A stretch of DNA of 59,070 nt from a virus (lineage: Duplodnaviria; Caudoviricetes), in IMG/VR virus record IMGVR_UViG_3300048086_000027, positions 1 to 59,070 of that record. The stretch is one strand, 5' to 3'. Made by a program: the position numbers and the translations under genes. Within the stretch, counting starts at the first letter, position 1. Every line of letters begins with the position of its first letter. The notes beneath the pieces are model-generated. The model had not been told where the DNA came from and did not search any database. It saw nothing but the letters and a program-made list of their open reading frames with translations. Positions 1 to 59,070 of the stretch are shown here, piece after piece.

Positions 1-127
1 AAAAAATAGCGACGGTGAAACAGACTTCAATCAGCAGGACCTGGCCCACGCCGTTGATACCGACGCCCGTAATAAGCGGTTAGTCGAAGCCTATCAAGAG
101 CATGCCGACGGGCGACGGGCTATCTGC
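1..127 (+). repeat. Terminal overlap, identical to 58944-59070 (circular assembly)
   Basis: Exact match AAAAAATAGCGACGG...GGCTATCTGC at both ends; lies inside the helicase ORF. Confidence 0.97.
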
Positions 128-1141
128 TTTGGGGTATCAGTCAAGCATGCTGAGCATATTGCAGCAGCATTCAACACCGCCGGTATTCCTGCCGCTTGTA
201 TCTCTGGTGAAACCACTTCACCAGAACGCGCGAAGCTCTATGCTGCTTTGCATACGGGCACTATCAAGGTCCTGGCATCGGTCCAGGTGCTTACGGAAGG
301 GTTTGACCTTCCATCCATCTCTTGCGTCATCATGGCCCGCCCTACACAAAGCCGGGCACTCTACACGCAGTCTGTCGGACGTGGCCTGCGCCTCGCCCCT
401 GCAAAAAAGGATTGCCTGATCCTTGACCTGACCGACAATAGCACCCGCTTGCGCTTGACGCCTCAGACTTTGCGCAGCGTCATCGGCAAACAGATCAAAG
501 AAGATGAAACACTCCTTGCCACCCTTGCACGGGAAGAATCCGAAAAGGAAGAGCGCGAGGCCAGCGAGAAACGCGCGCTCATCAGGAAACTCAACGAAAA
601 GCGCGACAAAGATCAGATCGTCAATCTCTTTGCCCTTCCTGAGTGGCAAGAAAAAGAGAACGGCATGTTTGTGCTGGAAGTGGGTCTGGAACGCCACAGG
701 ATTGCCCTGGTGCCCTGTCAGTCGTCGGGGTGGGCACAATTGTATGATGTCTGGGCAAAATTGGCTCCTGAATTCACTGGCCAGCGATGGATGCAAGCGC
801 AACCTTTAGATTGGGCCATGCAGTTGGCGGAGAAGCGCGCCAGAGCATTGCTAGAAGACCCAAAGAGCAAAGTATTGATTGATAAACATGCCCCGTGGCG
901 GAGCAAACCTATTGATCCTGACAGTAAACAAGTGAGCATGCTCAACTGGTATCGTATCCCCTGGACTGCTGCTATGACCAAAGGCGAGGCCAGCGACTTG
1001 ATAGACCAGCATATGCAGAAGATTGACGCGCGTAAAGCCGCGAAGGCAGCGCGGGATGCTGAGCGAGCGGAACAACAACAAAAAGAGGATGAGGTGTCTG
1101 GAAATCTCTATAGCAACCAGGGCTTTAGCCTGATGAGATAA
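2..1141 (+). CDS. SF2 (DEAD/DEAH-like) helicase, C-terminal part (gene starts at 58342, about 580 aa in total)
   Basis: Motifs VLTEGFDLP, ARPTQS, QSVGRGLR; in frame across the junction with the N-terminal part. Confidence 0.92.
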   Translation, partial: KNSDGETDFNQQDLAHAVDTDARNKRLVEAYQEHADGRRAICFGVSVKHAEHIAAAFNTAGIPAACISGETTSPERAKLYAALHTGTIKVLASVQVLTEGFDLPSISCVIMARPTQSRALYTQSVGRGLRLAPAKKDCLILDLTDNSTRLRLTPQTLRSVIGKQIKEDETLLATLAREESEKEEREASEKRALIRKLNEKRDKDQIVNLFALPEWQEKENGMFVLEVGLERHRIALVPCQSSGWAQLYDVWAKLAPEFTGQRWMQAQPLDWAMQLAEKRARALLEDPKSKVLIDKHAPWRSKPIDPDSKQVSMLNWYRIPWTAAMTKGEASDLIDQHMQKIDARKAAKAARDAERAEQQQKEDEVSGNLYSNQGFSLMR

Positions 1142-1146
1142 GGAGC

Positions 1147-1770
1147 ATGCACATGGTTCAACCCCTCATGACACTTGAAGAGATAGGCGCGCAGCGCGAA
1201 GGCGAGCACCGGGGCGGCATACGACAAAAATATGTGCTCAGTGAGCAGGGCAGGTTGTTGTTGCTGCGCCACTACGACGGCACAACAGAGAAAATAGACT
1301 GGCTCGCGAAACAGCTCGGTATGCCACGCCAGATTATCAGGAGATGGGGCAGCCAGCTCGGCCTGGCCAGGCAGAAGGAACCACGTTGGACACCAGAGGA
1401 GATAGCCTATCTTGAGAACAATTTGTCCAGAGTGAGCACAAAAGCCATGGCAGAACGACTGGGGCGCACGCAGACCGCTGTGAAGCTCAAGGCGAAGCGC
1501 TTGCATCTAAACAAGACCCAGGAAGGCTATACCATGCGTGGGCTGTGCTTGGGGCTGGGCTGCGACCATCACAAAGTGCAGCGCTGGATGGAGAGAGGGT
1601 GGCTCAAAGGGAAACGGAGACAGACGGAACGTGACCGGGATATCTGGTATTTCAGCGATAAGGCGATTCGCGAGTTCGTCAAAAATCATCCTCAAGAGGT
1701 GGACCCACGCAGATGCGACTGGTTATGGCTGGTGGATCTGCTGGTTGGCGGTTTAGGCGCGCTGGAATAG
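1147..1770 (+). CDS. Putative HTH/Myb-like DNA-binding protein
   Basis: RWTPEEIAYL...AMAERLGRTQTAVKLKA motif; RBS AGGAG upstream. Confidence 0.6.
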   Translation: MHMVQPLMTLEEIGAQREGEHRGGIRQKYVLSEQGRLLLLRHYDGTTEKIDWLAKQLGMPRQIIRRWGSQLGLARQKEPRWTPEEIAYLENNLSRVSTKAMAERLGRTQTAVKLKAKRLHLNKTQEGYTMRGLCLGLGCDHHKVQRWMERGWLKGKRRQTERDRDIWYFSDKAIREFVKNHPQEVDPRRCDWLWLVDLLVGGLGALE

Positions 1771-1781
1771 GAGAGGAATGT

Positions 1782-2936
1782 ATGAGCTTTACCTTTGGCT
1801 CCCTCTTCTCTGGTATCGGCGGTATTGATGTAGGGTTATGCCGTGCTGGAATGCAATGCCTCTGGCAAGTGGAGATAGACGACTATGCGACGAAAGTTCT
1901 TGCAAAACACTGGCCCAACGTTGCCCGGTTTCGAGATATCCGAGACGTCAGCCCCCTTGCAAGGGTCGACCTCATGGCTGGAGGATTCCCTTGCCAGGAC
2001 ATCAGCAGCGCCGGGAGACGAGCAGGAATTACTGGAGAGCGTAGCGGGCTCTGGTCAGAATTCCACCGTCTCATTTGCGAGCTACGACCCAGATACGTGC
2101 TTGTGGAGAACGTCGCAGCTCTGCTTCACCGGGGAGTCGAAAGAGTTCTTGGGGACCTTTCCGCCAGCGGGTATGATGCGGAATGGCAGATGCTACCAGC
2201 GGCAGCGTTTGGCGCGCCGCACCTCCGCGAAAGGATCTTCATTGTGGCGTACACCACAAGTAGCAGACATCAAGAGTTCCAAGCAACAAGCAGGCTACAC
2301 GACCAATCTGACGCACCAGGTGCTAATGTTTCCAACGCCACTCTTCACGGATGCATACGGAGGCAGCACCAACCGCAGCCCGGGCAGCACGAATGTGCGT
2401 CCATCATTAGCCAGAATGGCGACAGGGAACAAATGGCCGACGCCGCGGGCAACAGATGGCAGTCATGGCGGGCCGAATGCCAGGGACAGCAAAGGGAGTT
2501 ACAGCCTCAGTGGAGCAGTCCATCACTGGCCAACCCCGACCGCCAGTCCCTGGCGGTCGGGCAAATCTTCGGAAGCCACGCACGAAAAGAACTCGCGACC
2601 TTTAAGCGAAGTTGCAGCACAGGGTCAGGTATCTGGGCAACTGAATCCAACGTGGGTCGAGTGGCTGATGGGATTCCCAGCAGGGTGGAGCGACTTAGAG
2701 GACTCGGAAACGCTGTAGTACCTCAGATTGCTGAATATATCGGACGGCTTATTCTGGAAAGAGAGGCACAACTATGCCGAGATTCACCCGCCCGCTCCAT
2801 TCGCTGCGCCTGGTGCGATGGGTTGGTTGATCCTGAAACCGTTCAGCAGGTGCCTATTTCTGAAGAAAAAGACAGCGAACTGGTGACAGGCGCTGAACCT
2901 GTCTGCACAGGATGCCTGGAGTATTGGCAAGTATGA
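1782..2936 (+). CDS. DNA cytosine-C5 methyltransferase, alpha chain
   Basis: Motifs I (LFSGIGG), IV (GFPCQ), VI (ENV), VIII (RERIF) and X (LGNAV); motif IX not found in this frame. Confidence 0.92.
   Translation: MSFTFGSLFSGIGGIDVGLCRAGMQCLWQVEIDDYATKVLAKHWPNVARFRDIRDVSPLARVDLMAGGFPCQDISSAGRRAGITGERSGLWSEFHRLICELRPRYVLVENVAALLHRGVERVLGDLSASGYDAEWQMLPAAAFGAPHLRERIFIVAYTTSSRHQEFQATSRLHDQSDAPGANVSNATLHGCIRRQHQPQPGQHECASIISQNGDREQMADAAGNRWQSWRAECQGQQRELQPQWSSPSLANPDRQSLAVGQIFGSHARKELATFKRSCSTGSGIWATESNVGRVADGIPSRVERLRGLGNAVVPQIAEYIGRLILEREAQLCRDSPARSIRCAWCDGLVDPETVQQVPISEEKDSELVTGAEPVCTGCLEYWQV
1885..2718 (+). CDS. Nested alternative-frame beta chain of the C5 methyltransferase (TRD-like repeats and motif IX)
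   Basis: 277-aa ORF in the +1 frame ending LNPTWVEWLMGFPAGWSD (motif IX-like); four (W/F)xTP repeats; M.EcoHK31I-type arrangement; exact start uncertain. Confidence 0.8.
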   Translation: MRRKFLQNTGPTLPGFEISETSAPLQGSTSWLEDSLARTSAAPGDEQELLESVAGSGQNSTVSFASYDPDTCLWRTSQLCFTGESKEFLGTFPPAGMMRNGRCYQRQRLARRTSAKGSSLWRTPQVADIKSSKQQAGYTTNLTHQVLMFPTPLFTDAYGGSTNRSPGSTNVRPSLARMATGNKWPTPRATDGSHGGPNARDSKGSYSLSGAVHHWPTPTASPWRSGKSSEATHEKNSRPLSEVAAQGQVSGQLNPTWVEWLMGFPAGWSDLEDSETL

Positions 2937-2965
2937 AAAAGACCCCCAAACAACGGGGGTCTTTT
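2936..2965. terminator. Bidirectional rho-independent terminator
   Basis: AAAAGACCCCC-loop-GGGGGTCTTTT between convergent genes. Confidence 0.8.
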
Positions 2966-3025
2966 GTACATTGATACGGTGACATGGGCTTCCGTAGAAA
3001 CGTATCAATGAAGCGCCTAAAAAAT

Positions 3026-3352
3026 TTACTCCTCGTCCTCTTTGCCTTTCCCACCGGCGTTTCGATCAACGGGGTACGCTGTCATCAACTCGTCCAGATC
3101 ACTTTTCAAAAGATAGGCATCTGGACGAATTTCCGTCTTATATTGTGTTAATGAACCTTTGTCCAACAATCGCTGTAACACGTTCTGAGTGACCCCGACA
3201 TAGAGCGCCGAGTCTTTCATATTGAACACCTCAACCTTTGTACCATCACTGAGTCTGAGCAGTATTGGTTCAGGAGCCTCATCTGTTTTCTTTGCATAAG
3301 CCCTCGCTTTGCTCTTTTTGATATTCTCTGTGGTCATTTCGTCTCCTTGCAT
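3026..3352 (-). CDS. Putative HTH DNA-binding protein
   Basis: FNMKDSALYVGVTQNVLQRLLDKGSL resembles an excisionase/MerR-type HTH. Confidence 0.55.
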   Translation of the reverse strand: MQGDEMTTENIKKSKARAYAKKTDEAPEPILLRLSDGTKVEVFNMKDSALYVGVTQNVLQRLLDKGSLTQYKTEIRPDAYLLKSDLDELMTAYPVDRNAGGKGKEDEE

Positions 3353-3465
3353 CTCTTTTTCCCTACCTTATCCACACTCTCTACTATTCTCACTGTTTCA
3401 CACTATGTCATAAGCAGTATACAGTATATTAACGAGATTTCGCAAGAAATTGACGATTTTCCCAA

Positions 3466-4875
3466 TTAGAACACAAGATGTAGTGTCTGCAACACAGGCT
3501 TTATCTCTTTCGCTGGAAACACACGGGTCGCCCCATCAGGTGATTTCGTCCCTTTGAGTTTGTCGAGCGTCACCCGAACAGCATCACGCTCAATGTGCGC
3601 TCTGAGCTGGCCCATATCCCAGAGACGTCCTGCACCATCGGGTGTCTCTACCCGCTCTGAGACACACAGCCGTTCAAACTGCTCTTGTGTGTCCATGGTG
3701 TGCTGAAAGTTTGGTGGCAGTTCTGGCTCATCTCCCCCTTGCAAGGGGGTTGGTTCAGCAGGTGGTTCGAGCTGCGCAGCCCACAATCCTGCTTCTACCC
3801 AGCCTCGCAGCGTTGTACCAGTGAAGACCTCAAATTCAGGTCCTAGCATGTCATTTGGATCTTTGAAGCGCAGCTCACCACTCCATTCATCAGCCCAGGG
3901 CCGCCAGCGTTTGGCATGTGATAGTAGATGCAGCCACTCCTGGGCGCCTGCATCACCAGCAGGGTCTGCATCAAAGCTTTGCAGCACAATTGGGCGTATA
4001 GAGAGCTTCGACGGCCAACGACTATGTGCCCACTGTCCACCCTTACCATGATCTTTCCCACCAGTCGCCACGCAAGAAATGAGATCTCCAGCTTCCTGAG
4101 TCACTGAGAGGGCACATAGTTCACTTTCTACTATCATGGCAGGCTTGCCAGATTGTAGCGTGTCTACGCCATACAGCCCCTTCGCGCTGCCCTTAATTTG
4201 GCCGTAGGGCATGATATCCTCTCCTGGCCGCTTCATGGCCAATTTCCAGACAATGTCCCCTTCAAACCATGGGATCAGGATACCGTTTGGAATACGAACG
4301 CCGCCCTTTTCCTTGTCAACATCCGTCAACTGCTCTGGATCAAAACCCCACCAACTAAAAGGCTCTTTGTACCAGCGTCCATCCTGGGCCAGCGGCACAT
4401 AGCCTATTCTGGCTTGTTTAATGATCTCATCACCCAGACCGCGTTCCCAGAGGTAGATCAATGCCCTGCGTCCTTCTGGGCTCTTAGGATGCCAGAGGTA
4501 CTTTTCAGCGCGTTCAATCAGGAGTAACGCTGACTCCTGCCATGCCTTGCAAGGGGGCTGGTGCGCGGAAGATGCATGTACAGGAGAAGGCACATAGCCA
4601 TCTCGCTCAATGCCCAGCTCCTGGTAGGCATCGCTGTAGGAGAGGCCAGCGAAATCGACCAGGAACTGCACAGGACTGCCCTCGCGCCCACATTGACGGC
4701 ACCACCAATGATCTCGCTCACCGCCTATCCAGACATGAAACCGATTCCCATCATTGCTTGTACCACACCAGGGACATACCCCCCAATATTCTGCCCCAAA
4801 CTTGAAGTGGTTAGAGCGCTTTGTCATGCTGATCCCAGCCTTCTGCTCAATCAGTGAGACAAGATCAATGTTCAT
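3466..4875 (-). CDS. DNA primase (zinc-binding domain and TOPRIM)
   Basis: CPWC...CRQC zinc ribbon; IVESELCA and FDADPAGD TOPRIM motifs; KDPND. Confidence 0.85.
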   Translation of the reverse strand: MNIDLVSLIEQKAGISMTKRSNHFKFGAEYWGVCPWCGTSNDGNRFHVWIGGERDHWWCRQCGREGSPVQFLVDFAGLSYSDAYQELGIERDGYVPSPVHASSAHQPPCKAWQESALLLIERAEKYLWHPKSPEGRRALIYLWERGLGDEIIKQARIGYVPLAQDGRWYKEPFSWWGFDPEQLTDVDKEKGGVRIPNGILIPWFEGDIVWKLAMKRPGEDIMPYGQIKGSAKGLYGVDTLQSGKPAMIVESELCALSVTQEAGDLISCVATGGKDHGKGGQWAHSRWPSKLSIRPIVLQSFDADPAGDAGAQEWLHLLSHAKRWRPWADEWSGELRFKDPNDMLGPEFEVFTGTTLRGWVEAGLWAAQLEPPAEPTPLQGGDEPELPPNFQHTMDTQEQFERLCVSERVETPDGAGRLWDMGQLRAHIERDAVRVTLDKLKGTKSPDGATRVFPAKEIKPVLQTLHLVF

Positions 4876-4877
4876 GG

Positions 4878-5837
4878 CTACCTCCCTTGCTCAAAGCGGG
4901 CTTGTCGAGCGGCTGTGTAAGCTTTCATGAGTCGTTCTGTCCTGTCCATCTCAGGAAGAGGCCAATAATCACCCTTCTTTTTCTTCTTGTGTTCTCGATG
5001 GCAAGGTAAATATTGTTCCTCGCCATTTGGAGTGATCCCTCCTTTGAAGCAAAATGAACACTGACACCACCTGTTGACTGTAAGAGGATAGAGGATATCC
5101 CCTACTCCACCAATTCTCCATTCCCAATCAGAAGAAAATCTCCGAAAAAATGCAACATATTCATCATCGTATGCCTGGATACAAGCTGGAATAGGTAACT
5201 CTTCTTCCTTTTCTCCATCTCTAGAAAATTCAGGTCTTACAAACTGAAGCTTCCCATCGGGAGTGAGCCGAAGCCTGCAACTATCACCATGTGAATAGTT
5301 AATTCCTGCGATATACAGCATACGAGCTAATACACCCTCTATCCCTCTGTTACTTAGAATGTGGCAGTAGGGGCACCCATCAACGTATCCATCTGGAGAA
5401 GTATGCACACACCCTTCTTTGTAACATGGCGATGTCGTATCGCGCCCAACCATAGTTGCCTCTTTGGGAGAATAGCATGTTGCTCCTTTCTGCTCAGTTT
5501 CAATAAGTGCACCATCATATTTTTCAACTTCTTCAGTATCATCAACTCCTGGCACCCAGATTGACCCATGAAAGATATAGACAGGATGATTGGTTGACAT
5601 TGCCAACAATGCTGCTTTTTGGCCTTCTTCTTTCGTTGGAATCTGTCCTTTAATTTCTATCCAGCACTCTTGTTCAGGGAGCCAAAAATCGGGCAGATAC
5701 CATGTTCCATCTAGATCATAGCCTTCTTTTTCATATTCGTACTTGACGCCAAGCGTCTTGAAAAATGTGGCCCAGCGCGCCTCTAAGCGGCTCCTGAACC
5801 AATACCCATCAAAGGGTGTCTCAATTGCTTTCAGCAT
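4878..5837 (-). CDS. PD-(D/E)XK family nuclease
   Basis: FRSRLEARWA...YLPDFWL...IEIKG. Confidence 0.75.
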   Translation of the reverse strand: MLKAIETPFDGYWFRSRLEARWATFFKTLGVKYEYEKEGYDLDGTWYLPDFWLPEQECWIEIKGQIPTKEEGQKAALLAMSTNHPVYIFHGSIWVPGVDDTEEVEKYDGALIETEQKGATCYSPKEATMVGRDTTSPCYKEGCVHTSPDGYVDGCPYCHILSNRGIEGVLARMLYIAGINYSHGDSCRLRLTPDGKLQFVRPEFSRDGEKEEELPIPACIQAYDDEYVAFFRRFSSDWEWRIGGVGDILYPLTVNRWCQCSFCFKGGITPNGEEQYLPCHREHKKKKKGDYWPLPEMDRTERLMKAYTAARQARFEQGR

Positions 5838-6036
5838 GGTCCTCTGTTCCTTTCATGGCTTTCGCCTGCTCAAGTAGTGCCTGCACGTCCTCTCTATAAA
5901 AGCGCCAATCCCGGCCAGCCTTCTGGCCACGTAGATACCCACGGAGTATCCATCGGTAGATCGTCGAACGACTGACCCGTAAAAATTCCATCGCCTCGCT
6001 CATGGTGAAAAGCCTCTGTCCAGGTGGGATCTCCAT
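5821..6036 (-). CDS. Excisionase-like HTH_17 protein
   Basis: LFTMSEAMEFLRVSRSTIYRWI...GRDWRF; RBS GAAGGA. Confidence 0.8.
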   Translation of the reverse strand: MEIPPGQRLFTMSEAMEFLRVSRSTIYRWILRGYLRGQKAGRDWRFYREDVQALLEQAKAMKGTEDHAESN

Positions 6037-6086
6037 ACGTATTTTTTCCTTCAATAGCCCCGGCATCGGGGTAAACGTTCGTTTTT

Positions 6087-7769
6087 TTAGTCTTCCTCAT
6101 CCCGCCGTTCCCTCAATTGATATTTCAGCGTGCCATACGCTGTCGGAAAATCATCAATCATCTTCGCCCGTTTCATCCCGGCTAACGCATCTTCCAGCTC
6201 CTTCACACTTCGTTTTTTCATATATGATGTTCTAATGGCGTTGAGCGTCAGCGCTCCATGCTTGTGCAAATGACGTTTGATCTCGTCTTCAATGGTGGCT
6301 TTCTCTGAGAATTGCGAGATTGGCGCATTCACCTGGGCATACAACTCGTGCAAATTCCTTCGCAACACTTCCGCCAGCTCCTGGGCTCTGGCCCAGTGCC
6401 GCATCTGAATATGGTTATTATTGGAGAGACTTGCCATAACCACCGCCATCCTCATCGCCACCTCTGGGAGCCGTGTATAGCTACCGTTAAAGTCACGATG
6501 AGGGAATGAGAGGCACATCTGCTTGAGCGCCACGTAGTACCGCTGGTAGGCTTCGTGGGCGTCATCATCGATGCGGCAGGCAGTTTGTGGTAAGGGCGCT
6601 CGTTCAATCCTGTACTTACCCGTCGGTTCGTCATTCTTGAGCACAGGGATTAACTGACACTCAGGGATACCTAGACGATGATGCCAGTTGATGAGGGCCT
6701 CAATAAGCGATTGAGGCGGGAGCAATTCACCAGACTCGAAGGGATGAAATTTGACGGTCTCAGGACTCGGCGGGGGCGCTGCGATAAAGCTAAAGCGCGC
6801 CCAGGTGCCATCTGTCCAGAAATCTGCGCCTGATCTTGCATTCTCTTTGAGGTTAGGAGGCGTCATCGAGCCGAGGAGCGCGATATACGGGCTCTCAATT
6901 GGTTCACCGCCACGGGCAATGGTATCGGTTTCATAGAGGGGTGGGCAGTCATTAAACTTCAAAAAGATGTCCGCAAAATCAGCCATCACGCTACTCTTGC
7001 GCAGCATCGACTGTACAAACTTGCCGAATTCATCGAAGTAGAGGCCACGCTGGCCAGGCATCGCGAGTTTTCTCCTGACATGTTCTTGCTTCTCTGGAGA
7101 AAGCTCGTCATAGCTTGCTGGCACATGCACGCCTGCCATATTGCTGAGCAGCTTCTGCGGCGTGATGTAGTCAGGGCCAATCAAGTAGCTGAGTCCAGCC
7201 CTGGTGAGGATGTTTTTCATGACCCGCGCGGTAACAGACTTCGCGAACATGGAAGAGTCAGCACAGAGGGCAATCATGAGATTGGAATAGACCGGCCCCC
7301 CTTGCAAGGAAAGATGCACCCGGCGGGCGGCCACCGTTGAAAAGCCCCAGAGGCCACAGAAGAGGTGAAAATCATCATACCCCTCTGGGCTGGCCTGCCT
7401 GCTAAAGCGTTCATAGATGTCCAGTTCCGGGCAGGCGCCGCGACTGAGACCTGAAGGCAGGTGAGCCTCTACTGGCAATGGTGACAGCAGCGCCTCTGGT
7501 GCAGACTCTACTTTTGCCGTCTGCTCTCCAAGGAGATCCCTGAGCGCGGGGTGCTGTCTGTACAGCGTTTCAAAGGCCCGTGCCAGAGCGTCTAGATCCC
7601 CGTCAGCATCCCTGACTGCCTCCTCTGCCGACGGTGCAATAGTGGCCCAGAACTCCCCCAAGTCTGGGTGTGGTTCGATGAGGTGACCGCTACGCGCCGC
7701 TGAGAAATAGACACGGGCGAGCTGGTCATAGATCGATTGTGGAATAGACGGTCTTACGACTGTTGCCAT
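6087..7769 (-). CDS. DUF3987/YfjI-like P-loop protein (probable replicative helicase partner of the primase)
   Basis: Degenerate Walker A (ADSSMFAKS), Walker B (YFDEFG), DGTWARF; located in the replication cluster. Confidence 0.65.
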   Translation of the reverse strand: MATVVRPSIPQSIYDQLARVYFSAARSGHLIEPHPDLGEFWATIAPSAEEAVRDADGDLDALARAFETLYRQHPALRDLLGEQTAKVESAPEALLSPLPVEAHLPSGLSRGACPELDIYERFSRQASPEGYDDFHLFCGLWGFSTVAARRVHLSLQGGPVYSNLMIALCADSSMFAKSVTARVMKNILTRAGLSYLIGPDYITPQKLLSNMAGVHVPASYDELSPEKQEHVRRKLAMPGQRGLYFDEFGKFVQSMLRKSSVMADFADIFLKFNDCPPLYETDTIARGGEPIESPYIALLGSMTPPNLKENARSGADFWTDGTWARFSFIAAPPPSPETVKFHPFESGELLPPQSLIEALINWHHRLGIPECQLIPVLKNDEPTGKYRIERAPLPQTACRIDDDAHEAYQRYYVALKQMCLSFPHRDFNGSYTRLPEVAMRMAVVMASLSNNNHIQMRHWARAQELAEVLRRNLHELYAQVNAPISQFSEKATIEDEIKRHLHKHGALTLNAIRTSYMKKRSVKELEDALAGMKRAKMIDDFPTAYGTLKYQLRERRDEED

Positions 7770-8197
7770 AGAGGTTCGTCCTTCAACAGACTGATTTCAA
7801 CGTCGGTATGAGGATCGTTCTTATCGACAAGCTTCCTCACATGCAGGTCAACAAGCAGATTGTCATTGAGGATAAGATGCGCAAAGACCGCATCTATCGT
7901 GTGTTTAATCCCTCCATCCACATCTCTGCGCCACATGGTTTCAAAAAAGAACGTGATTTCCCCTTGCAAGGGGGTTTTGCGAGGAAGTGCATGGCGGATC
8001 TGCTCCCAGAGCGTCACATCCACCTTTGTTTGGGACAGCTCGAGTGCTGCATCCTTCTTGAATTGCCGAAGCTCAGGCGTTTCGCCTAGCCGTTGATATT
8101 CCCTCCCACCTGCCCGCCGTATTCGCACGATTTTATATGAAGCGTTAATGCCAGGCGGCAATGGAAGCCGCCCTCGAAATAAGACTGTCATAGACAT
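7754..8197 (-). CDS. rusA: RusA-like Holliday junction resolvase
   Basis: PPGINASY, RRDVDGGIKHTIDA, NDNLLVD. Confidence 0.75.
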   Translation of the reverse strand: MSMTVLFRGRLPLPPGINASYKIVRIRRAGGREYQRLGETPELRQFKKDAALELSQTKVDVTLWEQIRHALPRKTPLQGEITFFFETMWRRDVDGGIKHTIDAVFAHLILNDNLLVDLHVRKLVDKNDPHTDVEISLLKDEPLWQQS

Positions 8198-8220
8198 TCC
8201 CCCAAATTTATGATGTGGGG

Positions 8221-8299
8221 ATAGTATATGTCAATGAAGATAGTATTGTCAAGAATAAGATAGAATATTGACAGAGTTGCTAGAATGATGTACTATGGT
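8221..8299. promoter_or_regulatory. Divergent sigma70-type promoters with operator-like repeats
   Basis: TTGACA-17bp-TACTAT rightward; TGTCAA copies leftward; AAGATAG(A/T)AT repeats shared with 58061-58081. Confidence 0.65.
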
Positions 8300-8345
8300 A
8301 AGAGTGAATACTGTTTTGAATAGACAAGGAAGGAACTGAACTGAG

Positions 8346-8555
8346 ATGCTCGTCATACGACGCAAGCCGGGCGAGGCGTTTGTGCTCGCTGACACTATCT
8401 ACGTGTACATTCTGGCGGTTGAGGGTGAGCGGGTGAAGGTTGGTATTGAGGCACCGCCCGACATCATCATTGCCAGAGAGGAGCTGCTAGACAGACCAAA
8501 AGAACGCACCGCAGCCATTGTTGAGATGTGGCTGAGAGAAGGAAAAAGCGCATGA
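8346..8555 (+). CDS. csrA: Carbon storage regulator CsrA/RsmA homolog
   Basis: MLVIRRKPGE...VKVGIEAP..I.I.REEL signature. Confidence 0.9.
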   Translation: MLVIRRKPGEAFVLADTIYVYILAVEGERVKVGIEAPPDIIIAREELLDRPKERTAAIVEMWLREGKSA

Positions 8556-8741
8556 GTGAGCTTTCATCCGAGCAAGCAAAACAGATTGTACGCTCGTATC
8601 CTGAACAGGGGGGGGGCAGAGGCGGAAGTAGTAGGAGCCATCTTTGACCAAGACGAAGCTAGAAAGTTTTTGGAGTGGCTGATGAGTGATGAAGCGCGGG
8701 AGATCGCTCGCACATTACAAGCACAAAAGGAGGTGCCATAG
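8556..8741 (+). CDS. Hypothetical protein
   Basis: Abuts csrA; followed by a hairpin at about 8786-8809. Confidence 0.5.
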   Translation: MSFHPSKQNRLYARILNRGGAEAEVVGAIFDQDEARKFLEWLMSDEAREIARTLQAQKEVP

Positions 8742-8947
8742 CCGTAGAGACAACTGAATAGCCGAAAAGGAAATCGAGATCAATCGCCCGGAGAACTGCT
8801 GCTCCGGGCACTGATTTTTATAGAACAGCCCTTCATCCGTCTGATCTACGAAGGGATACAGATAGATCGCTTCGTAGAGCAAAAACGCCCAGGCTTTTCA
8901 CATCCTCCCTGAAGGCCGCCGGGCGTTTTTGTGTGCCCGATTCTCCC

Positions 8948-8976
8948 TTGCAAGGGGGCTGAGGCTTTGCTATACT
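8948..8976 (+). promoter_or_regulatory. Promoter of the ncRNA cluster
   Basis: TTGCAA (core of the iterated palindrome), 17 bp, extended -10 TGcTATACT; predicted TSS at about 8983. Confidence 0.7.
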
Positions 8977-8981
8977 GATTG

Positions 8982-9114
8982 TGGTCGTACTCCAACAGCA
9001 AGGGCTTACACACTTTGGGAGTGAGAGGCCGCAGGTTCGAATCCTGCTCCCCGGATACATCCGGGGATAGCTCAACGGTAGAGCGCTAAAACAGCCCCTG
9101 CGACTTGTACGCCA
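8982..9114 (+). ncRNA. YrlA-like Y RNA / circularly permuted tRNA-Pro(UGG) mimic
   Basis: Terminal stem TGG(T)CGTAC/GTACGCCA; internal order is anticodon hairpin, T arm (GCAGGTTCGAATCCTGC), loop-closed acceptor stem, D arm (GCTCAACGGTAGAGC). Confidence 0.72.
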
Positions 9115-9116
9115 AA

Positions 9117-9188
9117 CCGGGAATAGCGTAAGGGTGAGCGTCCATGCCCTGGGAGCATGTGGAGATAGTTCGAGTCTATCTTCCCGGA
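9117..9188 (+). tRNA. Atypical tRNA-Pro(UGG)-like gene
   Basis: Acceptor CCGGGAA/TTCCCGG; anticodon arm CATGC-CCTGGGA-GCATG (C33); T arm GATAG-TTCGAGT-CTATC; weak D arm; no encoded CCA. Confidence 0.6.
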
Positions 9189-9189
9189 T

Positions 9190-9274
9190 CTGTCTGTCGT
9201 CTAACGGTAGGGCGCTGGCGGTGCGCACACACAAAACAGAACCCAGAATCCAGGTTCGATCCCTGGCAGACAGA
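9190..9274 (+). ncRNA. tRNA-like RNA with an expanded (about 24 nt) anticodon loop
   Basis: Acceptor CTGTCTG/CAGACAG; D arm; CTGG/CCAG stem; T arm CCAGG-TTCGATC-CCTGG. Confidence 0.6.
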
Positions 9275-9490
9275 TTGGATACTAGGCGGGTCGGCCCGCT
9301 GGAGCTGGACTATGTGTGCCACTCCCTTTGCCGTCATGAGCACAAGATATATGGCACATGAGCCACTGGAAGCATAATCTTCTGGTGGCTCCTCTGTTTT
9401 TACAGCCTGCTTCTTGTTACTGCTGCTATACCTACTCGTTGCACGAATCGAATCGATATTCGTGTGATTTATGATGTAGGAAGCAGAAAT

Positions 9491-10318
9491 ATGTATCAAC
9501 CACCTGAGCAACCTCAAACCGTTTGGGACCATCAATGGAATGCTGATGAAACAGTCCAATCATCGGCATATCCTCCACCACCGCCGTACTATCCTCCACC
9601 CTCTCATCGGTCACCACAGAAGCCATCAATCAATCAACCTCTCACGCTGATCATTGCTCTAGCTGTCATTTTTATGCTTGGCTTCTCTGTCTATCTTGCC
9701 TCTGCGTTAGGCCTGTATGGCTCCCGCCAATCGATCACATATGATGACACAACAACGCCAGATACACCAACAGCAACCCTTGCCGCCACTGCGACCAGCA
9801 AGCCCACTATAGCGCCTACAAAGCCTGCAGGTGGCACGACACCAGTATCTTCTGGCCCAGGGCCTGCGTCACACAAAACAGGCGTCAATGGCAATCCTTG
9901 GGGCTATGACTTCAATCCAGGGGATGTCATCGCTTCGCCACCAGGTGACTTCTGTGCCTACTTTGCCTGTATTGCCAGCTTCTGGAGCGGCAATGGCTAC
10001 GTGATGGAATGCCAGGATCAGACGTATAGTAAATCAGGTGGTATACGTGGAAGCTGTTCACGCCATGGCGGAGATATGCGCCCCTTATATCAGCATCCAG
10101 CAGGCGCCATCCCATGTATGCTTCATCAATTTGTCGATGTGACGCCAGAGCCCTCTCCAGATCCACAACCGTCACCCTCACCAGAGGCCTCGCCAACGCT
10201 TGATCCATCCCCCACTCCTCTGGCCACACCTACCATTCCAGTCACCAGAACACCAGCTCCCACACCAACACCCTGGCCAACAAATACGCCAGTGCCAACA
10301 GCAACACCATCATGCTAA
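9491..10318 (+). CDS. Single-pass membrane protein with Pro/Thr-rich linkers and a Cys-rich extracellular domain (moron-like)
   Basis: TM helix LTLIIALAVIFMLGFSVYLA; GVNGNPWGYDF...C...C...CSRHGG domain. Confidence 0.7.
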   Translation: MYQPPEQPQTVWDHQWNADETVQSSAYPPPPPYYPPPSHRSPQKPSINQPLTLIIALAVIFMLGFSVYLASALGLYGSRQSITYDDTTTPDTPTATLAATATSKPTIAPTKPAGGTTPVSSGPGPASHKTGVNGNPWGYDFNPGDVIASPPGDFCAYFACIASFWSGNGYVMECQDQTYSKSGGIRGSCSRHGGDMRPLYQHPAGAIPCMLHQFVDVTPEPSPDPQPSPSPEASPTLDPSPTPLATPTIPVTRTPAPTPTPWPTNTPVPTATPSC

Positions 10319-10840
10319 AATACACAATAGCCCTGGGCTCTCTGCTGGAGACGCCTGGGGCATCATGCTGTATGCTATCTGGTCGCTTTTCGACATTTGT
10401 ATAGCAGCAACTATAACATATGTGAAAACATGTTGTCAACTCGTACTACACAGTTTCGCTCATATAATTCAATTTGGTGTCGATTCGCCTTGATTTTTAG
10501 GAAACATAATGATATGCTGTGATGGTGCAAAAGTTACGTTGAGCAGGGTATATATACAGAGAGAAAATATCGTCATGTGTTCGTTGTAGAAAAGATGAGG
10601 TATAAAATGCCTACCGAAAAGCAAGAAGCGCTCCCAGCTATCGCCTCCGTGGCACGACTCCGTATTGGGGAGTATCTGATGATTATCTGGGAAGATAGGT
10701 CACTGACCATCAGACGTTGGGAGGACAGATACACCGATAACCCGCCTGTATTTGCCTGCGATGCTGAGAACATCCCCCAGTTCGCCCGGTTCCTCTCCCC
10801 GCTGGGAGCGTAATACACACAGGATGAGCATTCCCCCCGC

Positions 10841-11071
10841 TCATCCTTTTTCTTTGCCTGGCTCTTCATCCGGGATCTGCTCAATCAGTTCGCATGGGTC
10901 TACTTCCAGCGCTACTGCTAGCCTATCGAGGGTGGCAAGCGTGATGTTTTCGTGAGGATTGCGCATCACACGCTGCACAATTTTGATATCCAGCCCAGAA
11001 CGAAGATAGACTTGTCGTTGGCTCAGCCCCTTTGACTGGGCAATTTCTTTGACTTTTAGCTGTATTGCCAT
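10841..11071 (-). CDS. Cro/C1-type HTH regulator (candidate repressor)
   Basis: MAIQLKVKEIAQSKGLSQRQV...TLDRLAVALEVDPCELI. Confidence 0.8.
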   Translation of the reverse strand: MAIQLKVKEIAQSKGLSQRQVYLRSGLDIKIVQRVMRNPHENITLATLDRLAVALEVDPCELIEQIPDEEPGKEKG

Positions 11072-11392
11072 TGCTCTCACCTGCCTTTGAGCAATGGTAT
11101 ACGAGCAATCGACTTGACAATAGTGGGCGCATACGCTATTGTTAAAGAGCAGTTGTTTTAAAGCAATTGTTTTTAAACAACTGAGAAAGCAAGGAGACAT
11201 CCAAGACACTTTTCGACCCTTTGTCTCCAATTGCATCACACCCGGACAGATGAACTAGTCATGTGACTGGTTGCCATCCGTTCCCATCTGTCCGGGCGGG
11301 CTATCCATATTTGAACACACAAAAACACCCAGGAAAGCGGCCCTTACACGCTCCTGGGTGCTCTCTCGTTCAGATGTCCCCTTGCAAGGGGG

Positions 11393-12761
11393 TTATGGTT
11401 CTCTTTCGATGGATTGCTTCCCTGTTGCCTTGTCAATCACCAGACGAACAGAGGGCGTAACACTATACATCTCAGCACTAATACTTTGAAAATACTCTGA
11501 CGCCTTCACCCAGGCATCCATTTCGTCCATACCAGACTGAACAAGGGATTCCATATAGTTTCGTGCCATGTCTGCGTTGATTTGTTCAAGCGGTGACCGT
11601 GGGCGATACAGTGGAATTGATTCTCGCTTTCGTCGTCTCATTTCTTGCCCTCTCTTTTTGTGCCATCATCGCATAAAAGATGCGCCCTTGCAAGGGTGCA
11701 TCTCATCGGTTCAGTCTCCCTATTCCTCCACCTCCTCATCCAAATACGTGGCCACCTCATGACGCTGAAGCAGCGCTAGCAAAAGTCGAACTTCAGCCAG
11801 TGGCAGCATGACGAAGGATGATGGTTCCTGGCTGTCCTTGGTTCGGTAGATTCCGATCACCAACTCTGGCTGGTCGCCTGGAATGCGTGGCAGCGGGTGA
11901 CAGAACGTCAAACCGACGTGGTGGCCAGTATCACGGTCATAGCTCACAGTGGTCTCAAAGCTGGAATGGCGGAAATGCACGCTGCCAGGCACAATCGTTG
12001 GTGGTTCGCTGGGTAGAAGAGTGACGGGATAGGCGATATCGTTCGTTGCCATAAGAAAAACTCCTTTCAAATTTCCATACCCAAAATTTCGAGGATGACC
12101 GGGCTCCACAAGTGCTGGACCAGCAATTGGGCCTCGCGTTTTGTCAGATCAATGACACTATCTTGCTTCCCAAGGCGGCTATGGGCAAAGGAAAGCGTCG
12201 AGATACCCTCCTGATTGCGAATAGCCGTAATCTCGATTAACTCCTCTGGCCCACGGCGCAGGTACAGCGTGCAGTCAGCAGCAAATTCAGGCTGTTCTGG
12301 CGGCATGTGAGACTCCTTTCAGATCGTTTTGCCGCGATAGATCAAATCGGCTTCCTCTGGTGTCAAGAGGCCCTCATCAATGTCCTGGGCTAGCTGCCCA
12401 ATAGCGGCCTGATCCTCTTTACAGGGACAATGCGGATCTGAGCAGAAGAGGTCTTCGTCAGTGTGCTCTTCTATGGGTTCATCGTCGTAGATGACTGGGA
12501 TGGGTTTGTTTTCAGTGGAAAGAATCGTGCTCATAAGTGTCCTCCTTACCAGACTTGATCTAACAGGGTCAGCAGGTATCTTGTGGGGTCTGCAAGTTCA
12601 TCGGTAAAACAGTATGAGAGGCTATCGAGTGTGCTCTGGAGGACACCGGAGACATAGGCGCCAATCTCAGGCTGTGCATCCTTGTTTTCAAGGAGTTTTT
12701 CTATGGTCGTTGTGGCGCTCCGTATGGCACGTAGCGCGTCTTTCTCAGTGCCTTCGATCAT
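11393..12761 (-). other. Cluster of small hypothetical early genes (11393-11641, 11720-12052, 12067-12306, 12319-12534, 12546-12761)
   Basis: Closely packed co-oriented ORFs, most with AGGAG/GAAAGG-type RBS. Confidence 0.6.
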
Positions 12762-12819
12762 GGGTCGTATCCTTTCTCATCTGGTTGAGCTGAAGATAGC
12801 TCAACCAGATGACTTGAAT

Positions 12820-13257
12820 TTAGGCAGTTCGGAGAAGACTAAAGCCCTGGTTGCCCATCTCTCCCCTTGCAAGGGTGCGTTGCTTCGGCTTGTGGCCCAT
12901 GATCCGCTCATATTCGGCATCGGTGGCGGGCTTGCCGTTGAGGGTGAGAGAGTGCTCGCGAGCTGGAGCAGTGGTTTGTTTGCGGGCCTGAGCGCGCATC
13001 TGGCAGCGAGTAGAAACCAGTTTCGTGTGTCGGCATGGAATACGACTCGGGCAGGTGTCCTGCCAGGTCATGAGATCAGCGCTCCAGCGAGCGACATAAT
13101 ACGAGCCATCATTCTTAGAAGATCTGACCAGGTAAAAGACTTCCCCGGCCTCAATGCCATATTCCGGCATGTCCTGGTTGGCGGTGCAGCGGATCGTTGC
13201 AGCGTCGCAGTGCTCGATACGGACGGTTTTCTGAGTGGCGATTGTGGCTACTGTCAT
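12820..13257 (-). CDS. Hypothetical protein with a SWIM-like metal-binding motif
   Basis: YLVRSS...YYV...DTCPSRIPCRH; RBS AAGGAG. Confidence 0.55.
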   Translation of the reverse strand: MTVATIATQKTVRIEHCDAATIRCTANQDMPEYGIEAGEVFYLVRSSKNDGSYYVARWSADLMTWQDTCPSRIPCRHTKLVSTRCQMRAQARKQTTAPAREHSLTLNGKPATDAEYERIMGHKPKQRTLARGEMGNQGFSLLRTA

Positions 13258-13383
13258 GGTACAATTCTCCTTGTGACTTGCGGCTTGAGGGTTCCAATCT
13301 GCTAGCCGTTTGTCCGAACGATGAGGGCGATACTTCGGTATTGCTCTCTTTGCTTTCTCTCCGGGCGTTTCCCTTCGTTGAAA

Positions 13384-13471
13384 TAAGTATACCAGAGTTG
13401 TTGGATAGTTGTCAAGTGTTTTCGGATACTTTGCAAAATACATTGACAACTTGATATTGCTATGGCATAAT
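13384..13471. promoter_or_regulatory. Divergent promoters
   Basis: TTGACA-17bp-CATAAT on +; TTGACA...TATACT on -. Confidence 0.6.
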
Positions 13472-13539
13472 AAAGAAACAGGATGTCAAATATATCCTGT
13501 ATAGGTCCATGGCTCTCACAACTTTTTTGGGGGATTGGT

Positions 13540-13782
13540 ATGCAACAGAAGGACTATCTCACCTATGAGGAGGCGGCTGAGTACATTGGGTGCAAACGTA
13601 GTACCCTTTACTCACTTGTCTCTGACATGGGTATCACAACACACAAATTTAAATACGACAAAAGAAGATACCTCACACGCGCTGATGTAGAGCGTATCAA
13701 GGAAATTAGGGAAAAACCATGGTTGGCTGGACCAGATGAGGAAAGACAATCAGAAGAAGAACCAGAACGGCCTGCTGCGTAG
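13540..13782 (+). CDS. HTH_17-type DNA-binding protein
   Basis: YLTYEEAAEYIGCKRSTLY. Confidence 0.75.
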   Translation: MQQKDYLTYEEAAEYIGCKRSTLYSLVSDMGITTHKFKYDKRRYLTRADVERIKEIREKPWLAGPDEERQSEEEPERPAA

Positions 13783-13947
13783 CCAGGGCTGGCGGCGACT
13801 GAGTTTGCAAGGCCCTTGACGCCGCTCAGCCCAAGCAATTGCTCTTTCCATTGTATCATGTGCAAAAGAATTTGTCTTTAGTTTCTTTAGTCTTTAGTTT
13901 GTCAGAATGACCTGAGCACAGGTCGTTTGATTGAAAGGACAGCTTTC

Positions 13948-15549
13948 ATGGAAATACACCCCAACCTCCGTAAACTGCTCCAGTATTTTCACCAGCTCAG
14001 TATAGAGGGTGAAACTGGGAGGTTTGATTCCCGGCGTGTTCACAATTTTGTTAAACCGGGATTTACGAAAGAACACGTAGATTGGATAACGTTCATCAAA
14101 GATACAAAATCTTTTCTGGCTCGATACGGTGAAGTAGACTTAAGAGTATCACCAGAACAAAAGGATTTTGCTATGCTCACCGCGGACCAAGCAAGTATCC
14201 TGCTCTGCTTTGATGCCTCGGAAAGTTCTGTAAAAGTCAGTGAACTCTTAAAACAAGTAAACCACTACAGAGCACTAGATCGACCTGGTAAATATGAATT
14301 TGGCGCTTTCATAATGTGGTTCCTTGATGGCAGTAAGGACAAAACCTTAGAAGAAACAAACAAAAAACACGAAACTCCACTGAAAAAGGAGAAAAGACTA
14401 GAAAGAGAATTTGGTGAAAACCTTGCTTCCCAGGGGATTCCCGTTCAATATCAAGTTCCCTGTGAGTACGGCATTGCTGATATTGTTACTCCAGATGCTA
14501 TCTATGAGATCAAAGCTTCCTTAGCAAGAAGCACCCTGCATAAGGCTATTTCCCAGGTTCTGCTCTACCGAAACTGCCTTAACCCCTCTGCAAAAGCTAT
14601 CGTTGTTGGCTACCCATATAGACAGCAACCAGTAGATATCCATCTAGCAAACAGTTTAGGGGTTGAGGTAATTGTCTGCGAAGATCAAGGCCCAGAACAC
14701 GAAGCTGAGAAACCCATCACTCTAAAAAAGGAACAAAAACGACGAGAGCGGATTATACCCGCAAAGAAAGAACGCTCAATCAGAAAGGAAAAATCTACAG
14801 TGCGTAATAACACATCAGTTGTTCCCTCTCGATCGCAACCAGACAGCTCACCCTTTGATGCTATTCGCCAGATCCGCGATAACGGAAGCGAGTTCTGGAG
14901 TGCCAGAGATTTGCAAGAGCTTCTTCAATATCGAGACTGGCGCAACTTCGAGAAAACTATCGAACGAGCAATGATCTCCTGCAAAGTCGCTGGGCGCGAA
15001 GTCTCCGAACACTTCGTTGAATCCACCAAAGTGTTAACCGTTGGGAATGGCGCTCAAATGACTGTGAAAGATTATCACCTGACTCGATTTGCTTGCTACT
15101 CCATTGCGATGAATGGCGACGTTGACAAGCCTTCTATTGCCACTGCCCAAACCTATTTTATGGTCCAGACCAGAAAAACAGAATTGGCAGAAGAAGCACA
15201 ACGGCTTGCCCAGCAACCTACACACCCACAACTTCCTCCTCCTCTCTTCGAAAATGTTATCGGAGATGCGCCACGCTGCCCAACGCCTACACGTGCTCAG
15301 GTGGAAGCAGCTATCATTCGCACTGTCCATGCTATTCAACCACATCGCAAACATGGCGTTACCCTGCATGACATGATGGCCTGGAGTGAAGAAATTCAAG
15401 CATATCGGGCGTACCATAGCCTCAGCGAAGAAGGCCGAGGACTCTTAGACGTCGCTGAAGCGCTGGTGAAACGTGCTGTTCTGACACGCATCGAAATAGA
15501 ACGCGCCTACTACTACAGCTCACCAAAAACTGCAGGCTACCTGCATTAA
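13948..15549 (+). CDS. Multidomain antirepressor-like protein: PD-(D/E)XK-like domain plus DinD/BRO-N domain
   Basis: ADIVT...IYEIK...AISQVLLY; FWSARDLQELLQY..WRNF...DYHLTRFACY.IAMNGD..K...AQTYF..QTR. Confidence 0.7.
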   Translation: MEIHPNLRKLLQYFHQLSIEGETGRFDSRRVHNFVKPGFTKEHVDWITFIKDTKSFLARYGEVDLRVSPEQKDFAMLTADQASILLCFDASESSVKVSELLKQVNHYRALDRPGKYEFGAFIMWFLDGSKDKTLEETNKKHETPLKKEKRLEREFGENLASQGIPVQYQVPCEYGIADIVTPDAIYEIKASLARSTLHKAISQVLLYRNCLNPSAKAIVVGYPYRQQPVDIHLANSLGVEVIVCEDQGPEHEAEKPITLKKEQKRRERIIPAKKERSIRKEKSTVRNNTSVVPSRSQPDSSPFDAIRQIRDNGSEFWSARDLQELLQYRDWRNFEKTIERAMISCKVAGREVSEHFVESTKVLTVGNGAQMTVKDYHLTRFACYSIAMNGDVDKPSIATAQTYFMVQTRKTELAEEAQRLAQQPTHPQLPPPLFENVIGDAPRCPTPTRAQVEAAIIRTVHAIQPHRKHGVTLHDMMAWSEEIQAYRAYHSLSEEGRGLLDVAEALVKRAVLTRIEIERAYYYSSPKTAGYLH

Positions 15550-15573
15550 GCAAAGTCTTACATAAGACAAAGG

Positions 15574-15604
15574 AAAGCCGCTGGTGTGGGTACCAGCGGC
15601 TTTT
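15574..15604. terminator. Bidirectional terminator
   Basis: AAAGCCGCTGGT-loop-ACCAGCGGCTTTT. Confidence 0.75.
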
Positions 15605-15929
15605 CGTTGCTCCCTACTCATTGCTTCTTTCTTGCGCGACCCTGGTACAGACGATGCCCGCATGGGTGCGCATACACACACCTACCCACCTGCTGCTCTT
15701 GCTCTATAGGCGCACTGCATACAGGACACAGGCCCTGGGCTAGCCGCTCAAGATACGAGCGCACTGCCTGCGCCATCTCCTCTGAAATGGGCTCCTGCTC
15801 ACTCTCCATATGCTCCCTTCCTAACATCGATACCGGATCTTCAACTGCTTCTGCATCACCCGGAATTTGAAGGCGTGATAGCCGCAAAGACCGTCGCCGC
15901 CATGGCAAACTGCGCACGTTCGCGACAGT

Positions 15930-16292
15930 CTATAGCGCTTGATTCTCATTTTCGCTCGTTCCTTTCTGGGAGCCGCTTGAAGCCTCAGATAAATTCGGTA
16001 AAAATTTCGGTGATTGCCCTTGCTCAACGGCAAAATTGAGCACATCACGCCGCTCTTCCAGTGGCCATGTCTCCAGGTCCTCTCCCTGGACCTGAACATA
16101 CTGACTGATGAACTGTTTGAACTCTGCATTGCTGGCATCCTCAACGTTCGTGGGCTTGCCGGTAATCGTCGAGATGAAGCACAGGCTCTGAAGATCCAGC
16201 AGAGCGAATTTTTTCGGTAGTTTTTTCGGTAACTCTGAGCCTTTTACCGAATTTATTTGAGGCGTCACGCCGCCACTGGGCTGCTTTCTCAT
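15930..16292 (-). CDS. Hypothetical protein
   Basis: ORF starting MRKQPSGG; start uncertain. Confidence 0.45.
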   Translation of the reverse strand: MRKQPSGGVTPQINSVKGSELPKKLPKKFALLDLQSLCFISTITGKPTNVEDASNAEFKQFISQYVQVQGEDLETWPLEERRDVLNFAVEQGQSPKFLPNLSEASSGSQKGTSENENQAL

Positions 16293-16511
16293 GAAACTTC
16301 CCGCCCTTTCTGATATAGTGCTGGTTGTAGTAGATACACATGTCATCAGAGAGTCCTCCAGGCCAATAGCCCCGAACAATCCGGTAGATAATCAGCTCCT
16401 TCACCATGTCCATTGTTCGCTGCCGTCCTCGCTTCTTGTGCCACACCGGTAAAACCGCTTGTGAAGTGACTTTACCGGGTGGCTCTACCGAATTTATTTC
16501 TTCGGTAGAAG

Positions 16512-17267
16512 CTACTGCTGGCTCTGCTGGTTGGCCTGGCTCTGGTCCAGCGGAGCCTGGGAAGGGTCCTGGGCTGCACTCCCTTGAATAGACTTTTTGA
16601 GCAATGCAAGTGTCTCAGGAGAAAGTGCCGTAATCAACGCATCCAGATCAGCCATAGTAGGTGCTTCAATCCGAGCGGATGGAGGCTGCGGAGCGGCTAA
16701 CTGCGCAGGTGCTGGCCGAGGTGCCAGCACCGTTTCTGTTTGGGCTAATGACACTGATTGAACGGTAGGCTGCACACGCGGACGCCGGGGCAGATCATCC
16801 AGGTACCGGCGTGCTGGCTGGGCCGCGTTGTATTCCATGCGCACAATGACGGTGATGGCAAGAATGTTGACCACAAACGCCAGAATCACCAGGCCATACG
16901 CCAGAATAATGATCCCAGGATCAATCTGGTGGGGGATATTATGCGTACTGGAGAGATACATCTGAATCATGGTCGCCGCTGTCGAGAGCGCAAACGTCAC
17001 AATCCACATCCCGAAGGTGAGATGCTTTGAGCGGCGCAGTCGGAAGCGATAGAACATTTCGCCCATCGCGTATCCAGTGGCACATCCGTCGCAGACAAAC
17101 ATGGTGACAATCTTCATGAAGAGGTTGTCAGGGGGAAACAGCCAGTTCACCAATTCAAAGGTCTGCCAGCCGTAGGCCACGATAATCACGGCATAGGCAA
17201 TACTGACAATCACGCGAATCCACCAGCCAGCTCCTGACTGCTGGAATTCATCATACTCTTGAGACAT
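16512..17267 (-). CDS. Four-TM membrane protein with a Pro/Gln-rich tail
   Basis: Four hydrophobic segments; RBS GAAGGG. Confidence 0.75.
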   Translation of the reverse strand: MSQEYDEFQQSGAGWWIRVIVSIAYAVIIVAYGWQTFELVNWLFPPDNLFMKIVTMFVCDGCATGYAMGEMFYRFRLRRSKHLTFGMWIVTFALSTAATMIQMYLSSTHNIPHQIDPGIIILAYGLVILAFVVNILAITVIVRMEYNAAQPARRYLDDLPRRPRVQPTVQSVSLAQTETVLAPRPAPAQLAAPQPPSARIEAPTMADLDALITALSPETLALLKKSIQGSAAQDPSQAPLDQSQANQQSQQ

Positions 17268-17395
17268 TTGTAAAACCCTTCTTGAACGTCGTAGAATGTT
17301 CCACGACTCCTGAACTAGTTACTCGGGAGTTCAGAGCTGGGGCAATTGCAATGTCGCCAGCTCGTTCACTGCTACAAAGAAACACTACAGATAAC

Positions 17396-17623
17396 TACAG
17401 AAACACTATCTTTACCTCTCACTGCCCTCTACAGGCTTGCTCAGACTGCAAATGCAGAAGTGAAGCAAGTAAAGACACCCTGGAAAATCCTCTGCAGATG
17501 TCCAGAACCATCTCCAGACAAGTACAGAAACGCTCTCTTTACTACTGAAACCGCTCTACAAGCCCATGCAAGTGGCAAGTGCAGAAGTGCAGCAAGTCAA
17601 GACACTCCAGAAAATCTTCTGCA
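17396..17623 (+). repeat. Two imperfect direct repeats of about 100 bp (17396-17500, 17523-17623); third copy inverted at 19466-19570
   Basis: Shared CAGAAAC.CT.TCTT.AC...TGCAGAAGT..AGCAAGT.AAGACA.....GAAAA. Confidence 0.8.
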
Positions 17624-17629
17624 CTTGCT

Positions 17630-18751
17630 CTACAGATTATCAAGCACTGACTTTGCACCCTTGCGTGCCTCTGACTGGCGAAGAGATTTCAAGTACACCT
17701 CGGTCACCTTGATAGAGCTATGCCTGAGCAAGCGAGATAGTTGATAGATGTCTCCACCATTGCGTATGAACATCACAGAGAAAGTGTGGCGGAACGTATG
17801 CGGTGAGCAACGGACACCCTGGATATCTGCCCATTCACCCAGACGCACAATGATCTGATAGAGTCCAGATTTCGTCAGAGGCTGGCCAGCCCGATTCACA
17901 AAAAAACGCTCCTGGGCTATCAGTTGTTTCTTGCGCTGATGCATTTCTCGATCAGGAAGGCCACGAAGCTGAGAGACGATCTTATGCTCGATTGTCGGCT
18001 CTCGGAACAGACGAAGGTACCGCTGGAGGAAACGCCTGGTCTGCTCTCCAAAACCCACCTCACCCCACTTCTTCCCTTTCCCAAAAATGCGTACATGAGG
18101 ATCTTTGGGATCCAGGGAGACATGCTCTATAGTCAGTCGAAGCAGCTCCGACTCACGAATACCGGTATCCAAAAACAGAGCAACAATCGCTCGATCACGC
18201 AAGCGCAGATGCTCACTCTCCTCCTTATCACATGCCTGAAACAACGCCTCTATCTGCGAGCTGGTGAAGGTTTCAAGAATGGTCTCCTCTATCGTGGGCT
18301 TCTGGATGCGTTGCGCAGTCACCGCCAGCACATGATGGCAATATTGCTCATCTAGTACACACCAGTTGAGGAAACGCTTAATGTCCTTCACATAGAGGGC
18401 AAGCGTACTTGCTGAGAGTTGATTGGCTCCAGCTTTTGCAGGCTTGTGCGTGGCCGCCAGGTGTTCAAGGAAGCAATGCACCACCTGGGCATCCACCCGA
18501 TGGAGCATAATCGGATCATGCTTTTCACGAATACTGACCGCCTTCCAGGTGTTTGCCTTGCGATCATGGGAGATGGCATGGGACGCACACCACTGCCCAA
18601 AGGCGGTCAGCGTATAACGATACTCATCCTGCGTCTTCGATTCAAGGCGCTTGACTGCTGACGATGCAAGAAAATCCTGTACAGCAGTGGGAACAGGAAC
18701 GACTGCATCAGCTTCCCGACGCTGCTTCACGCGATGATACCGATTAGGCAT
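17630..18751 (-). CDS. int: Tyrosine integrase
   Basis: Catalytic R (TGIRESE), K (GKGKK), HxxR (PHTFRH), H (LLRHSS), Y (TEVY). Confidence 0.93.
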   Translation of the reverse strand: MPNRYHRVKQRREADAVVPVPTAVQDFLASSAVKRLESKTQDEYRYTLTAFGQWCASHAISHDRKANTWKAVSIREKHDPIMLHRVDAQVVHCFLEHLAATHKPAKAGANQLSASTLALYVKDIKRFLNWCVLDEQYCHHVLAVTAQRIQKPTIEETILETFTSSQIEALFQACDKEESEHLRLRDRAIVALFLDTGIRESELLRLTIEHVSLDPKDPHVRIFGKGKKWGEVGFGEQTRRFLQRYLRLFREPTIEHKIVSQLRGLPDREMHQRKKQLIAQERFFVNRAGQPLTKSGLYQIIVRLGEWADIQGVRCSPHTFRHTFSVMFIRNGGDIYQLSRLLRHSSIKVTEVYLKSLRQSEARKGAKSVLDNL

Positions 18752-18843
18752 GGGCTACCCCCTTGCAAGGGGGAAAGAGGGGACTTTTGAACAGGGGATG
18801 CTGGCTCAACCCAGGTGAGAAGCGTGTCCAGTGCCGATCATTT

Positions 18844-18887
<44 letters not shown>

Positions 18888-18891
18888 GATG

Positions 18892-18923
18892 AAGAACTGG
18901 CCTGACAAGCCAGTTCTTTTTTT
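18892..18923 (+). terminator. Terminator that would follow the reconstituted tRNA after integration
   Basis: AAGAACTGGC-loop-GCCAGTTCTTTTTTT. Confidence 0.8.
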
Positions 18924-19102
18924 GTGCTCAGCATACCATCCTCCCATAACGAGTCCTTTCTGGCTTGAAACAAGGTGTGTATCTGCTGAAAGGCAGGAAC
19001 TCTACCACTGAGTTCCTCCCGCAAATCAACTATACCATACCATTGCACAGTATGTCATCAGTAGACAGAAGATGCAACCGCGAAGGCTCTTACAGAAGAC
19101 AA

Positions 19103-19461
19103 AACCTTGCAAGGGGGAGAGAACGGAACAACTACAGATTTCAGAACTGCAGATGGTGAAGAAGGCTCAAAAATTATCTTTGATGATTCTGACCTTGCAA
19201 GGGTGAGGAGGGAGGTATTTCATATAGTTATTTTTCTACACACTAAAGAAAGATAGATATTATAATAATAACCTATTTTTATTATGTATATACATTCTGT
19301 TGTATGGACAAGATAATGATTTATTCCTCTATGGAAAGTCTTTCTTTACGAACAAACATCCTACCTCCCTTGCAAGGGCAAACACTCCAGAGGAATCTGA
19401 GGGCTTCTCCACTCTCTTGACTTCTGAAATCTTTGGGTGATGTGTTCTACCCTTGCACGGT
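19103..19461. repeat. AT-rich core flanked by imperfect inverted repeats of about 100 bp (candidate origin or packaging site)
   Basis: 19103-19213 resembles the reverse complement of 19358-19461; each arm is bounded by two CCTTGCA(A/C)GG motifs. Confidence 0.65.
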
Positions 19462-19727
19462 CTGACATCTCCAGAAACTTTTCCGGGCTGTCTTCACTTG
19501 CTGTACTTCTGCATATGGTATCTGAGCAGGCTTCTCAAGCCGATTGACAGGTGAAGATAGGGTTTCTGCACTTCTCTGCAGATGTACTGCGGCTTTTTAT
19601 TGATGAGTTTATTTCGAGGCAGGTGGCCACCAAAAAACTATTCGTCTAATGTGTATTGGGGGAAAAAATATTCTCCAGCTAACACTTCTTGCAGCGTCAG
19701 CTAACATGTGCTATCATCAGGACAATT

Positions 19728-20156
19728 ATGGGAAAACGGGACACGCAAAGGGTACAACATCGAGATGTGAACGCAGGCAAACGAGCAGCTTTGGCGTTGC
19801 ATCTGCGTGCGCAGAAGCTCACCTATGAAGAGATTGCGCAGCAGTGTGGGTACGCTGACAGAGGCGCCAGTTATAAGGCCGTGCAGCGCGAGCTACAGCG
19901 TACCGTTGTCGAGAATGTTGACGAGCTGCGTCGTGAGGATCTGACCACGCTGGATGTGTTGCAGGCGGAATGTATGGCGATCTTCCTCGACAAAGAGAAC
20001 AGAGGGCGCCTCTTTGCCGCTGATCGTGTGCTGTCGATTATGGAGCGGCGCGCGAAGCTGATGGGCTTAGACGTTGCAAAGGATGGGAATATCGTAGCAG
20101 CGCAGGTGGTTGTGCGCGAATTGCCAGCAGGGTATCTGGGTGAGGTGAAGTCGTGA
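19728..20156 (+). CDS. terS: Terminase small subunit (putative)
   Basis: HTH (LTYEEIAQQCGY) and IMERRAKLMGLD; upstream of terL. Confidence 0.75.
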   Translation: MGKRDTQRVQHRDVNAGKRAALALHLRAQKLTYEEIAQQCGYADRGASYKAVQRELQRTVVENVDELRREDLTTLDVLQAECMAIFLDKENRGRLFAADRVLSIMERRAKLMGLDVAKDGNIVAAQVVVRELPAGYLGEVKS

Positions 20157-20383
20157 GAATGCCTGAAACGGTCACGCAGGAGTATGAGCTACAGCATCTC
20201 TGTGGGTTTCCTGTGCGCATTCATATTGAGTTAGAAGATTTCAAGGTGACGCAGACGGCGCTTTCTGAGGCGCAAGTGAGCTATTCGGGTAGCAGCGTTT
20301 GCTATTTTCGACTGAATGATAGTGAGCCTCTTACTCATTGCCCCCGATGTGGTGAAGTGTTTCCGAAGGCGGTGAGTGAATGA
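20153..20383 (+). CDS. Small zinc-ribbon protein
   Basis: HLCG...CPRCG; overlaps both neighbours by 4 nt. Confidence 0.55.
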   Translation: MRMPETVTQEYELQHLCGFPVRIHIELEDFKVTQTALSEAQVSYSGSSVCYFRLNDSEPLTHCPRCGEVFPKAVSE

Positions 20384-21768
20384 GCGTTGTCGTTCCAGAG
20401 ATTCGCATTCCAGCGCCAGAGTTGCGCGGTGGCAATCTTGCGCTTGGGGCATGTCGCGATCTGGAGGTCTGCTTAGATGGTCCTGCTGGCACAGGCAAGA
20501 CGGTCGCAGCCCTGTATAAAGTACATCTCCTTTTAACACTCTTCCCAGGTGCAAAGGCGTTGGTCGCCAGAAAAACGAACACTGCACTTGCGGGCAGCGC
20601 CATTGCCACCTATCGCGAGATGATCCTTGATCCTCGCGAGGGCGTCAAATATTTCGGTGGGAATAAGATACGTCCAGCCGCATTTGAGTATCCTAACGGC
20701 TCAACCATGATTGTTTCGGGGCTCGATAAACCAGAAAAAATTAAATCGTGGGAGTTTGATGTCGCCCTGATAAATGAATCCACGGAATGTACAGTAGAAG
20801 ACATAGAGTTTGTGCGCTCCCGCCTGCGCCATGGCAAACTGCCTTATCATCAACTCATCATGGATGTGAATCCAGGCCCACCAACGCACTGGCTGAACCA
20901 ACGCATGAATGATGGCCTAACGACGCGCCTGGTGAGTCGCCATGAAGACAACCCACGCTTCTTTGATATGAGAACTGGTGAGTGGACAGCAGAAGGCCGG
21001 ACCTATATTTTCGAGACATTAGGCGGGCTGACTGGCGTGCGGTTGGCCCGCCTGCGTTATGGCATCTGGGCAGCGGCTGAAGGCACTGTGTATGAAGACT
21101 CCTGGGATCGGGCCAGAAATGTGGTAGACAAGTTTCCAATTCCTCGCGAGTGGCCGCGCTACCTTTCTATTGACTTTGGCTACACGAATCCGTTTGTCTG
21201 TCTCTGGGTAGCGCAGGACCCAGATGGGCGGCTGATTGTGTATCGGCAGATGTACAAGACGAAGACACTTGTTGAGGATCACGCAACAGCGATTGCACTG
21301 GCCTCTGGCTGGTATCATTTGTTGCCGAAAGACCATCCCAAACATCAACCGAAACCTGTTGACTGGGCAGACCCGCTGCCTCGCGAGGTGATTTGCGATC
21401 ATGATGCTGAAGATAGAGCGACATTGGAGCGTCATTTGAAGATGATGACGACGCCCGCAAAGAAGACGGTGAGCGATGGCATCCAGGCGGTGGCCTCGCG
21501 GCTCAGATCAGCAGGTGACGGCAAACCCAGGCTCATGATCTTTCATGGTTCCCTGGTTGAACGTGATGAGGAGCTGGCCAGGGCAAAGCGGCCATTATGT
21601 CTGGAGGATGAGCCAGAGGTGTATGTGTGGAAGCGTGGCGCAGATGTGACCGTGAAGGAAGAGCCGCTGAAAGAGAACGATCATGCCCTCGACGCGTTGC
21701 GCTATGTAGTCGCACGCTTTGATCTTATGCCGTCGGGCGTGTCGTATTTCAAAGATATATGGCGGTGA
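20380..21768 (+). CDS. terL: Terminase large subunit (PBSX-like)
   Basis: Walker A GPAGTGKT, INES, IDFGYTNP, NDHALDALRY. Confidence 0.93.
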   Translation: MSVVVPEIRIPAPELRGGNLALGACRDLEVCLDGPAGTGKTVAALYKVHLLLTLFPGAKALVARKTNTALAGSAIATYREMILDPREGVKYFGGNKIRPAAFEYPNGSTMIVSGLDKPEKIKSWEFDVALINESTECTVEDIEFVRSRLRHGKLPYHQLIMDVNPGPPTHWLNQRMNDGLTTRLVSRHEDNPRFFDMRTGEWTAEGRTYIFETLGGLTGVRLARLRYGIWAAAEGTVYEDSWDRARNVVDKFPIPREWPRYLSIDFGYTNPFVCLWVAQDPDGRLIVYRQMYKTKTLVEDHATAIALASGWYHLLPKDHPKHQPKPVDWADPLPREVICDHDAEDRATLERHLKMMTTPAKKTVSDGIQAVASRLRSAGDGKPRLMIFHGSLVERDEELARAKRPLCLEDEPEVYVWKRGADVTVKEEPLKENDHALDALRYVVARFDLMPSGVSYFKDIWR

Positions 21769-21965
21769 AGTGTGGATATAGAGCAGATTGAAAAGATTTT
21801 ATCAACTATCGTTTTCCGTCTTGAGCAAGATGATGAGGTGCTGCCATTTATTCAATGTCAGTTGCTTCTCCATATCTATAAGAAGCTGGACAGTATTGAT
21901 GATAGCTTGGCTACCATGAGTACGGATAGCTGGAATGACCACCATAATAAGTGAGGATTAAGCTC

Positions 21966-23453
21966 ATGATTGCACCTGCCTATCAGCAACAGACTCAACC
22001 ACAAACGCTGGCCCAGGCTCCTATTCCCCAGGTCGACCAGGAGCGCAAACAGCAGATGCGTGCTGCATGGAAAGCCTATCGTGGCCAGCTCCAGCCACCA
22101 CTGAAAGTAGCTGCTGGCCAGCCTGATGATAATGTGCTCAGCAACCGCTGCGCGCCGATTGTCGATAAGGGGGTAAGCTTTCTCTTTGGCCAGGTCCTCA
22201 AGATTGAGGCGACCAGCGAAACCTCCGAGCCTGACACTGCGATGCAAGATTTTATTGAAGGACTCTGGGGAGACGATGACGAGCGTATGACGCTGCTCAG
22301 CAAGCTCGCGACCAATGGTGGGGTGTGTGGACAGGTGTTTGTGAAGCTTATCCCAGCTCAAGGATCGATGAAGTATCCCAGGATTGTCATTCTTGATCCG
22401 CTCTTAATCAGGATCGTGACCTCGCCAGAGGATTGCGATCTGCATCTGGCCTATATCCTCGAATATCCCAGCATCAACGACTGGCAGAAACGGCAAATCG
22501 TGGCACGTGTGGACCCGAATGGAGATACATCGGCTGTTGGCGATGCTGATATTGAGGATCGCTGGACAATCTCCAATTATGTACGGCGTGGACAAACAGG
22601 TGTGTGGATGCAGACAGGTGAGTCTGAGGCCTGGAATTATCCCTTTGCACCGATCTTCACATCGCAAAACCTCTCAAACCCCAATGAAGCCTGGGGAGTG
22701 CCAGATTTGACGCCTGACCTGATCGAGATGAACAGGGTGCTGAACTTTGTGCAGTCGAATACGTCTCGGGTGATTAAGTTCCATGGGCATCCCAAGACGT
22801 ATGCCACTGGCCTTTCTGCAACTCAGATCAATATTGGCGTGGATGACTTAATCTGCCTTCCTTCGCCTGACTCAAAGCTTGCTAATCTGGAGATGACCCA
22901 TAGCCTGACTGATGCGCTGAGCTTCGCCGGTATTCTGCGCTCCGATATGGATGAGCAATCGAGAGTACCAGGTGTCGCGCTCGGCAGGATTACCGACTTG
23001 CCGCGTGGGGCTATCTCTGGCGTAGCATTGCAACTGCTCTTTCAGCCACTCTTAGAGAAGACGACGCAGAAGCAGCGGTTGTATGGCTGTCTGATACGGG
23101 ACGTGACGCGAGCTGTGCTTGTGGTTGCTGGCAAGCTTTCCATTGAAGAGTATGAAGACTACCCGATTGATCTGCACTGGGCAAACCTCTTACCTGTAGA
23201 CGATCTAGCCGCTGCGCAAACTGCGCTCATTCTCAAACAAATAGGCGTGTCTGATGCGACGATTATGCAGCAATTAGGCTATGATCCTGATGACGAAGCG
23301 GATAAGAGTCAGGCGGAAGATGCAAAGAAGATGACTGCTTATTCGCGTGGTCAGGGATTCCCGCCAATGCCACCAGGAGGACAGCCACCCTTGCAAGGTC
23401 AAGAGCAGGGTCAGCAACCAGGGCAGCCGATGAATGGAGGCATGAATGGATAG
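21966..23453 (+). CDS. Portal protein (SPP1 gp6-like)
   Basis: Position after terL; size; SGVALQLLFQPL. Confidence 0.85.
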   Translation: MIAPAYQQQTQPQTLAQAPIPQVDQERKQQMRAAWKAYRGQLQPPLKVAAGQPDDNVLSNRCAPIVDKGVSFLFGQVLKIEATSETSEPDTAMQDFIEGLWGDDDERMTLLSKLATNGGVCGQVFVKLIPAQGSMKYPRIVILDPLLIRIVTSPEDCDLHLAYILEYPSINDWQKRQIVARVDPNGDTSAVGDADIEDRWTISNYVRRGQTGVWMQTGESEAWNYPFAPIFTSQNLSNPNEAWGVPDLTPDLIEMNRVLNFVQSNTSRVIKFHGHPKTYATGLSATQINIGVDDLICLPSPDSKLANLEMTHSLTDALSFAGILRSDMDEQSRVPGVALGRITDLPRGAISGVALQLLFQPLLEKTTQKQRLYGCLIRDVTRAVLVVAGKLSIEEYEDYPIDLHWANLLPVDDLAAAQTALILKQIGVSDATIMQQLGYDPDDEADKSQAEDAKKMTAYSRGQGFPPMPPGGQPPLQGQEQGQQPGQPMNGGMNG

Positions 23454-24096
23454 CTTTGATGAGAAACGATTGCTCTCTGTTTTAGAGCGCATTGCAGCCG
23501 CATTGGAACGACACAATGATATCAGCGAAAAGCATCTGGCGCTTATAAGGGAGGAATTAACAGCGAGTGATGCCCGTCTTCAGACGCTCTATGCAGAGCA
23601 AGCGACTCTTACCCCCTTGCAAGGTGAGGAGGAGGCGGTGAAGCATGAATGATGAGTATTGGTGCATTGTTGTTGATCGTGGTGATGGGAAGGAAACATT
23701 GATTCATGAGGGTAACGATATTGACAAAGTGTATACGCGTATCGGGCAGATGGTTCTCAGTTTGGGAATAGAACAGATTGTGGTGTATCGAAATGGTGAA
23801 GAGTATCGACGCTATGCTTTGTCGTCTCAAATAATGCACCAAACTGGTATACAAAATGCACCAGATGGGCGGTGAGTGATGAAACGACTGTTGGTTCTTT
23901 ATACATCTGCTATGGCAAAAGAGAAAAGGTATGCAGAGGGATTAATTCATTTTGACGGTTCGGTGTATGTGGATGGTTTTTATCCCGAAGAAGGAAAGCC
24001 CTATGGTGATTTGGAAGCATTGAAAAATGCTTTGCGAGACAATGATGGTATCAGGCATTGGTATATTCTTTTGCTTGATGTTGATAAGGAGCACAG

Positions 24097-25083
24097 TTGA
24101 TCCAGGGCCGTCTCCAGCAACTTATCCTTCAATATCGCGCACAACTCCTGCACAAAGAACAGCAGGCTGTTGATACGCTGACCTCTGCCTATACACACAT
24201 CTTGGCCGTGATCCAGGCGCAATTGGCAAAACTGTATCGGGATGTCAACACAAAGCAGCAAAATGGTGAGGATATTCCTATTTCCTGGCTCTATCAGGAA
24301 AACAGGCTTCAGAGCGCGAAGCTTTTTATTGCAAAGGAGATAGGTCACTATGGTCAACTTGCTCAGATTACCACACAGCAACTTCGGCATTTCGCGGTAG
24401 GGCTGGGCCAGCAGTCTGCACAACAGCAATTGCATGTAGTGACTGGTGAGCGGCTTATCACGCCGCCAACGCCGTCAGTTATTCAGAACCTCATCGGAGC
24501 TACGAAAGCAGGCACGCCGCTTTCTGATCTGTTCAAAGGCTTCGGTGATGAGGCTGCGCAAGGAGCTGCTGATGCGTTGATCCGGGGCGTGACATTGGGC
24601 AGTAGCACGCAGCGCATGGCAAAGGATGTTGAGCAAGCCTTGCAGGTGCCGCGCAATCGGGCAACAACCATTGCCAGCAATGAAACGTTCCGAGCATACC
24701 GCTCTGCTAATGTAGAGACATATCGGGCAAGTGGGTTGGTTGAACAGTGGAGATGGATCGCTTCTAAATCTGGTCGCACCTGTCCTGTCTGCATTGCAAT
24801 GGATGGGATACTGCATGATATGGATGAAGAGATGGAAAGCCATGTCAGGTGCAGATGCACGATGATCCCTGTTCGTGCTGGCTCATCGATGTCTTATCAG
24901 ACGGGTGTTGAGTGGTTTGATGGGCAGTCTGAATCTGTGCAGAAGGAAGTGTTGGGAGCCAAATATCAGGGATGGGCCAATGGGGATTTTACGCTACATG
25001 ATATGGTCGGGCATTCTCATGATCCTGAGTGGGGCGGGTCATTATATGAGAAAAGTTTGAAGCAACTCAAGAAAGCGGGATAG
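24097..25083 (+). CDS. Minor head protein (SPP1 gp7/Mu gpF-like)
   Basis: RTCPVC...HVRCRC motif. Confidence 0.85.
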   Translation: MIQGRLQQLILQYRAQLLHKEQQAVDTLTSAYTHILAVIQAQLAKLYRDVNTKQQNGEDIPISWLYQENRLQSAKLFIAKEIGHYGQLAQITTQQLRHFAVGLGQQSAQQQLHVVTGERLITPPTPSVIQNLIGATKAGTPLSDLFKGFGDEAAQGAADALIRGVTLGSSTQRMAKDVEQALQVPRNRATTIASNETFRAYRSANVETYRASGLVEQWRWIASKSGRTCPVCIAMDGILHDMDEEMESHVRCRCTMIPVRAGSSMSYQTGVEWFDGQSESVQKEVLGAKYQGWANGDFTLHDMVGHSHDPEWGGSLYEKSLKQLKKAG

Positions 25084-25085
25084 TT

Positions 25086-25568
25086 ATGCCAAGTGATTAT
25101 GTAAAGGATCTTGTCGATCATAAGGTGCGAGTAGCAGCCTATATGCAGAGCATTGCAAACGACCTCTTTAGACGGGCAATGATCCATGACAATTCGAAAT
25201 TTTCTGAGGAAGAATATCATCTCTACGAAGCTGCCTGCCCAGAACTTCAGAAACATGCCTATGGGTCGCCAGAATACAAAGAAGCCGTCAAGCAACTCGG
25301 TCCTGCATGGGAACATCATTGTAAAGTCAATGACCACCATCCTGAGTTCCACAGAGAGGATGGTGTTAGTGCCATGACGCTTGTACAGCTTATTGAGATG
25401 CTTTGCGATTGGTTAGCGGCCAGTGAGCGAAGTCAGACAAATTTCGAGGCTGGGCTAAAGATGAACAAAGAGCGGTTCCATATCGACGATCAGCTTTTCG
25501 AGATTATTGTGAACACGGTGAAATGGTATGCTCCGGTCAAGTTTTTGGGAACTGATCCATTGTTTTGA
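25086..25568 (+). CDS. HD-like (DUF5662-type) protein
   Basis: HDNSKF...HH..NDHHPE...EMLCDW. Confidence 0.7.
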   Translation: MPSDYVKDLVDHKVRVAAYMQSIANDLFRRAMIHDNSKFSEEEYHLYEAACPELQKHAYGSPEYKEAVKQLGPAWEHHCKVNDHHPEFHREDGVSAMTLVQLIEMLCDWLAASERSQTNFEAGLKMNKERFHIDDQLFEIIVNTVKWYAPVKFLGTDPLF

Positions 25569-25590
25569 TGTAGGTGAAAGCAGGGTAAGC

Positions 25591-25803
25591 ATGGCGAAAT
25601 ATCGAAAGAAGCCAATCGTTATTGAGGCTGAACAACTGACTGTACTAACTTTTATTCAGACATTAGAAGGTACAATGCAGGGCAATCCGGGGGATTGGCT
25701 GGTTACTGGGGTCAATGGTGAAAAATATCCCTGCAAAGATGAGATTTTTCGCAAAACCTATGAACTTGTAGAAGAGCAACCTGATATCCTGACAAAATGT
25801 TGA
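25591..25803 (+). CDS. PGDYG-like small phage protein
   Basis: YRKKP..IEA...TLEG...PGDWLV.GV.GE.YPCK..IF.KTYE. Confidence 0.7.
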   Translation: MAKYRKKPIVIEAEQLTVLTFIQTLEGTMQGNPGDWLVTGVNGEKYPCKDEIFRKTYELVEEQPDILTKC

Positions 25804-25828
25804 CATTAGGTGAAGGAAACAGTACACT

Positions 25829-26488
25829 ATGGGTGAAGAGTTAACCACATCTGCTGACGGGGTCCAGGCGACCACCAGTGGATCTGTCCAGGTGACAGCC
25901 CCGACAACAGACGGCCAGGCGCCGGTGAGTCAATCAACCACAGATAACAAAGAGCATGAGCGGATCATTGAGCAGCTCCGTAAGGAGAATGCGGCGGCCC
26001 GCAAGCGGCTCGATACCTTTGAGAAAGCCCAACAGGAAGCTGAAGCGGCGAAGCTTTCCGATCAGCAGAAGCTTGAAAAGAAGCTGGCGGATTTACAAAA
26101 AGCCCATGATGATGCGATCAAAGAGAAACAGGAACTTGCTATTGCTCATGCGGTCTCATTGCAAGCGCAAAAGCTTGGCTTTCAAGATCCTGATGATGCT
26201 CGACGTTTTCTCGATATGGCGGCACTTGAGTTTGACGGCAATGGCACTCCAACCAATGTAGAGTCTTTGTTGAAAGATGTGCTCAAGAACAAGCCCTATC
26301 TCGCGGGCAAATCAGCAGTGTCCACCAGCGGCGGGGCAACCAATCCGTCGCGATCAGCAAGCGCTGCACAGCAAGAGTTGTCCTGGGCATATATCACTAG
26401 CTTGAAGCCTGCTGATTGGAACGCATTTACACCAGAACGCAAACAAGAAATCCAGCGTTGGCAGTTGAATAACCCGCCACGCTTCTAA
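25829..26488 (+). CDS. Capsid scaffolding protein
   Basis: Coiled coil LRKENAAARK...KPYL; directly before the capsid gene. Confidence 0.8.
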   Translation: MGEELTTSADGVQATTSGSVQVTAPTTDGQAPVSQSTTDNKEHERIIEQLRKENAAARKRLDTFEKAQQEAEAAKLSDQQKLEKKLADLQKAHDDAIKEKQELAIAHAVSLQAQKLGFQDPDDARRFLDMAALEFDGNGTPTNVESLLKDVLKNKPYLAGKSAVSTSGGATNPSRSASAAQQELSWAYITSLKPADWNAFTPERKQEIQRWQLNNPPRF

Positions 26489-26557
26489 CTACTGATCTTT
26501 TCTATCTCCTGCCCAGCGCCTTTTGAGAGACGTTGAGCTGGGGATGATGGGAGATAT

Positions 26558-27484
26558 ATGAGTCTACAGAACTTTATCCCAGAGATCTGGGCGGGAACGA
26601 TGCTGACCGCGCTCAGAAAAACCCTCGTGTATGGGTCGCTGTTTAATACCGACTACGAGGGTGAAATCAGAGCGATGGGCGACACCGTTCGCATCAATGC
26701 TATCGGTGACATTACTATCAGCAACTACTCCAAAGACACCGATATGAGCGCTCCTCAATCCCTCTCCGATGGGCAGACCATGCTTACTATCTCACAGGCC
26801 AAATCCTACAATTTTGCCGTGGATGATGTCGACAAAGCCCAACAGAACCCCAAAGTCATGGGCGAGGCGATGCTCTGGGCCGCTTACAAGATGAAAGACA
26901 CGATGGACCAGTATTACGCTGGTTTCTATACTGATGCGATTTCTGCTAATCTCATCGGGTCTTCTGGTTCCTTTACGACTCCTGACAAGCCGACGTATGA
27001 CAAGATTGGCGCAGGCGCGAACGTCTATGACTACCTCGTGCTCCTCGGCCAGAAGCTAACTGAGGCGCTCGTACCAGAGCAGGGTCGTTGGGTTGTCTGT
27101 CCGCCATGGGGCGCTTCCCTCCTCAAACAAGATCCGCGTTTCACTGGCTACAACACTGACGCAGGCCGGGCTGCTATTATGACTGGCAAGCTTGATGCCT
27201 CTGCTGGTCAGGCGCAAGATGGCTATGTTGGCCAGATTGACGGTATGGATGTGTATCAGTCGGTGAACGCTCCTCATTTGGGCGGCACCATTGGCATTGC
27301 TGGGAGCCAGGATGTCTTTATGGCCGGCCACCGTATGGCACTGACGAAGGCCGAGGGCCTCAATGAGGTGGAAGCGTACCGTCCTCAGTATCGCTTCAGT
27401 GATGCCATTAAGGGGCTGTGTCTCTATGGGGCAAAGACAGTTCGGCCATATGGTATTGCGGCTGCCTACTTGCAACACCCATAA
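26558..27484 (+). CDS. Major capsid protein
   Basis: FIPEIW...DYEGEI..GDTVRI...D.IKGL..YGAK.VRP. Confidence 0.9.
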   Translation: MSLQNFIPEIWAGTMLTALRKTLVYGSLFNTDYEGEIRAMGDTVRINAIGDITISNYSKDTDMSAPQSLSDGQTMLTISQAKSYNFAVDDVDKAQQNPKVMGEAMLWAAYKMKDTMDQYYAGFYTDAISANLIGSSGSFTTPDKPTYDKIGAGANVYDYLVLLGQKLTEALVPEQGRWVVCPPWGASLLKQDPRFTGYNTDAGRAAIMTGKLDASAGQAQDGYVGQIDGMDVYQSVNAPHLGGTIGIAGSQDVFMAGHRMALTKAEGLNEVEAYRPQYRFSDAIKGLCLYGAKTVRPYGIAAAYLQHP

Positions 27485-27508
27485 GTTTTTGAGGAAGGGA
27501 ACACAGCT

Positions 27509-27967
27509 ATGACAAACCGAACGACATTAACCCCTAAATCCCTCGCTGGAAACGGTTCCATTGTGAACATGTTGAACGATGGCACCAACTTTACTGCGAC
27601 TGATGCCACCAACGGCATGAGTATTTCGCTTGCCAGTACTGCTATGCCTGCTGCATCCTCATGTGATCGGCTCATTCTCTTGGTCCTCAATACGAACGGG
27701 ACGGGACGCACGGTCACTGTTCGCGCGTCTACTCCTGATGGTGGCGTGACGAAAACTGGCGCTGGCACGCAAGGGCTCCCATATACTCCGGGCTTTGAAG
27801 GTGGGAAGGGTGATTTGACAACATCGGCAATGACGTTGACGACTGGCATCGGCATCATTGGGCCGTTTGAGGTTGCGCGGTTCCTTCAGCCTGACGGGAC
27901 GATCAGTGTGGACTTTTCAGGCGCAACCGGCTTTATCGCGGCGTTGCTCTTGCCCAGGGCATTTTAG
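27509..27967 (+). CDS. Putative capsid decoration protein
   Basis: Beta-rich ORF right after the capsid gene; strong RBS. Confidence 0.5.
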   Translation: MTNRTTLTPKSLAGNGSIVNMLNDGTNFTATDATNGMSISLASTAMPAASSCDRLILLVLNTNGTGRTVTVRASTPDGGVTKTGAGTQGLPYTPGFEGGKGDLTTSAMTLTTGIGIIGPFEVARFLQPDGTISVDFSGATGFIAALLLPRAF

Positions 27968-27985
27968 AGGCTGGGAGGAAAAGTA

Positions 27986-28340
27986 TATGGCACAACTTGA
28001 ATTACCGCCAATGGCACCAGGCGGGCAATGGATTCGTCTCTCGGGTGATGGTCCGCCCGCCTATGTGGTCCATGAAGCGCATATTAAGCGCTTGATTATG
28101 GAAGGTGGGCAGTTCGTTGCTGATCCGCGAGATCCAGCACAATTTCAACAGGCGGTTCCACAGGCTTCGCCAGTAGAGGATGCTCTCAGGGCAGAAATTG
28201 AAGCGCTGAAGGTGCAGATGCAGCAATTGCTAGCGGTCCCACAAGATAGTATAGGCGCTTTTAATCCCGCCGATGAGGATGCTGCTGTTATTGACAGAGC
28301 TGATACCAGCAAATCAACTGGAAAGCGGAGCAAGGCATAA
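27986..28340 (+). CDS. Hypothetical virion-module protein
   Basis: RBS GGAGG; position in the head module. Confidence 0.55.
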
Positions 28341-28343
28341 CTG

Positions 28344-29006
28344 ATGGCAGTTAGAAACACGATGCTCGATCTGATTTCTACCGTCAGGTTGATGATTGCT
28401 GATATGCTCTCGCCAAATTTGCAATATCAAGATATTGATATTCAGAATAGGCTCGACGCAAACCGCGATGATATCCGCTATGAGAGCTTAACCATCGCGG
28501 CAAGCATTGTGAACACTGCCAGTACCAGCAATCAGGCATCTGTCATCTTTGCTGACTACTATTCGCGCTACAAGTGGTGGGAATCAGATGTCGTGCTGCA
28601 AGGGAATAATGTGAGCACTGGTGCAGCTTGGGTGGTCCTTACGCCTGCCAGTTCAGACTATATCATTGGCCACTGGCAATTTGAATTGACGCCGTTTGTT
28701 AATGGAACCGTTCCTGGTCAATATCCGCCAGTCTTCGCGACGGGCAAAGTCTATGACTTGAATGCTGCTGCTGCTGATCTCTTAGAATTCTGGGCGGCCT
28801 CCCTTGCAGGGGCTTATGACATCACGGTAGATGGGCAAAATCTCAGGCGTTCGCAATTGATGCAGGCCAAGTTCATGATGGCTGACCGGTATCGTAGATT
28901 GGCAAAGCCCAAGATTGCCAAGATGAACCGTTCAGATGTGCAGCCACCGCTCAGTACGACACGTGTGAGACTGCTTGATTCCGGTGATCTGGTGAAGGGA
29001 GCTTGA
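28344..29006 (+). CDS. Head-tail adaptor (putative)
   Basis: Synteny; YDLNAAAADLLE motif. Confidence 0.6.
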   Translation: MAVRNTMLDLISTVRLMIADMLSPNLQYQDIDIQNRLDANRDDIRYESLTIAASIVNTASTSNQASVIFADYYSRYKWWESDVVLQGNNVSTGAAWVVLTPASSDYIIGHWQFELTPFVNGTVPGQYPPVFATGKVYDLNAAAADLLEFWAASLAGAYDITVDGQNLRRSQLMQAKFMMADRYRRLAKPKIAKMNRSDVQPPLSTTRVRLLDSGDLVKGA

Positions 29007-29007
29007 C

Positions 29008-29376
29008 ATGATCCCAGCCGCTGAACTTGCCCGAATTCGAGCTGATACTGAGGCTGTGGTGCTCAATAAAAGAGGCACCATCACGCAGCGGTCACGCGCT
29101 CAGGGCAGTCAAGGTGGCGGTGCTGATAACTATGTCGCTGTAGACAATGTGCCCTGCGCTATCACATCTGGCGCGATCCGCTCAGGCGTGGTCATGGCTG
29201 GTCAGTTGATGAGTCTCGCGACACAGACGATTCTTTTGTCTGTTGATACCGATGTGCAGGTTGACGCTCGAATCAAGATTGATGGCTCGACCTATCGCGT
29301 GATTGGTCCTTCGTATGTTCGCACGATCTCAGTATTGCAGCATGTCGATGCGCTCTTTGATGCCAGTTTGCCATAG
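29008..29376 (+). CDS. Head closure protein (putative)
   Basis: Synteny; RIKIDGSTYRV. Confidence 0.6.
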   Translation: MIPAAELARIRADTEAVVLNKRGTITQRSRAQGSQGGGADNYVAVDNVPCAITSGAIRSGVVMAGQLMSLATQTILLSVDTDVQVDARIKIDGSTYRVIGPSYVRTISVLQHVDALFDASLP

Positions 29377-29384
29377 GAGACTCT

Positions 29385-30134
29385 ATGAACCAACGCTATG
29401 GGTGGAAGCCTGACAGCCCTGACACCAGAGATCATCTCTATGCAGTGTCACCTGCGATCAGTTTGCCGCTGTCGGTGGATTTGCGCCCTCAGTGCCCGCC
29501 CATCTATGACCAGGGTCAACTTGGTTCTTGCACTGCCAACGCGATAGCTGGAATGCTGGAATTTGACCAGATACGACAAGTAGAGCATTCGTTTGTGCCA
29601 TCTAGGCTTTTCATTTACTACAATGAGCGGGCCAAAGAGGGCACAGTGAACGAGGATGCAGGGGCGATGATCCGCGATGGTGTCAAGGTTGTGGCAAAGC
29701 AGGGCTATTGTGATGAACTGGGGTGGTCCTACGACATCAGCAGGTTTGCCGTTAAACCGCCTGCGTTTTGCTATGCTTATGCGTTGAAATTTAAAGCACT
29801 CTCCTATCAGCGTATCCAGGTACACAATCTGCATGCCATGAAAGCGTGCCTGGCGCTCAGTTTTCCATTCGTGTTCGGCTTCCTGGTGTATGAGTCGTTT
29901 GAGAGTAACGAGGTTGCGAGCACTGGTGTGATGCCCATGCCGCAGTCAGGTGAGCAGATTTTGGGCGGACATGCTGTGATGGCCTGTGGCTATGATGATG
30001 CACGTCAGGCTCTGCTGGTGCGCAACTCCTGGGGTATTGATTGGGGTCTGGCTGGCTACTTCTGGATGCCCTACGCCTATCTGACCGCATCCAAACTGAC
30101 TGATGATTTCTGGACCATTCGGAGTGTTTCATGA
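29385..30134 (+). CDS. Papain-like cysteine peptidase (C1A)
   Basis: DQGQLGSCTANA (Q/C), GGHAV (H), RNSWG.DWG..GYF (N). Confidence 0.92.
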   Translation: MNQRYGWKPDSPDTRDHLYAVSPAISLPLSVDLRPQCPPIYDQGQLGSCTANAIAGMLEFDQIRQVEHSFVPSRLFIYYNERAKEGTVNEDAGAMIRDGVKVVAKQGYCDELGWSYDISRFAVKPPAFCYAYALKFKALSYQRIQVHNLHAMKACLALSFPFVFGFLVYESFESNEVASTGVMPMPQSGEQILGGHAVMACGYDDARQALLVRNSWGIDWGLAGYFWMPYAYLTASKLTDDFWTIRSVS

Positions 30135-30478
30135 GCCATGTGAGCGTGACAATCACTGGCAATCAGGATATTGTTCGTAATCTGTGGGCTTGGGTTGACC
30201 TGAAATCGAAGCAGATTGACGAGGCAACCCAGGGCGCGGGCCTCGATACCGAAGCGGGTGCAAAGACCAGAGCACCAGTCGATACTGGACGCTCGCGAGC
30301 AGGCTACCAGTATCAGGATATGGGCACTGGTCATTGTCGAGTGTTCAATCCAGTTGACTATGTCATTTATGTAGAGCTGGGCACCTATAAGATGCCTGCG
30401 CGTCCTGCGCTTTTCCCGTCCTTTGCAGAGGCGTCGAAGAACCTGGACCGTGAACTGCGCAGCATCTTGTCATCATAG
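30131..30478 (+). CDS. HK97 gp10-like tail completion protein
   Basis: APVDTG...YVELGTYKM.ARP.L.P. Confidence 0.85.
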   Translation: MSHVSVTITGNQDIVRNLWAWVDLKSKQIDEATQGAGLDTEAGAKTRAPVDTGRSRAGYQYQDMGTGHCRVFNPVDYVIYVELGTYKMPARPALFPSFAEASKNLDRELRSILSS

Positions 30479-30487
30479 AGGAGTCGT

Positions 30488-30922
30488 ATGGGACTGGCAA
30501 CCGGAGCGGTACAAGAAGCGTTTATCAGCCGCTATAGAGCCGATACCCCCTTGCAAGGGTTGATTGCTGGGAGCGCGGCGCCAACCTGGAACATTTTTGA
30601 TCAGGGTGCTGTTCCAGTTGGGCAAACATTTCCCTATGTAGAAGTTTTTCCGATCACGACGCAAATCGGTACAGCTTTGAGTATGGGGCAAGATGCTAAT
30701 GATGTTTTTATGCAGATGAGTGTATATACGCGCTATGGTGGCATGAAGCAGGCAAGAGATATTGCCAAACAAATATATGATCTGACTCATCAGTATAAGT
30801 TTTCGCTGAGTGATGGATTTGGCAATGCTCTGACGCTTTTTGAGAATGAGCAAGAGCTGGAACTTCAGGATAGGATTACACAGCAAATTACGCACAGGTA
30901 CAAGCTCATGGTGAGCGGCTAG
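30488..30922 (+). CDS. Tail terminator (DUF3168-like)
   Basis: Synteny; FPYV motif. Confidence 0.7.
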   Translation: MGLATGAVQEAFISRYRADTPLQGLIAGSAAPTWNIFDQGAVPVGQTFPYVEVFPITTQIGTALSMGQDANDVFMQMSVYTRYGGMKQARDIAKQIYDLTHQYKFSLSDGFGNALTLFENEQELELQDRITQQITHRYKLMVSG

Positions 30923-30930
30923 GAGGCACT

Positions 30931-31341
30931 ATGACCACACCAATCGGTGTTGCTGGATATACCGGGTATGTGAAGGTTGGCACTTCAGCCAGCCCAACGA
31001 ATTCACTGGCCCTTGCTAATGACGCAGGTGTGCCAATGACTACGGGCATGTATGACACTACGTCGCTCGGTGGGACTGGTTGGAACACGTTTATTCCAGG
31101 ATTGAGCGGAAGCAAGCCAACCCTCAAGTACGCCTATGATCTGAACGACACGACAGGACAGCTTGTTATCCAGAATGCTTTCATCAACAAGACGTTGCTC
31201 TATTGGATTGTGAGCCCTGACAACACCCATACGGTAAGCTTCACGGCGTATGTTGAGAGCTATCAGCTAGGGGTTCCTGTCAACAATCTTGTCTCTGGAC
31301 AGGTTACGCTTCAGATGACTGGGGCGCCAACCCTTGCGTAA
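30931..31341 (+). CDS. Major tail tube protein
   Basis: DTTSLG...FIPGL...F.AYVESY...TLQMTG.P. Confidence 0.75.
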   Translation: MTTPIGVAGYTGYVKVGTSASPTNSLALANDAGVPMTTGMYDTTSLGGTGWNTFIPGLSGSKPTLKYAYDLNDTTGQLVIQNAFINKTLLYWIVSPDNTHTVSFTAYVESYQLGVPVNNLVSGQVTLQMTGAPTLA

Positions 31342-31356
31342 GTCTGGAGGAATGGT

Positions 31357-32001
31357 ATGACCACACCAATTGGCTTAGCAGGGGTTCAGGGAGACATCTT
31401 AGTAACCTCGCCGCCTTCGGTGACACTCGCTGATGTGTCTTATACCGACTCAGGAGACCATCAGCACTATACGATCAGTGACAGTGCGAAGCGCTATCTT
31501 GACCCGCTCACATCGGTATCAGTTCAGATTAGTACAAATGGCGGCTCTAGCTGGAGTGCCGCGCCAGCCTATACCATCGTGGCTGTTGGTGGTGCGATCA
31601 CCTTTACCAGTGCGAATGCGTCAGGTACGTTGGTCCGCTTGCACAGTGGCAAATACTTCCCATATGCCAGTATTGGCAATACTACAGACTGGCAGTTTGC
31701 GGGAACGAATACCTTTGCTGACAGCACCTCTCACCAGGGAGCGGGCGGATCAACATGGTCAACCTTCTTGCCACTCCTGACTACTGGCAAAATCACCTGT
31801 AAAAAGTGGTGGGTCGATTGGACGCTGGCAAACAATCTGATGAATCGTGACGTCTTAGTTGTTTCCTGTGTAACGCCTGCCAGCCAACGTTATGAAGCCT
31901 TTTGCTATGTGGCTGACAGCAATCTGACATTGCCCGTCAATGCGCTGGTCGGGCAGGATTTAACTTTCCAGATAACCAATCAATTGTACGCTGTTGTGTA
32001 G
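31357..32001 (+). CDS. Second tail-tube-like protein with an inserted domain
   Basis: Shares the MTTPIG start and a similar C-terminal half with the upstream gene. Confidence 0.55.
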   Translation: MTTPIGLAGVQGDILVTSPPSVTLADVSYTDSGDHQHYTISDSAKRYLDPLTSVSVQISTNGGSSWSAAPAYTIVAVGGAITFTSANASGTLVRLHSGKYFPYASIGNTTDWQFAGTNTFADSTSHQGAGGSTWSTFLPLLTTGKITCKKWWVDWTLANNLMNRDVLVVSCVTPASQRYEAFCYVADSNLTLPVNALVGQDLTFQITNQLYAVV

Positions 32002-32013
32002 AAAGAAGCCTTT

Positions 32014-32537
32014 ATGTCCTTATCGAGAGAAGATATCCGCGCGCGGGTGCTGGGCTATGGCAAGAAAAGTATTCCAGTTGAAACTCCGTTCTGGCCTGAT
32101 TTAGATGGGATGTTAGCAGTACGGGAGATGAGTGGTGAGGAGTCGCTAGCCTTTGAAAAAGATTCAGAGAATCCGCTGGTTATTGGGCGTCTTATTGTGT
32201 CCTGTTTGCAAACCAGAGAGACCAGAGAGCAAGTCTTTGCGCTGCGGGAAGCGGAATTTGTGATGCAAGAAGTAGGTATATCCGCGCTGATGCCAGTGCT
32301 GAAAAAGATTGTTGAGGCGTCAGGGCTCAAACGCAAAGACCCAAATGTATCGCAGGTGGATGAAGCGGAAAAAAACTCAGAGGCGACCCAAACGAACGAC
32401 TCTACTACGAATTAGCGTTGGCTTTGGGTCGCACAAAAGGGGAATTACTGGAGAGCATTGGAGCATCGGAACTGCCGTATTGGGCGGCGCTTTTTAAGAT
32501 CAGGGCGCAAGAAGTGAAAGAAGCACATGGCGGATAA
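32014..32537 (+). CDS. Tail assembly chaperone gpG (32014-32415) and gpGT via a -1 frameshift at A AAA AAC (32370-32376)
   Basis: The -1 frame reads LYYELALALGRTKGELLESIGASELPYWAALF to TAA 32537, just before the tape measure gene. Confidence 0.85.
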
Positions 32538-32550
32538 AGGATGAACAGGC

Positions 32551-34800
32551 ATGCCGTTTAATTTAGGCATCATGTCAGTCGGCTTTGAAATGGATCTCTC
32601 TGGTTTAACTAGTGGAGCCACCAAAGCCGAAAGCATTATAGAGGGGCTTTCAAGTATTGGTGAGCAGGCTGGAGCCACACTCACTGAGAGCTTTTCTATG
32701 CCTGAATCCTCCATAGGGGTGCTGGTTGATTCGCTCGATAGGATACGATTGCACCTGAGAACGCTGCTTGATAGTGTAGGCAATCTGACTGCTTCAGTTG
32801 ATGCTGGCTTTGCGCAGATGGCAGAAGAGGCGTCGATTGCCTCTGAAGCCATTGATAGCAGGCTGATGTCTATTCAGGAACATGCGATGAGCGCAGGCAA
32901 TGCGGTACGTGAAGCTGGTTCCATGTCTCATGCTGCTGGCGGTGGCTTCCTCTCAATGGCTGGCAATCTGGGCATGGCTGCAATGGGCTTCCAGATAGTG
33001 ACGCAGATGGCCTTACAAGCGGGTGATGCGCTGCTTTCTCCAGCGGCTTCTGCTGAGCAAACCCAGATGGCTTTTCAGACATTGCTCGGTTCAGCAAAGG
33101 CCGCGAAGCAAGAGATGCAAGATTTGAACGACTTTGCTGCCAAGACCCCATTTCAGACACAGGGTATTGACCAGGCCGCGCAGAAGATGCTGGCCTTCGG
33201 CTTCAATACGAAAGATATCATTCCTGATTTAACAGCTTTCGGAGACGCCCTTGCAGGGTTAGGGAAGACATCAGATGCTGATATGGAGCAGATGGTCGGG
33301 GCACTGGGGAAGATCCAGGCGCAAGGCCACCTCACTGGCGAGAGCATGCAGGAACTTTCTGATCTCGGAATTCCCGTTTGGCAGCTCCTTGCCAAAGAGA
33401 CAGGAAAGTCAACAACAGAACTGCAACGCATGGTGAGTCAGGGAGCAATCCCAGCCAAAGATGCCATAGCGATGCTCGATAAAGGCATTGAGTCCAGCAA
33501 TCTCGGTGGAGGTATGAAGAAACAGGCGGATACGTTTAACGGCACGCTTTCAACAGTTCTGTCGAATGCGAAAATCGCGCTTGCTTCCTTTGGTGGGCCA
33601 CTGCTTGATGGGGCGAAACAAGGATTAAAGAGTCTTGGGGATATGTTTGCCAGCAAGGGTTTTCAGGAATTTGCGACAAAGACAGGCAAACAAATAGCCG
33701 ACATCATGGGCAATCTGGGCAAGTTCTTCTCTAATCCCGCTTTTGCTCAGTTTGGACATCTGCTGGGCGATGTTATTGGCAAGGGTTTTGAGAAGATCAT
33801 GGGGTATCTGTCCTCGCCTGCTTTCGGAAATTTTATGAAGACGGTCGGAGATGGGTTGGTGAAGGTATTTCAGACCCTGTCTCCCTTTGTGCAGAGTGTT
33901 ATTCATGATTTTCAGGAATTTGGCAAGCAGATTGGGCCTGTGCTGACCCCAATTATCCAGGGATTTTTCAAGGCGTTGCAATCGCCCGAATTTCAAGGAT
34001 TTATCAAGCTGATCGGTGAGGGCATCGCAGGCGCTATCCATATTGCTCTGCCCTTGATCGGTGAGATCATCAAGAACGTCGTGAAATTTGGTGAAGAAAT
34101 CGCGGTACGGTTGCAGCCACTGATCGAAAAATTTATGGAGTGGTGGAAGATGGCTTGGCCTGGGATATCTCTGGTATTAAAGGGCGTATTTGATGGGATC
34201 GTTGGGATTGTGAAAATAGCCTGGGCGTTAGTGAGCGGCATTATCAAAATTGGCTTGGATTTACTGAGTGGGAATTGGAAGCAAGCATGGGAAGATTTGA
34301 AAGATATGCTCAAGGGTGTCTGGGATGGGATTCTTGATTTTCTGGGTGGACTGGGTGAAACGATTGTTGGCATTTTGGCTACTGCAGGTGCATCGATTTA
34401 TGACGCGATCAAAAAACCATTTAGTGATGCCTGGGATTTTATCAGCAACTTTTTTGGCAATGTGGGCCAGCTTTTTAATGACTTATTCTCTGGGAATTTC
34501 GGGGCGTTGCAGGGGGATGTGACCAAGCTGGGATTTGCTCCCAAAGGGTTTGCCGGTGGTGTTGAGAACTACGGTGGTGGTCTTGCCAAAGTCCACAAAG
34601 ATGAGTTGATCTATTTGCCACCGCATTCAAGCGTCTACACGGCTACGCAATCAGCAGCGATGCTGCAAGGTGGTGGGAATGGTGAAATCCATCTGCACAA
34701 TCATATCTATCTTGATGGCCAGCCGCTGGCAGCATCGATAATGCCGCACGTGAATCAGATGGCACTCGCGATGCATGGTCCGCGCGCGAGGATTGCCTGA
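32551..34800 (+). CDS. Tape measure protein
   Basis: FAAKTPF tape-measure domain; periodic W/F amphipathic repeats. Confidence 0.92.
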   Translation: MPFNLGIMSVGFEMDLSGLTSGATKAESIIEGLSSIGEQAGATLTESFSMPESSIGVLVDSLDRIRLHLRTLLDSVGNLTASVDAGFAQMAEEASIASEAIDSRLMSIQEHAMSAGNAVREAGSMSHAAGGGFLSMAGNLGMAAMGFQIVTQMALQAGDALLSPAASAEQTQMAFQTLLGSAKAAKQEMQDLNDFAAKTPFQTQGIDQAAQKMLAFGFNTKDIIPDLTAFGDALAGLGKTSDADMEQMVGALGKIQAQGHLTGESMQELSDLGIPVWQLLAKETGKSTTELQRMVSQGAIPAKDAIAMLDKGIESSNLGGGMKKQADTFNGTLSTVLSNAKIALASFGGPLLDGAKQGLKSLGDMFASKGFQEFATKTGKQIADIMGNLGKFFSNPAFAQFGHLLGDVIGKGFEKIMGYLSSPAFGNFMKTVGDGLVKVFQTLSPFVQSVIHDFQEFGKQIGPVLTPIIQGFFKALQSPEFQGFIKLIGEGIAGAIHIALPLIGEIIKNVVKFGEEIAVRLQPLIEKFMEWWKMAWPGISLVLKGVFDGIVGIVKIAWALVSGIIKIGLDLLSGNWKQAWEDLKDMLKGVWDGILDFLGGLGETIVGILATAGASIYDAIKKPFSDAWDFISNFFGNVGQLFNDLFSGNFGALQGDVTKLGFAPKGFAGGVENYGGGLAKVHKDELIYLPPHSSVYTATQSAAMLQGGGNGEIHLHNHIYLDGQPLAASIMPHVNQMALAMHGPRARIA

Positions 34801-37800
34801 TGAGCAAGATTTGTAGCGACACCTTTGCTAGTCGTACTGTCACAGGCGGTTGGGGTACGGCCTCAGATGGGAATACCTGGGCGAAGGCGTATGGGGGTGG
34901 GACACTCTCGGTAGGGAGCGGCGTGGGCAAAGTCACTGGCAATACTGGCATCAACACGATGCTGCTTGGGTCAACCACGGCCACTGATGTTGATATCAAG
35001 GTTCGGTTTAGCGTCACTGCTACCACGAATGTTGCCTCTATCACCTTCCGCTCAGACTCAGGCGCTCAGAATGCCTACAGAGCACGCTATACGGGCACCA
35101 ATTTCTCTTTCACGAAGATTGTGGCTGGCTCAACCAGTAGCTTTGGAGCTGGCGCAACCGTTAGCGTGGCGATCAACACCCTCTATTGGATTCATGTGCA
35201 GACTGCTGGCTCAACGTTACGCGCAAATCTCTGGGCTGATGGAAGTAGTGAACCAGCAGGTTGGCAGCTCAACGTTGGTACAGATACCACCTTTACCGGT
35301 CCCGGTCTTGTTGGCGTCCATGCGCAATGCCATGCGACGACAGACAATGCGCAATTCGATAGTTTCACCGCCAACACCACGACTGATACGCAGGATATTA
35401 TGCTGCGTGCGCGACTTGCACCGGCAACGAGCACAAAAGATATCAACTTGCGAGCACGATTAGCGAGCACCGCTACTAAAGATATCCAGATGCGTGCGCG
35501 TATCTTTGCCCCGACCTCAACCCAAGATATTATGCTCCGTGCAAGGCTCGTTGGCTTTGCCTCAAAAGATATCCAACTCCGAGCGAACATTGAAGAGACG
35601 GTTATTCAGCTTCCGGCGTATGTGGCAAGTTCGCTTTCTATCCAGATTGGTGACTATCCCGCGTTTCAGCCAAAGGAAAACACGTTTTCTTACAGTGAAA
35701 CGAGCGATGGGCGCTCGAGGTGTAGCTTTGTGCTGACTGATGAAACTGGATTGCTGCATTTCCAGTGGCGTTTGCCGGTTGTCGTGACGCACTCAGTTCG
35801 CGGCGAGATTTTCAGGGGTTATCTGAACACTCCAATTGAACAGAACTTACCTCCCAGTGTCACCAATACGCTCCAGTTTGTATGTATCGATGAGCACTGG
35901 TTAGCTGATAAGGCCAGCTATGAAGGGGATGAATTTGCCAATCAATTCGCCGGGGATATTGCAGCATTCTTAGCGAAGGAATTGGCACCAGAGGGCGTGG
36001 TGAGTGGCTACGCGATTGATTATGACACCACGCAGGATGACTTTGTAGAAGGTACACTGGTCAATGTGGTGGCTGCTGAGAACGTAGGCACGACAGCTAT
36101 TGGTAACGGGGATTTAGAATTAGCACCAGCAGGGGAGTCGCTCTCTATTATCGAAACGACCCTGACCGACTTTCAGAGTGGCACGCTGGTTGGGGTGAGC
36201 GCGGGTGGGGATGGGCCAGATGGGGATGGATCGCTTTCACTTAATGACTTCTTTGCGTTGCGATTGTCAGGAACGGCGGCAGTCTCAGGCGGTGGGAATT
36301 TGTACACCTATGTCAAAATCTGGTCTGGGAGTCAGTTAATCGCTGCTGGGGATAACCTCTATTATCAGGTGTGGATCAGTAGCACTAGCCCAGAGTTCAA
36401 AGCGGGCGTTGATTTCGTGTGTACGGATGGCGCCACACTTAGGGACAACCCAAATGCAGGAACTGACTCACAAGGCATTCCACCACACCCCAACCAGGAC
36501 ATCTCAGGACTGGCGAGAGATACCTGGTATGTGCGTGGTACTGGGATGAGTATGGCTGGCAAAACCATTTCATACGTGACACTGGCCTTTGAGGGTGACA
36601 CTACTGGCGATTATACCGCGTATTTCAGGTTTATCTATTTAAGAGACTCCAATAACAATATTAAAGCAACCTTCTTTGATGGTTCAACCTTTGGCAATGG
36701 TTCTCAGATCAATGTTGATCCTCCACAACAAATGCAGAATAACGGGTACAAGGATGTCAGCGTTTTTGTCACTGATGGTTTTGAAAAGACAGGCTATCGG
36801 CTCTCACCTGCCTATGACCTTTCCAGTGTCGGCATTGTGCGCCAATCGCTGATTTCCTGGACGGCAAAGACACCGACTGATAGTACTGGCAATCCGATCA
36901 CTGGCTATGCGGTCACAGTGGAGTCTTCGCTTGATAATGGCGCAACCTGGCAAACCTGCACGAATAATCAATCTATACCGGGGCTCTTGCCTGGCCTTAT
37001 CACTAATGGCAAGAGCCTGCTGCTTAAAGAGACCATTAGCAACTCTACACCTGATCCCACACAAAGCTTGGCACTGAACGAGATCACCGCGTCCTTTGCA
37101 CCCAGTTATGCAGGATCAAAGCAGGATATTATCACGACAACAGCCACCGCTGCCGATTGGCAGTCTGGCACGCTGGATAGCGGGATTGTGTATCTGAACG
37201 GTGCTCTGACGATCAACGGCTATACCAGAAACTGGGATGACGCTATCGAGGATAACCAGACGCTCTACGGTGGCAATGGGCCATTCCAGTTCATCAAAGA
37301 TCAGCAGTTCGGTTTGCAGTCTGGGAATGCAGCTGATGTGCGCAGCAGGCTCGACTTTGCTGGGCAATGGGCGGATTTTATTGCAGAGGTAGACATCGAT
37401 CTCAGCTTTGCCGATGTAGCAGAGAATGTGGGCATTGTGTACCGGTGTACGGCCTGGCAAAACAATAACGATACCTATGCGTATAGTGCCTTCGTGAATG
37501 CCAGTCAAATCATCCTGGCAAAAGGAACCAACAGCGCCAGTGGATCTGGGACATATATAGAGCTTGCCAATGTGAGTCTGACGCTTAGTTCTGGTAATGT
37601 GCATCACTTGACCGTGGTAGCCAGTGGCTCTACGCATGAGGTCTTTTTAGACGACGTACTCTACATCACCGCGACAGACTCCACCTATACAGCCGCTGGC
37701 TATCTCGGCTTGCGCTACTATAATAATGCTGGATCGCTCATTCTCCATACAGCGATTACCGGCGGCGTAGCCATTGGCTCGATTGTCGTCAATGCGGTGC

Positions 37801-40166
37801 CTGTAGATATCCCTAACGCCACTCATCTCACCGTGGACAGTGGAGGCGCACACCCTGAGCAGGTGTATACGTATGGCCCGGTCAGTGCCAGCTCGGGTAA
37901 TGTGACGATCCAGGTGACGACCAATAGCGCTGGCAATGGTGCCGCGCAAGCCAACTGGACTCCTGGATTTTCGCATAGTAGTAGTGTCGTCGTGATTGCG
38001 CCGCTTTCTCGCTCCGTGCTGTTTGACAATTTTGGCGTGGCCCAGATAGTGATTGGCAATCGTACTTCGCCTGCAGTTGATCTTTCGAGTGTTAGCGCAT
38101 TGCAAGATAGTTATATTGGTTGGAATGCAACAGCCCCAGGGAACTCAAAGATTACCGTTGAAACGTCGCTTGACAATGGTACGACATGGCAAGTAGCCAC
38201 CAACGGCGGCCCCATTCCAGGGTGGGAGGATCTTGCCACGGTGCAAGGAAAACCGCTCACTGGCGTGACCTTACAGACGTTGGTGTCACTCTATGCGCCC
38301 TCTGTGTCACAGTTGCCTTCTATCTCAGGGCTGACCACCTGGGTGATTGGACAGCTCAATGCCAGTGGATACAGGATCAGTCCACCGCTCTCTTTAGGGC
38401 CTGTTGGGAGGGTAGGAAGCTCACTCATTGACTGGGATGTGACTATCCCAAATGACGCGACAGGATACGGCATTGATGTGTCACCGGATGGAGTGAACTG
38501 GACGGATGTGACCTCGCTTGGTCCGGGTGGCGGTGGGGCTATTCCGTTCATCAAAAGCCAGGATGATCCACCGTTCATTGCTGATTTCAGCAATGATACG
38601 AGCGTCAACTATACCTCATCGTTTCTCGAAAATCTGGCAGCTGGGGCGCAATCGGCATTTTGGACATCTGACGCTCGCAATAGTCGATTGATTGGAACGA
38701 GCGGAAGTTCTGCTGTTCTTATCTTAAACAGTGTCACGCTCACCGATGGCGAAATCATCATTGATACGGACCAATGCGAGCAAGGTGGAGTGATGTGGGC
38801 GATATCAGCAGATCGAGCCTCCTGCTATGAGCTATGGATCATGGATGGATCAGCCGCCCGCTCGCCTGATAGGATGAAGCTCTTCAAAATTGTGAACGGG
38901 CAGAAGACACAATTGGGATTAGGGGCAGTGCTCGATTTCACGCGGGGGAGGCCACAACGCTTTAAGGTAGTGCAGGTGGGCGGGACTATCACAGTAACGG
39001 TCAGTTTCCCTGTCACGTTGGCTGATGGCTCGCTTGTGGGTGATATCACGCAAACCCAGTCCTATACCGATCCTACCCCCTTGCAAGGGGGATCGGTGGG
39101 GCTGCGTTCAAGTGGCGGCACACAGCACTATAGCCAGTTCAGAGTCATGAACTACGGCGATGATGTGAGTCAAGGTGTGCTGTATACCCGCACGCGACTC
39201 TTCTCAACTGACCCGCTCAATACTCCACAGGTGCAGTCGCTCACAGTGGCGGTACGCAACAACACGATAGGCAATGGCTCTCTGGTGCCTGCTACGACCT
39301 ATAGTACGCTCTCTGGCAGCACGAATACCATAGCACAAGACTTTGATGATCTCGCGCGTTTGTCTGGAAATTATTGGTGGCGTATTCAGAAAGCTGTCCT
39401 CTCTTTCCAGGCTCAGACTGGTGTGCCAGCGCCCTGGATAGCTATTGGGAAAGATATGCTGGTCGGGGGGAGCATCCAGGTCTCGTATGCCAATGACTTG
39501 TATCGGAATCAGGCTATTATCATTGGCGGTACCGATACTCGAACTATTCCAGAAATCAGGATAGCGGACGGGTTCAGAACATCCTTTGATACTGGCTATC
39601 CTATCGAGATTGTCAATTCTATTCTGGTCAATGATCAGCCTGTAAGCTTTGGCCTGCAAGGACTGGATACCGGGAAAAATTGGTATTATCAGCAAGGCCA
39701 ATCAGGGATCACGGCGGATAGTAGCGCGTCACCGCTGCCCAATGGGACAAGGGTAAAGCTCAACTATGAGGGTATAGTAAACGTTATTGCAAAGGCACGC
39801 AATGAGGGCCACATTCAACTTCTCAAGTCTCTGGATAGAACAAGTGGCGTGGTCAGTGTGACTGAGAAGGCTGACGGCTTAAATCAGGCCGCAGCAGAGG
39901 CGCTTGCCCTTGCACGAATCGATCAGTACGCCAAACTGGCCGTTACTATCACCTTTACCACCAACCGCCCTGGGCTGCATATGGGCCAGCTCCTGACGGT
40001 CTATTTCCCGCAGAATGCGTTGAATAATCAAACATTTCTGATTACTCAGGTTGATTATCAGCCTCTGACGGCGGTTATCAATGGGCAAGTGAGTATGCTT
40101 GAATTTTTTAAAGTGCAGGCAACATCGGGTCCGATTGTGGGCTCGTGGATTCATCTCTTTACCTGA
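34800..40166 (+). CDS. Large tail tip / central fibre protein with lectin-like beta-sandwich domains
   Basis: 1788 aa directly after the TMP; repeated SLDNG.TWQ domains; KDIxLRAR repeats. Confidence 0.75.
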   Translation: MSKICSDTFASRTVTGGWGTASDGNTWAKAYGGGTLSVGSGVGKVTGNTGINTMLLGSTTATDVDIKVRFSVTATTNVASITFRSDSGAQNAYRARYTGTNFSFTKIVAGSTSSFGAGATVSVAINTLYWIHVQTAGSTLRANLWADGSSEPAGWQLNVGTDTTFTGPGLVGVHAQCHATTDNAQFDSFTANTTTDTQDIMLRARLAPATSTKDINLRARLASTATKDIQMRARIFAPTSTQDIMLRARLVGFASKDIQLRANIEETVIQLPAYVASSLSIQIGDYPAFQPKENTFSYSETSDGRSRCSFVLTDETGLLHFQWRLPVVVTHSVRGEIFRGYLNTPIEQNLPPSVTNTLQFVCIDEHWLADKASYEGDEFANQFAGDIAAFLAKELAPEGVVSGYAIDYDTTQDDFVEGTLVNVVAAENVGTTAIGNGDLELAPAGESLSIIETTLTDFQSGTLVGVSAGGDGPDGDGSLSLNDFFALRLSGTAAVSGGGNLYTYVKIWSGSQLIAAGDNLYYQVWISSTSPEFKAGVDFVCTDGATLRDNPNAGTDSQGIPPHPNQDISGLARDTWYVRGTGMSMAGKTISYVTLAFEGDTTGDYTAYFRFIYLRDSNNNIKATFFDGSTFGNGSQINVDPPQQMQNNGYKDVSVFVTDGFEKTGYRLSPAYDLSSVGIVRQSLISWTAKTPTDSTGNPITGYAVTVESSLDNGATWQTCTNNQSIPGLLPGLITNGKSLLLKETISNSTPDPTQSLALNEITASFAPSYAGSKQDIITTTATAADWQSGTLDSGIVYLNGALTINGYTRNWDDAIEDNQTLYGGNGPFQFIKDQQFGLQSGNAADVRSRLDFAGQWADFIAEVDIDLSFADVAENVGIVYRCTAWQNNNDTYAYSAFVNASQIILAKGTNSASGSGTYIELANVSLTLSSGNVHHLTVVASGSTHEVFLDDVLYITATDSTYTAAGYLGLRYYNNAGSLILHTAITGGVAIGSIVVNAVPVDIPNATHLTVDSGGAHPEQVYTYGPVSASSGNVTIQVTTNSAGNGAAQANWTPGFSHSSSVVVIAPLSRSVLFDNFGVAQIVIGNRTSPAVDLSSVSALQDSYIGWNATAPGNSKITVETSLDNGTTWQVATNGGPIPGWEDLATVQGKPLTGVTLQTLVSLYAPSVSQLPSISGLTTWVIGQLNASGYRISPPLSLGPVGRVGSSLIDWDVTIPNDATGYGIDVSPDGVNWTDVTSLGPGGGGAIPFIKSQDDPPFIADFSNDTSVNYTSSFLENLAAGAQSAFWTSDARNSRLIGTSGSSAVLILNSVTLTDGEIIIDTDQCEQGGVMWAISADRASCYELWIMDGSAARSPDRMKLFKIVNGQKTQLGLGAVLDFTRGRPQRFKVVQVGGTITVTVSFPVTLADGSLVGDITQTQSYTDPTPLQGGSVGLRSSGGTQHYSQFRVMNYGDDVSQGVLYTRTRLFSTDPLNTPQVQSLTVAVRNNTIGNGSLVPATTYSTLSGSTNTIAQDFDDLARLSGNYWWRIQKAVLSFQAQTGVPAPWIAIGKDMLVGGSIQVSYANDLYRNQAIIIGGTDTRTIPEIRIADGFRTSFDTGYPIEIVNSILVNDQPVSFGLQGLDTGKNWYYQQGQSGITADSSASPLPNGTRVKLNYEGIVNVIAKARNEGHIQLLKSLDRTSGVVSVTEKADGLNQAAAEALALARIDQYAKLAVTITFTTNRPGLHMGQLLTVYFPQNALNNQTFLITQVDYQPLTAVINGQVSMLEFFKVQATSGPIVGSWIHLFT

Positions 40167-40282
40167 GTTGCTTTATCTCCCCTTAGAGATATGGCATAAT
40201 GGAACTAGTCATTCTTGTGCCTTGTGTCGAGCCGATGGGCTACAGTTTATCGGTTGGGCAGAGGGCGATGGGAGCAATTTTT

Positions 40283-41017
40283 ATGGCTGATTTTTCTACC
40301 TTCAATCTTCAGCACAACAAGGGCAGCGACGGCACACCCGATTGGTCAGGAACAGCCGTTGCCTTTGGTGGCACCAGCGGCGCGAATGAGATTCGCTTTG
40401 CCGTCTCCGGTGGCGGAGCAACAACCTCAACCGCTTCAGCATCCTGGCCGCTTGCTACGAAACCATCTTCTGGTACAGCAGTCTTCAACCAGGCATATGC
40501 GTTCACTGGGGATACAACCGGATTTTTGAGCACCTATACCGGCGATAATACGGTTGCTCGCATGTTCCGCTGGAACTGGGGAAGCGTCGGCACGTTTGCG
40601 AGCAGTCCTCAGTTCTCCTGCTTCGACTCCACCAGTCACACCACGCCAGTCCCTGGTACGCAGCCCAGCGTAGTCAATGGATCAAGCGACACCAGCAATA
40701 CCTCCTATATCAAGGGCAATGCGTATGGAAACGGGCTAACAGCGGGCGGGACGCAGCATACACCCTCTGCTGGCTCTGTTGGCAGTAATCCCTCTGCTAC
40801 CACTGGTACTGCTGGCTCTGTCAGCCCCGCATCAACGCCTGCTTGGTTAACAAATTGGCAGGATTTAAGCGGCTGGAACGATTACATCGTTGATGGGGTC
40901 ATTCCGCAAGCAACCACGGCAGGAAACTGGTATATCGCTCTGATCTTTTTCTACGGGGCCAACATCTCAGCTGCGACTTTTACGCCAGTAATGACCATGC
41001 AGTACACATACTCTTAA
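40283..41017 (+). CDS. Tail-region protein, paralog A1
   Basis: Clear similarity to 43577-44595 (MADF.T..LQ, STASASWP, KxNAYG.GLT.GG.Q.TPS). Confidence 0.75.
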   Translation: MADFSTFNLQHNKGSDGTPDWSGTAVAFGGTSGANEIRFAVSGGGATTSTASASWPLATKPSSGTAVFNQAYAFTGDTTGFLSTYTGDNTVARMFRWNWGSVGTFASSPQFSCFDSTSHTTPVPGTQPSVVNGSSDTSNTSYIKGNAYGNGLTAGGTQHTPSAGSVGSNPSATTGTAGSVSPASTPAWLTNWQDLSGWNDYIVDGVIPQATTAGNWYIALIFFYGANISAATFTPVMTMQYTYS

Positions 41018-41041
41018 CTCACGAAAGGCTGGGGGTGTGCG

Positions 41042-41617
41042 ATGCGAGAACAGATTGTCTTTTCCAGGGGTGGCTATCCAATAGGGAACCGCGAGCCAGA
41101 TCGCTCGTATTGGGCAATCAAGCTGAATGATGGAACGTGGCTCTGTGAGTTTGATCCTGTAGGATTGAACTCAACATTAGATTGGACGCTCGATATTGCC
41201 GGTACGAACGACTGGGCAAAGATCACTGAGTTATGGATGATTTGCCCGACAACGCCATTGTCACCAACTGGCAATGCTGCACGATTGCCCATCTCACCTG
41301 CTGGGACGGCGTTCCAACTCAAGGTTGGCATGGTGTTTAGCAACATTGGAGAGTCGGTGAAGAGCTGCAAAGCGCAGATCATTGGGCGGGTTGTGGACTT
41401 CGAGACTGGGGCTGCCGAGTGCTTTGTCTTCGACTACACAGTTCCTGGGCTTATTGCCAACTGGAAAACACATATCGGGCTTCCTGGTCATCCTACAATG
41501 GGGTTATGGCGCCCAAATTTGCCAGATGAGCCGAGCTTTGCGCCTATCGGGCGGTTAAGCTTGCCAGTTCTCGGCATCCATCTACCCACCCTTGCAAGGG
41601 GGTATGCCGATGGCTAA
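41042..41617 (+). CDS. Hypothetical protein, paralog B1
   Basis: SYW...W/TL.E.D...W..D motif shared with 45618 and 49665. Confidence 0.7.
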   Translation: MREQIVFSRGGYPIGNREPDRSYWAIKLNDGTWLCEFDPVGLNSTLDWTLDIAGTNDWAKITELWMICPTTPLSPTGNAARLPISPAGTAFQLKVGMVFSNIGESVKSCKAQIIGRVVDFETGAAECFVFDYTVPGLIANWKTHIGLPGHPTMGLWRPNLPDEPSFAPIGRLSLPVLGIHLPTLARGYADG

Positions 41618-43511
41618 TCCGTTGCTGGTAGGGCCGGATACAGCGATTGGGTTGACGCAGGGCACAAAAAGCAATGCAGCGCTTGACTCACGAATGATTC
41701 CAGATTTGAAGACGCTTGGCATTCGTTGGTTGCGCTGGCAGCCGTATGCCTACAGTATCGAGAAAAGCCAGGGCGTCTACACCTGGGGCAATCTGGACAG
41801 TGTCGTGAGCCAGTGCAATGCGCAGGGCATTAACTTGATGCTCACAGTGCTCTTTCCGCCAGCATGGGGCATGTCAGGGGGATTTCCAACGCCCGCATGG
41901 TCATTGCAATTCGCGCAGGCCATGTGTAGTCGCTACGACGGCAATCATGGGCATGGACAGATTCAGGGGGTGGAACTAGGCAATGAGGACTATACCATCA
42001 GTGGGGATAATCCGACTGCGCTTGCTGCTACCATGGCCCACTGTTATCAGCCACTCAAGACAGCATATCCGAATCTGGTGGTTGGGCCAGGATGTTGTAT
42101 TCATCGCAATAAAAGCGTGGTGCCTGGCTATTATCAAACGCTCTGGCAGAAAGCTCCAGCCCAGTTTGACTACATCAATTTTCACTTTTACACGCAGAAT
42201 AACAATTCTTCCGATCCAAGCATCGACGGGTCTGGCTTCTATAGCTATGACACACTCATCGCGGCCTTACAACAAGCAAACAACAATGCGGGCCATAGCC
42301 ATTTCCCCATTTGGATTACTGAGACGGGTTGGCCGGTGAACACGAATGGGTTCACCGCTCCATACGTGGTCTCGCCAACAACGCAATCAAACTACCTAAA
42401 ATATGTGTTGGATCGGTCAAAAGCGCTCTCCAACCAGCCGATTAAGATATTCCTCTACACCCTGGCCTATTTTGACTTTGGCGCACCGAGTACTGGCATT
42501 GGGCATTCGCAAGGAATGAGTCTCTATCAAGTGGCCTATTCAGGCAATCCGACGCCTGCCTACACGATGGTTGCGGGGTATCCGAAGACGTGGGGAGGCG
42601 GTTCGTCGACGGTCACAGCGACCAAAGATATCACTATGCGGGCCAGAGTTCGTATTGGAGCGGCCACTCAGATCAAGGATATTGCCTTGCGAGCTGGGGT
42701 CAAGTCAGCGGCTGCGAGCGTGATAAAAGATATTGTCCTCAGAGCGCCAATTGCAGGTGGGCTCTACGATACTTTTGTACGAGCCAATCAACCGCAATGG
42801 GGCAACTCTACGGGCGGCGATAACTGGATACAGGCAGGCGGGACGGCGGTTCCGTCGATTGTGAGCAACGAGGGGCAACTCACAGGAGCCACCGGAACAA
42901 ATACGTTCCGACTTGGCTCGCAGACCCTTGCTGATGTCGATGCTCAGGTGAGGTTCAGCATCACCCAGGCTGGTGACATCGTTGGGCTCACACTCAGGGA
43001 TACTGGGTTGAATAATTTTGTCAGACTCAGGCTCACCGCAACACAGCTCCAGATTGTCCAGCAGACGCCCAGCGGCGGCTTTGTGATCCTGACCAATTAT
43101 GCCTTTGTACCGACGGCTTCTACATTTTACCGTTTGCGGTTCAGAGCGCAAGGAACCCTCTTGCAAGGGAAAATCTGGATAGATGGAACGGCGGAGCCTG
43201 CAAACTGGCTCACGCAATATTCCCCTTGCACGGTGACTGGCGCTGGACAGGTTGGGCTGAGCGTGGCTCTTTCTCAAACCTCTGATATCGTGCTTTTCGA
43301 CCACTTTGTAGCGGCCAATGCCAGCACAACGACGCAGACACCCAACACCAGCACACGTGATATCAAACTGCGTGCGCGTGTGCTGGCCAGGTCTACTACC
43401 CAGATCAACGATATTGCGCTGCGTGCGAGAATTGTTGATCTGAATGCTATCACAACACAAACCTATGCAGCAAAACGCCCGCCACTTCAGCGGCGTTTCC
43501 CGAAATCTTAG
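41604..43511 (+). CDS. Clan GH-A (GH5/GH39-like) glycoside hydrolase with lectin-like domain; probable virion depolymerase
   Basis: ELGNED acid/base and WITETGW nucleophile motifs; C-terminal domain similar to the N-terminus of 34800. Confidence 0.78.
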   Translation: MPMANPLLVGPDTAIGLTQGTKSNAALDSRMIPDLKTLGIRWLRWQPYAYSIEKSQGVYTWGNLDSVVSQCNAQGINLMLTVLFPPAWGMSGGFPTPAWSLQFAQAMCSRYDGNHGHGQIQGVELGNEDYTISGDNPTALAATMAHCYQPLKTAYPNLVVGPGCCIHRNKSVVPGYYQTLWQKAPAQFDYINFHFYTQNNNSSDPSIDGSGFYSYDTLIAALQQANNNAGHSHFPIWITETGWPVNTNGFTAPYVVSPTTQSNYLKYVLDRSKALSNQPIKIFLYTLAYFDFGAPSTGIGHSQGMSLYQVAYSGNPTPAYTMVAGYPKTWGGGSSTVTATKDITMRARVRIGAATQIKDIALRAGVKSAAASVIKDIVLRAPIAGGLYDTFVRANQPQWGNSTGGDNWIQAGGTAVPSIVSNEGQLTGATGTNTFRLGSQTLADVDAQVRFSITQAGDIVGLTLRDTGLNNFVRLRLTATQLQIVQQTPSGGFVILTNYAFVPTASTFYRLRFRAQGTLLQGKIWIDGTAEPANWLTQYSPCTVTGAGQVGLSVALSQTSDIVLFDHFVAANASTTTQTPNTSTRDIKLRARVLARSTTQINDIALRARIVDLNAITTQTYAAKRPPLQRRFPKS

Positions 43512-43576
43512 TACCTTGTGCTCAGCATGTGGGGTTGCTTACATGTTGGGCAGAGGGTGATTGAGGAGAAAATACT

Positions 43577-44595
43577 TTGGCTGATTTCACGACTCTAAAA
43601 CTACAGGCGAACACCGGCACCACACCCGCCGGTGAAGGTTCTGGCTCGGCGACCTGGACTGATGTGCTCTTTGGCACGGCTGGCTATGAACTGCGTGCTG
43701 CTCTTTCTAGCGGCTCACAGACCACCTCAACAGCAAGCGCGAGCTGGCCGAGTATCCTGAAACCGGCTTCTGGCACCACGCTGATTGACAAGATGTATTG
43801 TTTCTCAGCAGATACCACAGGGTTGGTCGTCACCAATTATGACGGCACTACAGCGCACTACCTCCAATTCAGGATCAACTGGGATAACACCGGCACCTAT
43901 GCCAGCGCCCCCTTGATCTCAGCATGGAAGGATAATACGTTGCCTGCTGCTAGTCCTGGCACGCAGCCCGGTACTGGTGACGGCTCAAGCATTATCAATG
44001 GCACATCGGGGGAATCAGGGAGCTTCAGCCTGCTCAAATGTAACGCCTACGGACAGGGCTTAACATCAGGCGGCTCGCAGCAAACGCCGTCAAGCAATGC
44101 AGGCGGAACAGAGACGGTCAATGGACACAGTGCCGCAGGCGCTGCTACCCCTGGTTCGGCTGCATGGCTTTCGACTTGGGAGGACCTCCAGGCCGCGACC
44201 GACTGGGTACAAAATGGGGGTACCCCGCAAGCAGTGACAGCAGGAGTCTGGTATATGGTATTGATTTTGAGGATCGCAGCCGGGATCACGGGGGGTAAGA
44301 GAGTTTGCCCCGCTCTTCAGTAATGGAGAAGCAAGAACCGCGTGAATTGCGGGAAGCCTACACACGCAAGTGCATGGTAATCCGCAGCCAAGCTACTCAG
44401 GAATGGGTAGAAGGTTCAGAGACTAGGCTATGGAGTCCAGGCCGGACAGTAAAAGCCCACGAGTGCGCGGCATCTCACGAGAGATGAAGAGATAGTCCGA
44501 TACTCCTGAGAAATGAGGAGAGTACAGGATAAAGAGCCTGTATACAACAATTGACGCTCTTGCCCGTTTTGGGCTACCAGTATACCTGGATCTGA
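43577..44595 (+). CDS. Tail-region protein, paralog A2, spliced (exons 43577-44296 and 44554-44595)
   Basis: Exon 2 TLLPVLGYQYTWI aligns with the A1 C-terminus TFTPVMTMQYTYS. Confidence 0.82.
44297..44553 (+). ncRNA. Group I self-splicing intron (257 nt, no ORF)
   Basis: Exon ends in U; P1 GGGGU/GCCCC; P GAATTGCGGGAA, Q AATCCGCAGC, R GTTCAGAGACTA, S AAGAGATAGTCC; terminal G. Confidence 0.9.
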
Positions 44596-44614
44596 TGTTG
44601 TAAGGCGGGGTAGA

Positions 44615-45457
44615 TTAATCTACCCCGCGACGGTCCCATTCCGACAGGTTCTCGAATTGTTTATTCATCTTTCTCTCATTGCAGAGCTTATGGCTAGGAT
44701 GAATATTATCAGCCGTATGGGTGCCCTTTGGCTCACCCTTGCGGGGATGAAGAGGCGTCATGTGATCGAAGGCAAGGCTCGCAGGACCAGATGTAATAGT
44801 CAAATCAATGGTACATGCGCAAATGTAGCACCACGCACCATCCCGTTCAAGGATACGCTTATAGCTTATCCGCTCACCAGATCTTGCTGCTTTTTGCCCT
44901 ATCTTGTGGCGTCGATTAGTTTCGCGAATAGCAAGAGGATTGTTCTTTCTCCATTCTGCATTAGCGCGGCTTACAGCTTCACGAAAACTTGCATCAGTCG
45001 CTTTCTTGAATGCCAATTGCTCTCGACGTTTTGCATTATGTTCATCAGTGTTGTGGCGTTTGCGATCATAGGCGCGTCTTTGTTCAATCCGTGGGATTCT
45101 GCTTTCCTTATCCTGCTTACGAGCGCGCTCTTTTTCCTCTTCTGGCAAGGCTTGATACTTCTGACTCCTGCATTGTTTGCAGCGTCCAGTGTAGCCATCT
45201 TTCTGTACAGAGTCAGGGGAGAATTCAGCGTGGGGCTTTTCAAGAAGACAGGTATTACAGATCTTATAACCGGTTCGAGAAGTTTGCTTTATTCTTCGTG
45301 GGCGACCAGGGCGGGCGCAACAGTCCTTGCAATCAGCACGCCTTCCATACTTGCCATGCTCCGACTTGAAGAATTCATCGAGGGGCTTGTCTTGATGGCA
45401 CTTGGTGCAGACTTTCGAGATGACAAACAGGGGCTGTTGTTGGTACAATGCAGACAT
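44615..45457 (-). CDS. Free-standing HNH endonuclease with N-terminal zinc fingers
   Basis: Two KxCxxC...CKxC units; CYIC...DHMTP...H..DNI...H..CN..K. Confidence 0.85.
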   Translation of the reverse strand: MSALYQQQPLFVISKVCTKCHQDKPLDEFFKSEHGKYGRRADCKDCCARPGRPRRIKQTSRTGYKICNTCLLEKPHAEFSPDSVQKDGYTGRCKQCRSQKYQALPEEEKERARKQDKESRIPRIEQRRAYDRKRHNTDEHNAKRREQLAFKKATDASFREAVSRANAEWRKNNPLAIRETNRRHKIGQKAARSGERISYKRILERDGAWCYICACTIDLTITSGPASLAFDHMTPLHPRKGEPKGTHTADNIHPSHKLCNERKMNKQFENLSEWDRRGVD

Positions 45458-45617
45458 AGCTTACATCCTCTTTCTCAGGGTGTTGGCTTAGATGTGTGGA
45501 GTGCTAGTAACGCTCTGCACATCGAAAAATCATGCCTCTATTTTACCACAAATCCGCTCCACAAGCAATGTTATCCCCTTTTCTTCTCTATTGCCTCTTG
45601 CCAGGAGGTGAACTAAC

Positions 45618-46103
45618 ATGCTCAAACAGTTACGTGCGTTTATCGTGGGGGAGTCTTACTGGAAGGTCACTTTCACCAACGGGAAGACTCTCTCAGAACT
45701 CGATACGAAGCCCTATATTGATGGGGATAAGGTCGTGCGTGTGCGCTCAGTGGAGTGGCTGGAGGATGTAATTGGCTCTGGTGATCTGCGCAATGTGAAG
45801 GAAGCCATGCTGGTAACTCCACAGGGGGTAGCACATTTTACGGTGACTGAACCATATACTGTTTTTCAGTTCTCGCGGGGGACACTTGCTGCTTTGACTG
45901 GTGAGCGCATTAAGAACTTCCAATCTATCGGCGTGGTAGTCGACAAGGATACTGGTGAGTGTGAGTGCGCTATTTGGGATCAGCAAAGCAAGCAACTCTA
46001 CACAATGTTCAACAATGTGAAGGACTTTGTGGCGTGGCGTGAAGGTGTAATCCCTATTGGCATGCTCAATATCAAAGCGCTGGATCTGCGAGGTGTGGTA
46101 TGA
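45618..46103 (+). CDS. Hypothetical protein, paralog B2
   Basis: RBS AGGAGG; similar to 41042. Confidence 0.7.
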   Translation: MLKQLRAFIVGESYWKVTFTNGKTLSELDTKPYIDGDKVVRVRSVEWLEDVIGSGDLRNVKEAMLVTPQGVAHFTVTEPYTVFQFSRGTLAALTGERIKNFQSIGVVVDKDTGECECAIWDQQSKQLYTMFNNVKDFVAWREGVIPIGMLNIKALDLRGVV

Positions 46104-46411
46104 AGTTACGAACCCTCTGTCAGATATCCAGGCGTAATCCAGCCATTCGATATGCTTCCATCGGTGGCCTTGAACTGGCTCAGATTGAATGTAGCGGTGG
46201 TCTGTGGCTGGTCAATGCTGATTCGCTGGAGAAGAGAAAGGTCCATCTCTACCGTCTCGCTGGGTGCAATGGTGCGCTGTGTGATCCATTTTCCATCGAT
46301 ATATTCCTCAAGACGGGCAGGGATCGAAAAAGTATTTTGAAAAGACTGTTTCATCTGTTTCCTCTTTTTGCTAGACAGCATATCACCCCTTGCAAGGGGG
46401 TGATATGGTAA
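46100..46411 (+). CDS. Hypothetical protein
   Basis: Overlaps both neighbours in the operon. Confidence 0.45.
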   Translation: MKLRTLCQISRRNPAIRYASIGGLELAQIECSGGLWLVNADSLEKRKVHLYRLAGCNGALCDPFSIDIFLKTGRDRKSILKRLFHLFPLFARQHITPCKGVIW

Positions 46412-48684
46412 CGGCTTTATCAGTCTATAGTACAAACACCAATGCCACCACTATTTCTACAGCTCGAAAGCTGGTGACTGGCACCGGGGCTGGTAGCACC
46501 AACACATTTACCTCAAAGTGTGGTACGTCGACTGGCTACTCAGAGATGTTCTCGCAGGGCACCACGAATGCATGGGCGGCGGCTGGCTCCATTGGCGCAT
46601 TTTCTGGAAATGGATTCCTGCTTGACGCCACAACACTCGAAGGCCAGCAAATCATTGCAGGCACCTGGACTCCGCGCTTTCGAGGCAAGATCAGTGTAGG
46701 AACGGCTGTTGTAGACATCTATGTACGAGCTGCCGTATATAACGGCTCTACCTACACGCAGATCGGGTCAACGATGTCGCTCACAGGGCAAACGCTCACA
46801 ACGACCTCAACCGATTTTACGTTTGCCGGTGCTAGTCTTGCTGCCAGCCCAAACTTCCAGACTGGCGACAAGCTCTATATTGATTGCTGGCCCGACATCA
46901 CGACCAATAGTTCTGGCTCATCCTCGGCCACCATCGCTATTGTTGAGGCCGTCAGCAGCACACAAGGCAATGGCTCATCGTTCAAAGTGGATACCCCAGG
47001 ATATACACCCTGGACGCTCGCCACCAAATCAACAGGCGTGCGAACGCTGGTCAGAACACAGGTCACGAAGTCGGCTGGCTTGCGTGCGGTGATTCGAACT
47101 CAGAAGACTATTAGTGCCGTTGTGCGAACATTGGTGAGAACCCAGAAGACCGTGAGCACAGCGGTTCGCGCACTGGTCAGAACCCAGAAGACGGTCAGTA
47201 CTGGTGTACGTGCTGTGGTCAAGGGTATTACAAAGGTTGTGGGGTTGCGTGCTCCTGTGAGAACACAGGTGAGCAAATCCACCAGCCTTCGCACGCCAAT
47301 CCGCACAACACACTCGCTGAATATGCCACTCAGAACACGTATCAGAACACTGGCAACGAAATCAACGGTCCTGCGAACGTTGGTGAGAACACAACAGACA
47401 CTCAGCACAGGGCTAAGAGCCGTTGTGAAGGGCATCACTGGTATTGTTCCTGTGCGTCTGCTGGCGCGAACCTTAATCAGTAAGAACACGTCACTTCGAG
47501 CACTGGTCAGAGCCCAGGTCAGCAAATCAACGATGCTCCGCGCTGTCATCAGAACACTGAGCACCCTGAGCACACAGGTTAGAATCCCAGTCTACACACG
47601 CAAAACTGTCTCAACGGTGCTCAGGACAATCATCAGAGGTATCACCCAGGTTGCCCCTGTACGCCTGCTAGTTCGCACACAGAAGACTGTCAGCACTCAA
47701 CTGAGGGCCGTGATACGGGGCATCACAAAAGCAGCACCTATACGGACTCTGGTGAGAACGCAACGGACGCTGAGCACCCAGATCCGTGCTCTTGTTCGGA
47801 CCCTGAACACGACCAGCCTGCCCATCAGGACACGGATTCGTAGTCTCGCGACACTCAGCACGAAACTGAGAACGCTGGTCCGCACACTCAACACGGCCAG
47901 CTTGCCTTTGCGTGTTGTGATGCTCAGTGGTACGCGGGCTCTGGGTGCTCTTGTGTTCAGGACGGTAGTGCGTACCCAGAAGACTGTCACTGCTCCACTG
48001 CGTACTCTTGTTCGCACGCTTGCCGCCCAATCGCTGCCATTGCGTACGCTCATTCGTAGCCAGATTACAAAGTCCGCTCCTATGCGGGCTGTAATCCGCT
48101 CAGGACAGGCGGTGAGCACGCAACTGCGTACCCGTGTCCGTAGTTTGCATTCGCTCTCTTTGCCAATCAGAGCATTGGTCAGAACACAAAACACCGTCTC
48201 TACAGCACTGCGAACGGTTGCGAGAACAGCGAAGACCATCAGTTCGCAACTCCGAACAAGGGTAAGGACACAAGTAAGTGCTTCGCTGCCCATGCGTGTG
48301 TTGGCGCGAACAAAAGCCACCCTGACGCTTGCTTTGTTGGCTGTGGTTGCAACGCTTGTAAGCAGGATAGTTGCCTTACGTGTTCGTGTGCGGAGTGGGT
48401 TGACGCGGGCTCTTGCTCTGCGCATCCATGTCATTACTCCTGGGGCCCCGGTCACACTGCTGGCACAACTGCGTGCAGTGGTACGAACTATCCACAATCG
48501 AAGCCTTGCGCTACGGATCCGACTGCGCACACAAAAGGCGAATGCTGTTCAGTTTCGGATTATTGTTTCACCGTACACCAATAGCCTCATGTTGGTGCGT
48601 AGTGGTACCTCGCTGATGGATATGAGAACTGGCGAGGCTGAGATGCTGGTACGCAGCGGCAAGGCTGCAATGGAGGTCAGATGA
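46405..48684 (+). CDS. Fibre-like protein: N-terminal beta domain plus about 37 Arg/Thr/Val-rich 13-15-aa repeats
   Basis: Consensus T.S..LR..VRT.. Confidence 0.8.
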   Translation: MVTALSVYSTNTNATTISTARKLVTGTGAGSTNTFTSKCGTSTGYSEMFSQGTTNAWAAAGSIGAFSGNGFLLDATTLEGQQIIAGTWTPRFRGKISVGTAVVDIYVRAAVYNGSTYTQIGSTMSLTGQTLTTTSTDFTFAGASLAASPNFQTGDKLYIDCWPDITTNSSGSSSATIAIVEAVSSTQGNGSSFKVDTPGYTPWTLATKSTGVRTLVRTQVTKSAGLRAVIRTQKTISAVVRTLVRTQKTVSTAVRALVRTQKTVSTGVRAVVKGITKVVGLRAPVRTQVSKSTSLRTPIRTTHSLNMPLRTRIRTLATKSTVLRTLVRTQQTLSTGLRAVVKGITGIVPVRLLARTLISKNTSLRALVRAQVSKSTMLRAVIRTLSTLSTQVRIPVYTRKTVSTVLRTIIRGITQVAPVRLLVRTQKTVSTQLRAVIRGITKAAPIRTLVRTQRTLSTQIRALVRTLNTTSLPIRTRIRSLATLSTKLRTLVRTLNTASLPLRVVMLSGTRALGALVFRTVVRTQKTVTAPLRTLVRTLAAQSLPLRTLIRSQITKSAPMRAVIRSGQAVSTQLRTRVRSLHSLSLPIRALVRTQNTVSTALRTVARTAKTISSQLRTRVRTQVSASLPMRVLARTKATLTLALLAVVATLVSRIVALRVRVRSGLTRALALRIHVITPGAPVTLLAQLRAVVRTIHNRSLALRIRLRTQKANAVQFRIIVSPYTNSLMLVRSGTSLMDMRTGEAEMLVRSGKAAMEVR

Positions 48685-49013
48685 GCACGCTGATTATCGA
48701 TGATTATTCTCCTATTTACGTTGGGGATACAGGAAATCCTTATGCTCCTACATTTCGGCATAAAGAGGATTCTCCAGTGGATCTGACAGGGGCTACGCTT
48801 GCTCTGAAGATGCAGGATGAGGGCGGGAACGTGAAGACGTGCGCAGGAACCTGGACGATTGATGATGCACAGAACGGGGTTGCACACTACGCCTGGCAAA
48901 GTGCCGATGTGAATAGCGCTGGCATCTGGCAACTGTTCGTCACGATCACCATTGGCGGCAAGCCCGTCCATGCTGATGTGAAGACACTAGAGATAAAAGC
49001 GGTTCCAGCATAG
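48681..49013 (+). CDS. BppU N-terminal-like Ig domain protein
   Basis: VGDT...PVDLTGAT...DAQNG...Y.W...D...AG. Confidence 0.65.
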   Translation: MSTLIIDDYSPIYVGDTGNPYAPTFRHKEDSPVDLTGATLALKMQDEGGNVKTCAGTWTIDDAQNGVAHYAWQSADVNSAGIWQLFVTITIGGKPVHADVKTLEIKAVPA

Positions 49014-49029
49014 AAAGAAGAGAAACACG

Positions 49030-49308
49030 ATGACGCTTGCACAACTCTTTACCGTCATTATCCTGGCAGTGTATCCCTTTCTCTTTGCAGCGACCTTCTG
49101 GTTTTTCCGTGTTGGAGAGCAGCAGCGGCAAGTGATGTTATCCTTTGTGCCGATTGCGGTGAGGAGTGTCAAGGACAAGCCGCTCGCGAAAGAGGCACAA
49201 ATAGAGCTTGCTGTGGCATTTCTTGTGGAGGTCTATAAAAGTGGCTCTTTGCCTCTTCCTTCACAGCAACTCCTCAAGCGCATCATAGAAGTGGAACTGG
49301 ATGCATGA
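49030..49308 (+). CDS. Small membrane protein (holin-like)
   Basis: N-terminal TM helix; lysis region. Confidence 0.45.
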   Translation: MTLAQLFTVIILAVYPFLFAATFWFFRVGEQQRQVMLSFVPIAVRSVKDKPLAKEAQIELAVAFLVEVYKSGSLPLPSQQLLKRIIEVELDA

Positions 49309-49664
49309 ATGTCTTAGACCTGCTCTTCTCTTCAGGTGGGATAGGGACGCTGTGCTCATTTCTCATCGTCGTGGTTGGTGGGTTCTATGTCCATCGGAGT
49401 GCAAAGACACAGGCAGAGAAAACATTGGCCGATTCCTACAAAGGGGCCATTGAAGCCACAAAAGAGCATGTGAACGCATTGCAGGAACGGATGAAGGATT
49501 TAGAAACGGAAAACAAACATTTGCGAGAAACCATGGATACCATCCTTGAAATCTTAAAAGCACGCAATATCCATATTGCTATCCACGGGCATATGATCAC
49601 CATTCGTGATGGAAAAGATACGACGGTGATGCGTATACAAAACACTGAAAAAGAGGAGACATAG
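49305..49664 (+). CDS. TM plus coiled-coil lysis-region protein
   Basis: TM helix followed by heptad repeats. Confidence 0.55.
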   Translation: MNVLDLLFSSGGIGTLCSFLIVVVGGFYVHRSAKTQAEKTLADSYKGAIEATKEHVNALQERMKDLETENKHLRETMDTILEILKARNIHIAIHGHMITIRDGKDTTVMRIQNTEKEET

Positions 49665-50018
49665 ATGGCGCTCTGTGTTCCTCCTGGCTCGAAGATAGGC
49701 CAGTTCTTCAGCCAATCTTACTGGGCAGCACGCCTCAAAGATGATCGTTGGCTCAGTGAAATTGACGGACACGACTGGGAGCGTGATGTGCTAACTTCTG
49801 GCGCCACGTTGGATATCTCGGAACTCTGGCTCTTTGGGCCAAAAGTTTCAGAGGGTGATCCGCAAGGCAATACGGCTTGCCTGGTGATTGAACAGCCTGG
49901 CACAGCCTTCCAATGCAGAATGGAGAGCGGGCAGCAGTGCATCTTGCGGGTCAATGTCAGGGAGTGCAGTTGCTCTTGTTTTGTGTGGGATGGGCGCGTT
50001 ATGCGCCAGTATGGGTGA
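49665..50018 (+). CDS. Hypothetical protein, paralog B3 (shorter)
   Basis: QSYWAARLKDDRWLSE...ELW...GNTA...GTAFQ matches B1. Confidence 0.65.
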   Translation: MALCVPPGSKIGQFFSQSYWAARLKDDRWLSEIDGHDWERDVLTSGATLDISELWLFGPKVSEGDPQGNTACLVIEQPGTAFQCRMESGQQCILRVNVRECSCSCFVWDGRVMRQYG

Positions 50019-50143
50019 TGTATGCTGATTGATCTGGGCTTACCCTGTTTGTTCAATGTGGCGCTTGTTTTGGCAGTCGTAGGGCTTTATTCCTGGCTTG
50101 ATAGGCTCAAGAAGAGATGTAAAGAGAAAGCGAGGAGAAAGCG

Positions 50144-51142
50144 ATGGTAGCGCAATTTGTCGATGTATCGGCGTTTCAGGCTGAAACGCTCGATTGGAGT
50201 GCATATCGAGTTTGGGCCTCACAGGGCGGCTCCCTTGCAAGGGTGGCTATCCGCTCTAGCTTTGGCGTTGGCTATCTGGATCAGCATTTCCAGGCATATA
50301 GGGCTGGCGCACTAGCTGCTGGAGTAGACTCTATTCTCTACTATCATTATGCCTATCCTCAGTTCAATAGCGCCAGCGCAGAGGCGGACTGGCAGCATCG
50401 CATTGTCGGTACCGTTCGGCCTCAAGACCAGCTTGTTCTGGATTTTGAAGAGAATGTCAATGAGGCAACAGCGGAATGGGCCTATCAGTTCCTGGCCAGG
50501 CAAGAGCAGAATTATGGGAAGCTTCCTGTAATCTATGCCAGTGACTACTACATTCGGCAAAGGCTGCAAGACGCACGGCTCGCCAAATATCCGCTCTGGC
50601 TCGCGAACTGGCAATACTCATCAGACGCTCGGCCAGCCTGCCCACCACCATGGAAGGTATATACCTACCTCCAGTACACCGACAAAGCTGTTTCTATCCC
50701 AGGGATCGCTGGGACGGTGGATGCAAATATCTATCTCGGAGGAAACACAATGCAGATACCACAAGGTTGGAAAGACGACGGCACGACGCTCACGGCGCCC
50801 AACACTATCCCAGTAATCAAAGGATTTCGGGATTTTATCCTTGCCCACCCATGGGACCCCAACAACTACCCCCTTGCAAGGGAGGAGGGGCGCAATCCAG
50901 TAGAAGTGTCCAATCCGTCCTTGGGACCTGGCACCCAGCAACTCTTTCGGCTCTTTCCTTTGGAGTGGACACAGGATAGAGGGGTGTTCCCAGCCTGGGG
51001 CGGGCAAGAGATACTGGCGCTGCGTGCCCTGGTTGCTTCCTTGCAAGGGGAGAATACCCGGCTTGCGCAGCAGCTCGCAACCCAAAACAGTGACCTTGTA
51101 GCGCGTCTTCAACAGATTCACAGTTTGTCTAGCATTTCTTAG
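50144..51142 (+). CDS. Endolysin, GH25 muramidase
   Basis: DVSAFQ, YHYA, LDFEE, LWLANW, QYTD, VDAN motifs. Confidence 0.9.
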   Translation: MVAQFVDVSAFQAETLDWSAYRVWASQGGSLARVAIRSSFGVGYLDQHFQAYRAGALAAGVDSILYYHYAYPQFNSASAEADWQHRIVGTVRPQDQLVLDFEENVNEATAEWAYQFLARQEQNYGKLPVIYASDYYIRQRLQDARLAKYPLWLANWQYSSDARPACPPPWKVYTYLQYTDKAVSIPGIAGTVDANIYLGGNTMQIPQGWKDDGTTLTAPNTIPVIKGFRDFILAHPWDPNNYPLAREEGRNPVEVSNPSLGPGTQQLFRLFPLEWTQDRGVFPAWGGQEILALRALVASLQGENTRLAQQLATQNSDLVARLQQIHSLSSIS

Positions 51143-51153
51143 GAGGAATAATT

Positions 51154-51453
51154 ATGCAACTTCCATCTGACATCGCATTCATTGTTGCGCTCCTGGTGAG
51201 CGTCATGTCAAACTTTTTGCGCTCTGACGGATTGCCCAAAGCGGCCAACGCAGTCATTGCTATTGTGGCTATTGTGTTGATTGCTGGCGCAATAGGCTGG
51301 CTTACCACGGGCTTCACGCTCGACATTAAACAGGATGTGCTCTTGATTATCAGCATCATAGTGAGCTTGTTTACCGGTCTGAAGGAATTGAATGATCTGC
51401 TGGCCTACCTGCAAGCGGCCAATTCCCCCTTGCAAGGATCCGAAACGCCCTAG
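51154..51453 (+). CDS. Holin (3 TM)
   Basis: Three hydrophobic helices directly after the endolysin. Confidence 0.75.
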   Translation: MQLPSDIAFIVALLVSVMSNFLRSDGLPKAANAVIAIVAIVLIAGAIGWLTTGFTLDIKQDVLLIISIIVSLFTGLKELNDLLAYLQAANSPLQGSETP

Positions 51454-51556
51454 AATGGCCGTAGCATCGTCAGGGTGCCTGGATATCCATTCATATGGCT
51501 GAGAAGACACAGAGGCCCTGACGATTATCCTGACCCCCGTGGCCACGGGGGAAGGC

Positions 51557-51588
51557 GGAGCCCAGAGCGTTGTTTTGCTCTGGGCTCC
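51557..51588. terminator. Strong hairpin between the lysis operon and the end of the array
   Basis: GGAGCCCAGAGC-loop-GCTCTGGGCTCC (12-bp stem). Confidence 0.7.
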
Positions 51589-51604
51589 TTGCATACCTGG
51601 ATAT

Positions 51605-52696
51605 TGGGTTTCACATACAGAATGGTTCACACTTTTATCTTGGGCTTCACACTGGATTTGGTTCACACATCCATATTGGGCATCACTATAAACTTGGTTC
51701 ACACACATTGACATTGGCACTCACCGCTCTTATGGTTCGCACTCAATATATGGCACTCACCGCTCTTTTGGCTCACACTTCAGTTTTGGTACTCACCAAT
51801 TAATGGCTCACACAAAAGCGCTGGGCTTCACTCTTTTTTTGGTTCACACGTACTCTTTGGGCTTCACTACAATGCTGGCTCACACTCACCTTATGGGCGT
51901 CACGGATATACTGGTTCACACATCATTGATAGAACGCACAAGTCAGATGGTTCGCACTAATACCATGGGTTCCACTTATTGACTGGCTCACACTCATTGT
52001 CTGGGTTTCACATCGTTTTTGGCTCACACACTGCATTTGGTATGCACAGAATATTTGGTTCACACAGCTACATTGGTTCACACACTTCCTCTGGTACTCA
52101 CCATCTATTTGGTTCACACTCTGCCATTGGTACTCACCGGCGACAGGGTTCACTCTGGATCAATGGTATCCACGATCTCAGTGGTTCGCACGTACAACAT
52201 GGTACTCACCACTCGTATGGCTCGCACACATTCTCTGGTACACATTTGGTATCTGGCTCACACTCCTTCCCTTGGGTTTCACCTGGGCTATGGTTCACAC
52301 TTGTCAGATGGTACGCACGCCTTGTATGGTTCGCACGTGATACATGGAATTCACTGTTATTCTGGCTCATATGAGCACTCTGGGATACACGCCTTGACTG
52401 ATTCACACCATTACTATGGGCTTCACACTTGCAATGGTTCACTCATACTCTCTGGAACACACATTGGTTCTGGCTCGCACTTCATTGATGGAACTCACTA
52501 CCTCATTGGCTCACATACAGTTTATGGGGCTCACCGTTGTCATGGTTCACACGTCTATCTTGGTATTCACGCGACCACTGGTTCACACCTGAACTATGGG
52601 TTTCACTATGGACTTGGTTCACACGCTCTCAATGGGTTTCACAAACCCTTTGGCTCACACGGCTATCTTGGCACTCACTCCAAACATGGTTCACAC
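51605..52696 (-). ncRNA. TIGR-like dual-repeat guide RNA array (61 half-repeats, about 30 units of 36 nt)
   Basis: On the minus strand, GTGYGARCCA alternates with GTGANNNCCA, separated by mostly unique spacers of about 8 nt; starts 10 nt after the Tas-like stop codon. Confidence 0.85.
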
Positions 52697-52705
52697 TTTG
52701 ATTGG

Positions 52706-53560
52706 TTAAGCTCCAGACATTGGCCAATTAGGAATTTCGATCATATGAACATGCTCTAAGTGTGCTAGAGCATATGGTCGTGGAGCTGGATGCCCATAAT
52801 ACACCTCGTACATCACAGCGTGCACGTGCGAAAGAAAAATCTTCACAGCGTATCTCTCCGCCCTGGCTTGAATGTGCGCAGGTGGGAGCTGGCCCATCGA
52901 ATAATACCTGTAGGCGTCGGTCTCCTTGCCGATATTCTTCTCCTGGAGGATACGTGCAGCCTGCTCAGCATACTCTTTCCGCGCATTCTTCTCCATCTCA
53001 TAGAGTTTTCGGTCTCTGTACAAAGGGCCATAGAACGACCCATCACGGCCTGACGACTTGACGAAAGATTGTCCGATCTTCCAGCCCAGGACTTTCAAGC
53101 GAGCATTCCAGGGCCGCTTCGTCTTCTTTTCCCATTTCACAGTTGGATCATAACCCGCAAAACGCCACAAAGCGCCTGCTGTAGCGGTTTTGGTGATATC
53201 GATATGAGCTAAGAGCCCAGCAGCAATGACCGGCCCGATGCCCTTGACTGATAGCGCCCACTGCCCTGGGATCTGTGACTTTGCATATTGCTCCAACGCG
53301 CCCTTCACGTCTAGCTCTAGCTTCTCGTACATATCCTTGGTCCAGCCAATGAGGATGTTGGATTCATCCTGAGCAGAGCGGACCTGAGCAGCAGCTCCTA
53401 TGCGTAATTTTTGAAGGGTGTAGTAGAGGTCGACAAGATAGCGGCTCTGATCGGCGCTGAGCAAGGTGGCCGATTTCTTCAGGTCTCTGGTGAGCCGTGT
53501 GGCCGCAATTAACTCTTCAAGCGTGGGTTCTGATTCGGTCAGGTATTGTTCTGCTATCAT
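52706..53560 (-). CDS. tasA: TasA-like Nop-domain / IS110-related RNA-binding protein without a nuclease domain
   Basis: LVDLYYTLQKLRI coiled coil; VKGIGPVIAAGLLAHI...ALWRFAG HhH/Nop region; no RuvC or HNH motif seen; adjacent array. Confidence 0.8.
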   Translation of the reverse strand: MIAEQYLTESEPTLEELIAATRLTRDLKKSATLLSADQSRYLVDLYYTLQKLRIGAAAQVRSAQDESNILIGWTKDMYEKLELDVKGALEQYAKSQIPGQWALSVKGIGPVIAAGLLAHIDITKTATAGALWRFAGYDPTVKWEKKTKRPWNARLKVLGWKIGQSFVKSSGRDGSFYGPLYRDRKLYEMEKNARKEYAEQAARILQEKNIGKETDAYRYYSMGQLPPAHIQARAERYAVKIFLSHVHAVMYEVYYGHPAPRPYALAHLEHVHMIEIPNWPMSGA

Positions 53561-56468
53561 CTGGGTTGTTCCTTTCTGGCCGTGTCGAGCACGGCGGTAA
53601 TCTTCGCGGTAGCATAGGCGTCAATGGCCTGTAATCGTGGCAATTGTGGCAAGGTCACCAAAAATAAGTGACCAAACATCACTCGTTTCATGAGGCTCAC
53701 ATTCTGGCGTGCCTGTTGTAGACGTACGCAGAGCGGGCAGAGTGTGCCAGGCTCAGCACACCAGCGGCATTGATAGGCGCCACAAGAACAGGAGAGCCAG
53801 GTCAAATCTTCGCAGTACAGGCATGGGAGCATCACGCGGCTTGCTCCTCTGTCTGTTCTAGTGGACGCTCCTGGACACGGGCCAGGATCTTGCCAGGACA
53901 GGCTTGATCTTCAAAGATGTCCACAATCTCCCAACGCCGGTAGGCTTGTACGTAGCGATGGCGCAGAGCCATCTGGAAGGCGTCAAGGATCAGGGACTCA
54001 CTCATATCGGTGAGGTGCAACAAGGTTGGATCAATAACTGCAATCTCGACAACTTTCTCATTCATCGCTTTTTGCTCCCTCTCGATTTTCCTGCTCTGCT
54101 TTTTCATGGATGCATCGGATGAACTCTCGTACCTCGACCAACCCGGCAATATTTGCAGCAAGACCAGGGCTTGCACAACGATTTTGTTCATGCTGCATAA
54201 AGCCAATGGCGTTGGAAAGTTCAGAGATTGCTTTTAGCGTGTCTAACTCATTGGTCATCGCTGTTTCGCCCTCCATTCTTCTTCTAGTTGGGCAATTGCG
54301 CTTTCTGCAATGCCCTGATAGTGATCCGTAATTGGTGCTGGCTCAGCATTGGACTGCGCTTTTCCCTTGCGGCCTTGCACCCATTCAATGAGCAGCGTCA
54401 GCAGATACAGTGCAATATGGAAAAGTGCAAGGACACAGAGTCCGAACCCAATCAGGGCAGCACATATCATGCCCAGGAGTGGCCAATCAACGTAACGCAT
54501 GTGGCTCACCTCGCACAATCACGTCATAGGTAAAACTGCGCTCGCACGTGTATGGGATTGGCAATGAATTCAGCCGTTTCGGATAGAAGGACTTAAATGG
54601 ACGTCCAAACGTGATAAAGCGCCCAACAGAGAGCACAATGACCGATGGATAGAAGCCCTGGACAAGATAGAAGCGCTCGACAACAGCCTCTATGAGATCA
54701 AAGGTATGTTCGTAGGGATTCACCACACGAAGGTAGTGCCTACCCAGCTTGTCCATTGGCAAGCCTGGAGGCCTCACCAGAGCATGAGGAACCAGGATCT
54801 GGGTTTCTGTATCGATAATGTGTTGTGGTCTGGCTTCGCGTTCTACGGCACGCAAGCGGATCGGTGAAAGCGTCATTGCGGTGGCTCCTCTCCGAGCAGG
54901 ATAAGCTCTCTGGCGTCTAGTACTCCCTTCTCTTCACGCCATTCGCTGTCAGCGAGATCATCTACGCTATCTGTCAAATTATGATAGGCTTCAACGAGAT
55001 CCTGATATTTCCTCACTACCCCTTGCAAGGGAGTGATGTAGAGTTCTTGAATGCGGGCAGCCATCGCCTTAATAGTTGCCTTGTCCTGCTCATTGAACTC
55101 ATCCCAGCTTTGTGGTTCAGCATCGGGCACAATGGCTCGCACGATGTTATGTATAGCTTCTCCTGTAATCTTCACATTTCACCTCTTGCTTTCTGTGCAA
55201 GATACAACCTCGCACACTGATAAATTTTGTCCTGAGCTACGCTGTGTAGCATCAGCCCGGCATCACTCTCACCAGGGCGGCCATAGGGATAACACAAACG
55301 GTATCCTGGCTCATGTGAGAGCGAGACGGCAACAGGGTCACTCTCTGGCGTCTGAGCTACTGAGAACACCCAGTAGCCACCCCTTGCACGGAAATACCAG
55401 GGCAGGCCGTCAACGCGCCCCAGGGCCTGCACCGGGCAATACCCGGTGAGCCAACTAATTTGGATAGCGGAAGCAAGGCGAGTAGGCATCTAGGCGCCCT
55501 CCAGCTCGTTCTCATCGAGCGGAACAATGCGTAGAATGTGGGGAGGTAATTGCTCTTCCTCCATGATGTGGAGCAAAGAATTTGCAAGCACTGATGCGCG
55601 AGCTGCGGCCAAATGCGCACAGCCCAGACAGTTGGACTCATGGACTTCTTGCAAATCCTTTTGAATGGTTTTGAGAACGCCACGTAAGACGTGTTGGTTC
55701 ATGCGGCACCTCCCATGCTGGTGCTGGCGGCGTCTTCAATGACATAGTGCTGATAGAGGCGCCTGATTTCACCCGCAACTTCCGCCGCTCTGCTATCTTG
55801 CTTCAGTTCTTCCCATGGCTTATTCCAGTTCCAGAGGTAAGCAATCGCCTCTAGGAATTGTTGTGCAATCACTTCAGTCTCCCAGGCTTCCTCTGTTTCC
55901 CCAACAGCAAGGCCAGTCGCGAGATGTGTGACGGTGAAAAGCGGCTTCCCATCTTCTGTATCCTCGTCAATCCAATAGCCCAGACCAACGTTGATGGCAA
56001 CCTTGCCGGGATGTGGCAAGACCACCTTTTCACCAGTTTGTTTATGAACACAGGTTGTTTGAATGATGGCATCTTCGTACTTCATGCGGGTTGCTTCCTT
56101 TCATCTGTCTGTGGCTCACGCTGCTTCTGCCACAGATCATGCAAAATTGGTGTATCATTAGGGCCTTTATGGCACTGACAACGGCATGCAGCGTCAAGGC
56201 ATGCGACCAATGTAAGATCAGCTTGATGTCGTTGGGCGGTGCAGTGAAGGGCGTCAGGATGGACACAGCGACACATTTAATCAGACTCCACTTCTTTGAC
56301 TGCTAATAATGCTTCGTACAATTTTTCAGCATCTTCAGCCGTATCGGTAACAAATGTGATAAAGAGCCCAAGTGCCTCCCAGAGCACTTGATTGGGCCGG
56401 TTATCTTCAGGATCGATGCGCAGTTGTACGCATTCGCCCATCTTGTCTGTACCGTCTTTTGAGATCAT
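53557..56468 (-). other. Tightly packed small hypothetical genes (53557-53835, 53832-54062, 54058-54258, 54255-54500, 54487-54876, 54873-55175, 55172-55489, 55490-55702, 55699-56085, 56082-56276, 56277-56468)
   Basis: Co-oriented with overlapping start/stop codons. Confidence 0.65.
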
Positions 56469-57188
56469 TTATCGCTCCAATCCGCCCGAAAAGCAGAGTG
56501 CTTTCATCGGGCATTTTTCAGCACGCCTATCTGTTTTTGAAGTGCAGGCCCTGACTGGGATACGCCGGGTGAGCACTGCGCCCTTGACGCTGTACATCCT
56601 GTCGGTGTACTCCTGGGCTAAGGTGGCGTCATGCTCAATGATCCACACCTTGTACTGCTGCGTGTTCTTGTTCTCGACCAGCACAATGCCGCGCTCGATC
56701 CCTAAAATGTGCATGTAGAGGTTGCATTGTTTGTGAGCGCCTTCAGGAGGATCACTGCTCTCTTCTAGCTTCTCAAAGGTCTCCTGCTTGTATCCTTTGA
56801 TCTCGACGACATAGCGCTGGCCAGCGTACTCAATGACAGCATCAGGAGTGAAATGCAGGTAACGTGTTTCATCGTAGTGCGATGTCTCGACTTCCACCAC
56901 CCTTGCATGGTCCTGAAAGAGCCTCTGATATTTTTCGTGGAGTAACCACCCGTTGAGAAAGACCGCGTTTGTGTGGGCATCCCAGGGTTTGCTCTCTGGA
57001 TGTTTGGCCTGCTCAGGATAGAGCGCTAGCAGAACCTGACGCCTGAGACACCATTCAGAGGGAGCTTGCAGGATGCTTGATGCATGGGGAGCGCCAATAC
57101 GGAGAGGCTTTGCCGCTTCCCATTGGTTAAACATGTAATCAAGCTCTAATTTGAACAATTGGGCAACCGTGCGACTATTCATCTTCAC
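56469..57188 (-). CDS. Cas4-like PD-(D/E)XK exonuclease
   Basis: WC.RR, H, PDAVI, VEIKG, QCNLYM and three C-terminal Cys. Confidence 0.8.
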   Translation of the reverse strand: MKMNSRTVAQLFKLELDYMFNQWEAAKPLRIGAPHASSILQAPSEWCLRRQVLLALYPEQAKHPESKPWDAHTNAVFLNGWLLHEKYQRLFQDHARVVEVETSHYDETRYLHFTPDAVIEYAGQRYVVEIKGYKQETFEKLEESSDPPEGAHKQCNLYMHILGIERGIVLVENKNTQQYKVWIIEHDATLAQEYTDRMYSVKGAVLTRRIPVRACTSKTDRRAEKCPMKALCFSGGLER

Positions 57189-57231
57189 ATCCCTTTGTGG
57201 GCGGGCAGCAACACCCGCCCACAGCTAACAG

Positions 57232-57957
57232 TTAGAATTCGGGGATCTCGCTCTCACCGGTTTCAATGGTGACTGCTGCTTGCACATGTCCATTGCTGCT
57301 CTCAGAGACGCCAGTGAGCGGGGGGCAGGCAGCCAGGATCAACTCCTTAATCCGATCAGGCGTAGGTGTCGCTGCTTTGAGGCGTGGATCAAGAGGCTTG
57401 GCGGGCTTCGGGATGACGGTAAACTTCTTCTGCTGGCCAGCTCCATCTTGTTCGATGGTGAAGTCGTTGTTGAGGATACTGTTTCCGTAATCAGCATCTT
57501 TGTAGATGTTCTTGAATGAAGTCAGCACAGCGCTGATTGTCCCAAAGCTCGTCAATTCCAGTATGCGAATGCCATTTACTGCCTTTTCTACCTCACCGTC
57601 ATCAGTCTTTTCTTTGTAGGTGATCTGCTTGCCGGTTTTCGTGTCGATCACGGAGTAAACATAGACAGGCAGATAGAAGTAATTGGAGGCTTGCATCTTT
57701 CTATCGCTGGATGCCCCGGACTTCTCACAGTGCCAGCACGACTCCCCAATCTCTTTGGCGCAGATCGCGTTCACACGAGCGGACGGCTGCTCGCTCCATT
57801 TGTTGTGCTTTGCAAGAACGATCATCTCTGGCAGGTTATAGAGCGGGCGAACGGTGGCCTTTTCTCCATCCTTCAGGAAAAGGAAAACAGGCTTTTTACT
57901 GGCTCTGGGAGCACTTGCGCGTGCTAATTCAGATTCAATCAAATCAAGGACGTTCAT
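57232..57957 (-). CDS. Single-stranded DNA-binding protein (gp32-like)
   Basis: Zinc motif H...C...C.HC; acidic C-terminus SEIPEF. Confidence 0.7.
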   Translation of the reverse strand: MNVLDLIESELARASAPRASKKPVFLFLKDGEKATVRPLYNLPEMIVLAKHNKWSEQPSARVNAICAKEIGESCWHCEKSGASSDRKMQASNYFYLPVYVYSVIDTKTGKQITYKEKTDDGEVEKAVNGIRILELTSFGTISAVLTSFKNIYKDADYGNSILNNDFTIEQDGAGQQKKFTVIPKPAKPLDPRLKAATPTPDRIKELILAACPPLTGVSESSNGHVQAAVTIETGESEIPEF

Positions 57958-58048
57958 TTTCTTTCTTCTTTCTTCATTTCAAATTTCCTGAGTGACAGAT
58001 GCATCACAACCTTCCGAAACACCTGCACCTGTCACCTCATGAGATGAG

Positions 58049-58110
58049 TGTACCATAAATAAGATAGAATTGTCAAGAATATTGATAAAGTATCAAGAAT
58101 ATGATAAGAT
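58049..58110. promoter_or_regulatory. Divergent promoter/operator region
   Basis: TTGACA on -, TTGATA...TAAGAT on +; AAGATAGAATTGTCAAGAATA nearly identical to 8237-8257. Confidence 0.6.
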
Positions 58111-58144
58111 GATGGCAATGAAGTACATACACAGGAGGAATACA

Positions 58145-58348
58145 TTGACTGACGACATTTTTATAACCGTTGAGCAGGTTGCTGAACGGCTCCAGGTTCA
58201 CCCGGCCACCGTCACCAGATATATCAATGATGGGCGCTTAGAGGCTATTCAGATTGGCCGCAATTACCGTATCCATCCAGAGGCGTTCAATCGCTTCGTT
58301 GAGCAGCAGAAAGTGGAGACAGTGAAAGGCGCAGAATCGCCATGCTAG
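58145..58348 (+). CDS. Excisionase-like HTH_17 protein
   Basis: FITVEQVAERLQVHPATVTRYI..G.L.A..IGRNYRI; RBS AGGAGG before a TTG start. Confidence 0.8.
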   Translation: MTDDIFITVEQVAERLQVHPATVTRYINDGRLEAIQIGRNYRIHPEAFNRFVEQQKVETVKGAESPC

Positions 58349-59070
58349 AACTGTATCCTGACCAGCAAGAAGCCTTGAATGCTGTTCTGGCTCACTATAA
58401 CGCGCAGCCTGTCGGTGGTCGTGCCCTGGTAGTTGCCCCGACCGGATGGGGAAAAACAGTTTTGTTCAGCTCCCTTGCAAGGGGGCTCGCGGGCAGAACA
58501 GTGCTCATGATTGCCCATCGGGATGAACTGCTCAACCAGGCGCGCGACAAATTCCAGATGATTGATCCTTCTGCTATTGTGGGCAAGGTTGGTGGCGGTA
58601 TCCATGAGTATGGCGCGCCGATCACTGTCGCCGGGATCGACACGATAAGTCAGGAACGGCATCTGAAGAATCTACACAAGTTTGGCTATCACGTGGTGAT
58701 CTGGGATGAATCCCATCATTGCAGAGCGCCAAAATATGAGAAGGTGCGCGCTGTGCTGCCCGATGCTTTTCACCTGGGCGTCACCGCCACACCAGACAGG
58801 CTGGACAAAAAGTCACTTGAACCGCTCTTTGGGAAGCCTGTTTTCCAGATGAGCATTATTGAAGCTATCCAGCAGCATCGACTCTGCGATGTGCGGGCGA
58901 TAGCGATACGCACAGAAACGAATCTGGATGATATCCGTTCATCAAAAAATAGCGACGGTGAAACAGACTTCAATCAGCAGGACCTGGCCCACGCCGTTGA
59001 TACCGACGCCCGTAATAAGCGGTTAGTCGAAGCCTATCAAGAGCATGCCGACGGGCGACGGGCTATCTGC
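58342..59070 (+). CDS. SF2 helicase, N-terminal part (not in the ORF track; continues to 1141)
   Basis: Manual translation: APTGWGKT (Walker A), WDESHH (Walker B), GVTATPDR (motif III). Confidence 0.92.
   Translation, partial: MLELYPDQQEALNAVLAHYNAQPVGGRALVVAPTGWGKTVLFSSLARGLAGRTVLMIAHRDELLNQARDKFQMIDPSAIVGKVGGGIHEYGAPITVAGIDTISQERHLKNLHKFGYHVVIWDESHHCRAPKYEKVRAVLPDAFHLGVTATPDRLDKKSLEPLFGKPVFQMSIIEAIQQHRLCDVRAIAIRTETNLDDIRSSKNSDGETDFNQQDLAHAVDTDARNKRLVEAYQEHADGRRAIC

What the first reader, a model, noticed from the sequence alone, without database searches (positions are those of the whole stretch)
1955..58482. Highly iterated palindrome CCTTGCAAGG dispersed genome-wide (HIP-like)
Seen: at least 25 exact copies by eye, starting at 1955, 3737, 4545, 7300, 7962, 8946, 11380, 11686, 12865, 18761, 19105, 19193, 19368, 23389, 23615, 30549, 39079, 41590, 46388, 50233, 50872, 51039, 51428, 55021 and 58473. 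Many extend to C(3-5)TTGCAAG(3-5), and the variant CCTTGCACGG recurs. About 0.06 copies are expected under uniform composition. Copies occur in all reading frames (PLQG, PCKG, LARG) and between genes, so the signal is at DNA level. Known analogues: cyanobacterial HIP1, DNA-uptake sequences, nucleoid-protein sites. I do not recognise this motif as a described element.
Basis: partly seen in the sequence, partly recalled or inferred. Interest (0 to 1): 0.82.

Follow-up and report, generated by a model that had tools for sequence, protein, structure and literature searches.

The report
Phage-only dispersed palindrome CCTTGCAAGG
A family of temperate phages of Ktedonobacteria carries one short DNA palindrome about every 2 kb through genes and gaps, while the host chromosome lacks it, so something still unidentified reads or writes this word on phage DNA only.

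Summary
All 25 copies sit at the stated coordinates, against about 0.1 expected. The consensus is C2-5-TTGCAA-G2-5.

The HIP comparison holds only in part, because this is not a host-genome signature.
- The integrase points to Ktedonobacteria.
- In 169 genomes of that class the word occurs 0-40 times, against 0-25 for a reversed control.
- The excesses are prophages. In G672, 21 of 31 copies lie between the two 46-bp att repeats of one 52-kb prophage, with none in 38 kb of flanks.

At least 12 other related viral or prophage records carry the word at 0.15-0.47 per kb.

The word is kept at the DNA level.
- The partner genome holds the exact core in 48 of 70 aligned cases, against 5.8 expected.
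- The same primase linker carries it in two reading frames.
- It shows no strand bias, and core substitutions are rare.

Best reading, at about 45%: the recognition site of a symmetric dsDNA-binding protein that is not yet identified. A few copies double as a -35 box or ribosome-binding site.

The hairpin, RAYT, CRISPR-tag and methylase readings were tested and are not supported. The nearest known analogues are the Cluster O 17-bp repeats and stoperators.

This scan found the same word before on two other genomes (e1-5940842, e1-6222895).

The parts
1955..1964 (.). copy inside the C5 DNA methylase gene (1713-2936 +)
   Evidence: Pfam PF00145
3737..3746 (.). copy in the primase gene (3466-4875 -), in a variable linker. 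Relatives G554, G555 and G563 hold the word at the same aligned place, in two different frames
4545..4554 (.). copy in the primase gene (peptide PPCKAW)
7300..7309 (.). copy in ORF 6087-7769 (-), primase-like by PHROGs
7962..7971 (.). copy in the RusA-like gene (7754-8197 -)
8946..8955 (.). copy whose TTGCAA is the first hexamer of a promoter-like site, TTGCAA-17-TATACT (8948-8976 +), just before the tRNA/RNA cluster
11380..11389 (.). intergenic copy between small minus-strand ORFs
11686..11695 (.). intergenic copy between small minus-strand ORFs
12865..12874 (.). copy near the 3' end of ORF 12820-13449 (-)
18761..18770 (.). copy 10 nt upstream of the integrase start codon (18751, minus strand). 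Its AAGGGGG half sits 6 nt before the ATG, at Shine-Dalgarno distance. A copy lies within 80 nt upstream of int in 5 of 7 relatives
19105..19114 (.). copy in the non-coding int-terS region (cluster member)
19193..19202 (.). copy in the non-coding int-terS region (cluster member)
19368..19377 (.). copy in the non-coding int-terS region (cluster member)
19451..19460 (.). one-mismatch variant CCTTGCACGG, fourth member of the int-terS cluster
23389..23398 (.). copy at the 3' end of the portal gene (21951-23453 +). G553 has it at the aligned place
23615..23624 (.). copy directly 5' of a GGAGG ribosome-binding site, 20 nt before an ATG
28801..28811 (.). one-base-deletion variant CCCTTGCAGGG in ORF 28344-29006
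30549..30558 (.). copy in ORF 30488-30922 (+)
33248..33258 (.). one-base-deletion variant CCCTTGCAGGG in ORF 32551-34800
39079..39088 (.). copy in the 1788-aa tape-measure-like gene (34800-40166 +)
41590..41599 (.). copy at a gene junction (end of ORF 41042-41617, just before the next start)
46388..46397 (.). copy whose G-run ends 4 nt before the ATG of the 46.4-48.7 kb ORF (ribosome-binding-site position)
50233..50242 (.). copy in the GH25 endolysin gene (50144-51142 +)
50872..50881 (.). copy in the endolysin gene, inside a 12-residue insertion absent from 6 homologues
51039..51048 (.). copy in the endolysin gene (peptide SLQGE). The word is kept at this aligned column in 5 of 7 homologues, and one more has a synonymous CAA-to-CAG change
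51428..51437 (.). copy in ORF 51208-51720 (-)
55021..55030 (.). copy in a divergent intergenic region
58473..58482 (.). copy in the N-terminal part of the helicase gene (58342-59070 +, continuing at 2-1141)

Best explanation
CCTTGCAAGG (full consensus C2-5-TTGCAA-G2-5) is a lineage-specific DNA word of a clade of temperate tailed phages and prophages of Ktedonobacteria. It occurs about once per 2-6 kb in genes and gaps, and the host chromosome does not share it. Shown: its excess, its restriction to phage DNA, its sharp core, its conservation beyond that of neighbouring bases, and its indifference to reading frame and to the transcribed strand. Inferred: the word is the recognition site of a symmetric (dimeric) double-stranded-DNA-binding protein. 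A minority of copies have a second local use, as the -35 hexamer of a promoter (8946) or as or next to a ribosome-binding site (18761, 46388, 23615).
For: Excess: 25 observed against about 0.1 expected.

Clade-wide: the word is the top 10-mer in 8 of 9 related records first examined. Three relatives fetched by protein homology alone, not by the word, also carry it: G718 has 9, G720 has 21 and G721 has 7. Three distant records (26-31% identity) have 0.

Phage-only: 169 genomes of the host class hold 0-40 copies, against 0-25 for the reversed control. In G672, 21 of 31 copies and all 13 deletion variants seen in the 90 kb fetched around it lie between the 46-bp att repeats of one prophage. There are 0 copies in 16.9 + 21.2 kb of flanks. 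In G712, 16 of 36 copies lie on one 34-kb prophage-like contig.

DNA-level maintenance: in 70 site-partner pairs (50 sites) inside alignable DNA, the partner keeps the exact 10-mer in 48, against 5.8 expected from 67% flank identity. G552 and G559 (85% identity) share the sites exactly while the flanks differ. The same primase linker holds the word as PLQG or as PLARG.

Symmetric dsDNA reading: the core is a perfect palindrome. The longer G-run is on the sense strand 52 times and the antisense strand 51 times in coding DNA, and 16 against 17 in gaps. C-run and G-run lengths are independent (p = 0.30), as expected for two half-sites that degenerate separately. Core substitutions reach at most 3 each, against 93 exact 12-mers in 0.5 Mb.

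Enrichment near starts and in gaps: 29 against 10.7 and 12 against 5.3 of 121. Clusters occur in the non-coding int-terS region.
Against: No reader was found.
- No small HTH protein is shared by all members.
- The two conserved unknown proteins give an OB/Zn SSB-like fold or nothing.

About 58% of copies (70 of 121 by crude ORF calls) lie deep in genes, which is unusual for regulatory sites.

A one-base-deletion form (CCCTTGCAGGG) is also common: 39 in 0.5 Mb, and 12 against 8 exact copies in G585. It changes half-site spacing, which most dimeric binders tolerate poorly.

The word is invariant across phages only 30-60% identical in protein. Stoperators, in contrast, co-vary with their repressor (PMC6550527, passages read).

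The distribution is bimodal, with the site either exact or wholly absent. One site differs by 5-6 clustered substitutions between 85%-identical genomes. Both observations also fit an active writing process.
Confidence: 0.45

Rival explanations
1. The word is written, not read. It would be the product of a biased repair or gene-conversion process acting on phage DNA, as proposed for HIP1 in cyanobacteria. Near-matches are converted to the exact word, and copies persist wherever the protein tolerates them.
For: The motif is very sharp: 93 exact 12-mers against at most 3 for any core substitution. Deviations concentrate at the outer positions, as reported for HIP1 (abstract of PMC4390886 seen). 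The distribution is bimodal, exact or absent. One site is created or lost by 5-6 clustered changes in an 85%-identical pair. Coding copies favour permissive protein regions: 59% against 43% lie within 10 residues of a gap or HSP end, and local identity is 0.42 against 0.47, over 424 site-HSP pairs from 94 sites. One copy sits in a 12-residue insertion.
Against: No candidate machinery is shared. The C5 methylase of the window has a tblastn match in only 1 of 13 related elements (G712 contig). No Vsr-like gene was seen in the ORFs scanned (not all 89 ORFs were scanned). A host-driven process would also mark the host chromosome, which it does not. The enrichment at gene starts and in gaps and the positionally conserved site before int point to use.
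Confidence: 0.2
2. The word acts as a hairpin in RNA or single-stranded DNA: an mRNA processing or stability element, a pause or terminator, a masked ribosome-binding site, or a priming signal.
For: With long runs it folds: the 14-mer gives -6.6 and an 18-mer idealised form gives -11.6 kcal/mol as RNA. The one-base-deletion variant still folds at -2.8. The AAGGGGG half resembles a Shine-Dalgarno sequence, and start codons 4-10 nt after the G-run number 24 against 14.2 expected among 316 site-directions. In Anaerolineae the same core is the centre of a 22-bp palindrome in REP-like intergenic elements.
Against: The invariant part is the centre, which would be loop and closing pairs. The 10-mer alone does not fold, at 0 kcal/mol for RNA and DNA. 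The stem-forming runs are the variable part, and their lengths are uncorrelated. 40 of 121 copies have only 2 C or 2 G on one side with a longer run on the other. There is no bias of the asymmetric forms towards the sense strand, 52 against 51. A fully self-complementary loop is not needed for a hairpin.
Confidence: 0.1
3. The shared word serves as microhomology for modular exchange between related phages, using the phage's exonuclease/SSB recombination module, so that it marks mosaic junctions.
For: Alignment ends fall within 10 nt of a copy in 16 of 719 HSP ends, against 0.7% at random. Copies are enriched at gene boundaries. The clade shares a Cas4-like exonuclease and a neighbouring Zn/OB protein.
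Against: The HSP-end excess is what BLAST produces when a perfectly conserved island lies at the edge of diverged DNA, so it is likely an artefact. Most copies are deep in genes. Ten to fourteen bases is short for annealing-driven exchange; this point is from my own knowledge and was not tested.
Confidence: 0.07
4. It is a host-genome signature (HIP, uptake sequence, Chi-like or nucleoid-protein site) that the phage mirrors by amelioration or selection.
For: Analogy only. The phage's best named integrase homologues are from Ktedonobacteria. Some Chloroflexota chromosomes (Anaerolineae G001, G498, G003) do carry the core many times.
Against: 169 genomes of the host class are at control level. 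Copies stop at the att repeats. Of 401 sampled Chloroflexota genomes, only 2 exceed 2 copies of the 12-mer. The Anaerolineae copies belong to a longer REP-like repeat in genomes of 57-67% GC, at about 20 per Mb, which is 20 times sparser than in the phage.
Confidence: 0.02
5. The word mimics the terminal tag of a CRISPR repeat, giving type III 'self' mimicry or a Cas6 decoy.
For: In relative G718, 5 of its 9 copies are the first bases of a 37-nt repeat in a CRISPR-like array with unique spacers of about 37 nt. Read on the other strand, the repeat ends in CTTGCAAG.
Against: That repeat is in 0 of 169 host-class genomes at up to 3 mismatches. Periodic CTTGCAAG arrays occur in 1 of 169 genomes, where the word is internal to the repeat. 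One copy per 2.4 kb could shield only adjacent protospacers, which is an inference.
Confidence: 0.03

Closest known systems
17-bp dyad-symmetric repeats of Cluster O mycobacteriophages (TGTTCGG-N3-CCGAACA; Cresawn et al. 2015, PMC4351075; passages read)
   Same: Tens of copies of one short palindrome are spread over the whole phage genome (34 in Corndog). The arms are invariant, with very few one-off variants. There is no meaningful orientation with respect to transcription. Copies lie both between and inside genes. The function is unknown, and the authors predict a dimeric DNA-binding protein.
   Different: The word is unrelated and has no spacer. Here more copies lie deep in genes: about 58% by crude ORF calls, against 'about one-third' in Cluster O. 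The Cluster O phages are closely related and not evidently temperate, whereas this clade is deeply diverged (30-60% protein identity), integrates at tRNA genes and still keeps one identical word. The host phylum is Chloroflexota, not Actinomycetota.
Stoperators of Cluster A mycobacteriophages (L5, Bxb1; PMC6550527, passages read)
   Same: Similar numbers of a 13-bp site are scattered through a temperate phage genome, beyond promoters. They are read by one protein, the immunity repressor, to silence the prophage.
   Different: Stoperators are asymmetric and predominantly in one orientation relative to transcription, and their motif co-varies with the repressor between subclusters. Here the word is a palindrome without strand bias and is invariant across the clade.
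HIP1 (GCGATCGC) and alternate HIPs of cyanobacteria (Elhai 2015, PMC4390886: abstract and two passages seen; PMC5861425: abstract only)
   Same: A short GC-flanked palindrome, hugely over-represented, present in coding DNA in all frames. Deviations fall mainly at the outer positions. Whether it is read or written remains unresolved.
   Different: HIP1 saturates cellular chromosomes and goes with cognate orphan methyltransferases. Here the cellular chromosome lacks the word, and a methylase is present in only 2 of 14 elements. TTGCAA does not occur in the text of Elhai 2015.
Start-associated sequences of Cluster K mycobacteriophages (PMC3203893; search listing and abstract only, details recalled)
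   Same: A subset of copies sits right at or just 5' of ribosome-binding sites.
   Different: This is only a minority. Start codons 4-10 nt after the G-run number 24 of 316 site-directions, against 14.2 expected. Start-associated sequences are asymmetric and tied to starts.

Membership tests
HIP1-type highly iterated palindromes | Hyper-abundance throughout the cellular chromosome | tested here: not met
   169 host-class genomes hold 0-40 copies, against 0-25 for the reversed control. In G672, 26 of 31 copies lie in three clusters, one of them an att-bounded prophage and one beside phage-like genes, and 5 are single, against a control of 6.
HIP1-type highly iterated palindromes | Cognate DNA methyltransferase co-occurring with the word | tested here: not met
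   A C5 methylase is present in the window (PF00145). tblastn matches it in 1 of 13 related elements, the G712 contig. Its specificity is unknown.
HIP1-type highly iterated palindromes | One-base deviations concentrated at the outermost positions | tested here: met
   Outer-position variants number 27, 21 and 9, against at most 3 for any substitution in TTGCAA.
Stoperators (Cluster A) | Asymmetric site oriented with transcription | tested here: not met
   The core is a perfect palindrome. The asymmetric flanks lie 52 on the sense and 51 on the antisense strand.
Stoperators (Cluster A) | Motif co-varies with the immunity repressor among relatives | tested here: not met
   The same core occurs in 14 elements with 30-70% protein identity. 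The CI-like HTH protein (10841-11239) is found in only 6 of 13.
Stoperators (Cluster A) | Bound by the phage repressor | not testable with these tools
   Needs EMSA or ChIP.
Cluster O 17-bp dispersed palindromes | Tens of invariant dyad-symmetric copies spread genome-wide without orientation, in and between genes | tested here: met
   The comparison text was read.
Cluster O 17-bp dispersed palindromes | The word itself (TGTTCGG-N3-CCGAACA) and the phage lineage | tested here: not met
   The word is different. The best cultured-phage portal match is 31.6% identical (a Microcystis phage), with no mycobacteriophage among the 12 matching records.
REP elements with RAYT transposase | Intergenic hairpin repeats plus a Y1 transposase that moves them | tested here: not met
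   PF01797 is found in 0 of 5 phage records. 0 of 6 host Y1 loci carry the word. Most phage copies are in genes.
CRISPR repeat tag mimic | Host CRISPR repeats ending in the word | tested here: not met
   0 of 169 genomes hold the G718 repeat. 1 of 169 has a periodic array, with the word internal to the repeat.
DNA uptake / Chi-like host words | Over-representation in the host core genome | tested here: not met

The most novel reading that the evidence does not exclude
The palindrome is a self-mark of a phage lineage. A conserved reader distinguishes phage DNA (one copy per 2-6 kb) from host DNA (about one per Mb) and acts on the whole phage chromosome. Possible actions are prophage-wide silencing, sparing phage DNA from a phage-induced nuclease, or loading a condensing or segregating factor. 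Copies would be actively regenerated by a conversion process, which would explain the all-or-none pattern and the sites written into genes in any frame. The integrase type shared by the word-rich members is one candidate reader, because the one word-poor relative, G718, carries a different tyrosine integrase. That comparison rests on a single genome.
Probability: 0.25. Interest if true: 0.8.

Novelty: new member of a known kind. Interest (0 to 1): 0.55.

Why it matters
Genome-wide short palindromes in phages are known from a few actinobacteriophage clusters, and their purpose is still unexplained. This is a clean, deeply conserved case in phages of a little-studied phylum. It comes with a natural control: the same chromosome carries the word at about 0.4 per kb inside the att sites and at background level outside. 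One carrier is an integrated prophage in a complete 8.9-Mb single-contig chromosome (G672), apparently from a cultured strain. Pull-down, ChIP, methylome and end-mapping experiments would therefore be possible and could identify what reads or writes such words. It is also a practical marker: counting the word finds prophages of this clade in Ktedonobacteria genomes.

Tried and rejected
1. The scan of genome contigs for the 14-mer gave 120 stretches, 80 of them listed, each with a single copy in unrelated taxa. It was uninformative and used the cap.

2. Host HIP reading: rejected.

3. Anaerolineae as hosts: G001, G498, G513, G439 and G003 hold 22-76 copies. There the core is the centre of a 22-bp palindrome inside REP-like composite repeats of GC-rich genomes. 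I treat that as a separate phenomenon.

4. Methylase as driver: not shared among the elements.

5. RAYT/REP: rejected.

6. CRISPR tag mimic: not supported.

7. Hairpin reading: weakened.

8. Mosaic junctions: the 3-fold excess of HSP ends at copies is probably a BLAST artefact.

9. Reader hunt. The presence/absence matrix gave no gene specific to word-rich members except the integrase type, and that rests on one word-poor genome. The model of 57232-57957 (pLDDT 74.6) has only weak RPA-like matches (E at least 0.04), but it has invariant His/Cys3, so it is probably a Zn SSB. The model of 54487-54876 (pLDDT 77.9) has no match.

10. The Atlas search with the terminase gave only 'Viruses' as taxon.

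11. No near DNA match in the phage collection. The best portal match is 31.6%.

12. No RNA holder is listed for the window; the only run is the likely source soil metagenome.

13. Complex prediction was not used, because there was no protein pair to test.

14. Not all 89 crude ORFs were scanned against Pfam or PHROGs; 39 distinct ORFs were scanned in 5 calls. ORF calls are my own greedy longest-ORF calls, which overcall coding DNA.

15. Supplementary files of papers were not opened.

16. My note says '30 of 38' records have 1-3 copies. The table gives 34 of 38.

Unpublished genomes G176 and G649, G677 and G684 are included only in the tallies of 401 and 169 genomes.

Full report
**Observation.** The window is a complete 59,070-bp virus record. 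Dinucleotide shuffles give 0.11 on average, at most 2, and 0 of 100 reach 25. Markov models of order 1-3 expect 0.10-0.11, order 4 expects 0.40 and order 5 expects 1.8. It is the commonest 10-mer, and the 12-mer CCCTTGCAAGGG occurs 17 times. The flanks of the 25 copies are unrelated, so it is a bare word. Across 121 copies from nine related records the consensus is C2-5-TTGCAA-G2-5. The two bases on either side are C or G in 74-80% of copies, and there is little information beyond that.

**What the record is.** Pfam and PHROGs identify the following:
- a tyrosine integrase (17630-18751, minus strand)
- large terminase and SPP1-type portal
- a DnaG-type primase and a second primase-like protein
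- a RusA-like protein, a C5 methylase and a GH25 endolysin
- a Cas4-like exonuclease and several small HTH proteins
- an SNF2/DEAD helicase whose gene runs across the record ends

Rfam finds a tRNA-Pro and a group I intron. There is no near DNA match among 50,697 phage records. The best cultured-phage portal match is 31.6% identical. This is an uncultured temperate tailed phage.

**Host group.**
- The integrase has 237 homologues at E <= 1e-20. The ones that carry an organism name are from Ktedonobacteria, at 51-56% identity: Thermosporothrix sp. COM3, Dictyobacter kobayashii, 'Ktedonobacteria bacterium brp13' and a Ktedonobacteraceae MAG. One further named hit, P0090 at 52%, is labelled Patescibacteria group bacterium.
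- Among 401 sampled Chloroflexota genomes, one (G195) has a 53%-identical copy.
- The class of G195 holds 169 genomes of 2.7-13.7 Mb.
- One of them, G672, has a single 8,879,929-bp contig. That is the length listed for the contig of the brp13 protein.

I take the class to be Ktedonobacteria on this evidence.

**The word is not a host signature.**
- In the 169 genomes it occurs 0-40 times, and the same word read backwards occurs 0-25 times. That is about 1-4 per Mb, against 423 per Mb in the window.
- The largest excesses are prophages. In G672, 21 of 31 copies fall within 6,889,881-6,938,711. Three more fall in a 3.6-kb cluster beside homologues of two window genes, two more lie within 3.4 kb of each other, and five are single. 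The control count is 6.
- The 49-kb interval encodes homologues of the window's integrase (52%), both primases, helicase, exonuclease and tail proteins.
- It is bounded by a 46-bp direct repeat that looks like a tRNA 3' end, at positions 16,902 and 68,749 of the fetched 90 kb.
- All 21 exact copies and all 13 one-base-deletion variants lie between these repeats. The 16.9 kb to the left and 21.2 kb to the right hold none.
- In G712, 16 of 36 copies lie on one 34-kb contig with the same phage genes.
- Of 401 sampled Chloroflexota genomes, only 2 have more than 2 copies of the 12-mer.

**A clade trait.**
- A scan of IMG/VR for the 14-mer returned 114 stretches.
- Counting the 10-mer in 42 of the records behind them showed 8 rich records: G554 24, G559 17, G555 16, G563 12, G552 9, G585 8, G591 6 and G553 4. 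The other 34 had 1-3 copies.
- The rich ones have 41-51% GC. They share only patchy DNA similarity of 67-80% with the window and 30-70% protein identity in a mosaic of core genes. In 8 of 9, counting the window, the word is the top 10-mer.
- As an independent test I fetched relatives by an alignment of the exonuclease, not by the word. The three new close relatives have 9, 21 and 7 copies (G718, G720, G721). A fourth, G719, repeats the spacing of the G672 prophage and is not independent. Three distant records of 100-327 kb have none.
- G718 is an exception. Five of its nine copies are the start of a 37-nt repeat in a CRISPR-like array, and only four are dispersed.

**Evidence that the DNA word itself is maintained.**
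- I took 70 site-partner pairs (50 distinct sites, ordered pairs so both directions are counted) in which a copy lies within DNA alignable for at least 40 columns on both sides. The partner has the exact 10-mer in 48, against 5.8 expected if the core diverged like its flanks (67% identity). The distribution is bimodal: 48 exact, 7 with one change and 15 with two or more.
- G552 and G559 (85% identity over 25.6 kb) share the copies exactly while neighbouring bases differ. One copy in G552 faces a sequence with 5-6 clustered differences in G559.
- In protein alignments the word recurs at the same column. In a gap-rich linker of the primase it encodes PLQG in two genomes and PLARG, in another frame, in two others. 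In a coiled-coil of the lysin-like protein, five of seven homologues use NCC-TTG-CAA-GGN for (S/T/A)LQG, and a sixth differs by a synonymous CAA-to-CAG change. One window copy sits in a 12-residue insertion.
- Coding copies favour less conserved, gap-proximal parts of proteins: 59% against 43% lie within 10 residues of a gap or HSP end, and local identity is 0.42 against 0.47, for 94 sites and 424 non-independent site-HSP pairs.

**Shape of the motif.**
- In 0.5 Mb from 11 elements there are 93 exact 12-mers. Each possible substitution inside TTGCAA occurs at most 3 times, while changes at the outer positions are common at 27, 21 and 9.
- The one frequent internal variant lacks one T or A (CCCTTGCAGGG). 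It occurs 39 times in all, 12 against 8 exact copies in G585, 7 in G554 and 2 in the window.
- Where the two runs differ in length, the longer G-run lies on the sense strand 52 times and on the antisense strand 51 times in coding DNA, and 16 against 17 in gaps. Run lengths on the two sides are independent, p = 0.30.
- The 10-mer core alone has no predicted fold as RNA or DNA. Stability comes only from the variable runs.

Together these points argue for symmetric recognition of duplex DNA and against a transcript-level hairpin.

**Where copies lie.** The classes rest on my crude ORF calls and cover 121 copies.

| Class | Observed | Expected |
|---|---|---|
| Deep in genes | 70 | 100 |
| Near a start | 29 | 10.7 |
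| Other intergenic | 12 | 5.3 |
| Near a gene end | 10 | 4.6 |

In the window the structural block at 24-50 kb has only 4 of the 25 copies. Some copies have a plain local role:
- Copy 8946 supplies the first hexamer of TTGCAA-17-TATACT, with a TG before the second hexamer, just upstream of the RNA cluster.
- Copy 18761 lies 10 nt before the integrase start, and copy 46388 lies 4 nt before an ATG.
- A recurrent pattern is palindrome, then GGAGG, then ATG.
- A copy lies within 80 nt upstream of int in 5 of 7 genomes. The other two have CCTTGCATGG at that place.
- Between int and terS the window has three exact copies and one variant (19105-19460). By eye there is also a tRNA-3'-like stretch near 18850-18888 that could be the attP core.

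**Explanations.** The best-supported reading is a recognition site for a dimeric DNA-binding protein acting along the whole phage chromosome. The closest published parallels are:
- The Cluster O 17-bp palindromes. Corndog has 34, with invariant arms and no orientation, partly in genes. The function is unknown and a dimeric binder is predicted (PMC4351075, passages read).
- The stoperators of Cluster A phages, which differ in being asymmetric, oriented and co-varying with the repressor (PMC6550527, passages read).

The invariance of the word across deeply diverged phages argues for a conserved core protein or a host factor rather than an immunity repressor.

A writing process, meaning biased conversion as proposed for HIP1 (PMC4390886, abstract and passages), is not excluded. 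It is favoured by the all-or-none pattern and the clustered changes. It lacks any shared enzyme, because the methylase is present in only 2 of 14 elements.

The other readings were tested:
- Hairpin, RAYT and CRISPR-tag readings are not supported.
- The recombination-junction reading rests on a likely BLAST artefact.
- Structure predictions of two conserved unknown proteins did not yield a sequence-specific binder.

**Novelty.**
- A full-text search for the word returned only unrelated papers; by their titles the sequence strings look like primers or similar.
- A search on Ktedonobacteria and phages found nothing on this.
- TTGCAA does not occur in the text of Elhai 2015.
- Within this scan the same palindrome was already reported and followed up on two other genomes, with the same verdict (e1-5940842, e1-6222895). 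My tests were made before I read those notes and agree with them.

I rate it a new member of a known but unexplained kind, of moderate to good interest. It offers an experimentally tractable case with an internal control.

**Limits.**
- ORF calls are crude.
- Several counts use non-independent pairs.
- Only one closely related genome pair was available.
- The class name of the host genomes is inferred.
- No RNA data exist for this DNA.
- Supplementary files of the cited papers were not seen.

Noticed in passing
L282 (G718:C1) about 10190-10760: A relative of the window phage carries a CRISPR-like array. It has at least 8 copies of a 37-nt repeat that begins CTTGCAAGG, separated by spacers of about 37 nt. 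The spacers are unique except that the last two are identical. No cas genes were looked for. The repeat is absent from 169 Ktedonobacteria genomes at up to 3 mismatches.
   Followed up: partly
L266, L267 (G001), L268 (G498), L003, L004: In some Anaerolineae chromosomes (GC 57-67%) the same core is the centre of a 22-bp palindrome, CCTCCCCCTTGCAAGGGGGAGG, embedded among other short hairpins in REP-like intergenic composite repeats. These genomes hold 22-76 copies, and sister genomes of the same family hold 0-12.
   Followed up: partly
window 51600-52700: A second over-represented word, TGG(T/C)TCACAC, occurs 20 times, all on the + strand. It comes from a tandem coding-like repeat with an 18/36-nt period overlapping ORFs 51979/52019-52759. 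It is absent from the 13 related elements apart from 1 copy in the G672 prophage.
   Followed up: partly
window 44253-44520: Rfam places a complete group I intron here (RF00028, 72.6 bits). An HNH endonuclease ORF lies next to it (44615-45457, minus strand; borderline PF01844 match at E 3.3e-4 and 21.2 bits, against a cutoff of 21.4).
   Followed up: no
window 57232-57957 (-): A conserved 241-aa protein lies next to the Cas4-like exonuclease. It has an invariant His51/Cys66/Cys74/Cys77 set, and its model has weak RPA (OB-fold) matches. It is probably a zinc-containing single-strand DNA-binding protein, like T4 gp32. The gp32 comparison is recalled, not tested.
   Followed up: partly
G672:C1:6,886,902-6,938,794 (L258-L261): A 52-kb prophage of this clade is integrated at a tRNA-like 3' end and flanked by a 46-bp direct repeat. 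Counting the palindrome was enough to locate it in an 8.9-Mb chromosome.
   Followed up: yes
L292-L294 (G661:C16:33349-33869): A chromosomal CRISPR array in one Ktedonobacteria-class genome has a 37-nt repeat that contains CTTGCAAG internally.
   Followed up: no
window 52706-53560 (-): A 284-aa ORF has a borderline match to the IS110-family transposase C-terminal domain (PF02371, E 4.9e-4, just under the cutoff). It was not found in the related elements.
   Followed up: no
window 58342-59070 and 2-1141: The SNF2/DEAD helicase gene is split by the record ends, with the N-terminal half at the 3' end and the C-terminal half at the 5' end. This fits a circularly closed or terminally repeated record.
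   Followed up: no

Follow-up and report, generated by a model that had tools for sequence, protein, structure and literature searches.

The locus described here lies on the minus strand of a phage genome and consists of a gene for a nuclease-less Tas protein (tasA), an array of two alternating short repeats located immediately behind it, and two hairpins that separate the array from the convergent genes of the lysis module (Table 1). The window, that is, the whole stretch of 59,070 nucleotides that was analyzed (IMG/VR record IMGVR_UViG_3300048086_000027), is the complete genome of a tailed phage from soil, with direct terminal repeats and an integrase gene; the phage is probably temperate. 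A preliminary description, made from the letters of the DNA alone, had read the locus as a phage-encoded TIGR-Tas-like RNA-guided system, and we examined this reading through sequence and structure comparison, dissection of the array, and a search for targets of its guides.

Table 1. Coordinates of the features of the tasA locus in the window
Feature	Coordinates	Strand	Evidence
tasA: 284-aa nuclease-less Tas protein with coiled coil (~14-94), Nop-type RNA-binding domain and putative dyad Y263/H270	52706..53560	-	ORF, phmmer, AF2, Foldseek
Gap between tasA stop codon and first edge repeat, 9 nt	52697..52705	-	Sequence
TIGR array block 1: 17 guide units (edge, spacer A, loop, spacer B), repeats 1-35	52074..52696	-	
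Orphan single spacer between consecutive edge repeats, without loop repeat and second spacer (phase slip)	52066..52073	-	
TIGR array block 2: 13 guide units, repeats 36-61 and final spacer	51597..52065	-	
Degenerate truncated edge repeat closing unit 30; 5/10 bases as in edge consensus; last two bases inside hairpin stem	51587..51596	-	
Two GC-rich hairpins between array and convergent lysis-module genes	51534..51588	-	Fold -45.9 kcal/mol, z = -6.0

Genomic context

The tasA gene closes an operon of small, overlapping genes on the minus strand, which also includes a Cas4-like exonuclease. Its start is overlapped by an ORF for a Cys-rich protein of 92 aa (53557-53835) that matches nothing in Pfam or PHROG and has no counterpart in 16 viral loci of tasA relatives. 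The gap between the stop codon and the first repeat, previously given as 10 nt, is one nucleotide shorter and leaves no room for a separate promoter; a scan of the minus strand between tasA and the array detected no promoter-like site. At the other end, where a single strong hairpin had been described, the strong structure is there and consists of two hairpins, with a 12-bp stem at 51588-51557 and a 7-bp stem at 51551-51534; none of 200 shuffled sequences folds as stably. Neither hairpin is accompanied by a U-tract and a scan for consensus terminators made no call; the pair would probably act as the transcription stop.

The locus is contained in a single listed sequencing run, a soil metagenome that is possibly its source; this run is of DNA, and no RNA run is listed. 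A set of 50,697 phage records yielded neither a near-DNA match nor a tblastn match at E 1e-5. The closest relatives of the large terminase reside in metagenome-assembled genomes of Ktedonobacterales (61% and 51% identity), which points weakly to the Chloroflexota as hosts, the phylum named in the preliminary description. Three Chloroflexota genomes that hold the terminase relatives returned no Tas protein with TasA as the query.

The Tas protein

The closest sequence relatives of TasA in the PDB are Tas nucleases. With the single sequence, phmmer retrieved TasR (9mty, 6.4e-12) and TasH (2.4e-7), and a profile of 22 sequences brought these matches to 3.1e-26 for TaTasR (9mty) and 4.7e-14 for SpTasH, with IS621 and ISCro4 far weaker. 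The AF2 model (pLDDT 87.7, pTM 0.83) is all helical, with 12 helices and no additional domain. In the structural comparison suggested at the outset, the best 10 Foldseek matches in the PDB are all TasH or TasR chains (E ~1e-7, TM 0.55-0.70), followed by IS110-family recombinases (E 6e-3 to 2.5e-2). Chains of Nop5, Nop56/58 and Prp31 are absent from the Foldseek matches listed, so that the term Nop fold rests, in this case, on the structures of Tas and IS110 proteins. The ORF is as originally delimited, and its assignment to a Tas protein with an IS110/Nop-type region is supported by these comparisons. A predicted TasA homodimer scored 0.13 against a mark of 0.42, which weighs neither way.

The weaker IS110 matches are the basis of a different reading, namely, that the gene encodes an IS110-family transposase that works with a bridge RNA. 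The PHROG match of TasA, phrog_4285 (2.7e-48), bears the label 'transposase', the single Pfam match, albeit sub-threshold, is PF02371 (Transposase_20), and IS621 and ISCro4 recur, weakly, in both profile and fold searches. However, the similarity to IS621 is confined to residues 134-239 of the latter, its RNA-binding part; TasA begins at the coiled coil, within a stop-to-stop frame of 304 aa that permits an extension of at most 20 codons, so that the N-terminal DEDD/RuvC domain cannot fit; and the gene is followed by a 30-unit array, not by a single bridge RNA. We regard a transposase as extremely improbable.

Pfam, the AF2 model and the length of the frame concur that TasA, as had been noted, contains no nuclease domain of the RuvC, HNH or any other type. 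A Tas protein of this kind could conceivably be the targeting half of a nuclease system, recruiting a separately encoded nuclease by which the targets are cut. Several observations would fit such recruitment: a relative with 73% identity (P0009, locus L020), which is itself accompanied by an array, is a fusion in which an HNH domain follows the same Nop domain at the C-terminus; the tail of another relative (L019, 78% identity) resembles the linker of that fusion; and the phage itself encodes a free-standing protein (44615-45457) with a borderline HNH match (21.2 bits against a cut-off of 21.4). However, tblastn with the C-terminal tail of P0009 detected no homolog in the window, the strongest match lying in the terminase gene at E 0.028; the free-standing HNH protein is unlike P0009 (best E 17), and its gene belongs to a different transcription unit at a distance of 7 kb; no neighbor gene is conserved with tas between this locus and the 16 viral loci; and published TasA proteins are described as binding without cutting. 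When the HNH tail was searched among proteins of 219-699 aa, P0009 itself was the sole match. Recruitment of a nuclease seems very unlikely, and binding without cutting, as inferred from the published work on TasA proteins, would be the expected activity of this protein.

The putative dyad of TasA shares alignment columns with Y289 and H296 of SpTasH, which are reported to be catalytic (PMC13421893). H270 is invariant in all 22 relatives; position 263 is not strictly a tyrosine (Y in 17, W in 3 and F in 2), and the matching residue of TasR in the phmmer alignment is a tryptophan.

The TIGR array

On the minus strand, from 52696 to 51605, 61 full 10-nt repeats follow one another at intervals of 18 nt, an edge type, GTGYGARCCA, alternating with a loop type, GTGANNNCCA. 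A 62nd, degenerate and 3' truncated repeat, GTATGCAAGG (51596-51587), extends the whole array to 52696-51587; termination in a truncated edge repeat is a known feature of such arrays (PMC12045711). The spacers are 8 nt long in 58 of 61 cases (the remaining three are 9, 7 and 10 nt), and all 61 are unique. Strict alternation, as first described, holds throughout with one exception: repeats 35 and 36 (52083 and 52065) are both of the edge type and flank a single spacer. This phase slip divides the array into 17 + 13 = 30 two-spacer units and one orphan half-unit, in agreement with the approximately 30 dual-spacer guides, two 10-nt repeats and mostly unique spacers of about 8 nt that had been proposed. 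Each unit comprises the 3' half of an edge repeat, 8-nt spacer A, the 10-nt loop repeat, 8-nt spacer B and the 5' half of the next edge repeat, which sums to 36 nt, the period given previously.

The arrangement is far from anything expected by chance: the pattern GTGNNNNCCA-N8-GTGNNNNCCA, with at most one mismatch, has 54 matches in the window, 53 of these inside the array, compared to 0.34 +/- 0.67 in dinucleotide shuffles. Both repeat types begin with (G)UG, corresponding to box D, and finish with CCA, corresponding to box C. In the 27 canonical units of the 30, repeat positions 1-3, 5-6 and 8-10, which include the TG (2-3) and CCA (8-10) of the boxes, carry 1.6-2.0 bits of information and spacer positions 0.03-0.49 bits. 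Some repeats, for example, 19, 31 and 43, are degenerate, and some of the units that contain them may be dead.

Several plus-strand frames are open across the array, among them those at 52019-52759 and 51979-52374, as one would expect if the region encoded a His/Gly/Thr-rich repeat protein; an 18-nt period amounts to whole codons, which accounts for the open frames. Against a coding repeat, the frame changes at the 9-, 7- and 10-nt spacers, so that the array is not covered by any one ORF; overlapping frames are open together, and none has a Pfam match; the periods of relatives' arrays include 35 and 37 nt, which are not multiples of 3, and conservation tracks the RNA motifs and the base pair described below rather than codons. 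A protein-coding origin of the repeats can be set aside with near certainty. CRISPR-Cas was rejected as well: the array consists of two alternating 10-nt repeats with 8-nt spacers, whereas CRISPR arrays combine one repeat of ~25-36 nt with spacers about as long, and the sole cas-type match is a weak Cas4-like one, in the recombination exonuclease 3 kb away. PADLOC found nothing for Tas and its six neighbors apart from a weak Cas4 assignment of that exonuclease, and Rfam is blank over 51000-54000.

The association of gene and array is not peculiar to this phage. A periodic array of 35-39 nt adjoins the gene in 75 of the 96 relatives' loci, and 15 of the 16 viral loci have the array beside the gene. 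Where relatives have AG in the edge repeat, they also have it in the loop repeat.

Covariation between the ends of each guide

In all 30 units, base 7 of the edge repeat on the upstream side is able to pair with base 4 of the one on the downstream side: there are 19 A-U, 6 G-C and 5 G-U pairs with no A-C combination, and all 6 C stand opposite G (hypergeometric P = 7.8e-4). Shifted registers, used as a control, produce 3-6 A-C mismatches, and the same two positions taken within one edge repeat produce 4. In the 78%-identical relative, 16 of 18 units are pairable (2 G-C, 11 A-U, 3 G-U and 2 U-U), and in farther relatives with GAGCGAGCCA edges, C and G occupy these two positions. Faure et al. 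describe such an additional covarying pair at the edges of tigRNAs (PMC12045711).

The partners of this pair reside in separate repeats of the DNA, base 7 in one edge and base 4 in the next, and mismatches occur within single repeats, so that each edge repeat is a chimera of two neighboring guides. Ordinary selection on the terminal pair of each guide, passing through G-U intermediates, explains these data. A more elaborate scenario can be conceived: guides would be gained or swapped as complete cassettes of the size of one tigRNA, with the joints lying mid-edge, close to or at the site of processing, either because mature guides are copied back into the DNA or because recombination takes place at these joints. 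This scenario, if true, would bear on the way in which TIGR arrays acquire spacers, but we consider it a long shot next to the plainer reading, which accounts for the same data.

The covariation also bears on whether the locus is functional at all. An inactive remnant, in which gene and array persist without a function, might well contain the half-unit orphaned by the phase slip, the three spacers of deviating length and the several degenerate repeats, and would have no targets to be found in the phage genome and the relatives' loci. What speaks against decay is that the ORF is intact, its AF2 model is confident, H270 and other residues invariant in the family are kept, all 30 units preserve the pairing, six of them as compensated G-C, and the box motifs retain their 1.6-2.0 bits. 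A remnant appears quite improbable, somewhat more so than nuclease recruitment.

Search for targets

Paired spacers were searched, as the preliminary description had advised, each target pattern joining spacer A to reverse-complemented spacer B, in either order, for the 30 units. In the window outside the array, there are no matches with at most one mismatch, 2 with two mismatches (1.9 in shuffles) and 26 with three (22.6 in shuffles). Self-regulation by the guides is rejected for now, given that nothing matches at one mismatch or fewer and the rest is at the level of shuffled patterns. Among the relatives' loci (155 loci, 815,836 bases), we found 1 match with one mismatch and 30 with two, compared to 0.6 and 13.8 for letter shuffles; the apparent excess comes from the near-identical loci L015, L016, L017 and L089 and from the one 15-nt pattern, and with re-paired real spacers as the reference, the 31 matches observed at up to two mismatches compare to 22.4 +/- 7.0. 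Spacers in common with relatives are at chance level as well, with 1 exact 8-mer among 1,740 where 1.6 are expected. Thus, the search brought up no natural target of the 30 guides in the phage genome or in the 155 loci of relatives. In view of the lack of matches in their own phage genome, the guides are probably directed at host DNA or at rival mobile elements.

Relationship to known TIGR-Tas systems and proposed mode of action

In overall architecture, the phage locus resembles FpTIGR of Flavonifractor plautii (Faure et al. 2025, PMC12045711), which is described as a mobile-element-borne system with a solo Nop-domain Tas protein, no nuclease, and an adjacent edge/loop array with a 36-nt period and boxes D and C; the difference is in the 18 variable nt per guide there against 16 in the phage array. 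The latter number is shared with SpTIGR-TasH of Salicola phage CGphi29 (NC_020844; PDB 9w03, 9w04, 21kl; PMC13421893), likewise phage-borne and with the array right after the gene. Faure et al. (PMC12045711) give 16 variable nt for SpTIGR, and when read directly from NC_020844, its array has the same 10-nt repeats and 8-nt spacers, so the suggestion that the 8-nt spacers mark a variant subtype falls away. The edge cores are similar, GCGAGCCA in SpTIGR and GYGARCCA here, SpTasH has the Y/H dyad with the same 7-residue spacing, and its chains are among the top fold matches. The two differ in that SpTasH is a DNA-cutting protein with an HNH nuclease at its N-terminus, whereas the phage TasA has no nuclease, and in box D, which is AG in SpTIGR and UG here; identity between the proteins is 18-20% by Foldseek and 21% in alignment A2. 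TaTIGR-TasR from a Thermoproteota archaeon (PDB 9mty; Faure et al. 2025), the closest PDB match in sequence, has repeats of the form UG...CCA and, according to that report, the extra covarying edge base pair, but differs by an N-terminal RuvC nuclease and 9-nt spacers. MbTasA (Xu et al., 10.64898/2026.09.09.750476), another TasA, is nuclease-less and is reported to bind target DNA and cause reversible repression, the function inferred for the phage protein, in a preprint centered on stem-loop systems without the Y/H loop.

More remotely, the Nop-type RNA-binding domain and the two-part logic of the guides are shared with the bridge-RNA recombinases of the IS110/IS621 group and with Nop5 of the box C/D snoRNP. 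The phage locus lacks the DEDD/RuvC and serine catalytic domains and the single bridge RNA of the former, and the fibrillarin and L7Ae partners and K-turn motifs of the latter.

The homology and fold of TasA, the dual-repeat array, the box motifs, the edge covariation, the Y/H dyad and the linkage of gene and array all agree with the TIGR-Tas reading of the preliminary description. We conclude, with a probability of about 0.88, that the locus is a dual-repeat TIGR-TasA system, the RNA-guided DNA-binding module of a complete, probably temperate tailed phage. It is an ordinary member of the TIGR-Tas family, which entered the literature in 2025, and leaves the known picture of the family unchanged.

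By analogy with relatives that have been solved or assayed, the array would be co-transcribed with tasA, and a TasA dimer would hold the RNA, with one protomer gripping box C/D of the edge repeat and the other that of the loop repeat, whereupon the Y263/H270 dyad would cleave the precursor midway through each edge repeat to release 36-nt tigRNAs. Binding of 36-nt tigRNAs is reported for FpTasA (PMC12045711). Spacers A and B would pair with adjoining stretches on opposite strands of the DNA, defining a 16-bp target site with no PAM. Devoid of a nuclease, the complex would stay bound and might block transcription or replication; repression of transcription without cutting is described for TasA in the preprint 10.64898/2026.09.09.750476.

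Published TIGR-Tas surveys record 20,096 tas loci and 6,685 arrays. This phage contributes a natural TIGR-TasA locus with clear boundaries, set in a complete genome, a useful context because most of the published TIGR loci are on fragments, where a search for natural targets is not possible. With its thirty non-self guides and the clean covariation inside them, the locus is a reasonable model for studying the natural targets of TasA and the renewal of spacers. [quoted passage not shown]

The repeat array

At the level of sequence, the phage locus shows the repeat and spacer features by which Faure et al. (PMC12045711) define TIGR arrays. In that account, the arrays consist of two alternating repeats of 8-12 nt and 9-nt spacers (other sizes in some loci), both kinds of repeat start with UG (box D) and end with CCA (box C), and a 3' truncated edge repeat plus a terminator typically close the array. 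In the phage, 10-nt repeats recur on the minus strand at 18-nt spacing, in 61 full copies followed by a half-degenerate 62nd; the edge repeat has the consensus GTGYGARCCA, and the loop repeat reads GTGANNNCCA and varies in its middle. The spacers, all 61 distinct, are 8 nt long in 58 cases, with single spacers of 9, 7 and 10 nt, and carry 0.03-0.49 bits of positional information, compared with 1.6-2.0 bits where the repeats read GTG, GA and CCA. A scan for the two-repeat pattern, with at most one mismatch, yielded 54 matches in the window, 53 of them inside the array against 0.34 expected, and detected no second array elsewhere in the phage genome. The alternation is broken only once, where repeats 35 and 36 are both of the edge type with one spacer between them, so that the array comprises 17 + 13 = 30 two-spacer units and one orphan half-unit. 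Such a succession is what remains after an 18-nt deletion has removed a loop and a spacer, or after two arrays have been joined. The truncated, degenerate last edge repeat is followed by a pair of hairpins, one with a 12-bp stem and the other with a 7-bp stem (-45.9 kcal/mol, z = -6.0); neither has a U-tract, and a consensus scan did not call them terminators.

The spacer length had been taken in the preliminary description as a possible sign of a new subtype, a notion that does not survive comparison with SpTIGR, the array of Salicola phage CGphi29: like the present one, it combines 10-nt repeats with 8-nt spacers, and its guides are described as having 16 variable nucleotides (Faure et al., PMC12045711). 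On the RNA strand, the spacers of our phage are rich in A and T and poor in C (GC 37.6%, C 13.5%, against a genome GC of 51.2%). In 52 relatives, the mean spacer GC is 47.7% and that of their loci 54.8%; bias in the targets and avoided pairing with the repeats are both possible causes. In four pairs of spacers the difference is a single base; 1.1 such pairs are expected, and 27 of 1000 shuffles reach four.

Within each unit, base 7 of the upstream edge can pair with base 4 of the downstream edge in 30/30 cases (19 A-U, 6 G-C and 5 G-U), all six C residues standing opposite G (hypergeometric P = 7.8e-4). Mismatches appear four times when base 4 and base 7 are taken from one repeat, and three to six times in shifted registers. 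A 78%-identical relative (L019) has 16/18 pairable units, with both C residues opposite G, and in more distant relatives, with GAGCGAGCCA edges, the matching pair is C and G. Faure et al. (PMC12045711) describe an additional pair between the edge halves of one guide, backed by covariation in every case. The covariation seen here is evidence, internal to the sequence, of selection on the units as RNAs with meeting ends; it also fixes which repeat type is the edge. That tasA, the gene for the Tas protein TasA, and the array are a dead remnant is unlikely, given the intact reading frame and the pairing maintained across units. A coding repeat is ruled out by frame shifts and by the array periods of relatives, 35 and 37 nt among them.

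Coordinates of features in the window and in loci of Tas relatives (L numbers)
Feature	Position	Strand	Remark
Direct terminal repeat, exact, 127 nt	1-127 and 58944-59070
Tyrosine integrase	17630-18751	(-)	Pfam 2.3e-26
Free-standing 280-aa ORF	44615-45457	(-)	borderline match to HNH (21.2 bits against a cut-off of 21.4)
Endolysin	50144-51142	(+)	lysis gene
Small membrane-like ORF	to 51453	(+)	closes lysis genes before array
Half-degenerate 62nd repeat	51596-51587	(-)
Spacers	51597-52696	(-)	RNA strand
Consecutive edge repeats	52066-52083	(-)	phase slip
First 10-nt repeat	at 52696	(-)	9 nt past tasA stop codon
tasA, 284 aa	52706-53560	(-)	final gene of small-gene run
Cysteine-rich ORF, 92 aa	53557-53835	(-)	4-nt overlap with tasA start
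TasA relative, 78% identical	L019:4669-5568
P0009, 73% identical	L020:547-1731		HNH at residues 336-381
P0009 array	about L020:1725-2400		after HNH-bearing gene
Longer arrays, about 2.6-3.2 kb	L012:1400-4000, L068:990-4185, L055:3204-6372

The TasA protein

Annotation by family is transposase-like: the sole Pfam match is a sub-threshold Transposase_20, and PHROGs return phrog_4285 'transposase' (2.7e-48). An IS110 transposase is ruled out, the catalytic domain being missing. The best sequence matches among solved structures are the RuvC-bearing TIGR-TasR chain 9mty (6.4e-12) and TasH chains (2.4e-7), which a 22-sequence profile lifts to 3.1e-26 and 4.7e-14, respectively, with IS621 and ISCro4 far weaker. 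An AlphaFold2 model built from the 22-sequence alignment is confident (pLDDT 87.7, pTM 0.83) and all helical, and every one of its ten best Foldseek matches in the PDB is a chain of TasH or TasR (E about 1e-7), followed by IS110-family recombinases (E 6e-3 to 2.5e-2). Of the folds proposed for comparison, Tas and IS110 are recovered; the PDB matches listed include no chain of Nop5, Nop56/58 or Prp31. The suggested absence of a RuvC or HNH domain is borne out: the stop-to-stop frame of tasA spans only 304 aa and the alignment begins at TasR residue 117, leaving no space for such a domain at the N-terminus.

In SpTasH, the Tas protein of CGphi29, catalysis of pre-tigRNA processing is attributed to Y289 and H296 (NAR 2026, PMC13421893). 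When TasH and its array were located in the CGphi29 sequence and TasH was aligned with TasA, Y263 and H270 of TasA fell in the same columns; H270 is kept in 22/22 relatives, of which 17 have Y at position 263, 3 have W and 2 have F.

Possible mechanism and targets

Whereas the anatomy of the locus is observed directly, the mechanism is modelled on Tas relatives. No promoter was found in the 9-nt gap between tasA and the array, so the two would be co-transcribed. A TasA dimer would grip box C/D of the edge and loop repeats, and the Y/H dyad would cut mid-edge, releasing 30 guides of 36 nt, each defining a 16-bp site with 8 nt per strand. Having no nuclease, the complex would remain on DNA and could block transcription or replication, behaviour that reporter, RT-qPCR and EMSA assays have shown in the case of a different TasA (preprint 10.64898/2026.09.09.750476). 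The paired-spacer search that had been proposed gave no guide match in the phage's own genome or in the fetched relatives, which disfavours self-regulation and makes host DNA or rival mobile elements the likely targets.

The module and its relatives

The Tas family numbers 3,471 proteins at E <=0.001 among 5,197 candidates, and a 35-39-nt periodic array adjoins the gene in 75 of 96 fetched viral and metagenomic loci, many of the other 21 being short contigs. Except for tas and the array shadow ORFs, no ORF of the window has a counterpart in the 16 viral loci, so gene and array move as a two-part module. Spacer turnover is complete, in that the 78% and 73% relatives share no spacer with the phage; over all relatives, one shared 8-mer was observed against 1.6 expected. 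Some relatives have much longer arrays, upstream of tas or flanking it on both sides, which places 30 units mid-range for the family.

The array beside the 78% relative has the same GTG...CCA repeats. P0009, which has a dual-repeat array of its own, carries a C-terminal HNH domain (Pfam HNH_5, 9.2e-8); the nuclease domains of Tas proteins are N-terminal in the published descriptions cited here, and such a tail occurs in P0009 alone among the searched proteins of 219-699 aa. The 78% relative ends in a tail of ~20 aa resembling the linker before this HNH, which suggests recent loss or gain of the nuclease within this small clade. The P0009 fusion also suggests that a trans-acting nuclease might cooperate with TasA; however, no homologue of its HNH tail was found in the window, and the phage's free-standing borderline HNH gene shows no similarity to it.

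Systems of this kind are already known, having been published in 2025 and then in several 2026 papers and preprints, and 4,126 dual-repeat arrays have been surveyed (preprint 10.64898/2026.09.09.750476). What the present locus adds is modest: a complete, probably temperate phage as its context, a phase slip, clean covariation and close relatives that differ by a C-terminal HNH.

Genomic context and host

The window is an entire virus record of 59,070 bases from a tailed phage. Its direct terminal repeats and tyrosine integrase together indicate that the genome is complete and the phage probably temperate; it encodes large terminase, portal, head morphogenesis protein, tape measure, endolysin, primases, a Cas4-like recombination exonuclease and one tRNA-Pro. 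On one side the array borders on the last of the lysis genes, which are on the plus strand, and on the other on small, overlapping genes that run along the minus strand, tasA being the final one. The ORF overlapping the tasA start contains eight cysteines in CxxC-like pairs; it has no match in Pfam, PHROG or PADLOC and no counterpart beside tas in the 16 viral loci. The Chloroflexota host proposed earlier is weakly backed by the best relatives of the large terminase, which, at 61% and 51% identity, are in Ktedonobacterales MAGs; many from Actinomycetota come next, at 46-51%.
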